Source of the DNA: Tubiluchus corallicola
Lineage: Eukaryota; Animalia; Priapulida
Length of the DNA: 64,000 nt
Direction of reading: 5' to 3'
NCBI GenBank assembly: GCA_030141605.1
Contig: JAQGDQ010000693.1
Span: 1 to 64,000, forward strand
Below are positions 1 to 64,000 of this stretch, one piece after another. Within the stretch, counting starts at the first letter, position 1, and every line of letters starts with the position of its first letter. The notes under the pieces are model-generated. The model saw only the letters and a program-made list of their open reading frames with translations, was not told the origin of the DNA and did no database searches. Made by a program: the position numbers and the translations under genes.

Positions 1-79
1 TGGTTCAGTTTCAATTTTTCTTCTTCTTTTAGCTGTAGATTATTTAGGTGTAGATGTTTAAGTGCACACTGTCAATTTG

Positions 80-121
80 TACTGGTCACTAAAAACTTGT
101 ACAAGTTTTTAGTGACCAGTA
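80..121. repeat. Perfect 42-bp palindrome with no loop
   Basis: tactggtcactaaaaacttgt|acaagtttttagtgaccagta is its own reverse complement. Confidence 0.95.
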
Positions 122-358
122 AACTTGAACTGCAGCAATCTGTGTGGCACTGGAAAACGGTATGAAAACCAGCTTCAGAAAGTTTTTGTTACTTGAGGTT
201 TAATACTGAAATGCTACCTACTAGATACTGCTTAATGATCGTAGGATCGGTGTCTTGTCTTGGGATTGTGATGTTGCATGTTGCAAGCACCATAATATGA
301 GTACTTGAAATCAAAGGTGCACTGTTCACCCATATGATATTCTATTTTTGTATTTTAG

Positions 359-511
359 AAAATTGGTGAGGATATTCAGTCACATGAACCATCAGTGACA
401 AAGTTACTAGAGAGAGCTGCCAACCTGCTTGAAGTGAAAACCGACGAGTCAATAAAGACAAGTGTACAACAAGTTAAAGAGCAGTACGAGAGTCTGAGCA
501 ACCAAAACCAG
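359..511 (+). CDS. SYNE1: nesprin exon (spectrin repeat), copy 1 of duplicated exon
   Basis: tattttAG|..|GTaatc, 153 nt, phase 0-0; KIGEDIQSHEPSVTKLLERAANLL..ESLSNQNQ. Confidence 0.85.
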
Positions 512-3500
512 GTAATCCAGTGTAATTATTACCTAGTCTTGCTAGTTGTCAGAAGCTTCTGGGTTCAATTCTTAAAGGAACCTCTATTTTTTTACCAGCG
601 TATCAATAATTATAATTGTTTGAAACAATTTTGGCTTTTTGATTTTGTTTATAAAACATTAAGTATAAAAAGATGATTGATTTCTGGCACTTCAGGGAGC
701 CTAAACTCATTTGAATTTGCTTATTTCACATTTCTAAAGACATTGTTCAATATACGAAATCTTACATCTAATGAAAGTCATCTTGGCACCTAAAAAAGGA
801 GTTCTTCACATGAGGACGGTTGATATGTGTAGAACTAATGTGTATTAAATTTTAAATCTTCAACAGACCATTATTTTAATTATCCAGTTTTGCAGAATAA
901 ACCAGCTTCAGAAAGTTTTTGTTACTTGAGGTTTAATACTGAAATGCTACCTACTAGATACTGCTTAATGATCGTAGGATCGGTGTCTTGTCTTGGGATT
1001 GTGATGTTGCATGTTGCAAGCACCATAATATGAGTACTTGAAATCAAAGGTGCACTGTTCACCCATATGATATTCTATTTTTGTATTTTAGAAAATTGGT
1101 GAGGATATTCAGTCACATGAACCATCAGTGACAAAGTTACTAGAGAGAGCTGCCAACCTGCTTGAAGTGAAAACCGACGAGTCAATAAAGACAAGTGTAC
1201 AACAAGTTAAAGAGCAGTACGAGAGTCTGAGCAACCAAAACCAGGTAATCCAGTGTAATTATTACCTAGTCTTGCTAGTTGTCAGAAGCTTCTGGGTTCA
1301 ATTCTTAAAGGAACCTCTATTTTTTTACCAGCGTATCAATAATTATAATTGTTTGAAACAATTTTGGCTTTTTGATTTTGTTTATAAAACATTAAGTATA
1401 AAAAGATGATTGATTTCTGGCACTTCAGGGAGCCTAAACTCATTTGAATTTGCTTATTTCACATTTCTAAAGACATTGTTCAATATACGAAATCTTACAT
1501 CTAATGAAAGTCATCTTGGCACCTAAAAAAGGAGTTCTTCACATGAGGACGGTTGATATGTGTAGAACTAATGTGTATTAAATTTTAAATCTTCAACAGA
1601 CCATTATTTTAATTATCCAGTTTTGCAGAATGTATTAAAGAAATTTAAAAATAGTTGTTGTGTTGTTGCAGTTAAATGGAGATGAAAATGTGTTTCTAAG
1701 ACGTTACAGTACTTTTGTCTTACTATATGTAGGCCTATGTATATTAACTGTGATTCTGGCACTTTTACTGGCACTTGTTCAAGACATGTCGTTGTTTCTT
1801 AGGTTCTGCAAGTGAAATGCACTCAGTACATCTCGGATCATGAAAAGTTCCGAGATGCATATAAAAATGTCAGTGAGTGGATAAACTCGGCCAAGGCTGA
1901 GCTTAAATTATGCGATAATGTAACAGGAAGCAAGTCTGATACTGTCAGCAATAAAGATTCACTGGAGGTAAAATTTAAAATAACGTTATAGGCTAATGTA
2001 ATTTAGCAACATTTACGGCTCATTTTTTGACGATGTACTATGGATTTGTAAATTTAAAAAAGTATGGTACTCTTTTTGTGAATGTGAAGTGAATTGGGCA
2101 AAAATAAAAATAATTTTTTTGGTGGTCAGGTCAATTTTCGAGTTACTGCATGAATCATTTATTTATTTGTGAATTTAACTGGTTCAACAAATATCGGAGA
2201 TGTATTTTGTGCTTTAGTTGCTGGCAACTAAATTACCAGAAGGTGAAAACAGACTCTCATCTGTGACAGAGCTAGGACATGTTGTTTTGGAGGAAACTTC
2301 ACCAAACGGTCACCCGGTGATTTGTCAAAATCAGGTGGAACTACAAAGTGCATGGGAGCAGTTGAATGCTGACATGGAGTCGACTAGAAGTCTGTTGACA
2401 GAATGTATTATTAACTGGCAAGACTATGAAGATATCAGGACTTCATTTTCTGATTGGCTGTTAGCAAAAGAAGAGGAGCTAAACACATACGAATCAAACC
2501 CGTTGCCAGTTGAAACTGCTGTTTCCATGATCAATGTAAGCTTTTAGGTTATTTTGAATCGTTCTAAAATGTTATCACCTGGTACTATTGAATGTTTGTG
2601 TCAATTTTGTCTGGACTACATTGATTCATTGTGTGGGCTTTTTTTAATTTAATCAATTCCTTAGCAATAGCACATTAATGAGATTTATTGAATCAGAACA
2701 CCAAAGTATAGGTACTTCACATTAAGTATGTAATGAATATTTTTGCTTATTTCAATTATTTAATTTATATGAAAATATTTATTGTCAACTTGATCACTAT
2801 TTTACATGAAATAAACTATTACCAGCGCCGTTTACAGCTCTTGTATGACATCTGCTAAAATTATTAATGATCTAACAATGTAGTGCATCCTCTATTTGTA
2901 CAAAAAATTACTTGCATCTGAGTCTGACAGCTTGAGTTTAAAGTATGTAACTCCTACTTCATATTGCTAGGCAGGGAACCGAGGCAAGACTAAGTTGTTT
3001 TTAAAAAATAAACAGAATCTTCATTCATATAATCTACTGCATTTCGTAAATTTTGTGTTTGCCATTGTAATTAAGAATTACGGTATAAATGTATTTATTT
3101 TAATTTGATTTATTTTATATTTCGTCTATGGGATAGGATTTGAAGACAGAATGGCAATCTAAGAAAGACGATGTCGAGAAATTGCGTGAAGTGAGTGAAC
3201 ATTTGCTAGATCGATACGGCTGTGATTCAACTCCTCGTGTGGAGGTGGCATTACTGTGTAATAGATACTCTTCTCTACAGGAAACAATACAGGTATTTTA
3301 CCTCTGGTTTTATGCAAAAGCTAAAATCCCTTTGTGGCATTATATTGTTGTTTTTGCTTTTACTGGCATGTATCGCACACTGTTATTTCTTAAGATCCTA
3401 TTATAAACCGCTGATTTAGTTAAAAATTAATATTACAGTGATTTAGAACTATCAGACAACTAAATTTATTACTACAGTAGGCACCGTTTAATAGACTCTG

Positions 3501-6500
3501 GGACCGACGTGTTCTGACTCAATTAACAGACTGAACCTTTTAACCGATGGGTGTAGCATTGCAGGTATTGGAAGTATGAGTCATCAGTTTACTATGCACT
3601 GCAAAGGTTTTAATGAATTTTAGAAATAAAGTAATGCCTAAATTCATTTGTGCAGCTAAAAAATAGAATTTTTTTTTTAAAATATTAACTTATGTATGTG
3701 AATTAGCAATAAATTAAAAAGTATACTTTTCTAAATCACAGACTATTCTAAGTTTGTTTATTTACAAAAATTCCTTCAAAGTCGGCTGCTTCATTTTCTC
3801 GCGAAGAATTTGGCCCACAAAGTTCTCGTAATTGTAAAAACGTTGAAAATCTGTTGTTGTGCGTGACTAAAACAGTTCTGGATCTTCTGCTCCCTTACAT
3901 TGCTCTTATTTACTATACGATGTTTACCGGCTGATTACTGTACCTGCATCTTTGACTGTTAACTCATTAAGCCTGAAAGCGTGATTGGCAACCAAAGGAA
4001 ACCACTAGGTAAGTGATTAAATGTTTAGCTTCCAGAAATTCTTTGGGTAACAGTGGGCGAGCGGGTAACAGATTCAAAGCAAAACCGCTACGCCAGCATA
4101 TTAGCACATGATAAACGTACCTGCTTACAAACAAAACGGTACGAAACATGATTGTTTCTGTATACGTAGTGCACAAAAGGAAAGTAAAGATGACATAAAA
4201 GTAGGAAAGGCTCTTTTGGCACATACAAAAGTCTTATTTTAAGTCGAGTCAATGTTGAGTCAATTACCGATAGTTTTGTGTATATTTGAATAGAAGCGGC
4301 CCGTTCCCGGCGTTTTTGAGTGAAGTAAGTGTTTGAGTCTACTAACCGTGAGTCTATTAAGCGGCGCCTACTGTAGATTTTTCTGTGTGGAGTTCTCGCA
4401 CTGCAAAACTGGTACACTGTAATTACGTAATGTTATCTGACTTACGTTTTTCTAAACTAATTTTACTTTTTGCTTTATTTTATCTGCTTGCGTACTTATA
4501 CAAAGCATTGTATTAGACAAATTCTATTTCTTTGCATTTCATTTTTTATAACAACAGTTTAAGAATATGGATTAGTTCACACTTTGTCATGATGTTGTTA
4601 TGTTTTTAGTTTAATACGACATCAAATCTCAATTATATTTTTATATTTCGTTATGTGTTCAGCTGACACATTGAACTTCATCCATTTGCAGAAACAGCTG
4701 ATTCAAGCAAAAGCAAAGTATGATGCAATGAACATGTTACTTCAACAGCATGAGACTTACTTGAATGAAGTTGAACCTGTTGATGTTGGACAGCCAGTTA
4801 AAGCAACTACAGCTGAAGACGTGCAAAAATTGCTTGTTCATAAACAGGTGAAAGATTTATATTTGGTACCAGTCTTTGCAATGAGAGCAGTTCTTTCTGT
4901 GTAGTTCGCAAAACTTTTTAGCAATCATTATAATTCAAATTTAGCAGCAAGAATGTGGTTATGATTGGTGTCACATGTACTCGCAGCATTTTACTCCTTT
5001 TTGTTTTTAATTATTAGCAGCTGCTTGATTTAAAACTTTTATGAGGCCACTTTAGGTGTTTGTGTTTCTGTGATGTCTTTTGTCATTATTGATTTTTTAT
5101 TTACTCTTGTTTAGGAACTCTTAGAGCAAGTCAACAATCGTAGACAAGATTTATTAGCAGCTTTGGAACAAGCAGGGCCCTTGGGTGATGGTAATTTGCA
5201 AGGCACGAGTAATAACGTTACTCAGAAATATGATGACCTGATTAAATCTGTAAGTTTTGCTTCATTTTTCTATAATATTATTTTGATTTGTGTATGTTAT
5301 TGATTTTGAATGGAATATAAGCATTCATGTACAGCTGCACACACTGTGCATAAGTTTTTTTCTTAAGGCAGACTGGGCGGCAGTCTGCTGGTCACAATAA
5401 GCACATAACCTTTGCATCACTATGAGCATGCTACAAATGTTCTTTAAAATTATTGTTAATGAAAGTTGAATTGTTTGCAAGTTATTGTATCAGCTCTGTT
5501 TTCTGTAGCTTGAGCAGAGAATGCATGAGATTAGAGAAGCATTCTTAAACTGGGCTGATTATCAGAAGTTGAAATCTGATGTGGAAACCGTGGTGCTTCC
5601 GCATATTCCGCAAGTGCAAGAACTGGAGACACATCCACTATATCTAAGTGCAGAAAAACTTAACTCTGAAATACAGCAAATACAGGTATGTACTTAACAG
5701 CGCAAATAAAATTTAGAAGTTAATAAAAGAAAAATTATTTTTCATGCCAGCAAGCTCTTCAGCAGAATAATTAATAGTAACCACTTTATGTGACATTTAA
5801 ATACCAACTATCAAAAGTGGAACGGCAAGAAAAAGAGCAGAAATTTTAACAGTTAATCAATTATTTTCTGAATACAGGATGTAGAAGAAGAGCTTTCTGA
5901 GACGGGAATGTTATTTGGTGAACTGGAGCGAATGTACTCAAACCTTTGTCCTGATCGTGACGTCTCTGAGGACCCTGATCAGTTGGAACTAAGGGCTACC
6001 TGGACCGACCTTAAAAACAGAGCTAATTCATTACAGCAGAAGTGCGAGAGGTATGAAACTATTCATTTAATTCATTCAACAAATATGACATTAAAAACTA
6101 ATATTCTAATATCTATGATATATCAGTGTAAGTTGTACATTAATTTTTATATAGTCATCTGTTACCAATGATGTCTTACTTTGTGTTTACTATTTCAAAG
6201 CTTGTACTGAGTTGTTCCGTATAATATAAGAGTGGAAGTGCAAACAATCACTAGCAGTGACTGTGCGTTTCTTGGCTTCAGTGTTTAACACTTACTCCAT
6301 ATTATGTTCATTGTCTTCATTGATGCTTTCACTATAAGGCCAAAAGACATGCAAAAGGGGCATTCTCCATCAATGCTAACTAGAATGCTTTTGTAAGTAA
6401 CGCAGATAAGCTATGCTCCATTACTTACAAGGGCATTCCAATATGCTTTGATAGAATATGCCCACCGCTGTTCATTTTGGACAATATAAAGGAAAAATAG

Positions 6501-9500
6501 CTAAATAAAATTTTGGCTGCTGGGCAGGAAGCAGGTTTTCCAGTTGAACCCATTAATGAAGCATGATAGCGTTTGATGACTGTTTGCTCTTCCATAGCTA
6601 CATCTTGTACTATTGAACTTTTTTATGAGGATTCAGTATCAATTTCACACCAAAACCTCTATGTTGTATATTGTTAACTATTTTGTCTAACAGGTGTCAG
6701 GAACTGACAATTGAATTTGAAAAGCTCGCTGATCACATCGAATCAAAATGGGTGGAACTGGAAAAGGAAGTTTTTGCCATAAAACATGATGAGAACATGC
6801 CTGATCAAGAGAAGATTAAAAATCTTGAGGTAAAATTGTTTTAATTTTTTTCTGGTTAAAATCAGAGTTGCCTAAGGTTTTTCAATACTTTAAAATTAAA
6901 GCTGCTTTCATAGCTGAGAACTAAGCTCTGCTAAATAATATTATCTTAGTGAGTGTCATTTTGCTTCATTTTTTTATGATTTTTTGTTATCCATTGTAGG
7001 TTATTTTGGATAAAATGCAGCCTATTCAGACTAGCTTAGATTCTCTTAAAATTACTGCTGCCGAATTGGTTCCTCTGCTGAATTCTACTGATGCACAGCA
7101 AGTTGAGAATATCATCAGGTTTGACTCCCAATATTATTTTTATGCAAGTGCAAGCAGGACAGAAGGATCTAGTGCAATTAGTTTCTATGTGTACTTTATT
7201 TTGGGACTATAACGTTCCTAATTTTCTGTAGTCTTACAAAACATAAATTAACATAGTTTAATAATTTTTCAACAGATGAGTTTGCTCAGCCCATTAATTG
7301 TATGTCGTTTGTATGTATCCCTTTATGCTATTTCACTTCAGAATGGACTATCCAGTGTTTACCTGGAAATTAGGCATTACCATACTGAGCATTTGATATC
7401 TTTAATGTATGACTATTTATTAAAAATTATTAGTGTTTTGATAAACGTGATTTTCTTGTCTCCAAATTTTTGTCTTTTTAAACAATTTTTAAACCCAGAA
7501 AACAACATAAACTTTAAAGAGATTTAGTGAGAAAAGCTAAAACAATATTGACAAATGCATTTTACTAGACATTTAGCTGTTAAAGGAAAAGCCAAGGCTC
7601 TCAGAAAATTGAACTTATTTTAATATTTGAGCAAAATATTTGAAAGTTCCAACAATGAAACTGTGATAAGCACCTTGTAGAATTAGTAAAATCAATTCAA
7701 AGTCACGATTGTTTTAAACTTGGGCATGCTCATTTTGAACGAAAAGTGGCTTGATCAACACCCATCCCACCAAGTGCTTGATATTTTGCAGGTGTATTTA
7801 CATTTGTCAACTATAATGGTTAATGTAACCAAAACAACCATAAACATCCAAAAAGTTATAGTAATTAATGTAGTGAAAAACAGTTACACTGCCGATAGTG
7901 TAATAATATGGAATTAAACCCAACAAAGTAATAGAATAATTATTTAGCAAGCTAAAACTTAACTCTATAAACTAAGTAAAATGCCTGGCACCTGCTGTAT
8001 GCCCACCGAAATGCATGCTTATCTGAAAGCCAACAGAAATTTGTAAATTGGTTATGTACACTCTATACAGTACTTACACATTTTAATCCTATAGATTAAA
8101 GCTAAGTGATCACTTTAAAGTTACTGTTAATTGAGCCAATGGCTAATTTTTACATAAACACAGTTAAACGCAATGCTAAAAAATAGTGGAATTTTCGAGT
8201 GAACTGCAGAAATTTTGTTACATGTATCTTCACAGCATTCACGCTCTCCACCAGCTTTGTCATCACTTTTTTTTAAATTGTCTAACAACGAGGCTTGTTT
8301 GGTGGGAGATAAGAATAATTTAGTTTTTTTTATATTTTATGCACTTATATTGTGCGGTAATTTCAATATTTTTAGTTGAGTATTAAAATACAATGACTGT
8401 TGTTCGAGAATTCGTTTTTCCTTTACTATTACACAATTTTTTAGTGAGAATGTGTTACGCTGATTGCATTTTCATAAGTTATTTACAGACACTTTTTAAC
8501 TGTTTTCATTTAGAGGTAAATTACAACATACTAAAAGTTTAAAATATTTCACATAACTTTTTTGCAGTGGTTTAGAAAGAAAATACTCTGACTTACATGA
8601 TGACACTCAGCAGTGTATAGCTCATCTCAAATCTCAAGCTTCACACAATGAACTAATAACTGCTCTGGTAACAAGAGAGTTGACTTGGATAGAAATGACA
8701 ACGAGCAAACTAAATGAACCTGTTAGATTTGGTATACAGCCAGAAGATGGAGATAAACCTATTTCAGATGTGAAGGTACATTGAAAGCAGACATTTACAC
8801 ACATGCATTTTCATTTTATACTTTTTCCCTATTAAAATTTTTACTTGCCATTATTGTTTTACTAAATACTCATATAAAACAGTTGTCATTGATAAGCAGT
8901 TACTGTGAATATGATTGTATAGGATTGTTTGAAATTTTATATCTATAAATTTATTCTACAGAATTTTTCGTCAAACACTTGTAAAAGACAGAAATTCAAT
9001 CAAAGAGTGCTAAATCACTTTTTCTGATCAAAATCTTTTTATGTATATTTTAGGCCAATAAAGATCTTGTTCAGCAGAAGTGTGACAAGTTTAAAGCTGA
9101 ACTGAGTAGTTTAATGTCCCAGATGTCTGCAGATGGTGCCACTGTTTCAACAGAACTGAAATCGTTGATTGATACTGCTGAACCTGCTTATCAACAATTG
9201 CAGGTGAGAATGCTTATTGTTCTCGGAGATGTTTTAATTTTTCTCAGAAAAGAAAGAAGATTTTGCAAAAGTATATAGAAGAATATAGAGGTGTATGTTA
9301 GTTTGTGCAAAAGAGCCAGATTTATTTTCAGCTTGATAATGGTCGTTAAACCAAAATGATCGCTGCGCTAAGTGTGTACGTAAACGTATATTAATTGCAC
9401 ATTACCAAGCTAATTTTTTTTATTTCGCGTAATATCTCGCACTGATTCATCACTCTTAATCGTTTTTTTGCTTTTCAGGATCTGACGGATTCTAGAGAAC

Positions 9501-12500
9501 AAGAACTTGCTACCGCTAAGGTCGACCGTCAAACCTATACAGTGTCATTCCAGACTATTACAGCTTGGTTGAGTAAAGCAGATGAGTTGATAATTATGCC
9601 CAGTGATGGCATAGATTACGAAAATTTACAGGAAGCTATGGAACAAATTGAGGTAGGACAACTTCCAAATCTTAGCTTCTCTATTAGCCGTAAAAATAAA
9701 TTATTTGCAAAGATTCTCGTTTGCCATTAACACGGTTTGTGGATAAAGTCTTGTCTGTTCTACATATAATTTTGGTTTTTGTTATAGGCACATTTCTCCA
9801 ATACAGACACTGTGAATTCAGAATTAGATCAGTTGCAGTCTCTGTTAAACAAAATGTCATCTGACTTAGACCCGGAGGATCAGGAGGAAGAAGCCGCAAA
9901 ACTTCTTGAACTTGCATGTCATAGAAATAAGGCAGTAGATGACAGTAATATAACATTAGATGCTCTTTCTAAACAATTGGGTATGTACTTAATTACTCTA
10001 CTTTTCTTCATTAAGCAATTCTAGTAACACAGAATGCTTTCATCAATAGCACATTACGTAAAAACTAGTATCCTTAGTAGCTAGATGCCCGGGACTGCTT
10101 GATTATTTAGCAATAAACTATCGATATATTGGTTCTCACCAAGTATTGTAAATCTTAGGAGAAGCTAAGTTTAATCATGTGTGGTACTTAAGTGATATGA
10201 GCGATGTTACAATTTTCTTGGTTTTCTTTTTTCATCTGTTTTTGACACCTAGTATGCAATTTTATTACAAGAAAGCATTTGGGAGTAGTATCATTCAAAG
10301 CAGACATTGATTTGAATTATTATTTTTATAATTTTGACTTATTTTAATATTTAAGAGACTAGCAAATGAACTGAAACAAACTGTGAACACTGTTAGATGT
10401 TATTCCCAATTTGCAAAATGTCTATAATTTCTGCTTTGTCTGAAACTATGTATTTTAATTAAATTAATATTTTTTTAATATTTTAACAGGCATCACTATT
10501 GTGCAAAATAACAAACAACAACTTGGTATATGTTATAATTGGTATATATGGTATATTAGATTATTGGAAAGAGTACCAAGCTAACACAGTACAAATGGGA
10601 CTGGCTCTAGATGAACTTGAGGAGGAACTGAAAACGTTACAAGAAGCTAAGCCTTATCAACTTCACAATGTTGAACAATGCTTGTCTGCAAATAAAGTAA
10701 GAATTTTTTCACCTTTATTTCATCTAGTATTGTTTAAATTACCTTGCTATGTTTAATCTTCCTTACTAAATTTAATCTTCTATGCAACTTCAAATTATTT
10801 GTGTAAGATTTACACAGTGTGATTAACTTTAAGTGATTACAACGATACCAGTGGTGACGAATTTTTAGTGATTTAGCAGTAGTTTAAGCTTTTGATTTGG
10901 TATTGTCTTGTGAAAGGTTTTGTGCTGAGATCAAATGTTATTTAGGAATTTACTGCAAAAGTTGACATGCAGAACAAACTATTAGACAATGTCAAATTAT
11001 CTGCACAAAGGATTGAGCAACATGGAAATTCGGAAATTCGAGCAGCTGTGGCTGGAATGGTGCCCACTCTAACTGAACGTTGGATGAATCTGAGGACTAT
11101 CACCAATGTGTTACTCCAGGACTGCACCAGGTAGGTACCTTTGTTGATAATCTTTTTTTATGATTTCGTCATCACAGTCATCGTCAATGTCATTGTAATC
11201 ATTGACATCAAGACCACCATCATCAAAAAGACTGCTTTTTGAGAGACTATATTTGTAGATAATATTATATTATTTGCACTAGATGTCAGAAGCTGAAAGT
11301 GGAGCTTGAAAAACTTGCTGATGCAGTTGAATCAAAATGGGTAGAACTGGAAAAGGAAGTTTTTGCCATAAAACATGATGAGAGCATGCCTGATCAAGAA
11401 AAGATAAAAAATCTTGAGGTAAATTAGCTAAATTTCTAGCTGGTGCAGCATTACAAAATATTTTAGACTAAACTTCTCGATGCTTTTGAAACTAAAACTG
11501 TCTTCATAAGTAACAATGCATTCAGGCTAGAGAGTTTTCTCCCGAGAGTTCTGTCTGAGAGTAAATTCGCAAGAGTGAGCAGCTTTGTGAGTTCTCTCGG
11601 CAAGTTATTGCAAACTCTCCAAGAGTTGCAGGAGGTCCCTCGCGGGTTTCTTGCAGACAAGCTCTATTCATTGCAACAACTCTCAGAGAGAACTCGAGAG
11701 AGAAAATTGTCTTGTTTGAGTGCTAAATGCACGTAAAGTTTGTTAAATAATTTTCTTTATTTTGATGTTTATTGTTGTGTTGTAGTGTTATACGTGATAC
11801 ATTGAGTATTGAGATGTTTTCTGGCTGTTTGATGTTTTTTTTAAACTTTGTAGACTGTTTTGGAAAAAATGCAGCAAATTCATGCTGACTTGGATTCATT
11901 TAAAACCACTGCTTCTGAATTGATGCCACTGTTAAATGCTGCAGATGCACAGCAAGTACAAGACACAGCAAGGTTTGTTAGTTACAATATAACCTGCCTT
12001 GGTATTGATAATTTGATGATGAACTACGTAGCTTTGCATAAAGATGCCTAATTATTATTTTTGTCATTACAAAAGAATTTAATTAATATTTTGAAAGAAA
12101 AATAGCTGAATTTCTGTATTATTTCTAGTAAACAGATGTAAGCCTTTAAAAAAGTAGTTCTTCCCTGTTAGTATGTTGTAGTTAACTTTGTTTTAAAACC
12201 TGTTGCTAATACGTTTTTTGTGTTAAATCAAAATTGATTGCTTGTTTGTTCTGTTACTTGTGATGATGGTTTTTGTTTAAAACCATACGAATTATTACAT
12301 TGAAGTTTTCTGAAATTTTTAGTGGTTTGGAAAGAAAATATGGGGACTTATGTGAGGACACTAAGCAATGCATAGCTCATCTCAAGTCTCAAGCTTCACA
12401 CAATGAAGTAATAACAGCTTTAGTGACTAGAGAGATGACTTGGATAGAAAATACTACAAGAGAATTTAGTGAACCTGTTAGATTTGGTATACAACCTGAA

Positions 12501-15500
12501 GATGCGGACAAACCTGTCTCAGATTTGAAGGTATAGTAGCCTAAGTCAACAATTATGCATTAACGCATTGTTTATTCTTAAAATTAAATTTTTATCTGTT
12601 GTTAGCGCTGACAAGTGTTCACTTTGAAATTAATGGACAAAACATGTGTATAATTGTTACCTGTGTTTGTAAATGTTTTGTCAGCATTAAACTCATTTAG
12701 ACAAAGTTTATAAGTAAAGTAAAATTATAAGCAATAGAGTGTTTTATTTTTTTGTTGAAAACTTTTTAGGCCAATAAAGATCTTGTTCAGCAGAAATGCG
12801 ACCAGTTTAAAGCTGAACTGGGTAGTTTAATGTCTCAGATGTCTGCAGATGATGCCACCGTTTCAGCTGAACTGAAATCGCTGATTGATACTGCTGAACC
12901 TGCTTATCAACAATTGCAGGTGAGAATGCTTGTTCTTCTAATAGGTTTTCTAGTTTTTTGATTACTGGTACTTTAAAAAAAAACTAGTTTCTGTGAAAAA
13001 CTTCCCTGGAAAAACATAGAGGCATATGTTATAAGATTACTTAGTATGTTTTAAAGTAATTGTTTGTTTCTTTGTTTGTTTATTTGTTTCATGCAGTATC
13101 TGATATTATCACTTTTCAGACTCTACATTTATATGTATGACTTTTTTCTCTAGGATCTAGTAGGTTCTAGAGAACAGGATCTTGCCACCTCTAAGGTCTA
13201 CCGTCAAACCTACAAAATAGCATTCAAGACTATTGCAGCTTGGTTGAGTAAAGCAGATGAGTTGGTAGTTATGCCAACCGATGGCATAGATTATGAGACT
13301 TTGCATGAAAAAATGGAACAAATTCAGGTCTGACACCTTCGAATTCTTAGTTTTTCAGATGGTTTTAAAAAGTATAATATATCTAAAAATTCAAGTTAGT
13401 TAAATATCTCAATTTGTGGATGCTTATAAAGTCTTGTCTGTTCTACATATAATTTTGGTTTTTGTTATAGGCACATTTTTCCAATACAGACACTGTGAAT
13501 TCAGAATTAGATCAGTTGCAGTCTCTGTTCGACAAAATGTCATCTAACTTAGACCCGGAGGATCAGGAGAAAGAAGCTGCAAAAATCCTTGAACTTGCAT
13601 CTCATAGAAATAAAGTAGTAGATGACAGTAATATAACATTAGATGCTGTCTCTGAACAATTAGGTATGTGTTACTATTTCCCTATTTATCTTTATTAGAT
13701 AATTTTAGTAACATAAAATGTGTTCATTTGCCTATTATGTAAAAATCGGCATCCAGAACAACCAGATGCACGACCTCAAACTTGAAAACATAATTGATTG
13801 CTTATCAATAGAGTACTGGTATACTTGTACTTCGCATGTTTTGGTAAATCTTAGGAGCCTATGTTTAATGAAGTATGACAATTCTAAGTGATATGAGTGA
13901 TATCAGAAGTAACCAAATATGGTTATGTCTTGTATTTCGATCTGTTTTGTGGTCCTATACAACAGTAGTGTCTAAATTTTATTAAAACTGCATGATGAAG
14001 TGGTATCATTCCAAGCAGATTTTACTTTAAATTACTATATTTTGCTTCTTTGCTTATTCTTTACACTTAGATGCATTTAGTAGCAAAATTGAATGTTTGG
14101 TTTATAATCTGGCTGAAACTACATTTGTTAAAATTTTTTGAAGCTGTTTGAATAATACTCAGGTATACAAAATTACAATCAACTTAATTGGCATTACAAT
14201 ATTAGGTTATTGGAAAGTGTACCAAGGTAACACAACTCAGATGGGATTGGTTCTAGATGAACTGGAGCAGGAATTGACAGCATTACAAGAATTAAAGCCA
14301 TATGAGTTACACGGCATTGAGGAGCATTTATGTGCACACAAGGTAAGAATCTTTTTCATCCTAGTGTCATCTAATGTGGTATAAATTTCCTTGTTACTGT
14401 TTAACTTTAATCTTCTATGTAACTTAACTTAATTTTTGGAAAATTTTCACAATGTGATTGACTACAAACTCGGTGTGTTCAAAATACTTTAAAACCTCTA
14501 TAACTGAGTAAAGTTTATGCAGAAAATATGTTATTTAGGAATTTACTGCAAAAGTTGGTGCTCAGAATGAGCTGTTAGGCGATGTCACAACTTCGGCACA
14601 AATGATTGAACAACATGGAATCCAGGAAATTCAGACAATGGTGACTGGAAAGGTGGCCTCTCTCGTGGAGCGTTGGTCGAATCTGACAACTGTTGCCAAT
14701 ACTTTGCTCCAGGAATGCACCAAGTAGGTAGCTTTGATTATTTTTAATTGTTGATTAAATGTTGATACGTGTTTTTTATGACTTTATTATCATCATTAGC
14801 ATTCTTTAGCATTAGCATCATGATTATCATTATCAAAGTGAAATACAATAACCGCCGTTTATTAGATTCGCGATTAATAAAAGCAAATGCCTAATTGACT
14901 CAAAAACGTCTAGTATGGGCCGCTCCTATCCAAATATATATATAAAAATTATCGGTAATTGGCTCAAATAATTTCGCGTAATTGACTCAATACTTTTCCT
15001 TCACGTACTTAAAATAAGACTTGTGTGTGCCCAAAGAGCTTTTATTGCTTTTATATCATTCTTTACGTCGATTATTTTGTATTTACAATGTAGGAACAGT
15101 CATGTTAGGTACAGTTTTTGTAAGCAGGTACAGTACATTTATCATATGTGCTAATATGTTAGCGCAGCAGGTTTGCTTTGAATGTTTCACCTGCAGTTAA
15201 CCTCGTTTCTGGAAGCTAAACATTTAATCACTTGCCCAACGATTTGCTTTTGAAGCTCCCTCTGCTCTTCACAGGGAAAACAAGGTCATCACCAACTGCA
15301 GCTAGGTGACTAGGCATTTTATGTGAATATATGCAGTATACAGCAACAGATTTTTAATGTTTTTAGCGCTATGAGAAACCAACTTGTTGATGAAGAAATA
15401 ATATTTAGTGTGATAATCAGATTTGTGTGATTTTTTATTTTATTTTTTTATTAATTCACTTATATAAATTAATATTCTTAAATCTTAAATAATTGCACAT

Positions 15501-18500
15501 AAGAATTTTGACATTAATTCGTTTCTAAAATTCATTTAAAGCCTTTGCAATGAATACAAAGGTGATGAGACATGACTCATACTTCTATAGTACACCAGTA
15601 GGCTAATTGAATCAGTTACTTAATTGTGTCAAAACGCTTCCTTCCCAAAGTTAGTCTGTTAAGCGGCACCTACTGTATTATCATTATTTGAAGAATAGCT
15701 GTAAATGATGTTTTTTACTTACTTGCACTAGGTGTCAGGAATTGACAGTTGAGTTTGAAAAATTTGCTGATCACATTGAATCAAAATGGGTGGAACTAGA
15801 GAAAGAAGTTTTTGCCATAAAGCATGATGAAGGCATGCCTGATCAAGAGAAGATTAAAAATCTTGAGGTAAAATTATATGAACTTTAGGTTCAGTACAGC
15901 ATTACAAAATGTTTATCTCTAAGTTTTCCGATTCTCTAAAAATAAAATTCATCTTTTAACTAGCATATGTTACCTAATTTTTCTTTGTTTAAGGTTTATT
16001 GTTTTGTTTATATCTTGTCTTGAAATATCTTCTAAAATCTGTCATGTTTTGTTTACATTTGCAGCTTGTTGTGGACAAAATACAACCAATTAAAACTGAC
16101 TTGGATTCCCTTAAAACCACTGCTGCAGAATTGACACCACTGCTGAATCCTGCAGATGCACAGCAAGTACAAGACATAATAAGGTTTGTTAGTAAAACAG
16201 CCTGTTCTTATAGTGATAGCTTGATAATGTAACTTGTGCTTTTGCATAAAGATGCCTAATGGTTCTTTATTTCATTCAAAGGTCTAAATTAATATTTTAA
16301 TTAAGGTAAAAATAATTAGTTATCATATCTGATCACTTATATAATCAATCTAGTCATTTCTCTGCGAGTCCTACAATATTGTAGCTAGCTAGCTTTAAAT
16401 GGGCTGTTAGCAACTTTTTGCTGTTTCAACTATGGCAATTTTTTTATTTTTTCTTTGCTGCTATAAGGATTTTCATTGCAAAATTGTATTCAAGTTTCTG
16501 GAACATTTTAGTGGTTTGGAAAGAAAATACTCGGACTTGTGCGACGACACTCAACAGAACGTAGTTCATCTCAAGTCTCAGGCTTCACACAATGAACTGC
16601 TAGTTGCTCTAGTAACTAGAGAGATGACTTGGATAGAAACTACTGCAAGAGAATTTAGTGAACCTGTTAGATATGGTGTACAGCCAGAAGATGCAGACAA
16701 AGCTATGTCAAATGTCAAGGTACCAATTCTCATATTTGTAGCATTAGTGTTTTCAGTTTATAGATGTTTGCAGATTAAATTTTGTAGAGCTACCTTGGCA
16801 CAGTGCATTTTGCTATGACATGTTTGTAACTTTGGGCATCGCAATTAATAAGCATTAATGATTGCTATTTAATTTTTTTCTGAATTATTACTATTATGTC
16901 TAACATCCTTTGCTACTATCGTTAAAAACTCGGACTTGGAAATTTTTGGATTGTAAGTGAAATTTTTATGTACAGACTTATTTGCAGCTTGTTGCTGTAG
17001 ATTTTTTTCTATTTGTAACAACTGTGATATCACTAATTAGTTTGGGCCCAGTTCTCACTTTTCCCTTGTGCAATCCGTTTGCATCTTCCGGTTTTATTTA
17101 GATTTATTTATATCCGGCTTGCTTATGGAATGCCTAAACCATAAACGAGAATAGTATCTAGCGACTTAGAATTGTTGTTTTATTCAAACGGAAACTAATG
17201 TTACAAAGTTAGTATTGGTAATATATTTCAAAAACCATAACCCTAAATACTCATAAAATCTAAAATTTCTGGATAAATATTCATTGTTTGTTCATTCAGT
17301 GCCTATAAATGTTTCAGGTTAGTCATGATCTTGTTAAACAACGAAATAACCAGTTTAAAGAAGAACTTGACCATTTAGTGACACAAATGGCCACTGATGG
17401 TGCCTCAGTCTCAGCAGAAATAAAATCAAAGGCAGATATTGTTGAACCTGCTTATCAGCAATTATTGGTAAGAAAATTTAACCTAAATGTATATTGTATA
17501 CTACAAATAACTATATCTTACATGGTTACAGTGTCCATTATAATTTATTTTCTCACTTTAGCACCGAATTTTTCTTATTAAGTATCTCACTATCTCTCAT
17601 TAGTTAAGCAGTTTTTTTATATTGTTCATTTTTTCTATAGGATCGAATAAGCTCAACAGAGCAGGAACTCATTCTGTCTAAAGTTCATCGGGAGAATTAT
17701 GCACAAACATTTAAAACTATTACAGCTTGGCTGAGCAGAGCTGACAAGCTGTTAGTTATGCCCAGCGATGGTATAGATTACGAAAATTTGCAGGAATCTA
17801 TTGGGCAAATTCAGGTAAGAGGCTTTGTACAAAGTTGAATTAAATGAAGTTAAACAAAACTTAAATAGTGTTGCAGCTAGGATTTTCTGGCACATTGTCA
17901 GCTTTTCAGTCTGAGAGCTTAATTTTTGATAATTTACAGTTATAAAGTTTGGATTTCAAAATGATCCCCATGAAACGGAGATTTAGGATATGTGAATAAT
18001 TGTTCTGAAATGCATTAAATTGTGTAATTGGATCTTAATTTATCTACTGGTATTTTGACCGTAGTGATGCATTGTAAAGAATTAATTTTTGACTCTGATC
18101 ACTAAAATGTGTTGTTTCCTGGGTACATGAAAGCTTATTTCAAACAAGTTAACATAAAAATTTTATTTATTTTATTCTAGGTTCATTTCTCGAGTGCTGA
18201 TGCTGTAAAATCGGGACTTGATCAGTTGCAATCATTATTGGATGCAATCTCCATTAATCTAGATCCAGAAGACGAATTGGAAGAAGCTTCTGAAATAAGT
18301 GAACTTACAAGTCACATGAATAAAGTAGTAGATGATGGTGCAACAGCTTTAGATGACATGTCTAAACAACTGGGTATGTCGCTAATTTTCTGATTTTAAT
18401 TTAATTTAAGTTAACAAAAGCAAGACGTTTAAAAGGTAATTACGATATAATATATATAAATATAATTTGCAATATAATGCTAGGTTATTGGAATGAGTAT

Positions 18501-21500
18501 CAGGCTAATGCTAGTCAAATGGCTAAAGTTCTTGATGATTTAGAAGAGGAGCTGAAAGCTTTACAGGAATTGAAGCCACATACATTGCACGATATTGAAG
18601 CTCTCATGCACAGAAATAAGGTATGTAAAACTATATTATCATGTTTTTATTTGTCCATATACATTTATGACATAACTTAGCCACAGTGTCTATTTTATTG
18701 CACTGTATGAGTGAAACAAGAAAAAGACATAAACACATAAAAATGCTGTATTGCTGAAAGTTGGTTTGTGCAATTTAGGAATTTGCCGCTAAAGTTGATG
18801 CTCAAGACCAACTGTTAGATGATGTCACTTCATCAGCGAGAAGGTTGGAACGTTCTGGCAACTTGGATTCGCGCACCATGGTGGAAAGAGCCGTAACTAG
18901 TCTGATGCAGCGATATCAGCAGCTGGTCAACGAAATTAAAAACCAAGAGAAATTACTAAATGAGCAAATTGAAACTTGGCAGGTATATAGTTTTATTGTG
19001 ACATATCTTTGTATTGTTACGTTAAACTTTGATCATTATAGTGACTAAGCCCTAAATTATATTATATATGTTGATGATTCAGTGTATTGCAGTCATTGCC
19101 TTGATTCATTGCAGGCTTTTTATGCACATCCTATTAATAGTAATTACGATTAAAAAGCATCTTAAGATACACTGATTTCTGTTAGTGCGTGTCTGCTATT
19201 TTGCAGCAGCTCTATTTAAGCTCCTAGCTTGATTATTATGTGTAGGAGGCAGATTTACATTCTGTTATACATTCTAGCCTCCATTTACTAACTAACACTA
19301 TGTTTTTAAAACAAATAAGTTCAGCTTATCTTCCATCCTGGGTGTTCGGCCAGAGGTCTTGATTTTGGATTGGAACCATACGGTCTTGAGTTCGAGACTA
19401 GCGGCTGCCAACACCAGGGCATGCGCCCTACGTGGTTATTTATTATTTTTGCGTTGCGTCCTTGCCAGTATTATTGCAAGTCGCTGTCTAGCCATTAGTG
19501 TTAATGTTATCACTTAAATAAGTGACGGTAAGTAACTGTGGTCTTTGTCTTTTTCTTTTATGTATCGTTTCCTAAAATAATCGAAGTTTCAAACTTGAAA
19601 ATTTGAATATTCAAGCATTAGAAATAGTAATAGTAATAGTAATAAAGTGAGTTTGTGAAACCTACTGCCACTTCAAAGATAGTTAAGAATGGTGCATAAA
19701 AAAGCTAATGATTTATGGTTTATGGCTTTTGTTATTGCAATTTTAGCTGTTCAATGAACACTTAGCCTCACATGCGAAGAAAATTGATGCCACGGAAAAT
19801 AGTTTGCCATCTTTAGATGTAGAGCAGTACAGTACAAAAATTCTTGAACAACACATAGCAAAGATCGAGGTGTGTTAAACGTCAACTTTTTTCATTCATT
19901 TATAAGTCTAATTATGGATCGAACTATATAATAATGAGTGGGTACAGCATGCTAGTGTGTTAAATTTCAGTTTTTCAGCAAATTTTAAATTTTATGCAAG
20001 AAATGTCATAGTGGTTTTTTTCCTTGAATAAAACTCAACTGTGGGATAATTCAGTTCATAATGATTAAATTGGTGATAGCTTGTAAACATGTAACTTTTA
20101 ATTATACATTTGTCATTTAATGATCGAGCAAACCTGCAATTTTTTAAGAGATAAAGTTTAGTCGAAGAATTTGAATGTTTTTTGTTGGCGTTGGTCCAAG
20201 GACCATTGTGCAGTTGAAGTTTTTTCTGTACAATCTTAACATTTCGGTTATTAATGTTATGCTGTTTTATTACACTAGGAATTGACAACAGATATCAAAG
20301 CAAACAAATCTGATGTAGACGTTCTTATTAAAACTGGTGAAGATTTGTGCAAAATTTTGCCAGGCGAGGAGGCCAATTATTCCATACTCGCAGAAGCTTC
20401 AAATGTGGAGATTCAGTATCAAGCGTATGAATCAAGTTTTCACTCAGATTATTTTTAGCTTATCAGGGTTTGCTTAGAATACTTTTACAAGTCATCTTAT
20501 TTGTGTTGTATGTATTCACAAAGGTGTTTGCAAGTCGACTATATATTGATGTTTTAATATTTGGTGTAGAAATTCTGACTGGAGCGTATGTAGAAAAACG
20601 TTTTTGTTATTTTACAATTTCAACAACAAATTGAATTATCTCTTGCCTTATTTTGAAATGTTTGAAATACTACTGTTTTCGTTAGTTGTGCCACGCTTTT
20701 TGTTTCTTGACTTTGTTTATTCTTTCTGTCTTGTTATGTTTTTTTCCCTTTGCATGGTCTTTTCCTGAACTGTTCGGGCCTTCCTTGCCTTATCCGCTTT
20801 CTGGCTAACTATCTCTGCTGCTTTTGGTGGGACCTGTCTCTGGGGCTCTAATACAAAACTACTTAGTGTATTCTGTCACAGCTGGTTTACATCCTGACAT
20901 ATATTTTTTTTGATTTTATTTTACATCACTTTATTTTGCAATGTTTTGGTTGGCTATGATTCATCTCTGCACAAAATGATCTTGTTTGTCTTATTGGATC
21001 CATTCCATAGATGGGCGCTTAAGTGATTGTTTCTGTCACGTTGCAATTTTGGAGTTATAGACACAATCTAAAAAAAGACCAGAACTAGCAAACGCAGAGG
21101 GCAAGAGTCATGAAACTTGTAGAGCACTTTGCAACATAAGATGTTTATATTTATGTATGTCTCCGCCTCAAGTCAAAGGTCATAAAGTCGGCATGGTCAC
21201 CTTTTTATCATTAGGTTGTATCTCCTCCTACAATTTTAAGCTAGGTCTACAATATTTGGTATGTGGCTATTCGTGTTGATGACTTGTGCATGGCTAAATA
21301 TCGGCCATGTGAATGTACTAAAATTTTCAGGGACCAGGTAGCGAAACTAGCAGGTTGGGCTTATAAATTTTTCGAGTACCGAACAACTTGTACTGTATCA
21401 AAAAAAGGGTTTCGATGAGACAGAGTTAGTGGTTTGAGTTACGTACAGATTGGTGATCCCTTGGCCCCAGTAAAGGACTAAAACCAAAATAGGAGATTAA

Positions 21501-24500
21501 GCTATCTATGAAAGATTCTGGTTTTGTTTACTTTATCTTACTTCATTATTTTCATTTTTATCTTGTCTTATTTGTTCTTTCCTTTACTGTATCATTTCTT
21601 TTGATATCTTTCTAATTTTATCTGGTTACACATTCCAGTGTATTTTTTCTGTTATGATGTTTAGCTTGGAATCACGAGTGAAAGACATATACAGCGCACT
21701 AGTCCAAGCACTTAGTGATAAACAATCTGTAGATGAACAAATTGCTGCTGCATTTACAACATTGCAGGAAGCTGAAATACAATTACAGCAACTGGACACT
21801 GAGCCAGATACCATAGATGCAAAGTTAGCTAAGCATGAGGTTTGTACAACTATCATTCATCCTATGTACATTATTATCATTGCATTGAGTAATTCTGTTA
21901 TTATTACAGCCTCCTACATGGCTACTGCTTGATGTTGAACGTATTAAGTGATGGGGTAGCGACAACATGATCTGATAGGGAATTTCATAGATCAACAATC
22001 CTCAAAGAGAAATAATGTTGCCCAACAAATGTTCTACAGTGTGGTTTTTTCAATTTCTTGCTATGCCTTCTAGTCCTACTCATGCCATCAAACCCTTTAA
22101 TAGTGCCTTTGCCTATTATATCATGCCAGATTAGGCGCATAGGTAATTCAGAACTTTCAAACAACTTATCCGCAAACAACAAACAAAGTTTGTGTTCCAC
22201 TGTGTATATCCCGGAGATTCTTTTCAAACAAATTTGTCTGTACAATTCTTATTAATAAGCATATCACTTATGCACAGGCGCTGACTCAAAGAGTAGGATC
22301 AGACTTGTCTAGAGTAGAGTTAGTCATCGAGAATTATAAGCAAGGGGTACAGCATCAGAACGTTCCGCAAGAAACAGTGGAAATGTTTACGCGTCTACAT
22401 AATGAGAAGGAACCAGTTTTGGCAAAAATCCAGGAAAGTGAGGAAAGACTAAAAAAGGTATGCAAAGAAATCATGACATTGCAGTTTGGGTTTTATAAAA
22501 GTCCCAGTATTATGGTGATTTTAAAAATCCCTATGAAAAACTTTTTCTGATAAAAAATTTGTGCATTTGCTTTTGTTTACTGTGAAACTCATTGGTACAA
22601 AAACTGGCAACATGCAAGGTTTTACTGAAGTCTTTTCAGTATAGGTGTTAGTAAAAAAAAGTTCGTACTACTATTTTTTATTGCTTGGCAGCTGGTCAGT
22701 GCTTTAGAATCTGCGTGATGCGCTTCTTAACAGTTAAGATTAATTTACCTAGCGAACAATTTTAACATTGCTATCATAGTAACTATAGCCCAATTTGACA
22801 CTTAGACTCGAGCGTCTTCATCATGTCTGGCTTATACTGACGGAATTAAGCGACAAAATAATTTCTCTCAAACAAAAAGCACAAGTTGTAATGCAAAAAA
22901 GTCTAAAAATTGATGAAATGATTAAAGATCTTAGGGTTTTCTATGTATAAATTCATTCACACTTACAACCGTCCAGTGCAACAAAATATTTTGGTTTTGT
23001 GAAAATTGTAATATTTGGAATTGATTGTATTTTTGTGCCATTTTGTGTTCAATTCTATGTCATCATATGCACATTTAGTCAGTTTTTGACAATGATCCAT
23101 CCGCTTATGAAGTGTTGACACTTCCATCGATATGTCTCTCTCTGATAGTTTTTGAATTTAAATGGTTTAGTGAGAGAAAGAGAGAGGGGGAAGGGATAAG
23201 GGGATATGGTAGTAGAGAGAGAGAGAGAGGGGGGTCTTGTGAAGTGCAATTATTATCTCTTAACAATAGACATGGTCTTGTGATTAAATTATTAAGTTTT
23301 GAATTCATTATCATTCACGAAATCATCAATATTTCAAATGATAACGGAATAAAATGAAGAAATTTCTGACATACATTCATGAGTTAACATAACCCTTGCA
23401 CTACAACATCAAAACAATCATCACATATGATATTGTATTTTATATCTAGATTGGGAATATATTGTCTGTTTGAGTATTTTTGTCTATGTTGCTTCACAGA
23501 ACATTTTCTAAGCAGCACCCAATAGCTCTGCAATGACAGGGTGGTCTCAAAATTGTACGTGTATAACAATGGTATAGTTTTACGACTTGTGTGTGTATGA
23601 TGAACTTTTTGTCTTGCAGGCTCAATCGTACTTAGTAAAATTCCATGTGACTGTACAGGAAATACAGATCTTCTTAGAACAAATAGAAACTAGAATAACT
23701 CACACGTATTTACTGCATAACATTCCTGAAGCAAAGGAAGAACATATGGTAATGCTGTTCCTTATTAATGTAAACAAATAAAAAAACTGTACTCACTAGA
23801 TCAGTTTTTTGTTTTTGTAGGTGCTAACTTCTAAAATATGTTAACATAGTATATAAGCATTTACAGATTGATTGTTCACAAATGCTTTTAAATTGTAAGT
23901 TATGTTATGTCATGTCATGTTATGTTGTGATATGCTAGGTTACGTTAGGTTATATTACGTTATGTAACTACATGTTATAAGTCTCTTACGTCTGTTCCTT
24001 ATGCTTGTAGAGTTTTTGTACTCCCGTTTTAAAATTTCATAATTGCATTTCCGTGAAGCAGATGCTTTTATTAATAACTGTGTTGTAACATTTTTTTATT
24101 GCTGTTAAGTTATTTTGTATTACCTCGTCCTATAGGTTACTGATTTTTCAATTCTTTATTTTAGGCTTTGTGTAATGAACTAGGCATTCATAAGACTAAA
24201 CTAGAGATGGCTCACCAATGCGCTGATGTAATCAAACATTGTTCAACTGATCCTCAGGAACTTGCTACCATCAGCGACCAAGTCTCATTGTTAGAAACTC
24301 AGTTAGCTCAGGTAGGTTTGCAATAAGTAAGAAACGTGAAAATACAGTTTGTTTGTGAATCTTGAAATTTTGTTAGATTTTTTAGACCTTTTGTTATATT
24401 TAGTGGCTAACAACTTGTAGATCATTAGAGGTATTGTATCCATTGTGCAATTCCCAATACATTGTTTTTTCATGTAGGCACCAGGTGGTCATATAAATTT

Positions 24501-27500
24501 ATCCTGCAATCCAAAGGCTTTGTACATTTTTCATTTTGATTATTTGGTTGTTCACGTGCATTATCCAAACCTGGAAATGAGTTCACTAAAGTGGATAAAT
24601 TTTCACTTTGGCATTCTTTTTATTTTATTTTCCTGTTTGTTTCATCTGACTTGACAGTTTTTCATGTTTGCTCAGGTGCAACAGAAAGCGGATGAAAAAA
24701 CCCCACGTCTCGATGAAGCCACTCACTTGTGGAATGTGTGCGAAGAAGCAAGTGTATTTGTGACAGATTGGAGGAAGAATTCGGAGAATGTCATCTACAC
24801 AGAGTTACAGAGAAGCAGCCGAGATCAGCTAATAGCACAAGTTTCTCAAAGCGAGGTACTACTTTAATACAAAACTAGTGCACTGATGCAAAACTTATTA
24901 CTTTACAGTTGCTTATACATGTAACCAGCAATTATACATACATACACAATAACATACGTATGTTTTCTTAGAATCAAAAACAAAATTTACTCTCAGTTTA
25001 TATCAGAAACTTCTAAATAGGCTTAACTGTGCTTTTTTGCAGATGCTCATGAATGATTCAGTAGAAGTTGAACAAAAATTGAAATTGATGGAAGACGGTC
25101 TTGCAAAACTGGAACTATTACCTGAAATCGACATTGACGAAGAGAAAAACAAATTTACCCATTTATCAACTATGATTGTTGAGGTGGGTTAAACAAAATT
25201 ATTTGAGCATATTAGCCGCTTTTCATTTTATTATTATCAACCATTACTTACAAGGATATTTACTTACAAGGATATTGTTTATGCATTACAGATAAAGAGC
25301 ATATTGCAGCATAGAATTTTGGCCTTAAATGAAGCCATTGAGGAAACTACGGAAGGGACAGAGCCACAATTACAGCTGGAATTGTCACAAGTTTTAGCAC
25401 CCGATACTGGTGCTATTGAGCCCGTTAGCAGTTTTACTGCTGATAGCATGGTTGATGGCTTTACTGACACAACTGTTGAGGAAAATGTTGCTTTAACACA
25501 GACTACTGAACCTGTTTCTCCTCAAGAAAAGGGTTACTATAGCATGGAAACATCAATGGAAACCATTGATACTTCTCCAGTTGTTATTGCCCACACACCT
25601 GCAGACTTCAACATATCTCCGGATGAACTGTTGGATAACGTGACATCAACCAAAGCAATGCCTGATAAGGAAAGTGAGGATATCAGTGAACTAGTCGATA
25701 ATGCCATTGTTTTAGACTCTGAAGGTTCATCTACTGAAATAGTAAATGGACAGCTTCCTGAAATGACTGGCATCGATGTTCTACCAATTCAGAAATTTAG
25801 AGAACCTGAGGAATCAGAAATTTTGGAAGATAATTCTGTCCCAGAAGAAGTGACTGAAGCAATAGAAGAAGTTGGAGAAGACAAAGTTGAAGTTTGGGAG
25901 GAACAAGGAGAAGAAAGAAGTATGTCTGCTATAGGAGCTCTTATTAAAGCGACCACGTCATCGGTAACAACGGTCGTAACTCGTGTGTCCGAGGTTGCTG
26001 ATCAACATATCACTGATGAAGAGGGAGTGGAGGCCTTACCTGATGAAGATTTTGTAATGGCAGATGAATCGTACCCTGAAACTGGAAATCAACCAGTAAT
26101 CACAGCAACTGAAGATGACTTAACTGGTTTTATTGTTATTGACGAAGAAGAGGTTGACACGGGAACTTCAGAATTGAAGCTTGCACCTGGTGAGGCAAAT
26201 GTTATTGGGCCAGGCGAGGAATTTGTTGTAGTTCTAGGTGAAGATGTACTACAGGATTCAAAATCTGAACCTGAACACATCACAAGTGATAATGTATCTA
26301 TAGATCACTTGCCAGAAGAAGAGCAAGGAATTGACATTTCTAAAACTGATGGTGCAGTTACAACGATGGTTAGAACAGTTGAAGAATACGAAGTTGACAC
26401 AAGACATACAGCAAGTGAAGATATGGAAAAAACGACGCAAGAAGAATCGACAAGTACTTTAACTACAGTTACTAAAATAATAACAACTAAACAGATCATA
26501 ACAACTTCAACTCTCTTAGAATCATCTGAAGTTGAACCGTCAGTCATTATAACAGAGGAAACAGATGACACCCATCCCAGAAAGCAAGAAAGTATTGGCA
26601 CTTGCAAGGAGGAGATGACCTATCTGGAATTGGAAACTGAGCCTTTTGATAAACATTGGATTCCTGAGAAAGATTATGAAAAGAAACCAGAGGACATTCA
26701 TTTAGTAAAGCATGAAGTAACTGATAGTCAACTTAAAGATCAGGGTTCTGATGAAGAGAAGCCACTTTCTGAATTTAAAACGCCAGTCATCCAGGCTGTG
26801 GAAGACGAGGTAAGTGTCTGATTTTAGCACTTTTAGTAAATTTTGTTAGTAAGTCCGGATGACCATTACTAATATATTAATCTCAATACAGCGTAGTAAA
26901 GAATGCCACCTATGCAAGCTTGTCAACTGCTTTCAGCTAGCTAAACCATTTCTAAAATGTTAACTGTCTGTTGGAAGTTTTTAACCAGGCTACTAGGTAT
27001 TTTAACTTTATGATCAAGCAATTCTATAATCATAAAAATTACTTCACCTGCAAGTCTGTGATTAGCTACATGCTTTCTGCATTAAATGAGCATTTTATAA
27101 TTTGTATCTTTAGTAAAAACCACATTCCATGGTGTGATTGCACCCAGCCTTACAATACTAACAAATATCACAGTTTTTACAATTACTTGCACATGAAGTT
27201 AATCATCCACTATACAATACATGCTTGCACCTGTCATGTAGACCACTATGCACTAGATCACTGTCTGATTGGTAGTTGTAGTACCTAAAAAAATCTATTG
27301 TCACTTTCCTTCTCTGCATGTAAACTGTCTTTTAAATGTAAGAGGTGTCTGCTAATTACTACATGTGGACGAATTTCATCATTGCGGGACATTGCGATTA
27401 CTTTAAAAAAAACTTTGTGCAATGATATAGTACATCTTTAGTTACATGTGCAATTGTACTGTATGTACTTTGCAAAAACAGCTAGTGTGGTATATAGTTG

Positions 27501-30500
27501 GTTTTTATAATAAAAGTCTGAGAATAAAGTGAACTGCTTGCTGCCTTCTGGCATGTGACTTTAAAGACTAATATTACATTAAATTTAAGCTGCCAAATTG
27601 AAAAATATTTCTTACACATGTAGAAAACGTGTGAATTCACTTTACTTCATTGTGTATGATTCTAGTACATTTTTGCTACTTGAAACAGTGTTTTGAGCAA
27701 GCTGCTGAATTTTGTCTGAAGTGCAAACATGCTGTTCACTTTCAATTGTCCACAAGTTGATAAAGCAGATGTTCTCTTATTAAAGAGTATTTTTCAGTGT
27801 TTCAAAGTGATGAGCGGTATTAAATCTATTAACTAAATTTGTTGTGCTTTCTCTCTGCACTTTTTTTTGTCTAAAGATAATTTGGCTTATCTGTAACAAT
27901 TACAGTATCATATGTAGGAATGATCTATTAATATTGTTTCATGGTGTAACTTCTGTTGCAATGCTTTTATTAAACAAAATAATAATATTATCATGCTTTA
28001 TTGACTGAAGGCTGCAACTGAATATTTTATTTTGTGCTTTTTCTGCTTGGTTTCTTGCAAATGGTTGATATTTCGCTTCTGTTGCTGTGTTTGTAAACTA
28101 TATGTTTTTGCATGTTATTTTCTTTTCTCAGACACTTCTAGTGACACCAGATGATATGCGAAACATGGACACAGTGTCACACTCACTCTTAACACAAACA
28201 ATCACCACTAAAACATTTGAAATTTCTGACACCACGGCTCATAAAACAGTAGAGCAACAGCCTGCTGTTACTGCTGAAGTTGACATTGAAGTGTTGGAAG
28301 TTGATTCGGATGTGCAACCAGATAAAATGAAAAGTGGCAAACCCTTAGAAATTGGTTTACCTAATGTTAATCTCCTGCAGCCATTAACAATAGAGACAAC
28401 TGCATCTGATGTTGTTGACAGGTGCGAGCAATCATCAGAATTAGAAACACCTGAACCTTCTGAAGTGGTTAGTATCGATGTTCAGCTTGAGAAACCGTCA
28501 GAGCCGGAAATTCATCCTGTTGATGTTTCTGTTGAAATTCCATCTGAAATTACAGCAAGCAGTACTGCAACATATATAACCGCTGAAGTAGAAACTAGCA
28601 AAGTTGATGTCGATCACGTGCCAGCTTCAGAATCATGGTCTACAATTAATCTTAAACTTGAACAGCAATCAGACTTGCAAAGTCTCGCTATTGATTTGAC
28701 ACGCGAAGCTCCTACTCAAACAATCACTGCTGAAGTTGAACATGAACAGTCTTTAGAATTAGCTGCAGCAGCTGTAGAGCAGAACAAACTGCTCCACAGT
28801 TCTTCTCTTGATCTTGAAGTTGAGCAGCTGCCTGAGGCACAAATGCCTGAGTTGACTGGCAGGAAACCTTCAGAAATCAGAACTCTTGTTGTTGATCTCA
28901 TGCAACCATCAGAAATAACTGATGTTAATGTTAAAGCTGGGCAATTGTCAGGCTTGCCTGAATTCACTGACGTGGCTGGTATTGATGTTCAGCGTAAAGA
29001 ACCAGCAGAAAACAAGATGTATCATGTTGAAATAGCTTCTGATATTACAATAGACGATACTGAGCTCCACGAAACTGCAGAAGTAGGTAGCTTGGAAACT
29101 GATATTGAGGCACTTTTAGGACCAGAACAAACTATAGTTGATGTGGACATAAGGCATGCATCTGAACAAAGAACTAGAGCTGTTGATCTGAAACAAGAAA
29201 GCCTTATTGAAACAGTTCATAAAATTGAACCAGCACAAGAAATTGAAAAAGATTTGGTTGCTGTTGAATTACAACATAAGGAAACTCCCAAATTTTCATC
29301 TGCAGAGCTCGAAAAGGAACAAATATCTGAAGTACAAAATCTTGAGCTTGAAGATGACAAACATTCAGGTACTAAACCTGTACAATTATCAGAAACAGTT
29401 AAAACAGTTGATACTGAAGTTCAGCAGCCACTAGAATTAGAAATTCCAAAACCTGCTAATGCTGATGTACAGACTGAAAGATCACCAGGAGAAGAAATAC
29501 TTCCTACTGGTCTTATTGAAACACCTTCTAAAATAACAGCAGGCGATGTTGAATTCTCTATAGAAATGGAAACCACTGACATTGCACTTGAGCAACATCC
29601 AGAAATGGAATTGTCTGCTGTTGACTTAGAACAAAGACAACCATTCCACATTGCTGATTTTGAAATTCAGCAAGTGCCTAAAATGCACACTGCTGAAATA
29701 AAAGGTGATAGACCTTCAGAAACTACTGCACTTGATACTAAACTCCTGCAACCATTAAAAATGGAGGTGGCTGAAGATAGCATTGGAGTTCAGAAACCTG
29801 CAGATATAGAAACATCTATACTCTCCAAAATGCAGGCAGCAACAGTTGGTACTTCTGCGTTATTTACATGTAAACCTTCACAAATCGAAACAACCACAGT
29901 TGATATTGAAGTTCAGTATCCATCAGATTCATATTCACCTAAACCCGTACCAACTGTGCAACGAGAATTGCATGGGTCTGTCAAGTCTCACATTGAGGTA
30001 CCTTCTAAATTGACAATAAGTGATGCTGAAACGGAAGCAGCTGAAGTTGTTACCGATCTTTTGCCAGCTTCTGGAGTGCAGACTGCAAACAATGTTATAT
30101 GGCAATACCCAGTAAAATTGGAAACTGAACCCCTTGAAACAGAAGATGAAAGTTATAAGACTGTGTTCGAACCACAGCCAAAGCAAAATTTAGTTTCTGT
30201 AGATTTAGAATTTAAGGAATCACTTGAAGCTTCTGCTACTGATGTAGGCATAGAGCATGTGCCAACTGCTGAAATGGAACCTTGTGTGGAGTCAAATTTA
30301 GGTACTATAAACCAAAAAGCAGAGTCTAGTGTGCTACTAGAAAAGAGTTTGGATTCTTCCGGCATGAAGGAACGGTCTGAAGTAATTACTGAAATGCCCA
30401 ATGAATTACTTAAAACTGAAATTGATGTGCAAGTAACTGAAGCTGTGGAAAAGCCAGATATGGTCCAGAGTATAGCTAAAATGAATGAACGTTTGAGTGA

Positions 30501-33500
30501 ATCAGCAGAAGCCTTGGCTGATTTTGATTTGCTTGAGAAAACTGAGGCTGATGCTTATGATGGATTCATTGTAATTGATGATGCTTTTGAAATTGGTACT
30601 GAAATTACAGAAAATGCTGGTAATCAAAAAAGCTCATTGCAAATAAGATCAGAAATTCTTCCCGTTGAAATGAAGCCAAGCGGCAAAGGAGATGATAGTC
30701 ACGTCAGTGATGGCAAATTTACTGCTTTACCTGTGCCATTTGCAGGGTTCGATAACTTGGCATCAAAACATGGCAGTGAACATAAAGAAGACAAATTATC
30801 AACAGTGGACACTCAAGTTACGGTTATCACCGAATGCTTAACAGAAACTATAACTGAATTTCTCGATGAACAAACAGTAGTTGAACAACCAGAAGAACTG
30901 AAAATAACCACCGTTGAAGATGAAAACAAATTTACGGAGTTAGAAATTACTGAAATAGGTCTAGTGAAACCTGCAGATGAATTTTATGACTCTACAGATT
31001 TAACCACAGTTATCAGTTCTGCTTCAGTTGACATACCATCTAATAATAAAAATGCTGCAACCACTTTACTTGATTCTTCTGAAAAACTTGATAGAACAAA
31101 ATCGAAGAAAGTCATTGTTACTGAAACAACAAAACAAACAAAGGAAACCATTTTTGATATCAAACCTACTTTTGAAGTAGAAGAAGATCAAATAAAGAAA
31201 GGCATTGCCAAAGGCATTGCCGAGAAGAAAGAGCCTATGGGTATTGCTGTACCAGCTTTATGTATCATGCAAGATGGTGACACATCTGAAATGAAAATTG
31301 ATGATTTGATCGGACATGGAATGGATGTGAAGAAAACAAAAGAAGTGAAAGCGAATGTCTGCAAGAATGAGGAGATTTCTGGAGAAGTGCAAAAATCCAC
31401 AGAAGTAATTTCAGATGTATTGGAAGTACACACACACGAACAAATGGTTTTGGATTTGGTGGAAAAGAAGCCCAAAGATGACTTGAAGAAATACTCAGAG
31501 GCAGATGTAGAGAGTGTGGATGAACCCAAAGAAACAACTTCATCTGTCATAGAAGATGAAGGAGTTCAGGAAGTGGAAGATAGAGCAATTATTACACATG
31601 ATGTGCATGGGGACTCTAATGATATCACTACATATGTGGTGAAAGAAAAGACTACTGAAGTTGTTACAGATGATGTAGAAGTGAAACCAAAAGGAATGAT
31701 TACATTTGTCGTGAAGAAAGTGAAAGAAGTGGTTACAGGTTCTGTAGATGGGCACAAACTAAAATATATGACTGCTAATACTATAGAAGAGGAGAAGTTA
31801 AAAGAATTGGTTGCTGATACTACAGAACAAGAAGAGTACAAACCAGAAAAAGTTGATGCATTTATTGTTGAAGAGAAGCCTGGTGAACTGTTTATTGATG
31901 CCAAACCAACAGAGATGATAGCAGATTTTACAGAGGTAAAGAAATCCAGCAAAGTTAATATTGATTTTGCAGGGAAGGTAAAACCTAAAGAAATTACAAT
32001 ACCTATTAAAAATAGCATAGAAGAAAAACCCAAAGAAATTAGTACTGATGAAAATATTTTGAGTATTGTCGAAGAAGAGTATAGCGAAGAATTGCTTACA
32101 GACAAGAAACCCGAGGAAATCTTTGTTGGAGTTACAGAAGAGAACAAACCAAAAAGGGTTATTGAGAACATAGTGGAGCAGAAAAATGAAGAAGCTATTA
32201 TGGATACTAGAAGGGAAAGGGCTAAGGAATTTTCTGTAGAGCATCATGCACCCGAGGAGCTTGTTCTTGTTCATTCAGAGGAGAAGCTCGAGGACATTAC
32301 ATTACAAGAAAGTCCTGAAGAAGTTATGATAGATGATTTAGAGACTATAAATTTCATAAAGGATCAACTGCCAGAAGTTGTGGACACTAGTGACAAAGAA
32401 GAATCAAAAGATTTTCTGGATGATATTTCGGAGACTGTAAATTTCATAAAGGATCAAATGCCAGAAGTTGTGGACACTAGTGAAAAAGAAGAATCGAAAG
32501 AAGTTATTCCTAAAGGTGAGGAAGAAAAAGCAGAAGAGTTTATTATGAGTCGTGCAAAAGAACAGAAACATGAAAAATTTACAGAAGTTAGTGATGATAC
32601 TATAACAGAGAAGCAACTAAAAGAAGTTGTAGCTAATCTTGCAGAACAGAAATCTCAAGAAGATGTTACAGATAGTAAAGAGGTGGAAGAAGAAGCTAAC
32701 GTGACACCAAATCTTAAAGAAGAAAAAGCAAAGGCAATTATTACTGATTCATTTGAGGAACAGAAACTTGAAGAAGTTTTTATTGGTGAGGAAGTTGTTG
32801 TGGACACTAAGGAGATGGAACAAGCCAAAGAAGGGAAGTCAAGGAAAATTACTGATTTTGTAGAGGAACTGAAACCTAAAGACATTACTGTGGGCACATC
32901 CGAGGAACTTGAAACTGGTGAAATGTTTTCAGAAATCATAGAAAAGGAGAAACAAGCAGAAGTTATCGTTAATACTATACAGGAAAAGAATTTCAGTGAA
33001 ATTACTAGTAAAAGAGACAATAGCAAAGAAATTTTTTCTGATACCGTTGAGAAGAAACCTAGAGATGTTGCTGTCATGGAATCTGTAAAAGAGCAACCTG
33101 CAGAATTTATTCTGATGACCTCCACATCAGCTACTGCTCAACAAAAAGATGTAGAAAAGTCTGTGGATTATGTAGAAGAATGTCCAGAAGTTAATACATG
33201 TGGTACCTTACTTATTGGAGATGACGGCATTCAGCCAAAATTTAGTGAGAAAGCATTTGCTCTTACTGTTGAGCCTCATAAGAAATCAGATTTAACAGAA
33301 GTAGTAAATGAACTACACAAAATTCACAAACAGGTACCATTAGTAATATCATCAGAAACAGACATATCTACATATCCAGAGGGAGCAGCAGAAACAACTG
33401 CTGATGACATCACTTTGGAAAAAATTTTACTCCAGGTAACGTCATCTAAGAAGATCAATTAATATGTATTAATTTATAAATTAATGCAGTTTGATAACTG

Positions 33501-36500
33501 TGTAAATTTTATGTATAATATTTTATAGATGGTTAGCTTTGTAAGTTTAATACAATAGTTTCATGTAATTGAATTAAAAGCGAATGTATGCAAACGGATG
33601 TTTTACTGTATTCTGCAAACTAATTTGTGGCCTTTTTATAACAGTAATGTTTAAATTTAAGTTTAAAGATTTTCTTTACATAATGTTTTATTAAAGCTGT
33701 TTGTTTCTAGTTGAGAACTTATATAGTGCATCGTCTACTCCTTGCATTTTTTCAGGGTTAAAAGTCTCTTTTTCTCCCATTTTGCAAAATTGTGTAACTT
33801 GTTTGCTCTTTAAAATGCTTTAGTTTCAGAATGTTAGCCTGCTTCTTTCAGTGTTTCATTTTTTTAATTTTTCTTTAGGAAAAATTTGAAGAGGTGCCTA
33901 TTCGTGATGCTGAAAAAGTCGATCATGTTGAGGTGGAGGTGAGCTCTCTTATCTTAACTAATATACCACTTACCTGATAACCCTGTATTATTTCCAATCT
34001 TGGAACTACAAATTCATTATATTTGTATGCGCTAAATTTATTGTCTATGCAACAGTACTGAGCGCAGGCAGACATCGATTTATTCATTATTCTTTTCCAG
34101 AGCTTTTCAACGTGTAGAATTGTTTGTTTTTGAGAAGTCAGTGCTCAAATTTGATAGAAAATAGTGAGTCTCTATTGTCAATGGACTCATTTTAATGCCG
34201 ACTTTGTGATGCCATTGAGTCTATAACATGTTACAGAAGTGTAAAACTGTCGAAACCCGAAACTTGATGTATTTTCAATTTTGGAAAATCTGAAAATCAT
34301 TGCATGTAATGAATATAAATTGTTAATTTTTAATATCAATTAATATTGAAATAAACCTACAATTATTAAAATCACAAAACAAAAGACATTCGAAAAGTTT
34401 CTTGTTTAAATTCTGACTCAGTCTCAGCTTTTTTCTTTTCTTTATAGCAATGGTTTTGCCTCAATGTGGGTTTTGTTGTTCTGTGAAAAAGACTTGGGAA
34501 ATTAAGTGATATTAGTTGATAGTTAAACAACTAGATATTGTTCTTCCACTTCAGTCAAGTATTTATGTTTGGCTTGTGTAAATAATCTGCATGTAGTTTT
34601 GCCCTCATATATCTAAATTACCTGTTGTTGACAGTGTTAAAACCTAATTAATTATGCAATTAGTGGCTGACTTGCAGGGAATGATTATCGTAATTTGCTC
34701 TGCTTGATGTGTCTGCATGAAAAAACCACAAGACAACAACTAAATGTCAGTTGTTAACTAGAAACACCTCACCAATTGCTCTAGTCTAACAGTCCTTTGC
34801 AAAATTTTTTATAAACATTTGACATCGCATGTTTCACAGATAACATTAATAACAAAAATGTAACTCATAAATTTTCCCATCATTAAGCAATATACATGGC
34901 TTGCATATCTTCTTACATATATATATATATATATGTGTGTGTGTGTATGTGTTTGTCTCTTACTTGTATGAGATATTTGCTTTCATTTTCTTTTTTGATA
35001 GTATAGATTACCAGTTTCTTGTTTACTGACTTTACACTGTTCACTGTGTGCTTTTATATTATTAATTTCTTTTGTTGCTAATTGTTATAGCTTATTTGCG
35101 TACATTAGAAGCAGTGGTGAATATGCTGCAGCAAATATATTGTAATTATTTATATTCAGATGCATTAAATTGTTATTAATCTACATGCATGACATCTGTA
35201 TCACATCTTCATTGCAACAATCAGTAAGATCATTAACTAACTTATTACCAAAATCAGTTACATCTCAAGACAAGTTTTTCATTTGGCATTCTCATACTTG
35301 GCATTCAGAAAACTGATGCACAATTTTTAATTTCGTGTTTGCTTTTTTCCTTCGGTTCTTTAGTTTTTGCTCTCTTGTACTTCTTGCACGATGCATTAAT
35401 CCCTTAAACTTGAGTTTCTAGAGCTTTGTTTGTGGTGTGCACTCTTTGGTTATTGGTTCTATTCTATCCTGTGTCTGCTTTTTACCACTTTTGTGTCTGT
35501 TGTCACAGAGATTATCACCTGTTGCTGGTAAAGATGTCGGAGAACTAGAAACAAACGTGGATGAAAGCAAACATATGCTATCAAAACAACAGAAGAAACA
35601 CAAAAAAAGGAGACGAAGGAAGAAGCAGAACAAACTTCCTGAAGTCAGTGTAGCTAATACGCGAGGGGCCATTGCTGCCTGTGAAAATGTAATGCCTGAC
35701 AAAAAGTCAAAACATGCAAAGAAGAGTAAAAAGAATTCCCCCGATCCAGAAGCTGGAGTAGTTGAAGTTGCACCTGTTCAAGATAAAGAATCTCTGCTGG
35801 AAGAATCTGAAAATTGGATTGACAACAGGAAGAGTCTGAAAGCTGTATCCGAACAAGCATCACAGTTAATATGTACAACAGCTGACAATGTGTTGAATGA
35901 AGAAGATGATGAATTGGCCACTCACCTTGCTGAAATAAGAGCAAAATTGTTAAATTTGTCAAGCACTGTTTCTCCGCCAGAAGAGACTGAAGATAAATCC
36001 CTTCCAATTATTGATAATACAAGTGCTGTTGACCATGATTCCATTAATAGTGATGGAATGCAGATTTTTGGTGATATTGTGCCCGAAGAAACAATATCTG
36101 AGCAAATTCATATAGAGCAGGGTATGGCTGAATTAATGTCAAACATTCAAAAAATAAAGGACAGAGTTGGAATTTATGATTCTAGTCTGACATTGCTGGA
36201 AGAAGTAGCGCAGACTAACGGCTATCAAAATGAAGATGATGAGTTAGGCAAACCATTAGACCCTGAGTTGTCATTTAAAAATGCAGTGGATGAAGTTCCA
36301 GATGAATCCATTGAACTGGCAGAAGAAAGTGTCCAACTTCAAGAGGTTGAGGTAGAAAATGATCTTTGTTTGCAGCTTGCTGCATTGAAGCAGAAGCTTA
36401 AAAATCTCTCAGAAGCTGCATCATTTAAACTCGAGGAATTGTCAGAAGATGATGTAAAAGCATTAGACATTGATCATGCTAAACTTGGTGATATTTCTGA

Positions 36501-39500
36501 ATTTGTCCAGGAAACAGGTCTTATTCAGTCTAGCATAGCAGAGGCAGAGCCTGTTTGTTGCGTGGACGAAGTAAAAAAACCAGCTGAAACTATTATTAAT
36601 TTTCCAGAAGAAACAGACTTTGATGAACTTCAGCTTCAAATATCTAATATGAAAGCTCAGCTGCAGAAAATTATGGGTCAAACAAATAACTTAGATCAAG
36701 AACAACAACTTGAACGGTGTAAACCAGAGCCAGAGTTTGATAACGAAGTCGAACAATTCAGTATCCATGAAGCACAACGTGATTTCGAAGGCGAGCTCAG
36801 TCATTTTGATGAACCAACTCCTAGTGCCACAGTAGAATTAGCACTTAGTGATAACATACATCCGGAGACTCGGGCTGACGAGTCAGAAGACGAGCTTTAT
36901 ATGCAAGTTCTAGAATTAAGACAGAGACTTAAAAACCTAGCAGAAACTAACCAGGAACAAGAGAGTCAGCAAACTGATGTCATTCACGCACTTGATGAAC
37001 GGCAACAGGTTTGGCAAATAGATCATCAAAAACAGCCTCAATTAGACAGGAACAGTGAACCGTTTTCAGAAGCTGAAGCTGAAGCTGATACACAGATGTC
37101 AACTCCTGAAACTGAGCAGCAACTTTCTGAGATGAAACTGGATCTTGTCAAGCTAATCAAAGGTGCTGGTCTAGGAAAGTCAGCTATATTGGAAACATTT
37201 TGCGAAAACATTGATAGTAGATCCGATGAAGGCCTATTAACAAGTAATTTTGAAGACAATGATGAAGTTGAAGATACAGATGATGAAGATGACTTGCAGA
37301 CCAGAATTAATGAAACAAAGTTGCAATTGCAAATGCTTATGACTAAAATAGCAAGTGAAGAAGTTGATAAAAATGATGATTTGGCTGAGTCTGAGCTTCC
37401 AGTTGTAGGAGATCTATACATTGGCGCGAGTGATGCACAGTATGATATGGAACAACAAGTAGCTCCTACAGAAGTGCCTGTCAATACCAATCTGGTAAAT
37501 ATAGCACTGCCTGTTAACACTTCTGTATTTTCATTTTCAATTATTTATACAACAATCATGTTTTGTTTTTTTAGATTAATTTTTTTTGTCAATCATTAAA
37601 TTTCAATCATTTAATTTATTTACATGAATATAAGTAGCTGCTTTTTTATGCATTTTGCACCAGACTGCAAATGCAAATCTACTGAGTGTGTATCATTCAA
37701 TATGGATCAATATGGTCTGAGCTTGAACCGTAATGGTTCAATAAATCTTTTGGCATCAAAAGTAACTGAAAATTAACCAAATTTGTCAACTTTTATTTTT
37801 AGTACACATTTTGCAAATTATTTAAAAAAGGTACAGCGTATGCTGTCCACTGGTTGCCGCTCACGAGTTATCATATTAAGTCCTGATTACGATTGAACAG
37901 AAAACAGTCTCAATCCTGACTGGCTTAAATAGCTGATCTTGAGTGAAACAATTCTCAGTCTTTGCAAGATTTGCTGATGGGAGTTAGGTATAAATATCAC
38001 AAATCTGAACACAGATTACTGGAGACACATCAGTCTGACCTTCTCGTTAACATTTTTTACACTATAGGAAAAAAGTGCTACATGCCACATTTTCAAAATT
38101 TTTACCAATTACTAAAGTGCAATTGTACTAAAAGCTAGAGTGTTTTGCTTTACTAGGTTTCCAATTTTAGTTCATAAGTTTTGTCTATTGCACAAGTTCG
38201 TTAATGGCGTCTAAAAAAATAGACATTGCATTTTTATAGTGCTACTAACAATGTCACTGCGGAGCTTGGTACGTTTTATGCAAACAAGTGGTAAATTTCG
38301 ATTTAATATAAAATATTTTGTTGTTATAGAATGGCACTTCAACGACTGGAGAAGTTTCATTTGAAGGCGAGGTAAGTAGAGCTTTCAATAAACATGTAGC
38401 GTTATTAGTGTCACAGCTGCCTTCAGACTGGCTCACTCCATTATTCGATCACTCTAAACTATACATAAGTCTCTGGCATTTCAAACCTGCAACAGAGCGT
38501 AGAAACATGCAAATATTTTACAAGAGTTCAGCCATTTCTAAGGCCCTGAAAATTAAATACAAAATGTGTTGCAGTTTCACATTTTTTGATTGCACAATCA
38601 CACAGTTGCACTATGAAGAAATCTGTATTTAATATACTGGCCATCTCCTGGAGAATGTTGTTTCTTAATTTGAAATGTACTGCACTATATGCTGTAGCTG
38701 CAGTGTAGCAGTTTCTTAGCTGCAATTCTCTGAAGCATTATTATTGTCTTCTCTCGTGCATTTATATTTTTCTCGGCTCTTGCACAAGCTGTATATGAGT
38801 GATCAAACACACGCTAGAACACAGCACAGTCGTGTTAGACTTCTATGCTTATACTTTCAGCACATAGCTTTTCTTGCTATAATAATGCTGGTTGTGAATC
38901 TTTTGCTTTATCTTTTGCACTATATTATTGCTTTTAGTCGTTTTTCGGTTATATGGTGAAGGTTGCATGATTGTGCTTCTTATCCACGTGCGCTATCGTC
39001 GCAGATCTGTGAGAACCCCTGGCACTGATTTTCATTTTTCATTATGCTAGGCATCAGGGTAGATATGTGTCTGTGCTTTTAAAGAAATCAGACTCTCTAA
39101 GGGCCTGAGATAGGAGCCAAAATGACTAACACTGAGTAAGTCTAAAACTAGAGCAACTAGCATCATGAAATTTGCAGGGAAGACTCAAACAGCGATATGG
39201 TTTAAAAAGCTTAAAAAAAATTTAAGGGCTCGATATGGGAACCAAAGTGTGAAAATTAGGTCATCCATTTTTAATTTGTATTAACTCCTAAAGCAGGGAA
39301 CTAGAGTCTCGAAACTTGCACAAATTTTTCAAGGCCCTTCACCTGGGAGGAGGGCTTGACTGTAGTATGGTGAAAGTTGACCTCAGCTAAAAGGTCCTGG
39401 ACACTGGATCAGTCAATTTTTTATTACATGTACCATTTAACTCCACCTAGTGCTTTGAGTTAAGTTCAAAATTCTTGTCTTAGTTGTGTAGTAAAAAGCT

Positions 39501-42500
39501 GGGATTCTTTAAGGGCCAAGATAGGAGCCAAAATGTGTTACAGCTCAGTAACTCTAAAACGATAGTAACTACAGTCACGAAACTTACTGGGAAGACAGCT
39601 GGAGTCGGGATGTCAAACAAATGTGTAGTTAAATGAAAAGGCAGCATTCTTTAAGAGCCCGAAATGTGAAAATTAAGGCATCCAGTTTTGATTCACGTTA
39701 ACTCTCCAAGGGTAGACACTTGACCCATGTCAAATTTTTAAGGTATTGACGTATTGACATGAGTTAACCACACTCGACCAAATGTAGTTAGTTGTAAACA
39801 TGGTCACGGCGTTACGCTTGTGGATTTGGTTCTGTAGTCACTCAGTCTTGTCTATATTGTTTTATCTGTTTCTGTGGTGGTAGTAATATAATGATACTGG
39901 TTGCTACTCTTGAATGTTTTCATAAATTTTATATAATTTAATAGTAGTCTTTTGTTATGTCTATAAATTATTTTGGTGACAGTCCTTATTTAAAGCATGT
40001 ATTTATGTAAATCATCTGTTTAATGTTTATGTGGTTTTATTCAGTTTGGTGATGCTATGTGATTGGTTCTTTTTCTTATTCGTTTTGTTACTTCTTCTTC
40101 TTTCTAGCCCATTGTAGGATACGGAGCCATTGCGTTAACAGATCGTTCTCATACTGCTCTAACTACACAAATAAGTGATACTTATTTACCTGATTTCACA
40201 ACTGATGATAATTTACATGCAAAATTAGCTCACAACAATTTACAAATAAATCACCCTTCTACAGAAGAACATGCAATTAGTGCAGCACAAACCATAATTG
40301 AACAAGGAAAGCAAGCTGACACATTAGGTTTATCTGACATGCCGAAACAGATTGAATTACAATACAAAGAAGCACTTGAAATTTCTAAATCTGCTGATTC
40401 TGACAGAGAGCAACAACCAGAAATAGAACCTTCTACCTTGAAAAGTGACTTTGAAATTGTTAACATTGATGTTCAGCTTGAGGAACCATCGGAAATGGAA
40501 ACGCTACCTGCTAAGCTTCTTTCTGAAATAACACCAGATGATGTTGAACTTCATAAACCTACAAAAATAGAAGGTCAAGTTGATATCATGCTGCCTGAGC
40601 AACTTCCAAGAACAGACTTAGCTGCTGTTGAATTAGATCAAACTGTTCATCTTGGAATTAAGCAAGTATCCGATTTACAAATTGCTGAGATAGAAGGAGA
40701 TAAGTCTTTAGAAATCTGTGCTTTTGCTGAACATGTGGCACCATCAAAACCAAAGACAGCTTCAATTGATATTGAAATTCAGCAGCTGCCAGAATTAGAA
40801 GCTCCTAAGCCCTCAGAAATTGTTAGTATTAATGTTCAGCTCGAGAAGTCATCAGAAAAAGAAATGTTTCCTGCTGAGGTTAATATAGAGGCTCCACCTC
40901 AAATGACAGCAGAGGATATGGAGCGCTCCATAGAAATTGTTGGTACTGATGTTCACCTTGAAGAACCAGTAGAATCAGAAATGCATCCAACTGAACTTCA
41001 CATTGAGGTGCCTTCTGAAGTAACGTCAGTAGATATTGAGCCTAGCAAAATTACAGAAATAGAAACTGCTGAAATTGATATTGCACCTGAATATGAATTG
41101 GGAACAGAAATTGACATTGTTGATCTAGAGCAAGAGGTATCACCATCTCCTTCTGCTGTTGATCTTGAAATTGAGAAGCTGTCTGATTTACAAACTGCTG
41201 ACACTAAAAGTGACAAACTTCCAGAAGTTGTTGTTCTTGATGTTGAACTTATGAGGCCACCAGAATTAGAAGGTCCTAAGCCCACAGAAGCTGTTAGTAT
41301 TGATGTTCAACTAGAAAAGCCATCAGAACAAGACATGCTTCCTGCTGAGGTTAATATAGAGGCTCCACCTGGAATGACAGCAGATGATATTGAGCGTTCT
41401 ACAGAAATTGTTGGTACTGATATTCACCTTGAAGAACCAGCAGAATCAGAAATGCATCCAACTGAACTTCACATTGAGGTGCCTTCTGAAGTAACGTCAG
41501 TAGATATTGAGCCTAGCAAAATTACAGAAATAGAAACTGCTGAAATCGATATTGCACCTGAACATGAATTGGGAACAGAAATTGACATTGTTGATCTAGA
41601 GCAAGAGGTATCACCATATCCTTCTGCTGTTGATCTTGAAATTGAGAAGCTGCCTGATTTACAAACTGCTGACACTAAAAGTGAAAAACTTCCAGAAGTT
41701 GCTGTTCTTGGTGTTGAACTTATGAAGCCACCAGAATTAGAAGCTCCTAAGCCCACAGAAGCTGTTAGTATTGATGTTCAACTAGAAAAGCCGTCAGAAC
41801 AAGACATGCTTCCTGCTGAGGTTAATATAGAGGCTCCACCTGGAATGACAGCAGATGATATTGAGCTTTCTACAGAAATTGATGGTACTGATGTTCACCT
41901 TGAAAAACTAGTAGAATCAGAAATGCATCCAACTGAACTTCACATTGAGGTGCCTTCTGAGGTAACGACAGTAGATGTTGAGCTTAGCAAAATTACAGAA
42001 ATAGAAACTGCTGAAATCGATATTGCACCTGAACATGAATTGGGAACAGAAATTGACATTGTTGATCTAGAGCAAGAGGTATCACCATATCCTTCTGCTG
42101 TTGATCTTGAAATTGAGAAGCTGCCTGATTTACAAACTGCTGACACTAAAAGTGAAAAACTTCCAGAAGTTGCTGTTCTCGATGTTGAATTTATGAAGCC
42201 ACCAGAATTAGAAGCTCCTAAGCCCACAGAAGCTGTTAGTATTGATGTTCAACTAGAAAAGCCATCAGAACAAGACATGTTTCCTGCTGAGGTTAATATA
42301 GAGGCTCCACCTGGAATGACAGCAGAGGATATTGAGCGTTCTACAGAAATTGTTGGTACTGATGTTCACCTTGAAGAACCAGTAGAATCAGAAATGCAGT
42401 CAACTGAACTTCACATTGAGGTGCCTTCTGAAGTAACGTCAGTAGATATTGAGCCTAGCAAAATTACAGAAATAGAAACTGCTGAAATCGATATTGCACC

Positions 42501-45500
42501 TGAACATGAATTGGGAACAGAAATTGACATTGTTGATCTAGAACAAGTGGTATCGCCATATCCTTCCGCTGTTGATCTTGAAATTGAGAAGCTGCCTGAT
42601 TTACAAACTGCTGACACTAAAAGTGACAAACTTCCAGAAGTTGCTGTTCTTGATGTTGAATTTATGAAGCCACCAGAATTAGAGGCTCCTAAGCCCACAG
42701 AAGCTGTTAGTATTGATGTTCAACTAGAAAAGCCGTCAGAACAAGACATGTTTCCTGCTGAGGTTAATATAGAGGCTCCACTTGGAATGGCAGCAGATGA
42801 TATTGAGCGTTCTACAGAAATTGTTGGTACTGATGTTCACCTTGAAAAACCAGTAGAATCAGAAATGCATACAACTGAACTTCACATTGAGGTGCCTTCT
42901 GAAGTAATGTCAGTAGATATTGAGCCTAGCAAAATTACAGAAATAGAAACTGCTGAAATCGATATTGCACCTGAACATGAATTGGGAACAGAAATTGACA
43001 TTGTTGATCTAGAACAAGAGGTATCACCATATCCTTCTGCTGTTGATCTTGAAATTGAGAAGCTGCCTGATTTACAAACTGCTGACACTAAAAGTGACAA
43101 ACTTCCAGAAGTTGCTGTTCTTGATGTTGAACTTATGAAGCCACCAGAATTAGAAGCTCCTAAGCCCACAGAAGCTGTTAGTATTGATGTTCAACTAGAA
43201 AAGCCGTCAGAACAAGACATGCTTCCTGCTGAGGTTAATATAGAGGCTCCACCTGGAATGACAGCAGAGGATGTTGAGCATTCTACAGAAATTGTTGGTA
43301 CTGATGTTCACCTTGAAAAACCAGTAGAATCAGAAATGCATTCAACTGAACTTCACATTGAGGTGCCTTCTGAAGTAATGTCAGTAGATATTGAGCCTAG
43401 CAAAATTACAGAAATAGAAACTGCTGAAATCGATATTGCACCTGAACATGAATTGGGAACAGAAATTGACATTGTTGATCTAGAGCAAGAGGTATCACCA
43501 TATCCTTCTGCTGTTGATCTTGAAATTGAGAAGCTGCCTGATTTACAAACTGCTGACACTAAAAGTGACAAACTTCCAGAAGTTGCTGTTCTTGATGTTG
43601 AACTTATGAAGCCACCAGAATTAGAAGCTCCTAAGCCCACAGAAGCTGTTAGTATTGATGTTCAACTAGAAAAGCCGTCAGAACAAGACATGTTTCCTGC
43701 TGAGGTTAATATAGAGGCTCCATCTGAAACGACAGCAGAGGATATTGAGCGTTCTAGCAAAATTGTTGGTACTGATGTTCACCTTGAAGAACCAGTAGAA
43801 TCAGAAATGAAGTCAACTGAACTTCACATTGAGGTGCCTTCTGAAGTAACGTCAGTAGATATTGAGCTTAGCAAAATTACAGAAATAGAAACTGCTGAAA
43901 TCGATATTGCACCTGAACATGAATTGGGAACAGAAATCGATGCTGTTGACCTAGTCCACGAGATTGCTGACACAAAAAGTGACAAACTTCCAGAAATTGG
44001 TGTTCTTGATGTTGAACTCGTGAAGCCATCAGAATTAGAAGCTCCTAAGCCCACAGAAACTGTTAGTATTGATGTTCAGCTAGAAAAGCCATCAGGACAA
44101 GACGTGCTTCCTGCTGAGGTTAATATAGAGGCTCCATCTGAAACGACAGCAGATGATGTTGAGCGTTCTACAGAAATTCTTGGTACTGATGTTCACCTTG
44201 AAGAATCAGTAGAATCAGAAATGAAGTCAACTGAACTTCACATTGAGGTGCCTTCTGAAGTAACGTCTGTAGATATTGAGCCTAGCAAAATTACAGAAAT
44301 AGAAACTGCTGAAATCGATATTGCACCTGAACATGAATTGGGAACAGAAATTGACATTGTTGATCTAGAACAAGCGGTATCACCATATCCTTCCGCTGTT
44401 GATCTTGAAATTGAGAAGCTGCCTGATTTACAAACAGCTGACACTAAAAGTGACAAACTACCAGAAGTTGCTGTTCTTGATGCTGAACTTATGAAGCCAC
44501 CAGAATTAGAAGCTCCTAAGCCCACAGAATCTGTTAGTATCGATGTTCAACTAGAAAAGCCATCAGAACAAGTCATGTTTCCTGCTGAGGTTAATATAGA
44601 TGCTCCACCTGGAATGACAGCAGAGGATGTTGAGCGTACTACAGAAATTGTTGGTACTGATGTTCACCTTGAAGAATCAGTAGAATCACGTGAGGTCACT
44701 GAACTTCACATTGAGGTGCCTTCTGAAGTAACGTCAGTAGATATTGAGCTTAGCAAAATTACAGAAATAGAAACTGCTGAAATCGATATTGCACCTGAAC
44801 ATGAATTGGGAACAGAAATTGACATTGTTGATCTAGAGCAAGAGGTATCACCATATCCTTCTGCTGTTGATCTTGAAATTGAGAAGCTGCCTGATGTACA
44901 AACTGCTGACACTAAAAGTGACAAACTTCCAGAAGTTGCTGTTCTTGATGTTGAACTTATGAAGCCACCAGAATTAGAAGCTCCTAAGCCCACAGAAGCT
45001 GTTAGTATTGATGTTCAACTAGAAAAGCCGTCAGAACAAGACATGCTTCCTGCTGAGGTTAATATAGAGGCTCCACCTGGAATGACAGCAGAGGATGTTG
45101 AGCATACTACAGAAATTGTTGGTACTGATGTTCACCTTGAAGAATCAGTAGAATCAGAAATGAAGTCAACTGAACTTCACATTGAGGTGCCTTCTGAAGT
45201 AATGTCTGTAGATATTGAGCTTAGCAAAATTACAGAAATAGAAACTGCTGAAATCGATATTGCACCTGAACATGAATTGGGAACAGAAATTGACATTGTT
45301 GACCTAGTCCACGAGATTGCTGACACTAAAAGTGACAAACTTCCAGAAGTTGCTGTTCTTGATGCTGAACTTATGAAGCCACCAGAATTAAAAGCTCCTA
45401 AGCCCACAGAAGCTGTTAGTATTGATGTTCAACTAGAAAAGCCGTCAGAACAAGACATGTTTCCTGCTGAGGTTAATATAGAGGCTCCACCTGGAATGAC

Positions 45501-48500
45501 AGCAGAGGATGTTGAGCGTACTACAGAAATTGTTGGTACTGATGTTCACCTTGAAGAATCAGTAGAATCAGAAATTGAGTCGACTGAACTTCACATTGAG
45601 GTGCCTTCTGAAGTAATGTCAGTAGATATTGAGCTTAGCAAAATTACAGAAATAGAAACTGCTGAAATCGATATTGCACCTGAACATGAATTGGGAACAG
45701 AAATTGACATTGTTGATCTAGAGCAAGAGGTATCACCATATCCTTCTGCTGTTGATCTTGAAATTGAGAAGCTGCCTGATTTACAAACTGCTGACACTAA
45801 AAGTGACAAACTTCCAGAAGTTGCTGTTCTTGATGTTGAACTTATGAAGCCACCAGAATTAGAAGCTCCTAAGCCCACAGAAGCTGTTAGTATCGATGTT
45901 CAACTAGAAAAGCCGTCAGAACAAGACATGTTTCCTGCTGAGGTTAATATAGAGGCTCCACCTGGAATGACAGCAGAGGATGTTGAGCATACTACAGAAA
46001 TTGTTGGTACTGATGTTCACCTTGAAGAATCAGTAGAATCAGAAATGGAGTCAACTGAACTTCACATTGAGGTGCCTTCTGAAGTAACGTCAGTAGATAT
46101 TGAGCTTAGCAAAATTACAGAAATAGAAACTGCTGAAATCGATATTGCACCTGAACATGAATTGGGAACAGAAATTGACATTGTTGATCTAGAACAAGTG
46201 GTATCGCCATATCCTTCCGCTGTTGATCTTGAAATTGAGAAGCTGCCTGATTTACAAACTGCTGACACTAAAAGTGACAAACTTCCAGAAGTTGCTGTTC
46301 TTGATGTTGAATTTATGAAGCCACCAGAATTAGAGGCTCCTAAGCCCACAGAAGCTGTTAGTATTGATGTTCAACTAGAAAAGCCGTCAGAACAAGACAT
46401 GTTTCCTGCTGAGGTTAATATAGAGGCTCCACCTGGAATGACAGCAGAGGATGTTGAGCGTTCTACAGAAATTGTTGGTACTGATGTTCACCTTGAAGAA
46501 CCAGTAGAATCAGAAATGGAGTCAACTGAACTTCACATTGAGGTGCCTTCTGAAGTAATGTCAGTAGATATTGAGCCTAGCAAAATTACAGAAATAGAAA
46601 CTGCTGAAATCGATATTGCACCTGAACATGAATTGGGAACAGAAATTGACATTGTTGATCTAGAACAAGCGGTATCACCATATCCTTCCGCTGTTGATCT
46701 TGAAATTGAGAAGCTGCCTGATTTACAAACTGCTGACACTAAAAGTGACAAACTTCCAGAAGTTGCTGTTCTTGATGCTGAACTTATGAAGCCACCAGAA
46801 TTAGAAGCTCCTAAGCCCACAGAAGCTGTTAGTATCGATGTTCAACTAGAAAAGCCGTCAGAACAAGTCATGTTTCCTGCTGAGGTTAATATAGAGGCTC
46901 CACCTGGAATGACAGCAGAGGATGTTGAGCGTACTACAGAAATTGTTGGTACTGATGTTCACCTTGAAGAATCAGTAGAATCAGAAATTGAGTCGACTGA
47001 ACTTCACATTGAGGTGCCTTCTGAAGTAACGTCTGTAGATATTGAGCCTAGCAAAATTACAGAAATAGAAACTGCTGAAATTGATATTGCACCTGAACAT
47101 GAATTGGGAACAGAAATTGACATTGTTGATCTAGAACAAGCGGTATCACCATATCCTTCTGCTGTTGATCTTGAAATTGAGAAGCTGCCTGATTTACAAA
47201 CTGCTGACACTAAAAGTGACAAACTTCCAGAAGTTGCTGTTCTTGATGCTGAACTTATGAAGCCACCAGAATTAAAAGCTCCTAAGCCCACAGAAGCTGT
47301 TAGTATTGATGTTCAACTAGAAAAGCCGTCAGAACAAGTCATGTTTCCTGCTGAGGTTAATATAGAGGCTCCACCTGGAATGACAGCAGAGGATGTTGAG
47401 CGTACTACAGAAATTGTTGGTACTGATGTTCACCTTGAAGAATCAGTAGAATCAGAAATTGAGTCGACTGAACTTCACATTGAGGTGCCTTCTGAAGTAA
47501 TGTCAGTAGATTTTGAGCTTAGCAAAATTACAGAAATAGAAACTGCTGAAATCGATATTGCACCTGAACATGAAATGGGAACAGAAATTGATGCTGTTGA
47601 CCTAGTCCACGAGATTGCTGACACAAAAAGTGACAAACTTCCAGACGTTGCTGTTCTTGATGTTGAACTTGTGAAGCCATCAGAATATGAAGTTCCTAAG
47701 CTCACAGAAGCTGTTAGTATTGATGTTCAACTAGAAAAGCCATCAGAACAAGACATGCTTCCTGCTGAGGTTAATATAGAAGCTCCACCTGGAATGACAG
47801 CAGAGGATGTTGAGCGTTCTACAGAAATTGTTGGTACTGATGTTCACCTTGAAGAACCAGTAGAATCAGACATGCATCCAACTGAACTTCACATTGAGGT
47901 GCCTTCTGAAGTAACGTCAGTAGATATTGAGCCTAGCAAAATTGCAGAAATAGAAACTGCTGATATCAATATTGCACCTGAACATGAATTGGGAACAGAA
48001 ATTGACATTGTTGATCTAGAGCAAGAGGTATCACCATATCCTTCTGCTGCTGAGCTTGAAATTGAGAAGTTGCCTGATTTACAAACTGCTGACACTAAAA
48101 GTGACAAACTTCCAGAAGTTGCTGTTCTTGATGTTGAACTTATGAAGCCACCAGAATTAGAAGCTCCTAAGCTCACAGAAGCTGTTAGTATTGATGTTCA
48201 ACTAGAAAAGCCATCAGAACAAGACATGTTTCCTGCTGAGGTTAATATAGAGGCTCCACCTGGAATGACAGCAGAGGATGTTGAGCGTTCTACAGAAATT
48301 GTTGGTACTGATGTTCACCTTGAAGAACCAGTAGAATCAGAAATGCATCCAACTGAACTTCACATTGAGGTGCCTTCTGAAGTAACGTCAGTAGATATTG
48401 AGCCTAGCAAAATTACAGAAATAGAAACTGCTGAAATCGATATTGCACCTGAACATGAATTGGGAACAGAAATTGACATTGTTGATCTAGAGCAAGAGGT

Positions 48501-51500
48501 ATCACCATATCCTTCTGCTGCTGATCTTGAAATTGAGAAGCTGCCTGATTTACAAACTGCTGACACTAAAAGTGACAAACTTCCAGAAGTTGCTGTTCTT
48601 GATGTTGAACTTATGAAGCCACCAGAATTAGAAGCTCCTAAGCTCACAGAAGCTGTTAGTATTGATGTTCAACTAGAAAAGCCGTCAGAACAAGACATGT
48701 TTCCTGCTGAGGTTAATATAGAGGCTCCACCTGGAATGACAGCAGAGGATGTTGAGCGTTCTACAGAAATTGTTTGTACTGATGTTCACCTTGAAGAACC
48801 AGTAGAATCAGAAATGGAGTCAACTGAACTTCACATTGAGGTGCCTTCTGAAGTAACGTCAGTAGATATTGAGCCTAGCAAAATTACAGAAATAGAAACT
48901 GCTGAAATCGATGTTGCACCTGAACATGAATTGGGAACAGAAATTGACATTGTTGATCTAGAGCAAGAGGTATCACTATATCCTTCTGCTGCTGATCTTG
49001 AAATTGAGAAGCTGCCTGATTTACAAACTGCTGACACTAAAAGTGACAAACTTCCAAAAGTTGGTGTTCTTGATGTTATGAAGCCGTCAGAATTACAAAC
49101 TCCTAAACCATCTGAACAAGAAGTGGTTCTTGCTGAAGTTAATGTAGAGACTTCTGAAATGACAAATGCAAAGGCTTCTTTAGAAATAACAAGTGATATG
49201 AAATATGCAACAGAAATTGTTGGTATTGATGTTCATGTTGAGGAGTCATCAGAACCAGATATACTTCCAACTGGACGTCATGATGACATGCTTGTTGAAT
49301 TAACATCAGATGTTGTTGAACATGACACATCACCGGACTTGCAAGCAATGCTTGTACCAGCCGAGTCAGATAAACCCCAAGACATATTAACACAAATTTC
49401 TGATGCACAGTTAGGTATGAAAGAACCAAAAACTACAAACATAAAATCACCATTACACATTTTAAGTACAAAAATAGGAGAACCTGCTGAGTCAGGCTTA
49501 CCAATAGCACCTCCTGAGAAACAGGACGAACAGGAACAGGTATCATATTATTTTGTTGTGGTATGTTTTGAAATGTGGAACTATTTAATTATGTTTATAA
49601 TGAGTACACTTGCAGAATTTGCTATGATTTGTCATCATATAATTAGTTCGGTGGAAAGACTTGTATCATTCTTTTGAAAGCTTTAGTCTGTAAATAAGAA
49701 AATATTTTGTATATAGTCAATATAATCATGGCTTTATATGCAACATATCAATTTTTCGTAACTTTAATTATTTTTGGTATCTTTTGGGGAATATTTCTTC
49801 CGAGGTAGCTGTTACATTTTGGTTTTCCATTTAACATATAGGTTGAAGATGCTATTGAGACAGTCAGAGAGGAGCCATTTGTTGAGCCTGGAGCAGAACC
49901 AATGCCAAAAGATGTTGATACTAAAGAAGAGACAAATGAGATAACAAAACCAGAAGATGTTGAGCTTGAAAAAGAGCCAAAAGAAGTTATAAGTGCCTTA
50001 CCCATTGACACTTTTAGAGGGGAACAAGTCACACCTCACGAGGAGTTAGAACCGGAAGATGTTGGGGCTGAACCAAACAGGGGGGAAGAAGAACCAAAAA
50101 AAGTAACAAGTGTTTTGCCCATCAAGTTGCATAGAGAGGAACCAGTCGGACCGCATGTTGAATCAAAATCAGAAGCTATTGGTGTTGAAGAAGAGCCAAA
50201 TGAAATAATAAGTGCTTTACCCATCCAATCATTTAGAGAGGAAGTAGTTAAATTTCATGTAGAGTCAAAATCTGAAGATGTTGAGACTGAAAAAGAGACA
50301 AAGGAAGTAACAATTATCTTGCCTATTGAATCATATAGAGAACCCGCTAAATCTCAAGAACCTGAAGAACAATTCAGTGAGGCATTTAGAGATGAACAAC
50401 CAGAAATAGAGGAAGTGGATCTTACAACTGTTGTTACAGAAGATTTACCCACGAACATGTGGGGGTATGATCCAAGAGAGCTTAGTTATGCAGAAGTGTT
50501 AAAGCTGGGTTTGCAAAAATTGGAACCACATGAGGATGAGACGTTTGTCACCACAGAAGAATTGCAACTTGAAGGTGGCCCAATTGAAGAGGTATATATT
50601 TGTTCAGAAACTTTGTTTGTTGTGTGTGTTATCTGTTTCTTTCTTCATCCTAAAGTTGAAAACATGTAAGAGTTTATTTACACGCAATCATGTTAGTGCA
50701 ATGATAGATTCACAAAATTTTGTGGTCACTTAAGTTTTACAGGATCGAAATTCACTAAAGTGACAATTATTATAACAAACTTTTACTGTTTACATCTTCA
50801 AAGAAAATATAAAAAATAAAAACATGTATGTTTTTAATGATGTGTTTTTAATGAACGTTGCAGGTACGGCCTGTTTATCAGGTGCATCATGATGTATTGC
50901 TGCATCGAATAATTCATCGAGTTACAGTTACTGAGATCTGGTTAACAGAAGTCGTGGAAACCTTTATGACTCGTCCTATACAACCTGGCGAAGCCAGTTA
51001 CACCTTACAAGAAAACCTTGTATGTTTTGACTTACGTCTATCATGATTGTAATGTTTAAGGTCTCTAAGATATCTACAACTACTGTTATTTAAAGTAATG
51101 TGACAATCTAGGTGAAATAGCAAAATAAAAGCAACTTTACATGACATTAAAAGATCAACGTATATTTGTGCAGTGAAAATTAAACTCAATAGGAAATAAA
51201 CTGTTTTTGAATTGATACTAGGTTTGTAACTAAATTTTACTGATGCGGAATGAGTATAGAAACTATTACGTATTTCACCTGATAATGCATGCTAGCAATT
51301 TCTTTCTTGATTTTCTAAAAGGCCTGTGTTTTTAGGTGTCATTAAAATTGTATTTGGTTGTGTTTTCTTTATAAATAAGGCATCAGGAGTAGAAAGTACA
51401 TGACACCTTCCATTTATTGTGTCATTATTATTGAATTATTATTTTTAACAGGATTTACAAGAGGCTATTAAGGCAAAAGAAAAGGAGCTTAGTAATTTAT

Positions 51501-54500
51501 CCGTACTTTACACTCAGTTGGCTACACATCATTCTCACGAACCAGCAGAAGATATGCTTCCTCGCTTTTCTGCATTACAGACACAACTTTCGCAAGCTAA
51601 TATTATTCTGGATTCTGGTGTAGAAGAACTTGAAACCACTGCTGAGGAAGAAGCCAAAAAACTTGCTGTTCAGCAAGAGGTTTCTTACATCATTCCTGTT
51701 GGTACACAGTGGGAGGAAGCAGAGGTTGACGACTCTGCTAGAAGTCTTTACGGACATGATTTGAGGACAATGACATATACCGAAATGTTAGAGCTTGCTA
51801 TTGAAAGGCTGCATGTGAGTGAGGAAGAACCAGAAGTGATTTCATTGCCTCAGGCTCAACCCACAGTACTGCCATCTAAAGAAGTAAGGTTTTTTAATTA
51901 AATTATTTTGTCAGTTCAAAAGTAGGCTATTCTTTTTAATAAATGCAGTCCAAGGAGCAATTTGGTAAAGTTTATAGCAACGTCTTGGACCAATTATTCA
52001 TTATTTATCATTAAATATCTCATTTATCAGGTATAATTTCATACTCTGGATAAACAGATGTTCACCGTTTTGTAAACCTGCAGGTGCAGGATACATGCAG
52101 AAGTTATCATGAAAAGTTGGTGCAGCGAATCATTCACCGAGTAGCGGTCACAGAAGTATGGGTTACGCATGTTGCTCAAACGATTATTAACCAACCTATT
52201 CACAACCAAGATGCAGTTGCACTTCTCCAAGAAAATCAGGTGAGAGTATGTTGAACTTTAAGTGGGCAAAAATATAAGTTAAAACAATGTGCACTGTTTT
52301 GTTTGTTCTTATAAAAATGTTGGGTAATAACACTGTGAGGTTTAGCAAGCTACTAAAATACACTAAGTGTTCCAGTCATTTTTTGAAGCTTTGACTTCAT
52401 ATTTTACATATAGTGACCAAGAGGAATATAACGTTATAATGTATTATTATGACATAATGTAATATTAGAACATCTAGTCTGCAATATTTCATGTTACTTA
52501 TTATTTTTATACTACAACTTGTGTGCAGTGTTTTATGAATACCTCTTTGGATGTAAAAGATAAACCTTTACTTGGACTGGTGTCTATAACCTGTTAGATT
52601 CATTGAATATCGCAGTGTAAAATGCAGTAGCAAATATTTCAACATTTTATTACTAGTGCAATTGCATTGTGCAGTTTAAATGTAATAACAAAGTTTTTTC
52701 AATGATAATATATAAGTAATCCACAAGGTAAAACAACATTATTCATATGCATTGACTACTATATTAGGCAAACTGAACAGTTCAGCGGATCACTTTGTCG
52801 GCTTGGTAAATTTTCTGTTACCTTTCTTGAGGCTATTTACTGGTGTTGACTTTGGACGATCTGACTTATTTAAAAAAGAAAAAATAGATTAGAAAAAGAC
52901 TTTTTTGAAGGGAAATTATTTTGAAATATGTGGGGATCTTGCCATTTGTTTTTGATTTTTTAAATAAATGTAATCATAGAAACTTTAATGCTTGTGTCAA
53001 AACCTGTTAATAGTGAAATGCAGTGCAGTCTTTTTTCTCATATAAAAATGTTTAGTACCATCATAGCACATAAAGTCAAAGTAGTTGTTTTTGTATGAAT
53101 AACTCTGTTAGTTATAGTTTCTCTGAGAAACTTTTAAATGTAATGAGCACTTCTGTCAATTTATAATTTATTGTTTAGTTGACTAAACTACAATTTTTTT
53201 ATTTTAAATTACAAGTTAAGATTTAATTTAAACTCACAGGAAACTCAGCAGATGCTTGTATTGAAACAAGGAGATATGAATGAGCTGTTTGTTCTTTATC
53301 ATCAAATTAAACTTAATGAACCAGCCCATAGAGCCGTGACCCTTCAGGCTCGCATTGATGCTGTTTTGGTACAACTTCCCGAACTGGAAAGCAAACTTCA
53401 GTCCAAAGAAATGCAACTACAACTACAAATAGATGTAAGTATGGCCTTCTCTCTAAATAGGTTAATTCATTACACTGTCTTTCTGAAAGTAAGTAGATAG
53501 CAGTGATAAGTCTGTTGTGATGCTAGCAGTACTATAACAGGTATAGTTAGCAATGACATAATAATAGTTTAGGTGGGAAGGTATAGCGAAAATTTGTACT
53601 ACACGACAGTTTTTGTCAGTAGGGCCTAAATACTTCAAAGTAATGCCTAGTTGTTATTGCAAGATAAGTTAAGTTGCTGCACTCCAAATGAATTACTTGG
53701 CATTACTCAAATTTTATTTTAGTAGGGAAAAAATTCATTTAGTCCGTGACATTTTTGGGCATTGCAAATTCTTGCTTGAAAATGTGGAAAGTCATTCGGC
53801 AAGTCTGACAAGTATCAGATGTGTATTTACCTATGTGTAATTTCTTGTGATGAGATGCAATAACCAAATAACTATAACTAATGGTATATAATGGTATATA
53901 GCTCTAATGGTCTATTAATTAATATTTGATAGTTCTATAATTTTTTGGTGTCTTCATGCACTATTTCTTTGTTGTAGGAATGTAAAAAGCAAGAAGAGGA
54001 AGAAAAGAAGAAACCAGAAGAAACAAAGAGTGGATTAGGTGGATGGATGCAGTGGTTAACTCAGAAAGTTGTAAGCAAACCAAAACCTGAAGAGGAGGCT
54101 AAACAAATTGACGAAGCCAAGCCTGGGGATATAGGCACGGAAGCTTTGGAATCTAAACCTACTGATTTCGAAGACGAAGACGAAGACGAAGACAAAAAAC
54201 CTGAAGAAGCAACAGACAAAGAACAAGATGTTCAACATGCTGTGGTGCAAGAACCTGGCAGTTTTGATGATGAAGTTTGCAAGATTTATGAATCTGCAGC
54301 AATTATGGAACTAAGACAAGAAGTACCGGTAGAAAATCAAGAAGATTTTGAAAAATCGGAAGCAATCGATCTCACTCTGGCATCAAGTGATCAAAGTCAA
54401 AAGGAGCCAGAGTTTGCTGACAAGGAAATACCCGTTAAAACAGAACGTGTCGTACAAGGTGACCTAGATGCGACTAGTCAAGAGGAAACAGAGTTTGATT

Positions 54501-57500
54501 TGCAACTTTATAAACCACAAACTTTAACTGAAGAGCAACAACCAAGTGATTTTGAAACCAAATTAAGTCTAAAATTAAAACAAGAAGCTCTGGTTGATGC
54601 CAAAGATGCACTTCTTGAACAACCTAAGGGAGTTGCAAAGACTAAAGAATTAGATGATTTTGACGAAAAAATAGATGAAGAAGAAGCTGATGACAAACAA
54701 GCAAATTTACCCATTGAACGTGAAACAGATGTTTGTGAGTTTTCATCACCCGAGGAACAATTCGAAGGAACTCTGGAGGATCTTCAACAAGGTCCACAAC
54801 CTTCAGTGGCTAGTCCAAAAAAATACATACAAACCATTGATGAAAGGGCAAAAACGTTTACCATTGAAGAGCTTCCTAGTGAAGAGGCAGCAGATGTCAC
54901 TGATGGTACTGATGAAACTTTGGTATGTTTTTCTTTGATATATAAATTGAACTTATTTCATGATGGTCTTTGGTTTGGTGTTGTAGATTCCTACAGTTTT
55001 CCCATTCCTTGTTTTCTTAGACACAACGTCATTATTTTTGAAACAATTCCTACTTTCTGTTGTAGTTAATTGATCCAAGTGCAGTAAGTCATTCTATACT
55101 GATGCAGTCAGTAGCTGACATTGCTTTGCTGACGGAAGAGCCCTTGTCATCAACGGACTTGACCGTTGGACAAGTTGACTCTCAGTGGGAGGTTCTGCAC
55201 TGGTATCTTACACAGCAGGAACTTCAGCTTACCGGAATGGCGTCTCCTCCTGAAGTATGTAGTTTGTTTTTCATTTCAAGTCATAGTACTGTAACATATA
55301 TATATATACATATATATATATATATTCTAGCTTAAAATAGTGACAATTGTTTGCTACTTTTTTTGCAGTCTTTAGTTCTGTTTGCATGCCTTATTTGTAA
55401 TAAACATTCGATTAATCTTGGAAATCAATCTTATTTAGTCAGATTAACCAATAAAACAAAATATGCAGTGTTTGTTTTTCAACCAACTAATAAAGCAGGT
55501 GTACATCTGTTTGATAAAAATCCATTCAAAATAAAAATCCTTTGGTTTTAGGATTGCTGGCTTCTCTAAAGTCCATTCTTATTTTTGGTGAGAAATTGTA
55601 AACTAAATTCTTAATGTTTTGCTAAGTAGCTTATATTTTGTATGTCTGGCAATGCTTGGCAGGACTAGGAATGCTTTATTAATTCACCTTTCACTGATTT
55701 TGTATGTGTACTGCAAAGGTGGCTTGATTTCTACATGTATTGTAATGCCAGAATTTAGTAACTTGCCGACATAATCTCTGAGGCTTATTTATTTTTTGCT
55801 CGTTTATTAAAGTTATTGCTGTATTTTTGTCTGGTTAAAACTAGATTGGTGTTATTGTTGTATTTGTTAGACTGCCTGCTTTATATGCTTGCTTTAATTG
55901 AACTATCATGCCAGGAAGTGAAAGTTGTTCATGGACACTTTTACATTAATATTGTTTACATCTAAAGCTGAAATAAAAAATTTTAGCAAATGTAGAATTA
56001 TATTTTGAAATTCCATATATTTCACTGCTGTTGCTTTTCACATACTTTTTAGGGATTTTGTTGTTTTTCATATTTATATGTAGTGTATAACTCTTACCTT
56101 TCATTTTTTTAATATACAATTTCTGTGTGCCAGCACGATTTTTAATTATGATTTGTCAGCAGGATATGGAAGAGAGGCAGCGTTTTTTTCGTACCTACCA
56201 CATTTTAACAACTGAAACCACTATCACTGAATGGATTACTGTACAGACTTTGATCACACGCTTATATCAGTACTATACAGCAATTCAGGATACTTTGCCC
56301 AATGATTCTCAAGCTCAGCTGCTACTGCTACAGATGTTAAAACAAACCATAGAGCAATTGTGCATGTACATTACAGCCATGCAAGTTAGACTTATGAAAC
56401 CTTCAGGAGAGGATCTGGAAGTGCAGGTCATACAGAATGAGGTAAGATTTTTGAAAGTGTTAAAATTTCTATATACTTTGTTTAGCACTTACAGCCTTTT
56501 AGGGCGAGAGAAATACATCAGTATTGAATCAAAAGTGTTTTTCTTGAGATTATGCAATTGTTACCTTTTTAACCAAGGCACCAAGCGTACATATACCTCT
56601 AGATTTTATTTGAAGAAGATTATTTTTGTGGCCCATAACTATTTTATTCGATCATTTTTAGCGTGACCACATCAGGAATTTGGAAAATTTCCATATGTTG
56701 AGCCTGGAAGATGATGTAGCACATAATGTTGTGATAATTGCTCCATGTTAAATTTTTACATGTGCTTTTGATAGACTATGTAATTGTATGTGTGTGCATG
56801 TAATGCAAAATGTTTCTTGCCTGATAAAAAATAGTTGTCCACTATTCATATGCACCTTTGATTTATTCAAGTAATATTTCAATATGTTCTTTATGGCAAG
56901 TATCTTCGAAAAAATCTTTATCTTGCATCTTTTTAGGAACTGATCGATGACATCAGAAGAGCTGCAGAAGAAGTATCTATCTTGCAAGAAGTGGCTCCTC
57001 TCTATATTGTTCATGCTTCACCACGTACACATGTTTTAGTAAAGCAGTCATTGACTTTGATGCAGAACAGACTATCAACTCTTGAAGACAAAGCAGTGGA
57101 AAAAGGACGACTTTTGCAAGAGAAGAAAAACCAGGAGGCTGTCATACAAGTAAGAAATCATGAGTTACAATAAGTCAATAAAAATTATGCTCTGTTTTAT
57201 TAAAAATGTTTGGTCACTTGTTGTCTTTCTTATTTACTGAATATGTTGAACATGACGTAAGAAAACAATTATAAGAAATATTGTTGATATAAAATTAACA
57301 GAAATTGAGTAAATTTTGATATATGAAGACTTGTGTTAGTTGTTCAAACATAGCTGGTATGGTGATTTCAAAATGCAACTTCTTTCACTTTGGTTTTTGC
57401 TTATCAATAACTCCACTTATTTAGTATGAAATACATTCAGGAAGAAACAAATTCAGAAAAAGTGCCAAATCAGTAGGATTATTTTAGTTATGCTCTTTTT

Positions 57501-60500
57501 GTTAAGAATTGTATTTTTGTGGCTAGATGGAAGTGCACAGGTTGTTAACATTAGTGACAACGGTATGGGAGCAGTACACAATAATCGTCAACAACGAAAC
57601 ATTGTCAGCAGCAGAACAGCAATTACCTCTTCAGGTAAGTCAATTCTTTTTTATATTGAAACTTTAGAAATAATTTAAAAAATTCTTCCAATGAACGCCA
57701 TTGTATATGACAATGATTGTGATGGCAAAAGGAGCTCTAAAATTTTCTGAAAATTTTGTTCTTATGAGAAATGTGAGCTACTGCAACAATGAATAATAGA
57801 AAAAAAGCAGTAAAGTTTCACCAGAAATGCTAGGTAAACTCATTATTGATGGAGTCATTTTGAAATGACATTCAAAAAGATAGATCTTGAAAAGTTATGG
57901 AATACTGTTATTAGGCAGTCTACTAACATTGCACGTATTACAAAAATACAGTCATCAGTTTTACTTAGCATTTGCCATTTCGCTACTTTAATGTAATGCT
58001 AGTAATGTGTGGCAATACAATTAGTCCTTATAAATGTGTTAAAAGAAAACCAGATGATTTTTTAGACTAATTCTTATTTTAATTTACTGTCCAAACTATA
58101 CATTTTCTTACCTATAAAAATTAGCAATTGATTCTTATATTTGAATAATTTGTTTAGGAAGTTAATTAATGGCAACCGAACACACCTATTGCTTACGTCA
58201 GAAACTAACCACAGTTTGTGCAATGGGAGGCATCTTCCTTTGCGCGTCAAGCACGTTTGCACATGTGTTACTGCTTAAACGTGTGAAGTCACAAAAATAG
58301 GCTCTTATATCATATGATGCCAGAAACTAACACTGCAGTTCATGATCGTGGTTATCACGGTACCACCTTCTATTTGTCGGCCACACACATGTGACAAAAA
58401 GTCGGCGTTGCCAATCTTTGTAGATTCACTGAGCTTTGAAAGTTTAACAAAATTTGGGTATCCGAGGTAATTATTATTTATTCTAAGCTTTGACTTAAAA
58501 AAAGCTATTGTAGTTTTCGACATTTTAGAGCACACTTTATTCTGAACTCGTGTTTACACAATCATCCGGTTTTCCTTTAACATTAAAATCTTATTCAGTC
58601 TGCAAGTTAAGTCTGGAACATTTTGCTTTTTGTAATGAAAGATTTTTGATTGCTATATGTATGTGATACCTTCTAGCAACTTGGTTTTTGATATTATAAA
58701 AACAATAAAATGCTTGTTTTAAATGTGAATTAGCAGATGACAACATTTTAACAACTGAACATCTTACTGTACAGCATTTACTTACATGATGTCCCACACT
58801 ACTAGCACTGTTGCTCAAGCTTTCTGTATGAGCTTATGGCAGTGGGTTTAATGCTCTTACAATTGTAATATTTAATTTCTATTCAAAAAACCATTTTGCC
58901 ATTGATAAAAGATTTATTTGTCAGTTACTATTAATACATATTTGCCTATTATAAATGTAGTAATAAAAGTTCTGGCACACATTAGGCATCTACGTTGATA
59001 GTCAGTGTATAAGACGTGAGCTGTTTTAGCATGGTTTTTGTTGGAGAAAAGCACATCCTATATAGCAAAAATATGGTAGGTAGAAGTATATCACTTGTGA
59101 ATCCTTCTAGAAACAGACTAAAACATTGTAACAGATGCAAACCACAGTTACTTAGACTGGACTTTGTTTTCACAGGAAGCTGAGGGCAAGCTTGCCGAAT
59201 GCGAGGATGGAGTAAATCAGCTTCTGATTGTTAACACAGATCACCTAGCAACTGACACAGCATCCAGCATTTATCAACTCAGTACCAATTTCCATAATTT
59301 GCGGTCACTGCTGTCCACTCGTGTCGTGACCTTGCACAAGACTGTGGCCATCCAGAACCTGTATGAGAAATTACTACAGGAGTATGTGATGTTATTAGAA
59401 GCCGGAGAGAGGAAACTGCAGCATGTAACAGCCGCAGATCTTGATGATTTGAAATCACAAATCATTGCAAATAAGGTAAAAGTTTTTATAACTAAATTGG
59501 TGACCACGGGGATTGTATTGTGTAGTTTGTAATACATGTTGTGATGGGCCTGCCCATGTGCTGCATTTGTGAGGTTTTAAGCCAGTGTTTCATGTCTCTG
59601 CAACTTTTTGGAACGATCGAAGATTTTCTGTCCAACAGTCGCTAAAAAATTCCCCCAACCATGTTTTCTCATCTAAGTTGCAAATTATTCGTGTAAAGTT
59701 TTAAATATTTCGCACAATTTTCCCCACTTTTTGGCAAATTTCAAGGTTTTTTCTAGGGCAAAAATCGTGAAAAGGTCACATGAAATTCATATGCCAAGTT
59801 TGCATGTGACGCTTATTCGACAAGGCGAATGTTGCACGACATTTGCGCGAGCACATTGCAATCATTTCCTTAATATGTCACAGGATTTGCATGGAAAAAA
59901 TGCTAGACGAGCAAGCTTCTCCAAAATGTTGAAAAATAGCCCAAAGTTGTCGCAGCAAGCATCTCAAAATGTTCTCTAAGTTTTCATGAATTTTGAAATC
60001 GTTGACGATCATCACAAATAATTGGGCACATATTTGTGCAGGTGTAGCACATGTTCATGATAGTTTGGAGAAAATGATGAACAACCACAAATGATTTGAG
60101 ACTATTCAGGGAACTTTTGGATCATGTCTTGTGACTGTCTGCCATTTTCAGATAGTCGCCAAATTCATGAATCCTGTGAAACACCGCTTTCGTTTTTTTT
60201 AGTGCCAGTGCACAACACTTGTGACAATCAAGCGGTACAAGTTTGATTTTAAATATCCAAATATGTTGCAAGTATGAATATTAAAATTCTGAAAATTAAA
60301 TTAACTACTTTAAAATTAAATACAGTTTTACCTTTAAATGCTTGAAATGAAAATGCTGTTACAGTTACAGTTAACCATCTTTCAATTTTAATAAATCTGT
60401 AGTTAATTTTGTATTGTTTTCATAAATGCTTGTTCCCTATTTTATTTGTGAAGATATATTAATAATTTTCCATTGTGTTGCAGAAATTCTTTCGATACCT

Positions 60501-63419
60501 GTGCATATTCCATGCCATATTGAACGCTGTACGTGATAAAGCCGATCCTGTTACCAGAGAACACCTCGTTCAGAAACATCAACACGTGACTAAGCGCACT
60601 TTTGCTGCCCATGCTCAGGCAGTAGACCATGTGGTTAATTTAGAGTGCATTGCTCGTCAGTGGTCAGAGTTTGAGCAGCAGAGACTGAAGATGAATGACA
60701 CAGTAGCTGACGTATATCAGCAATATAAAGCTGCCAAATCCTGCACTTCTGATCAGGAGTTACTTGCTGCATTGAAGGTTAGAAATCTTTAATTGTATTA
60801 ACTGAGACAACAAATTTTACTAATTAACTGTAAATAGATGGGCCCAGCTGAATTTGCCAAAATTAAAGGTAGCCAAATTAGGCCACAGAACATTCACTAG
60901 CTTCTGGAAATTACCTTTGTAGTATGTTTCTTTGTGGCATGGTTTCATATAATACGTGAAGCAAAATTGCTGCTTAATGATACTTTAGTTTAAAATGCAG
61001 TGGTATTTCTTTACTGCCTGTCATGTGCTGCATAAAACACAAGTTCATTTTTTGAGAGCTTGTCAGTGGCATTGCTAGGGAGGCGGACCGCCCTGGGTGG
61101 CAGTCCTCAGAGGGCAGCACTTTGTAAAGTTCACTGAAAAAATTGATTTTGTTGGAGCAGTAAAATGGCAAAACACTTGACACGATTTAATTTTCCACTA
61201 ATTAAAAATGCCGGTTACAGTGCTTTCTGCCGAAAATTTGTCGCAAAGGAAGAACATAGTTAGTAATGTATTATTTTTATAATGTTCACACTATATTTCT
61301 GTGCAGTACACGTCCTTGAATTAACTGTGAGTTGCATTCATAATCATGCTTTTTCCTGCATTAATGTTATTTTGAAGAAGCCCCTGAGTGGGCCTATCGT
61401 AGTTTTTGATACCCGCAGTGAGAATTTGTTTCTTTACAAGTTATTTTTTACTGTAGTACATTATTATTTTGTCCATTTATCTCCACAACTTATAATAACT
61501 GCAATGCAACACTGCTAAATGTTTCAAATCTACACATTTTAAATCAGAACAATATTGCTATGTTGTACTTCTGCAAACTGAAGTACCGTCCTGCACGCCA
61601 CAAGCTCTAGCTATGCTGCTGGTGCGTAATTTTAGAGTAAAAAAAGATTGCTGATTTTTTCTTGTTATCTAAGGGTTGTCTGTTCCAGGTTTATCTGTTT
61701 ATCATTTTTAGAAAAAAAATTGAGACCATTTCACATGGTAACTTTTCTAAAACTTTGAATCACATTCTAAAGTACTAATTAAGTATAAACTTTGTATACC
61801 TGTATTAAATTCTAATTAAACGTAAACCGGAAATAAGCACAGGAAGTTGAGTTCTTTATCAAATTATACGGACTTATCTCTTCCAAAAGTGAGTGTCATA
61901 TAAACTACCAAATTCACAGGTTATGTTAGTATTTTTAATAATAGGTGCTTTTTGTCCATTTAAGTTACCTAAGACATGTATACAAGTTACTTAGGACTTA
62001 AGTTATGTAACACATGGAGTTTACTAATTTCCCTCTAAATATGTGACATTTTTGAAATTTTACTTTGGCGCATGTCTTAAAATAGCAGCTTTTTCAGATG
62101 CTGAAATGGCAGATAGATCAACACAACAACGAAGTTCTGTCATCTATTGACACAGGAAATGAGCTCACAGGAAAGGTCAATTGTCCACTTTTACAGTCTC
62201 ATGTGTCATCGCTGAGTAATCGGTGGAATCAGATCAGATCTGGTGTTAAACAGGTAAACAGCTAATTCTTTTGGAAACATTTATCAAAATCTTTGTAGCC
62301 AGTTTTAAGAAAACACGCACTTCTGTTGTTTCTGTTTGCTTTTATAGGACTTAGACAAACTGGAAAACATGCTAAGCTTGCAGGCTTCATTCCAGCAAGA
62401 ATTAAGCACTTTCAGTTGGTGGCTTCACAACAAACAGCATGAGCTTTCAGAGATCTCAGACATGCGGCCGGCTGATGTGGCACACGACAATGTCGTGGCA
62501 GCACTTGCTCAATTACTGGTAAGTTAACAAAGATTAGCAAAAAGTGGGGATTCTATTGACTTCATTCAAGCACACTGTTCAGCTGGCTTAAAGAGGATTT
62601 CTTACTGTTTTTTAGTCTTGAGTGCTTTGTTTGTTTGTTTTTTATTATGACGATCTTATTTTTTATTTTGGTGTAGAATTTGAAAACTTATCCAGTTGCT
62701 GTTTGTTAAGCCCAGCCCAATTGAAAACTTGTTGTGCTGTACGGCCTAAACAGCAAAGCTCATTAAGCTGGCGTAAATTGACTACCTTGCTTGATTTAAG
62801 AAAACTACTTGTATACTACATATGTGTGAAAAGAAAGTTTTGCAAAAACATGCATCCATGATACTTCCTTGTAAGTTGATTTTGTATTCATTTTTTAATT
62901 TGTTTTTATGTTCTACAATATTTTTTAGGGGTTGCGGCGTAGTATTGATGTGCAAGAGGAACGAAAAGAGAAGTTGAATTTACTGGGAAATCAGTTGATT
63001 AGTGCGCATCCACATAATGCTGCTGATGTGAGCACGCAAATTACATCTGTAAACAGACAATGGGATGATCTCATTAGAGGTAATTTATTTTTTTTTGGGG
63101 TGGGATTTATTTTATAATTCCATCTAGTAATTTAATCCTTATAATAACTGTGAGAATGTAGCATTCTATTTTAGCTCTCATTTACATGAAGTCGCTTACA
63201 ATTTTGTTATATAATTTCCCTCTAATTGACCTTTTCGTTTAAGGAATACCGTTGACAGAGAAACCATTTGTCAGCTATGAAGTTGATACCTCCACGCCGC
63301 AGGTCACCATGCATCAACTTGCTGACTGGCTGCGTGACGTGTCTAGAACACTGTCTGAAGATCGCATCACGTCACTGGCATCTTATGAGCATCTGCAAAC
63401 AACCTTGAACAAGTATCAA
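359..63419 (+). CDS. SYNE1: Giant nesprin (SYNE1/SYNE2/Msp300-like) gene, internal portion; 62 exons plus 1 duplicated exon, open at both window ends
   Basis: Exons chain in frame with canonical AG/GT sites. Translations show spectrin-repeat helix A Trp (SEWINSAK, FSDWLLAKE, TAWLSKAD, SWWLHNK, ADWLRDV) and helix C W..L motifs. The 59-63.4 kb peptides (..NCPLLQSHVSSLSNRW.., GNQLI..QITSVNRQWDDLIRGIP..) follow the order I recall for vertebrate nesprin-1 distal repeats. SYNE1 vs SYNE2 cannot be separated; probably a pro-orthologue. Needs BLAST confirmation. Confidence 0.85.
1092..1244 (+). CDS. SYNE1: nesprin exon, identical copy 2
   Basis: Identical to 359-511 at +733 offset, including splice sites. 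Confidence 0.7.
1803..1967 (+). CDS. SYNE1: nesprin exon (spectrin repeat)
   Basis: 165 nt, phase 0-0; VLQVKCTQYISDHEKFRDAYKNVSEWINSAKAELKLCDNVTGSK..; absent from the ORF track. Confidence 0.9.
2218..2535 (+). CDS. SYNE1: nesprin exon (spectrin repeat)
   Basis: 318 nt, gctttAG|..|GTaagc; LLATKLPEGENRLSSV..WEQL..WQDYEDIRTSFSDWL. Confidence 0.9.
3137..3292 (+). CDS. SYNE1: nesprin exon
   Basis: 156 nt, phase 0-0; DLKTEWQSKKDDVEKL..RYSSLQETIQ. Confidence 0.85.
3475..4373 (+). mobile_element. Non-autonomous Tc1/mariner-pogo type element (MITE-like), copy 1
   Basis: TA|CAGTAGGCACCGTTTAATAGACTC ... GAGTCTATTAAGCGGCGCCTACTG|TA: 24-bp TIRs with 2 mismatches, TA target duplication, no transposase. 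Confidence 0.85.
4692..4847 (+). CDS. SYNE1: nesprin exon
   Basis: 156 nt, ttgcAG|..|GTgaaa; KQLIQAKAKYDAM..LLVHKQ. Confidence 0.85.
5115..5249 (+). CDS. SYNE1: nesprin exon
   Basis: 135 nt, tttAG|..|GTaagt; ELLEQVNNRRQDLL..QKYDDLIKS. Confidence 0.85.
5509..5685 (+). CDS. SYNE1: nesprin exon
   Basis: 177 nt; LEQRMHEIREAFLNWADYQKLK..EIQQIQ. Confidence 0.85.
5878..6050 (+). CDS. SYNE1: nesprin exon
   Basis: 173 nt, phase 0-2; DVEEELSETGMLF..ATWTDLKNRANSLQQKCE. Confidence 0.85.
6333..6488. mobile_element. Foldback / MITE-like imperfect inverted repeat
   Basis: gaatgcttttgtaagtaa pairs with ttacttacaagggcattc; outer gggcattctccatcaatgc pairs with gctttgatagaatatgccc. Confidence 0.6.
6694..6829 (+). 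CDS. SYNE1: nesprin exon A, cassette 1
   Basis: 136 nt, phase 2-0; CQELTIEFEKLADHIESKWVELEKEV..KIKNLE. Confidence 0.9.
7000..7118 (+). CDS. SYNE1: nesprin exon B, cassette 1
   Basis: 119 nt, phase 0-2; VILDKMQPIQTSLDSLK..VENII. Confidence 0.9.
8568..8775 (+). CDS. SYNE1: nesprin exon C, cassette 1
   Basis: 208 nt, phase 2-0; GLERKYSDL..TRELTWIE..ISDVK. Confidence 0.9.
9054..9203 (+). CDS. SYNE1: nesprin exon D, cassette 1
   Basis: 150 nt; ANKDLVQQKCDKFK..AEPAYQQLQ. Confidence 0.9.
9479..9652 (+). CDS. SYNE1: nesprin exon E, cassette 1
   Basis: 174 nt; DLTDSREQEL..ITAWLSKAD..MEQIE. Confidence 0.9.
9788..9980 (+). CDS. SYNE1: nesprin exon F, cassette 1
   Basis: 193 nt, phase 0-1; AHFSNTDTVNSELDQL..LSKQL. 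Confidence 0.9.
10560..10696 (+). CDS. SYNE1: nesprin exon G, cassette 1
   Basis: 137 nt, phase 1-0; YWKEYQANTVQM..LSANK. Confidence 0.9.
10946..11130 (+). CDS. SYNE1: nesprin exon H, cassette 1
   Basis: 185 nt, phase 0-2; EFTAKVDMQNKLL..ERWMNL..LLQDCT. Confidence 0.9.
11283..11418 (+). CDS. SYNE1: nesprin exon A, cassette 2
   Basis: 136 nt paralogue of 6694-6829. Confidence 0.9.
11518..11723. mobile_element. Foldback / MITE-like insertion unique to cassette 2
   Basis: About 45-nt imperfect TIRs gcattcaggctagagagttttctcccgagagttctgtctgagagt / actctcagagagaactcgagagagaaaattgtcttgtttgagtgc; absent from the equivalent introns of cassettes 1 and 3. Confidence 0.7.
11854..11972 (+). CDS. SYNE1: nesprin exon B, cassette 2
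   Basis: 119 nt paralogue of 7000-7118. Confidence 0.9.
12323..12530 (+). CDS. SYNE1: nesprin exon C, cassette 2
   Basis: 208 nt paralogue of 8568-8775. Confidence 0.9.
12770..12919 (+). CDS. SYNE1: nesprin exon D, cassette 2
   Basis: 150 nt paralogue of 9054-9203. Confidence 0.9.
13154..13327 (+). CDS. SYNE1: nesprin exon E, cassette 2
   Basis: 174 nt paralogue of 9479-9652; weak donor CAG|GTctga. Confidence 0.85.
13471..13663 (+). CDS. SYNE1: nesprin exon F, cassette 2
   Basis: 193 nt paralogue of 9788-9980. Confidence 0.9.
14206..14342 (+). CDS. SYNE1: nesprin exon G, cassette 2
   Basis: 137 nt paralogue of 10560-10696. Confidence 0.9.
14539..14723 (+). CDS. SYNE1: nesprin exon H, cassette 2
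   Basis: 185 nt paralogue of 10946-11130. Confidence 0.9.
14846..15675 (-). mobile_element. Same TA-flanked element family, copy 2, inverted and diverged
   Basis: Right end AGTCTGTTAAGCGGCACCTACTG|TA, degenerate left TIR; internal tttctggaagctaaacatttaatcactt is the exact reverse complement of copy 1 sequence near 4011-4038. Confidence 0.85.
15732..15867 (+). CDS. SYNE1: nesprin exon A, cassette 3
   Basis: 136 nt paralogue. Confidence 0.9.
16065..16183 (+). CDS. SYNE1: nesprin exon B, cassette 3
   Basis: 119 nt paralogue. Confidence 0.9.
16512..16719 (+). CDS. SYNE1: nesprin exon C, cassette 3
   Basis: 208 nt paralogue. Confidence 0.9.
17318..17467 (+). CDS. SYNE1: nesprin exon D, cassette 3
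   Basis: 150 nt paralogue; VSHDLVKQRNNQFK..EPAYQQLL. Confidence 0.9.
17641..17814 (+). CDS. SYNE1: nesprin exon E, cassette 3
   Basis: 174 nt paralogue; ..ITAWLSRADK.. Confidence 0.9.
18181..18373 (+). CDS. SYNE1: nesprin exon F, cassette 3
   Basis: 193 nt paralogue. Confidence 0.9.
18484..18620 (+). CDS. SYNE1: nesprin exon G, cassette 3
   Basis: 137 nt paralogue. Confidence 0.9.
18779..18982 (+). CDS. SYNE1: nesprin exon H, cassette 3 (different 3' half)
   Basis: 204 nt, phase 0-0; EFAAKVDAQDQLL..EQIETWQ. Confidence 0.9.
19341..19435 (+). mobile_element. Possible tRNA-derived SINE head remnant
   Basis: GC-richer island with A-box-like TCGGCCAGAGG and B-box-like GAGTTCGAGAC at tRNA-like spacing; no intact cloverleaf. 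Confidence 0.35.
19747..19869 (+). CDS. SYNE1: nesprin exon
   Basis: 123 nt; LFNEHLASHAKKIDATE..HIAKIE. Confidence 0.8.
20279..20424 (+). CDS. SYNE1: nesprin exon
   Basis: 146 nt, phase 0-2; ELTTDIKANKSDVDVLIKTGEDL..IQYQ. Confidence 0.8.
20990..21392. mobile_element. Degenerate interspersed repeat (Helentron-associated/MITE-like)
   Basis: gtcatgaaacttg and caagtcaaaggtca motifs similar to the 39-kb element; ends in acttgt; boundaries approximate. Confidence 0.3.
21665..21839 (+). CDS. SYNE1: nesprin exon
   Basis: 175 nt, phase 2-0; LESRVKDIYSALVQAL..KLAKHE. Confidence 0.85.
22278..22457 (+). CDS. SYNE1: nesprin exon
   Basis: 180 nt; ALTQRVGSDLSRVE..EERLKK. Confidence 0.85.
23172..23234 (+). 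repeat. GA-rich microsatellite / polypurine tract
   Basis: gagagaaagagagaggggg...agagagagagagagaggggg. Confidence 0.85.
23620..23748 (+). CDS. SYNE1: nesprin exon
   Basis: 129 nt; AQSYLVKFHVTVQEIQIFLEQIE..EEHM. Confidence 0.85.
23899..23965 (+). repeat. Degenerate (GTTAT)n pentanucleotide repeat
   Basis: gttatgttatgtcatgtcatgttatg...ttacgttatg. Confidence 0.8.
24165..24311 (+). CDS. SYNE1: nesprin exon
   Basis: 147 nt; ALCNELGIHKTKLE..LETQLAQ. Confidence 0.85.
24676..24855 (+). CDS. SYNE1: nesprin exon
   Basis: 180 nt; VQQKADEKTPRLDEATHLW..VTDW..SQSE. Confidence 0.85.
25043..25183 (+). CDS. SYNE1: nesprin exon
   Basis: 141 nt; MLMNDSVEVEQKLKL..TMIVE. Confidence 0.85.
25292..26809 (+). 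CDS. SYNE1: nesprin large exon: end of spectrin repeat, then acidic low-complexity region
   Basis: attacAG|..GAG|GTaagt, 1518 nt, phase 0-0, 506 aa, E/D/T/S-rich. Confidence 0.9.
28132..33435 (+). CDS. SYNE1: nesprin giant acidic exon (PEVK-like composition)
   Basis: ttctcAG|..CAG|GTaacg, 5304 nt, phase 0-0, 1768 aa open frame. Confidence 0.88.
32332..32501 (+). repeat. 90-bp (30-aa) coding tandem duplication
   Basis: ETINFIKDQLPEVVDTSDKEESK / ETVNFIKDQMPEVVDTSEKEESK; gagact at 32341 and 32431. Confidence 0.9.
33879..33938 (+). CDS. SYNE1: nesprin small exon (20 aa)
   Basis: Long polypyrimidine tract + tttAG|..GAG|GTgagc; EKFEEVPIRDAEKVDHVEVE; phase 0-0. Confidence 0.7.
34917..34952 (+). 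repeat. (TA)n(TG)n compound microsatellite
   Basis: atatatatatatatatatgtgtgtgtgtgtatgtgt. Confidence 0.9.
35509..37494 (+). CDS. SYNE1: nesprin large exon: basic NLS-like tract plus acidic spacers with short repeated helices
   Basis: tcacAG|..CTG|GTaaat, 1986 nt, phase 0-0, 662 aa. Confidence 0.82.
38330..38371 (+). CDS. SYNE1: nesprin microexon (14 aa)
   Basis: ttgttatAG|..GAG|GTaagt consensus donor; NGTSTTGEVSFEGE; phase 0-0. Confidence 0.65.
38977..39851. mobile_element. Probable Helentron-associated (HINE/DINE-like) non-autonomous element with internal tandem repeats
   Basis: Subterminal inverted pair atccacgtgcg (38982) / cgcttgtggat (39815); internal about 410-bp period (taagggcc..gataggagccaaaatg near 39097 and 39510); ends gtcttgt. 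Confidence 0.5.
40108..49539 (+). CDS. SYNE1: nesprin giant tandem-repeat exon (3144 aa)
   Basis: cttctttctAG|..CAG|GTatca, 9432 nt, phase 0-0; in frame with ORF 40339-49677. Confidence 0.88.
40789..49110 (+). repeat. Coding tandem array, about 18 units of 471 bp (157 aa); three 414-bp and one 468-bp variant
   Basis: Unit markers at 40998, 41469, 41940, 42411, 42882, 43353, 43824, 44238, 44706, 45177, 45591, 46062, 46533, 47004, 47475, 47889, 48360, 48831. Confidence 0.97.
49842..50591 (+). CDS. SYNE1: nesprin acidic exon with about 34-aa repeats
   Basis: 750 nt, phase 0-0; VEDAIETVREEP..GPIEE. Confidence 0.85.
50864..51019 (+). CDS. SYNE1: nesprin exon
   Basis: 156 nt; VRPVYQVHHDVLLHRIIHRVTVTEIWL..QENL. 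Confidence 0.85.
51452..51883 (+). CDS. SYNE1: nesprin exon
   Basis: 432 nt; DLQEAIKAKEKELSNL..VLPSKE. Confidence 0.85.
52084..52239 (+). CDS. SYNE1: nesprin exon (paralogue of 50864-51019)
   Basis: 156 nt; VQDTCRSYHEKLVQRIIHRVAVTEVWV..QENQ. Confidence 0.82.
53240..53434 (+). CDS. SYNE1: nesprin exon
   Basis: 195 nt; ETQQMLVLKQGDMNELFVLY..QLQID. Confidence 0.85.
53978..54922 (+). CDS. SYNE1: nesprin acidic exon
   Basis: 945 nt, phase 0-0; ECKKQEEEEKKKPEETKSGLGGWMQWL..TDETL. Confidence 0.85.
55108..55254 (+). CDS. SYNE1: nesprin exon
   Basis: 147 nt; SVADIALL..QVDSQWEVLHWYLTQQE..PPE. Confidence 0.8.
55296..55325 (+). repeat. (TA)n microsatellite
   Basis: atatatatatatacatatatatatatatat. 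Confidence 0.9.
56160..56441 (+). CDS. SYNE1: nesprin exon (NAGNAG acceptor, start 56160 or 56163)
   Basis: 282 nt; (Q)DMEERQRFFRTY..VIQNE|GTaaga. Confidence 0.8.
56937..57149 (+). CDS. SYNE1: nesprin exon
   Basis: 213 nt; ELIDDIRRAAEEVSIL..EAVIQ. Confidence 0.85.
57527..57634 (+). CDS. SYNE1: nesprin exon
   Basis: 108 nt, CAG|GTaagt; MEVHRLLTLVTTVWEQY..QLPLQ (different frame from track ORF 57490). Confidence 0.78.
59176..59475 (+). CDS. SYNE1: nesprin exon
   Basis: 300 nt; EAEGKLAECEDGV..DLKSQIIANK. Confidence 0.88.
59580..60188. mobile_element. Non-autonomous TIR element (PIF/Harbinger-like ends, family uncertain)
   Basis: Left agccagtgtttca, right tgaaacaccgct; inner aaaaaattcccc / gggaactttt; GC-richer than the flanking intron. 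Confidence 0.5.
60484..60777 (+). CDS. SYNE1: nesprin exon
   Basis: 294 nt; KFFRYLCIFHAIL..LECIARQWSEFE..AALK. Confidence 0.88.
61064..61621. mobile_element. Non-autonomous hAT-like element
   Basis: CAGTGGCATTGCTAG ... CTAGCTATGCTGCTG imperfect TIRs with GC-rich subterminal motifs; 8-bp TSD only partly retained (gagcttgt/gtgcgtaa). Confidence 0.55.
62098..62253 (+). CDS. SYNE1: nesprin exon
   Basis: 156 nt; MLKWQIDQHNNEVLSSIDTGNEL..LSNRWNQIRSGVKQ. Confidence 0.88.
62348..62518 (+). CDS. SYNE1: nesprin exon
   Basis: 171 nt; DLDKLENMLSLQASFQQELSTFSWWL..AQLL. Confidence 0.88.
62929..63079 (+). CDS. SYNE1: nesprin exon
   Basis: 151 nt, phase 0-1; GLRRSIDVQEERKEKLNLLGNQL..RQWDDLIR. Confidence 0.88.
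63244..63419 (+). CDS. SYNE1: nesprin exon
   Basis: 176 nt, phase 1-0, AAG acceptor; IPLTEKP..LADWLRDV..LNKYQ. Confidence 0.82.
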
Positions 63420-63824
63420 GTATGTCTTACAGCTGTGTCAATTTATGAACTCAAATGCTTTGTTGGTTTCTTTGCAGGTGCTGATTTGCTGCACTTACAG
63501 TTTGAATTTTGTTCAGTAATCACAACTTCTGGAAGTGTTAATCAAACTTTCCAGAAGTTCTTAAGCAACCAGCAGTTTAATCTTTGCTACAGTTTTATAG
63601 GAAATGCGTTTTGTCACAAAACAAGGCTGTGAGAAAGGAAAACTAACAAAAATGAATGATCTTGTTATTATTGATAATAAATGCTTAACATCAGCTGTGT
63701 TAAAGAGGCCAATTAAAGCATCATTGCATTCACAGTGCTGTAGATTGCTGAAATTTGTAACTCATTTTGTAAGAAAAAAATTATTTCTATTATTATCTAT
63801 GCAAAAGAAAACATGATATAAATA

Positions 63825-64000
63825 CAGTAGATGTCGCTTAGTAGACTCACTTTGAGAGGGCAGTCTTTTGACCAAATTAACCCGTTCACCGAGGGGTGTT
63901 GTGTTACTAGATGTATGTGTCATCGCTCTTCAAATTAGTATCCACTGCAAAGGCTGAAAAGAGTTTTAAATGTTACGTCGTTATGCTCATCAAAATTAAC
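63825..64000 (+). mobile_element. Same or related element family, copy 3, left end (runs off window)
   Basis: TA|CAGTAGATGTCGCTTAGTAGACTC resembles the TIR; downstream gtatgtgtcatc..cactgcaaagg parallels copy 1. Confidence 0.7.

What the first reader, a model, noticed from the sequence alone, without database searches (positions are those of the whole stretch)
25292..50591. About 6,360-aa titin-scale acidic insert inside a nesprin rod, built entirely of phase-0 cassette exons
Seen: the spectrin rod is interrupted by seven exons (1518, 5304, 60, 1986, 42, 9432, 750 nt; 19,092 nt), all phase 0-0, E/D/V/P/T/K-rich and nearly free of Trp. This window alone encodes about 9,850 aa with neither terminus, more than full-length human nesprin-1 (about 8,800 aa). 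Established: titin tunes spring length by splicing PEVK exons; Drosophila Msp300 has giant isoforms with a PEVK-like segment; nematode ANC-1 is repeat-expanded. Inference: a splice-tunable elastic or spacer nesprin, with any subset of the internal cassettes skippable in frame. I am not aware of this architecture being described for a chordate-type nesprin. Best candidate for a new system here.
Basis: partly seen in the sequence, partly recalled or inferred. Interest (0 to 1): 0.85.

Follow-up and report, generated by a model that had tools for sequence, protein, structure and literature searches.

The report
Giant acidic spacer in worm nesprin
A nucleus-tethering nesprin gene, likely from a priapulid-type marine worm, carries about 7,000 amino acids of acidic, repeat-rich sequence at the same position where insect nesprins have a spacer of variable length, so it is a known design found in a new animal group; it is predicted to act as a floppy spacer and carries a short conserved motif that may dock ribosomes.

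Summary
Seven AG/GT, phase 0-0, stop-free exons encode 6,364 aa. A related run holds spliced contigs over four of them and joins the last one to a spectrin-like exon. Two parts of the interpretation fail. Phase 0 is this gene's baseline (43 of 54 flanking introns), and no skipping junction was seen. The gene is also unlikely to be chordate-type: its best match is Priapulus nesprin (39% gapless, others 26% or less). Both flanks align with the rods on either side of the known low-complexity insert of insect Msp300. That span is about 7,100 aa here and 1,743-6,732 aa in insect records. The insert is acidic and not PEVK-like (P+E+V+K 39%), evolves near-neutrally (dN/dS 0.84) and shows no confident fold. 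It shares polybasic patches and an S-Y-A-[ED]-[IV]-L motif with insect and copepod inserts. That motif matches LARP4's RACK1-binding SYAEV, which suggests an untested ribosome-docking role. The scan noted a giant nesprin insert once before in another genome (e1-9277151). Verdict: new member of a known kind.

The parts
359..6050 (+). Upstream spectrin-repeat rod exons. Exon 359-511 is repeated exactly at 1092-1244.
   Evidence: Pfam Spectrin and Spectrin_SYNE1 hits below the gathering score. 39% gapless identity over 266 aa to Priapulus nesprin-1-like P0010.
6694..18982 (+). Three tandem copies of an 8-exon, about 434-aa spectrin block (6694-11130, 11283-14723, 15732-18982)
   Evidence: Same exon sizes (third block's last exon longer) and about 54-84% aa identity in aligned pieces. 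dN/dS 0.19-0.29.
17677..25345 (+). Pre-insert anchor (model aa 1614-2262), orthologous to the rod just before the insect Msp300 insert. The first 18 or so codons of the 1518-nt exon finish this helix.
   Evidence: Arthropod pre-insert HMM 110.5 bits, colinear over columns 454-1098. Best apparent off-site score among 156 proteins was 54.5. Spliced junction 24311-24676 in run X2.
25292..26809 (+). Insert exon 1 (506 aa, acidic, Thr-rich)
   Evidence: X2 contigs at 25461-25897 with an in-frame 6-nt gap.
28132..33435 (+). Insert exon 2 (1,768 aa). The N-terminal part holds degenerate copies of the exon-6 repeat; the C-terminal part is E/K-rich. Both show 13-residue periodicity.
   Evidence: In-frame 9-nt insertion in run X1. 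No X2 cover.
33879..33938 (+). Insert exon 3 (20 aa)
   Evidence: An X2 loose end directly before exon 4 matches this exon's end 15 of 20, against 7 of 20 for the intron.
35509..37494 (+). Insert exon 4 (662 aa), with a polybasic patch at 35593-35625 and several short amphipathic helices of the D-E-L-x-x-Q type
   Evidence: X2 contig at 35507-35678.
38330..38371 (+). Insert exon 5 (14 aa), predicted from splice signals only
   Evidence: Strong acceptor and donor scores. No RNA cover.
40108..49539 (+). Insert exon 6 (3,144 aa). About 18 tandem 471-nt/157-aa units (variants of 138 and 156 aa) at about 40789-49077, built of about 13-aa sub-repeats.
   Evidence: dN/dS 0.84. 0 stops among 111 variants against 3.9 expected. 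X2 contigs at 80-95% identity. AF2 pLDDT 37 and 53.
49842..50591 (+). Insert exon 7 (250 aa), with the conserved SYAEV motif at 50484-50498
   Evidence: Spliced junction 50591-50864 in X2, 42 nt on the short side.
50864..53434 (+). Two duplicated small spectrin-like units (50864-51019 with the start of 51452-51883; 52084-52239 with 53240-53434). The acidic linker between them carries a degenerate motif copy at 51773-51790.
   Evidence: 40% identity to each other over 79 aa. Only weak HMM scores.
53978..55254 (+).
   Evidence: D+E 29%. Three X1 indels with net lengths 12, 39 and 3 nt.
56337..62464 (+). Post-insert anchor (model aa 9358-9788), orthologous to the KASH-side rod of insect Msp300
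   Evidence: Post-insert HMM 44.2 bits, colinear over 440 columns. Sub-HMM 55.9 bits, best among 239,158 residues; next 40.2 (a cluster with a member named nesprin-1), then 27.8 or less.

Best explanation
This is a nesprin (Msp300-type) gene, likely of a priapulid-like worm, whose rod holds about 7,100 acidic low-complexity residues at the same site as the variable insert of insect Msp300; the insert likely works as an unfolded, highly charged spacer that would lengthen and soften the link between the cytoskeleton-binding end and the nuclear-envelope end, with short conserved motifs as predicted docking sites. Shown: open frames, splicing of insert exons in a related run, orthology of both flanks, near-neutral change within the repeats with the frame kept, and a motif shared with arthropods. 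Inferred: disorder; a contour length of about 2.7 micrometres if fully extended (7,096 residues x 0.38 nm); length set by tandem expansion and probably by alternative splicing as in flies; binding of RACK1 on ribosomes by the SYAEV motif, helped by the polybasic patch.
For: Orthology: Priapulus nesprin-1-like 39% gapless over 266 aa, E 9e-63; the next long matches are 21-26%. Pre-anchor 110.5 bits. Post-anchor 44.2 and 55.9 bits. Known site: 11 of 103 arthropod proteins held both anchors, with spans of 1,743-6,732 aa, D+E 15-19%, W-poor. Database isoform pairs differ there: Drosophila takahashii X15 1,833 vs X8 4,152; Gryllus 1,833 vs 4,213. Expression: run X2 holds GT..AG joints 24311-24676 and 50591-50864, and all 12 distinct listed pieces are exonic apart from joint overhangs. 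Frame constraint: 6 of 6 listed coding indels are multiples of 3, against 3 of 10 intronic. Spacer behaviour: dN/dS 0.84 vs 0.19-0.29 in the rod; no confident fold. Motif: 27.4 bits, 0 of 1,000 shuffles reach it; regex present in 28 of 103 arthropod proteins and in 0 of 60,374 control rod residues. LARP4's SYAEVC binds RACK1 (10.1101/2024.11.01.621267, passages). MSP300 filaments stretch 1.2-fold in larval muscle (PMC4442817, passages).
Against: No junction joins the upstream rod to exon 1, or exons 1-2, 2-3, 4-5, 5-6 or 6-7, so a single continuous transcript is not shown. The exon 3-4 junction rests on 20 letters, and six other places in the window match them 14 of 20. X2 is only guessed to be RNA and is 80-95% identical, not this individual. 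No skipping junction was seen. CH and KASH lie outside the window. The window's insert starts about 150-350 aa of rod earlier than the cricket low-complexity stretch, so the site matches at the level of the anchors, not residue by residue. Apart from short motifs, the insert has no BLAST similarity to insect inserts. The charge-hydropathy test also calls the upstream rod borderline 'disordered', so it discriminates poorly. The motif regex was written after seeing the window's copy, so the core positions of the score are partly circular. PMC4442817 attributes elasticity to spectrin repeats, not to the insert.
Confidence: 0.72

Rival explanations
1. A titin-like spring tuned by splicing: any subset of the exons is skipped to set muscle or nuclear compliance.
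For: All exons are 0-0 and could be skipped in frame. Fly database isoforms differ in insert length. Exon 28 is limited to Msp300 isoforms E, G and M (PMC8616381, passages). MSP300 is elastic in vivo.
Against: Phase 0 is the gene's baseline. No skipping joint. Composition is a polyanion with 39% PEVK and 6% K, whereas titin PEVK is about 70% (recalled). The length lies in two huge exons, not in many small ones as in titin (recalled).
Confidence: 0.3
2. The insert is mainly a multivalent scaffold, as proposed for Msp300-PE. The 157-aa repeats, made of about 13-aa alternating hydrophobic/acidic units, would bind basic partners such as microtubule-organising proteins, possibly in a rod-poor isoform started from an internal promoter.
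For: Msp300-PE has 20 x 108-aa and 19 x 101-aa acidic, genus-restricted repeats with AF3-predicted beta strands and organises a perinuclear MTOC (PMC11230431, passages and section 5). 13-residue periodicity with short predicted strands. Degenerate copies in exon 2.
Against: dN/dS 0.84 among units argues against a specific binding surface. No confident fold. No sequence similarity to the fly repeats. No internal start was shown.
Confidence: 0.2
3. The giant exons are rarely used, a separate nested gene, or inflated by assembly error.
For: An exact 733-bp duplication near the window start suggests local assembly error is possible. Short-read contigs cannot confirm the copy number of the array. 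No RNA cover for exons 2 and 5.
Against: Spliced joint from exon 7 into the next spectrin-like exon. Exon 1 begins with the end of the conserved rod helix. Repeat units differ by 3-21%. Indels keep the frame.
Confidence: 0.05

Closest known systems
Insect Msp300 (nesprin-1 orthologue) central low-complexity region, including the Msp300-PE/PG/PM repeats (PMC11230431, PMC8616381) and database records such as Spodoptera exigua P0239 and Gryllus P0014/P0158
   Same: Same position between orthologous rods; acidic and W-poor; polybasic patches; S-Y-A-[ED]-[IV]-L motif; lineage-specific tandem repeats; megadalton size (Msp300-PG 1.5 MDa).
   Different: Different repeat (157 aa from about 13-aa units, against 108 and 101 aa). 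More acidic (D+E 24% vs 15-19%). Few xQT motifs outside the repeat. Two small spectrin-like units embedded near the end. Likely a non-arthropod host. Isoform use not shown.
Priapulus caudatus nesprin-1-like XP_014679743.1 (P0010)
   Same: Closest named sequence to the upstream rod: 39% gapless over 266 aa.
   Different: A 413-aa fragment that does not reach the insert, so it cannot show whether Priapulus has the insert.
Titin PEVK segment (recalled)
   Same: Long low-complexity stretch inside a giant cytoskeletal protein; in-frame exons.
   Different: PEVK content 39%, strongly negative net charge, few giant exons, spectrin rather than Ig flanks.
LARP4/4B CR2 and ZAK-alpha RACK1-binding motifs (10.1101/2024.11.01.621267; PMC13293227)
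   Same: SYAEV core in a disordered region; ZAK-alpha also uses basic residues near the mRNA channel.
   Different: The window has L rather than C after the core. No CR1-type second site was sought. Binding is untested.
Human nesprin-1 with cassette exon 93 (PMC3388047)
   Same: A skippable low-complexity exon inside a spectrin repeat of the central rod.
   Different: 47 aa against thousands. Whether it is the same site could not be tested, since no sequence named as vertebrate SYNE1 was among my hits.

Membership tests
Nesprin-1/Msp300 giant KASH proteins | Rod of nesprin-type spectrin repeats | tested here: met
   Pfam Spectrin and Spectrin_SYNE1 hits on single exons, all below the gathering score. 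Named top hits are nesprin/Msp300. Colinear HMM alignments.
Nesprin-1/Msp300 giant KASH proteins | Orthology to KASH-bearing sequences rather than to spectraplakin or dystrophin | tested here: met
   The post-insert HMM was built hits, many carrying PF10541; 46 of 102 end in PPx. The window is the best hit of the sub-HMM among 239,158 residues.
Nesprin-1/Msp300 giant KASH proteins | N-terminal tandem CH domains | not testable with these tools
   Outside the window; no genome is held.
Nesprin-1/Msp300 giant KASH proteins | C-terminal KASH domain | not testable with these tools
   Predicted about 1,750 aa beyond the window end, from anchor-to-end distances of 2,341-2,505 aa in 43 of 46 orthologues.
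Msp300 central low-complexity insert | Located between the same two rod anchors | tested here: met
Msp300 central low-complexity insert | Shared short motifs (S-Y-A-x-[IV]-L; polybasic runs) | tested here: met
   One strong and one degenerate motif copy; one long basic patch. Partly circular scoring.
Msp300 central low-complexity insert | Isoform-specific inclusion | tested here: inconclusive
   Only inclusion junctions were seen in one small run.
Titin PEVK segment | About 70% P+E+V+K with mixed charge (recalled) | tested here: not met
   39% overall, at most 49% in exon 7; net charge -0.12 to -0.21 per residue.
Chordate-type nesprin | Closest relatives among chordate SYNE1/2 | tested here: not met
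   Priapulus 39% vs hemichordate 25%; Branchiostoma was not in the top ten for that region. No hit named as vertebrate SYNE1/2 among the 30 clusters looked up.
RACK1-binding CR2-type motif | Direct binding to RACK1 blades 5-6 | not testable with these tools
Only the five-residue sequence match to the published core.

The most novel reading that the evidence does not exclude
The giant nesprin insert is an ancient ecdysozoan ribosome-docking platform. Its sequence turns over almost neutrally and re-expands with new repeats in each lineage, but a LARP4-type SYAEV motif and polybasic patches have been kept from priapulid-like worms to flies and copepods. They would tether RACK1-bearing ribosomes on a micrometre-long leash next to nuclei, with splicing deciding which nesprin isoforms carry the leash.
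Probability: 0.25. Interest if true: 0.75.

Novelty: new member of a known kind. Interest (0 to 1): 0.42.

Why it matters
It suggests that the giant acidic insert of Msp300, described in print for flies, is an older ecdysozoan feature that re-expands with lineage-specific repeats. The distant comparison filters about 7,000 fast-evolving residues down to one conserved motif that matches a known RACK1-binding sequence. That gives a cheap test in Drosophila of how nesprins might link to local translation. The full protein would be roughly 14,000-18,000 aa if its ends resemble fly isoforms (inference), among the largest nesprins.

Tried and rejected
No whole genome is held, so CH and KASH could not be located. 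Word-based homolog searches with exon 2218-2535 and with exon 7 found nothing (weak evidence). No run on record as RNA was listed as a holder. Exons 2 and 5 had no cover in X2, which says nothing about their use. Pfam gave only composition-driven hits on the insert, such as bCoV_NSP3_N with no significant stretch; rejected. ESM Atlas: nothing at 0.9 or above for two repeat units. For a post-insert exon the first hit was a bacterial RavA cluster, with spectrin and Msp300 clusters at 0.93-0.95, so I did not rely on it. PDB search with the motif peptide found nothing. Whole-rod pairwise alignments placed the rod inconsistently, so anchor HMMs were used. The first 250 columns of the post-insert HMM do not single out the window. 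Mite, flatworm and deuterostome fragments did not hold both anchors. Hydrophobic read-through tails after exons 4 and 7, like the Msp300-PE end, are near background: 5 of 63 donors have one. A scan for further 0-0 exons from 25184 onward gave one doubtful 15-nt candidate outside the insert. Paper searches: Msp300+PEVK gave 1 review and MSP-300+PEVK 0; giant exon+nesprin 1 (24); priapulid+nesprin 1 (60); Msp300+RACK1 4 (67); a five-term search 0 (75); SYAEV gave mostly surname noise (76). These were judged from listings only, and none appeared to describe this insert outside insects or a nesprin-RACK1 link. The library lacks most subscription papers. Supplements and figure images (for example the CR2 logos) were not seen.
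Full report
Observation. The five large ones would carry 18-214 stops by chance, and their other frames are closed. Their splice sites score within the range of the flanking exons. A hand annotation of the window gives 63 exons and 9,915 aa without a stop; without an exactly duplicated 153-nt exon this is 9,864 aa, about 1.10 MDa. Phase 0 is the norm in this gene (43 of 54 flanking introns; 34 of 56 flanking exons 0-0), so it says nothing about skipping.

Is it expressed? Two runs were listed, none on record as RNA. X1 covers introns and behaves as DNA of another individual. X2 is 80-95% identical and holds GT..AG joints at 24311-24676 and 50591-50864, the second linking the last giant exon to a spectrin-like exon. 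Its 11 laid contigs give 12 distinct listed pieces, all exonic but for joint overhangs, where exons make up 56% and 65% of the laid stretches. They cover insert exons 1, 4, 6 and 7. A 20-letter loose end before exon 4 matches the end of exon 3 at 15 of 20. That is the best match in the window, but six other places reach 14 of 20. All 6 listed coding indels are multiples of three (three in the seven exons, three in exon 53978-54922), against 3 of 10 intronic ones; 12 rows were not shown. No skipping joint was seen.

What gene and what animal? A whole-library search with exon 2218-2535 returned 98 proteins. The named ones among the 30 clusters looked up are mostly nesprin or Msp300, with a few spectraplakin-like. 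The joined upstream rod aligns without gaps to Priapulus caudatus nesprin-1-like at 39% over 266 aa. An unnamed fragment reaches 45% over 97 aa, and other long matches reach 21-26%. The host is therefore likely a priapulid-like ecdysozoan, not a chordate (inference).

Where does the insert sit? One hit, a cricket nesprin (P0014), has a roughly 1,400-aa acidic stretch between spectrin repeats. Its downstream rod retrieved 103 arthropod Msp300 proteins. An HMM of that rod aligns colinearly to window aa 9358-9788 at 44.2 bits, against 19.9 or less elsewhere in the window and 33.1 or less in 156 other proteins. The more specific half scores 55.9 bits, the best among 239,158 residues. An HMM of the upstream rod aligns to aa 1614-2262 at 110.5 bits. 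Between the anchors the window has 7,096 aa. The 11 of 103 arthropod proteins that hold both anchors have 1,743-6,732 aa of similar composition, and partial records reach 6,871 aa. The window itself fell below the filters; its span comes. Database isoform pairs differ in this span (D. takahashii 1,833 vs 4,152). In print, Msp300 has at least 11 isoforms up to 1.5 MDa, and Msp300-PE carries acidic, genus-restricted repeats of 108 and 101 aa (PMC11230431, passages and section 5). Exon 28 is limited to isoforms E, G and M (PMC8616381, passages). The architecture is thus known; the likely host group and the repeat sequence are new in my searches.

Anatomy. Exon 6 holds about 18 units of 157 aa (138- and 156-aa variants), 79-97% identical. 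A 13-residue periodicity runs through exon 6 and both halves of exon 2, and exon 2 carries degenerate copies of the unit. Among 17 units dN/dS is 0.84, against 0.19-0.29 for three duplicated spectrin blocks upstream. Yet 111 distinct variants include no stop (3.9 expected, P 0.02), and the gaps are 57 and 3 nt. AlphaFold2 gave no confident fold (pLDDT 37 for a single sequence; 53 with pTM 0.12 from a 12-row alignment). P+E+V+K is 39% and net charge is -0.17 per residue, so this is a polyanion rather than a PEVK segment. Exon 4 has a polybasic patch and short amphipathic helices.

Conserved motifs. BLAST finds no similarity between this insert and the insect ones, but short motifs recur. 95 of 103 arthropod proteins have a run of five or more K/R. 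An S-[YW]-A-x-[IVA]-[LAV] motif occurs in 28 of 103 and in 0 of 60,374 control rod residues. The window's copy in exon 7 scores 27.4 bits, which none of 1,000 shuffles reaches. The regex was written after seeing the window's copy, so the core score is partly circular; the flanking L, G and L positions are not. The core SYAEV equals the centre of LARP4 CR2, which binds RACK1 directly (10.1101/2024.11.01.621267, passages). ZAK-alpha uses a near-identical motif (PMC13293227, passages). No nesprin-RACK1 paper appeared in the listings. Binding was not tested.

Mechanism. Most likely the insert is an unfolded, self-repelling spacer between the two halves of the rod. Selection appears to keep its frame and charge rather than its sequence, and short motifs would recruit partners (confidence 0.72). 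Elasticity would follow from any such chain, and MSP300 filaments do stretch in vivo (PMC4442817, passages), though that paper points to spectrin repeats. Splice tuning is plausible by analogy with flies but was not shown (0.3). A repeat-scaffold role like Msp300-PE is possible (0.2). Artefact is unlikely (0.05).

Wider context. Exon 93 is a 47-aa cassette within a rod repeat (PMC3388047, passages). I could not test whether these are the same site. PMC3646009 (two passages) added nothing on invertebrates.

Verdict. Real and spliced, a new member of a known kind, interest 0.42. The boldest reading is a conserved ribosome-docking leash on nesprin (probability 0.25, interest 0.75).

Noticed in passing
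window 171-1623: Exact 733-bp tandem duplication (720 of 720 positions tested identical) that doubles exon 359-511. Very recent duplication or assembly error.
   Followed up: partly
window 6694-18982: Three tandem copies of an 8-exon, about 434-aa spectrin block under purifying selection (dN/dS 0.19-0.29). Rod lengthening by block duplication, reminiscent of nematode ANC-1 (recalled). Some introns between copies 1 and 2 also look nearly identical, hinting at conversion.
   Followed up: partly
window 35850-37400: About seven short amphipathic helices in exon 4, each preceded by acidic residues (D-E-L-x-x-Q-I/L pattern; three caught by a regex). Possible repeated binding helices.
   Followed up: partly
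window 37495-37600 and 50592-50666: In-frame read-through after exons 4 and 7 gives short hydrophobic tails, like the transmembrane end of Msp300-PE, but 5 of 63 donors do the same.
   Followed up: yes
window 39080-39800: Intronic interspersed repeat with high depth and many loose ends in run X1; probably a transposon relic.
   Followed up: no
P0014 residues 3650-4050 and other insect inserts: Insect Msp300 inserts carry 12-23 xQT motifs that look like LC8 dynein light-chain sites (label recalled). The window's insert has few outside its repeat.
   Followed up: partly
P0160, P0199, P0212 and the human exon-93 peptide in PMC3388047: An R-S-P-S-P-like motif precedes the SYA motif in several insects, and RSPSP occurs in the human exon-93 peptide. 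A hint that the two sites may be homologous; the window lacks it.
   Followed up: no
window 54283: Run X1 carries a net 39-nt (13-codon) insertion in the last acidic exon, matching the 13-residue periodicity.
   Followed up: no

What the first reader, a model, noticed from the sequence alone, without database searches (positions are those of the whole stretch)
40789..49110. Unrecognised 157-aa repeat with AHNAK-like alternating strand pattern in a single 9.4-kb exon
Seen: unit is about 27% D+E (net about -35), about 11% Pro, no Trp, and resolves into about 12 subunits of around 13 aa, [PT]E-h-x-x-h-D-h-E-h-x-K-[PL] (TEAVSIDVQLEKP, TEIVGTDVHLEEP, SEVTSVDIEPSK, PYPSAVDLEIEKL, PEVAVLDVELMKP), with a higher 39-41-aa pairing. 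The regular hydrophobic/acidic alternation (IDVQLE, VNIEA, LHIEV, VDLEIE) is not typical of random-coil PEVK. It is architecturally like AHNAK/AHNAK2/periaxin repeats, also encoded by one giant exon (analogy, not shown homology). Inference: a cation- or pH-dependent beta-forming or multivalent scaffold.
Basis: partly seen in the sequence, partly recalled or inferred. Interest (0 to 1): 0.8.

Follow-up and report, generated by a model that had tools for sequence, protein, structure and literature searches.

The report
Acidic repeat spacer inside giant nesprin
An invertebrate gene for a giant spectrin-rod protein, likely a nesprin (nucleus-to-cytoskeleton tether), carries one 9.4-kb reading frame with 18 near-identical, strongly acidic 157-residue repeats that match no protein I searched and likely form a mostly unfolded, charge-stretched spacer, much like the unrelated-looking repeats already described in the fruit-fly nesprin Msp300.

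Summary
40810-49107 holds 18 copies of a 471-bp/157-aa unit (27% D+E, net -34, Pro 9-10%, no Trp) inside a 9,432-nt phase-0/0 exon. The strand-like hydrophobic/acidic alternation and the 13-residue sub-repeat exceed shuffles; the 39-aa pairing covers only the first half of the unit. The finding did not name the host: flanking exons on the same strand are spectrin repeats of nesprin-1 type, so the gene is likely nesprin-1/Msp300 (no CH or KASH domain in the window). No relative of the unit was found in protein, structure or metagenome searches, and AHNAK's PDZ domain is not in the window. Older, 28-35% identical copies lie in an upstream giant exon. They keep acidity, low aromatics and the alternation, while the young copies vary almost neutrally (pN/pS 0.87-0.89). 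AlphaFold2 gives no confident fold. Best reading: a likely skippable, mostly disordered polyanionic spacer with about 190 short strand-prone motifs. The close precedent is Drosophila Msp300-PE (about 20 x 108-aa acidic, beta-predicted, lineage-specific repeats). The scan noted a similar exon in an echinoderm nesprin on other DNA. New sequence, known kind.

The parts
40108..49539 (+). Giant exon, 9,432 nt, 3,144 codons, phase 0 at both ends (predicted skippable cassette exon)
   Evidence: Open frame 40108-49677; AG and GT sites and phases; junctions not bridged by any laid contig
40810..49107 (+). Array of 18 units of the 157-aa (471-bp) acidic repeat; three units lack the same 19 aa; net charge -598
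40402..40809 (+). Degenerate copy of the unit before the array
   Evidence: profile of the 18 units, E 4.9e-6, profile positions 25-157
49096..49320 (+). Degenerate half copy after the array
   Evidence: E 2.1e-7, profile positions 10-77
28456..29769 (+). Three old copies of the same unit (28-35% identity to the young unit), in register, inside the upstream giant exon
   Evidence: E 3.6e-17, 3.8e-5 and 2.6e-10; local score 215 against 68+/-8 for 200 shuffles and 83 for the reversed unit; alignment A1
28132..33435 (+). Upstream giant acidic exon, 5,304 nt, phase 0/0 (predicted)
25193..26809 (+). Acidic exon (acceptor not fixed; donor 26809, phase 0); begins with a helical-looking stretch
35509..37494 (+). 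Acidic exon with a basic Lys/Arg patch and recurring short helical motifs, phase 0/0 (predicted)
   Evidence: contig of run X6 on 35507-35678
49842..50591 (+). Acidic exon next downstream, spliced to the exon at 50864
   Evidence: GT..AG joint 50589/50862 (cut +2) in one contig of run X6; phase 0
2218..2538 (+). Host gene: spectrin-repeat exon of nesprin-1 type (upstream rod)
   Evidence: Pfam PF25034 Spectrin_SYNE1 E 8.7e-7, 29 bits, under the 35-bit cut-off; Atlas first hit 0.96, cluster named Nesprin-1 spectrin repeats
18779..19045 (+). Host gene: spectrin-repeat exon
   Evidence: PF25034 E 2.4e-4
62929..63081 (+). Host gene: spectrin-repeat exon downstream of the acidic block
   Evidence: PF00435 E 1.3e-6, PF25034 E 9.9e-4

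Best explanation
The array is 18 young tandem copies of an old 157-residue acidic unit inside one giant exon of a spectrin-rod gene that is likely nesprin-1/Msp300, and it likely works as a mostly unfolded, charge-stretched spacer or spring that would be spliced into some isoforms of the rod. Shown: the array, its composition, the 2- and 13-residue patterns, older copies upstream, in-frame-only length changes, spectrin exons on both sides. Inferred: (1) host identity as nesprin; (2) inclusion as a cassette exon, from phase-0 ends; (3) disorder, from charge-hydropathy, near-neutral residue change and no confident fold; (4) mechanics: about 600 net negative charges would keep 2,766 residues expanded and let them extend to about 1 micrometre (0.38 nm per residue, recalled constant) before the helical spectrin repeats unfold, lengthening and softening the tether between nucleus or ER and cytoskeleton; (5) the roughly 190 short hydrophobic-acidic motifs between prolines would be transient strands or weak docking sites for basic cytoskeletal proteins, not a stable fold; (6) copy number would change by unequal crossing-over, with selection on frame, charge and pattern and little on single residues.
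For: Host: 6 of 44 exon-sized stretches hit Spectrin or Spectrin_SYNE1 at E<=0.033 (two of them identical copies) and a seventh hit Spectrin_Dys-1 at 0.035; Atlas 0.96 with ten of ten best family hits in one clan; a contig of a guessed-RNA run joins the acidic exon 49842-50591 to the next small exon. Disorder: mean scaled hydropathy 0.462 under the Uversky boundary 0.491, NCPR -0.22, aromatics 1.2%; AlphaFold2 pLDDT 42.5 (single sequence, 2 units) and 53.0 with pTM 0.10 and no strands (8-row alignment); Foldseek 0 PDB matches at E<=0.001. Residue-level relaxation: pN/pS 0.87 pairwise and 0.89 on distinct variants, binomial p 0.30; 31 synonymous variants against 30.2 expected; in run X6, 22 of 29 codons with listed differences change the residue (only the differences that one search listed). 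Frame kept: no stop in 3,144 codons against 4.2 expected from the variant spectrum (its one 'stop' row is an artefact of scoring two changes in a codon singly, the frame is open) and all unit-length changes are whole codons. Composition kept: old copies hold 20-25% D+E and 1.2-2.0% aromatics against 12-13% and 6% after neutral change to the same identity, or 18% and 3.8% at half that distance. Precedent: Msp300-PE repeats, negatively charged, found only in Drosophila (PMC11230431); MSP300 filaments extend 1.2-fold under stretch (PMC4442817); ANC-1 repeat number matters for anchorage (PMC8139857).
Against: No CH or KASH domain lies in the window and all spectrin hits are under Pfam's cut-offs; 37 of 44 stretches gave no spectrin-type hit. 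No contig bridges the giant exon's junctions, and run X6 is only guessed to be RNA. Hydropathy lies only 0.03 under the boundary and V+I+L make 26%, high for a pure coil. The alternation is kept in the old copies (lag-1 -0.22 to -0.33, 5-8 motifs) beyond neutral decay from a unit like today's (-0.12+/-0.08 and 2.1+/-1.5 at full distance, -0.20+/-0.07 and 3.9+/-1.9 at half), and hydrophobic-to-polar changes among young copies are 3 against 8.2 expected (p 0.04, one of 8 classes tested), so the motifs probably do something. AlphaFold2 had no deep alignment, so low confidence is weak evidence of disorder. pN/pS among copies this young and homogenised has little power.
Confidence: 0.55

Rival explanations
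1. Conditional beta scaffold: the chain is open at rest, but the strand motifs zip into beta structure on binding basic partners or on charge screening by Ca2+ or low pH, so that 18 units form a multivalent platform that would recruit microtubule organisers (Patronin/CAMSAP, spectraplakin) to the nuclear surface, as the Msp300-PE isoform does.
For: Period-2.15 alternation and 10-11 motifs per unit; pattern kept in old copies; the single-sequence model puts 13 short strands on the motifs; FCR 0.32 with NCPR -0.22 is a context-sensitive range (classification recalled); Msp300-PE repeats are predicted as beta sandwiches by AlphaFold 3, the isoform is needed for Shot and Patronin recruitment, and the authors suggest Patronin's basic regions may bind the repeats (PMC11230431).
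Against: The alignment-based model has no strands; near-neutral pN/pS; retention of hydrophobic class in old copies (61-79%) is what the codon table alone gives (67-70%+/-7); in run X6 one motif isoleucine reads as aspartate; for titin poly-E, Ca2+ and low pH increase flexibility (PMC9100103, abstract); the role of the repeats themselves in Msp300-PE was not tested in the passages read.
Confidence: 0.25
2. Tolerated expansion: the 18-fold array arose by unequal crossing-over in an already acidic, disordered exon and is merely kept in frame; its length does no work.
For: pN/pS near 0.9; only about three old copies in the upstream exon; contigs of run X6 go on unlike the unit beyond short matched pieces (loose ends), so relatives may not share this higher-order unit; other stretches of this gene are also duplicated in tandem.
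Against: Acidity and low aromatics are held against neutral drift in old copies; repeat number matters in ANC-1 (PMC8139857); similar arrays recur in nesprins of flies (PMC11230431).
Confidence: 0.13
3. Each 157-aa unit is a stably folded beta domain or part of a beta solenoid, so that the array is a stiff beads-on-a-string rod.
For: Fixed unit length, register kept over 28-35% identity; V+I+L 26%.
Against: Net -34 per unit, 2% Gly, about 1% aromatics, 10% Pro; three units lose 19 residues, including a whole motif, and stay in the array; pLDDT nowhere 70 or more in either model; no structural or PDB sequence match.
Confidence: 0.07

Closest known systems
Drosophila Msp300 (nesprin-1) isoform PE/PG Type 1 and Type 2 repeats (PMC11230431; passages, figure legends and supplement text read, Fig. 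8 image not seen)
   Same: About 20 highly similar tandem copies of a 100-160-aa unit in a nesprin gene; overall negative charge; beta strands predicted; homologs only in a narrow lineage; isoform-restricted region.
   Different: Unit 157 aa against 108 and 101 aa; no sequence match surfaced (the fly sequence was not in hand for a direct comparison); here spectrin exons lie on both sides, whereas Msp300-PE has only two spectrin repeats and its own membrane anchor; my AlphaFold2 models gave no sandwich.
C. elegans ANC-1 six 903-aa tandem repeats (PMC8139857, passages read)
   Same: Near-identical, homogenised tandem repeats inside a giant KASH protein; copy number matters for function.
   Different: ANC-1 repeats are predicted helical, spectrin-like bundles; this unit is acidic, Pro-rich and strand-patterned.
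Titin PEVK/poly-E region (PMC9100103, abstract read)
   Same: Disordered, Glu-rich spring between folded domains, sensitive to pH and Ca2+.
   Different: P+E+V+K only 43%, K 4.7%, many D, I, L, S, T; regular hydrophobic alternation; host is a spectrin rod, not an Ig/Fn3 chain.
AHNAK, AHNAK2, L-periaxin (PMC10682155 and PMC7072810, passages read)
   Same: Giant exon with many 128- or 165-aa units (AHNAK, AHNAK2); the periaxin tail is described as predicted disordered and as a possible spacer.
   Different: Their N-terminal PDZ domain is not in the window; no sequence match; periaxin's PEVK and AHNAK2-like regions are polyampholytic or slightly basic, this unit is a polyanion; host has spectrin repeats.
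Giant ankyrins (Drosophila Ank2-L/XL; PMC6703079, passages read)
   Same: A cytoskeletal adaptor extended by large exons that are not conserved between lineages and that organise microtubules.
   Different: Different host family; no sequence match.

Membership tests
Nesprin-1/Msp300 (host gene) | Long rod of spectrin repeats of SYNE type | tested here: met
   PF25034 or PF00435 hits in 6 of 44 exon-sized stretches at E<=0.033, on both sides of the acidic block, all under the curated cut-offs; Atlas 0.96
Nesprin-1/Msp300 (host gene) | N-terminal paired CH domains | not testable with these tools
   The gene runs off the window's left end; no genome is held
Nesprin-1/Msp300 (host gene) | C-terminal transmembrane + KASH domain | not testable with these tools
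   The gene runs off the window's right end; no genome is held
Nesprin-1/Msp300 (host gene) | Orthology by a named full-length homolog or tree | tested here: inconclusive
   Word-seeded search with exon 2218-2544 found none among 195 candidates of 192-2000 aa; metagenome scan gave one 15-residue match
Msp300-PE Type 1/2 repeats | About 20 similar tandem copies, net negative, in a nesprin gene | tested here: met
   18 copies, net -34 each; host likely nesprin
Msp300-PE Type 1/2 repeats | Sequence homology to the 108- or 101-aa units | tested here: inconclusive
   phmmer over 1.84 billion representatives gave one unrelated hit; I could not confirm that the fly protein is in that library and did not have its sequence
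Msp300-PE Type 1/2 repeats | Predicted folded-back beta sandwich | tested here: inconclusive
   Short strands at pLDDT under 60 in one model, none in the other; different predictor from the paper's
AHNAK/AHNAK2/periaxin | N-terminal PDZ domain in small exons before the giant exon | tested here: not met
   No PDZ hit in 64 scanned stretches of the window; the upstream exons are spectrin repeats
AHNAK/AHNAK2/periaxin | Homology to the 128- or 165-aa central repeat | tested here: not met
   No such hit at E<=0.001 (all lengths; 30-1728 aa) or at E<=0.1 (1729-5502 aa)
AHNAK/AHNAK2/periaxin | Repeats encoded in one giant exon | tested here: met
   9,432-nt exon; shared architecture only
Titin PEVK | Composition dominated by P, E, V, K, flanked by Ig domains | tested here: not met
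   P+E+V+K 43%; flanks are spectrin repeats

The most novel reading that the evidence does not exclude
Giant nesprins have repeatedly and independently gained exons of acidic, strand-patterned tandem repeats (flies, this worm-like invertebrate, echinoderms), and these are one convergent functional module: an open polyanion whose ~13-residue motifs zip into beta structure on basic microtubule-organising proteins or on Ca2+, making a load- or ion-switched multivalent scaffold at the nuclear surface. This unit would be a new, independently evolved family of that module.
Probability: 0.2. Interest if true: 0.7.

Novelty: new variant of a known kind. Interest (0 to 1): 0.38.

Why it matters
The sequence family is new, but the design (a lineage-specific acidic repeat array in a giant exon of a nesprin) is described for Drosophila Msp300-PE, where the repeats have no assigned function. 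A second, unrelated-looking case with both young and old copies in one gene shows what is held constant (frame, charge, low aromatics, two-residue alternation, 13-residue spacing) and what is free (single residues, copy number). That gives a testable rule for what such inserts do in nuclear anchoring and perinuclear microtubule organisation, and a compact 157-aa unit for biophysics.

Tried and rejected
Pfam hit bCoV_NSP3_N on the whole exon (E 4.9e-7): no single stretch passes and one unit gives 0 families, so it is a sum of weak compositional matches. P0001, the only phmmer hit (E 5.9e-9, 32% over unit residues 85-154), is a snail protein whose match is a different short low-complexity repeat: rejected as a homolog. 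Atlas on two units: best score 0.76, low recognition, no lead. Word-seeded searches of the repeat: none among 7,990 candidates of 30-1728 aa and none among 4,787 of 1729-5502 aa; proteins over 5,502 aa were covered only. PDB sequence search with A1: one hit at E 2.4. Foldseek on the low-confidence model: 0 matches at E<=0.001; weak antibody and fibronectin rows are meaningless for such a model; VIA-align was not run for that reason. Metagenome scans: 0 of 439 candidates for the unit; 1 of 98 for a spectrin exon, a 15-residue match (L001) not followed. No RNA holder on record was listed. Run X5 has no cover over most of the array; this proves nothing. Summed contig depth over the array in X1 and X6 is not a copy number and was not used. 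SIM-like motifs: 2 per unit against 2.0 in shuffles; no LIR: rejected. Hydrophobic-class retention in old copies: explained by the codon table: rejected as evidence of selection. Assembly artefact: unlikely, since copies differ by 2-12% and contigs from two studies lie on the array. Paper searches for C. elegans TTN-1 PEVT and for Msp-300 with PEVK gave nothing. No complex was predicted: no partner was in hand.
Full report
Observation. The + strand has an open frame at 40108-49677. TRF finds a 471-bp array over 40789-49077. An anchor motif resolves 18 units, 40810-49107: 13 of 17 spacings are 157 aa, three are 138 aa with the same 19-aa loss, one is 156 aa. Copies are 88-98% identical in DNA. 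D+E is 27%, net charge -34 per unit, Pro 9.7%, Trp absent. The hydrophobic alternation (period 2.15, p 0.006; 11 motifs against 2.1 in shuffles) and the 13- and 39-residue self-similarity (z 5.2 and 4.4) exceed chance. The 39-aa pairing joins only the first two quarters of the unit (19 of 39 identical); the other five quarter pairs do not align. Splice-site scoring gives an exon of 9,432 nt, 40108-49539, phase 0 at both ends. Contigs from two studies lie on the array, and copies differ too much for an assembly echo.

Host gene. The window is one + strand gene of many small exons with a block of large acidic exons between 25 and 55 kb (about 6,600 codons in six exons). Small exons on both sides read as spectrin repeats: 6 of 44 stretches hit PF25034 (nesprin-1 spectrin repeats) or PF00435 at E<=0.033, best 8.7e-7 and 1.3e-6, all under the curated cut-offs, as expected for part-domain exons; 37 gave no spectrin-type hit. 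The Atlas places exon 2218-2538 next to clusters named nesprin-1 spectrin repeats (0.96). A named homolog was not retrieved, and CH and KASH ends lie outside the window (no genome). Nesprin-1/Msp300 is therefore likely, not proven. The large exons with both ends scored have phase-0 ends, so each could be skipped in frame. One contig of a run guessed to be RNA (X6, mostly 80-90% alike to the window) joins exon 49842-50591 to the next small exon at a GT..AG joint and other X6 contigs lie on the array and on the exon's unique 3' end. No contig bridges the giant exon's own junctions. Earlier notes of the scan call this genome priapulid-like; I did not test that.

Relatives of the unit. None outside the gene: Pfam 0 families for one unit; phmmer over 1.84 billion representatives gave one compositional hit to an unrelated snail repeat; word-seeded searches, PDB sequences, Atlas, metagenomes and the scan's own index were blank. 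Inside the gene the unit is old: a profile of the 18 copies finds three in-register copies at 28456-29769 in the upstream 5.3-kb exon (E 3.6e-17, 3.8e-5, 2.6e-10) and degenerate copies on both edges of the array, 28-35% identical to the young unit. The history is thus 13-aa motif, a 39-aa duplication, a 157-aa unit present in two exons, then a recent 18-fold expansion in one.

What is conserved. Among the young copies pN/pS is 0.87-0.89, not different from neutral (p 0.30); synonymous variants are 31 against 30.2 expected; hydrophobic-to-polar changes are 3 against 8.2 (p 0.04) and D/E swaps 10 against 4.8 (p 0.02), each one of eight classes tested; stops are 0 against 4.2 expected. In X6, 22 of the 29 codons with listed differences change the residue (one search listed only part of the differences). 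In the old copies, retention of hydrophobic class (61-79%) equals the neutral expectation (67-70%), but acidity (20-25% against 12-13%) and low aromatics (1.2-2.0% against 6%) are held. The alternation (lag-1 -0.22 to -0.33; 5-8 motifs) is stronger than neutral decay from today's unit predicts (-0.12 or -0.20; 2-4 motifs); a more regular ancestor could explain part of this. Selection therefore appears to act on frame, charge and pattern, little on residues.

Structure. The array lies on the disordered side of the charge-hydropathy boundary (0.462 against 0.491), with FCR 0.32, NCPR -0.22, 2% Gly and 1.2% aromatics, but 26% V+I+L. AlphaFold2 on two units without alignment gave pLDDT 42.5, pTM 0.23 and 13 short strands on the motifs; with the 8-row alignment it gave pLDDT 53.0, pTM 0.10 and no strands. 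Foldseek found nothing at E<=0.001. Shallow alignments make these weak tests.

Mechanism. The most likely reading (0.55) is a mostly disordered polyanionic spacer or spring, spliced into some isoforms of the rod. Net charge -598 over 2,766 residues would keep it expanded; its contour length would be about 1.05 micrometre (recalled constant). The roughly 190 motifs would be transient strands or weak docking sites. A conditional beta scaffold for microtubule organisers is the main rival (0.25), then a tolerated expansion (0.13) and a stably folded domain (0.07).

Comparison. PMC11230431 (passages, figure legends and supplement text read; Fig. 8 image with the sequences not seen) describes in Drosophila Msp300-PE about 20 copies of a 108-aa unit and 19 of a 101-aa unit, negatively charged, predicted as beta sandwiches by AlphaFold 3, homologous only among Drosophila species, function undescribed; the isoform is needed for the perinuclear microtubule-organising centre. 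This is the same design. ANC-1 has six near-identical 903-aa helical repeats whose number matters (PMC8139857, passages). MSP300 filaments stretch 1.2-fold (PMC4442817, passages). PMC8616381 (passages) gave isoform context only. AHNAK and AHNAK2 share the giant-exon layout but have a PDZ head and 128- or 165-aa units (PMC10682155, passages); the periaxin tail is itself predicted disordered (PMC7072810, passages). Titin poly-E becomes more flexible with Ca2+ or low pH (PMC9100103, abstract). Giant ankyrins gained non-conserved large exons (PMC6703079, passages). I found no paper on this unit or on such arrays in nesprins of other invertebrates in searches (open-access library only). The scan's note e1-7881184 reports a 9.3-kb exon with 13 beta-rich repeats in an echinoderm nesprin; it is unchecked and shares no words with this unit.

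Verdict. Real feature, new sequence family, known kind of structure. Interest 0.38; 0.7 if the conditional-scaffold reading proved general across nesprins (probability 0.2).

Noticed in passing
window:166-1631: Exact (100%) tandem duplication of 733 bp that carries one spectrin exon twice (359-520 and 1092-1253); either very recent or an assembly echo.
   Followed up: no
window:6692-18600: A cassette of several spectrin exons is repeated about three times at a spacing near 3.7-4.6 kb, 67-90% identical including some intron DNA, recalling the tandem rod repeats of ANC-1.
   Followed up: partly
window:35509-37494: Acidic exon with a Lys/Arg cluster near its start and about six short helical motifs of the form acidic-L-x-x-Q-L-x-x-L-K/R-x-x-L separated by acidic linkers (read by eye; a strict pattern caught two); no Pfam family.
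   Followed up: partly
window:50460-50520 and 51750-51810: Two neighbouring exons share a motif Y(D/G)-x-x-x-L-(S/T)Y-x-E-(V/M)-L; I recall similar 'SYAE' motifs from insect Msp300, which no call tested.
   Followed up: no
window:31282-33435: A second, Lys/Glu-rich region of the 5.3-kb exon has a 13-residue hydropathy period without the two-residue alternation (lag-13 0.12-0.21).
   Followed up: partly
window:40362-40622: One low-depth contig of run X5 lacks a net 258 nt (86 codons) before the array, an in-frame length difference; depth 2.5, may be an error.
   Followed up: no
window:52236-53237: A contig of run X5, listed as probable DNA, joins two exons at a GT..AG 1,000-nt intron: RNA in that run, or intron loss.
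   Followed up: no
window:39100-39800: Intron just before the giant exon holds a dispersed repeat element: high summed depth, many joints and loose ends.
   Followed up: no
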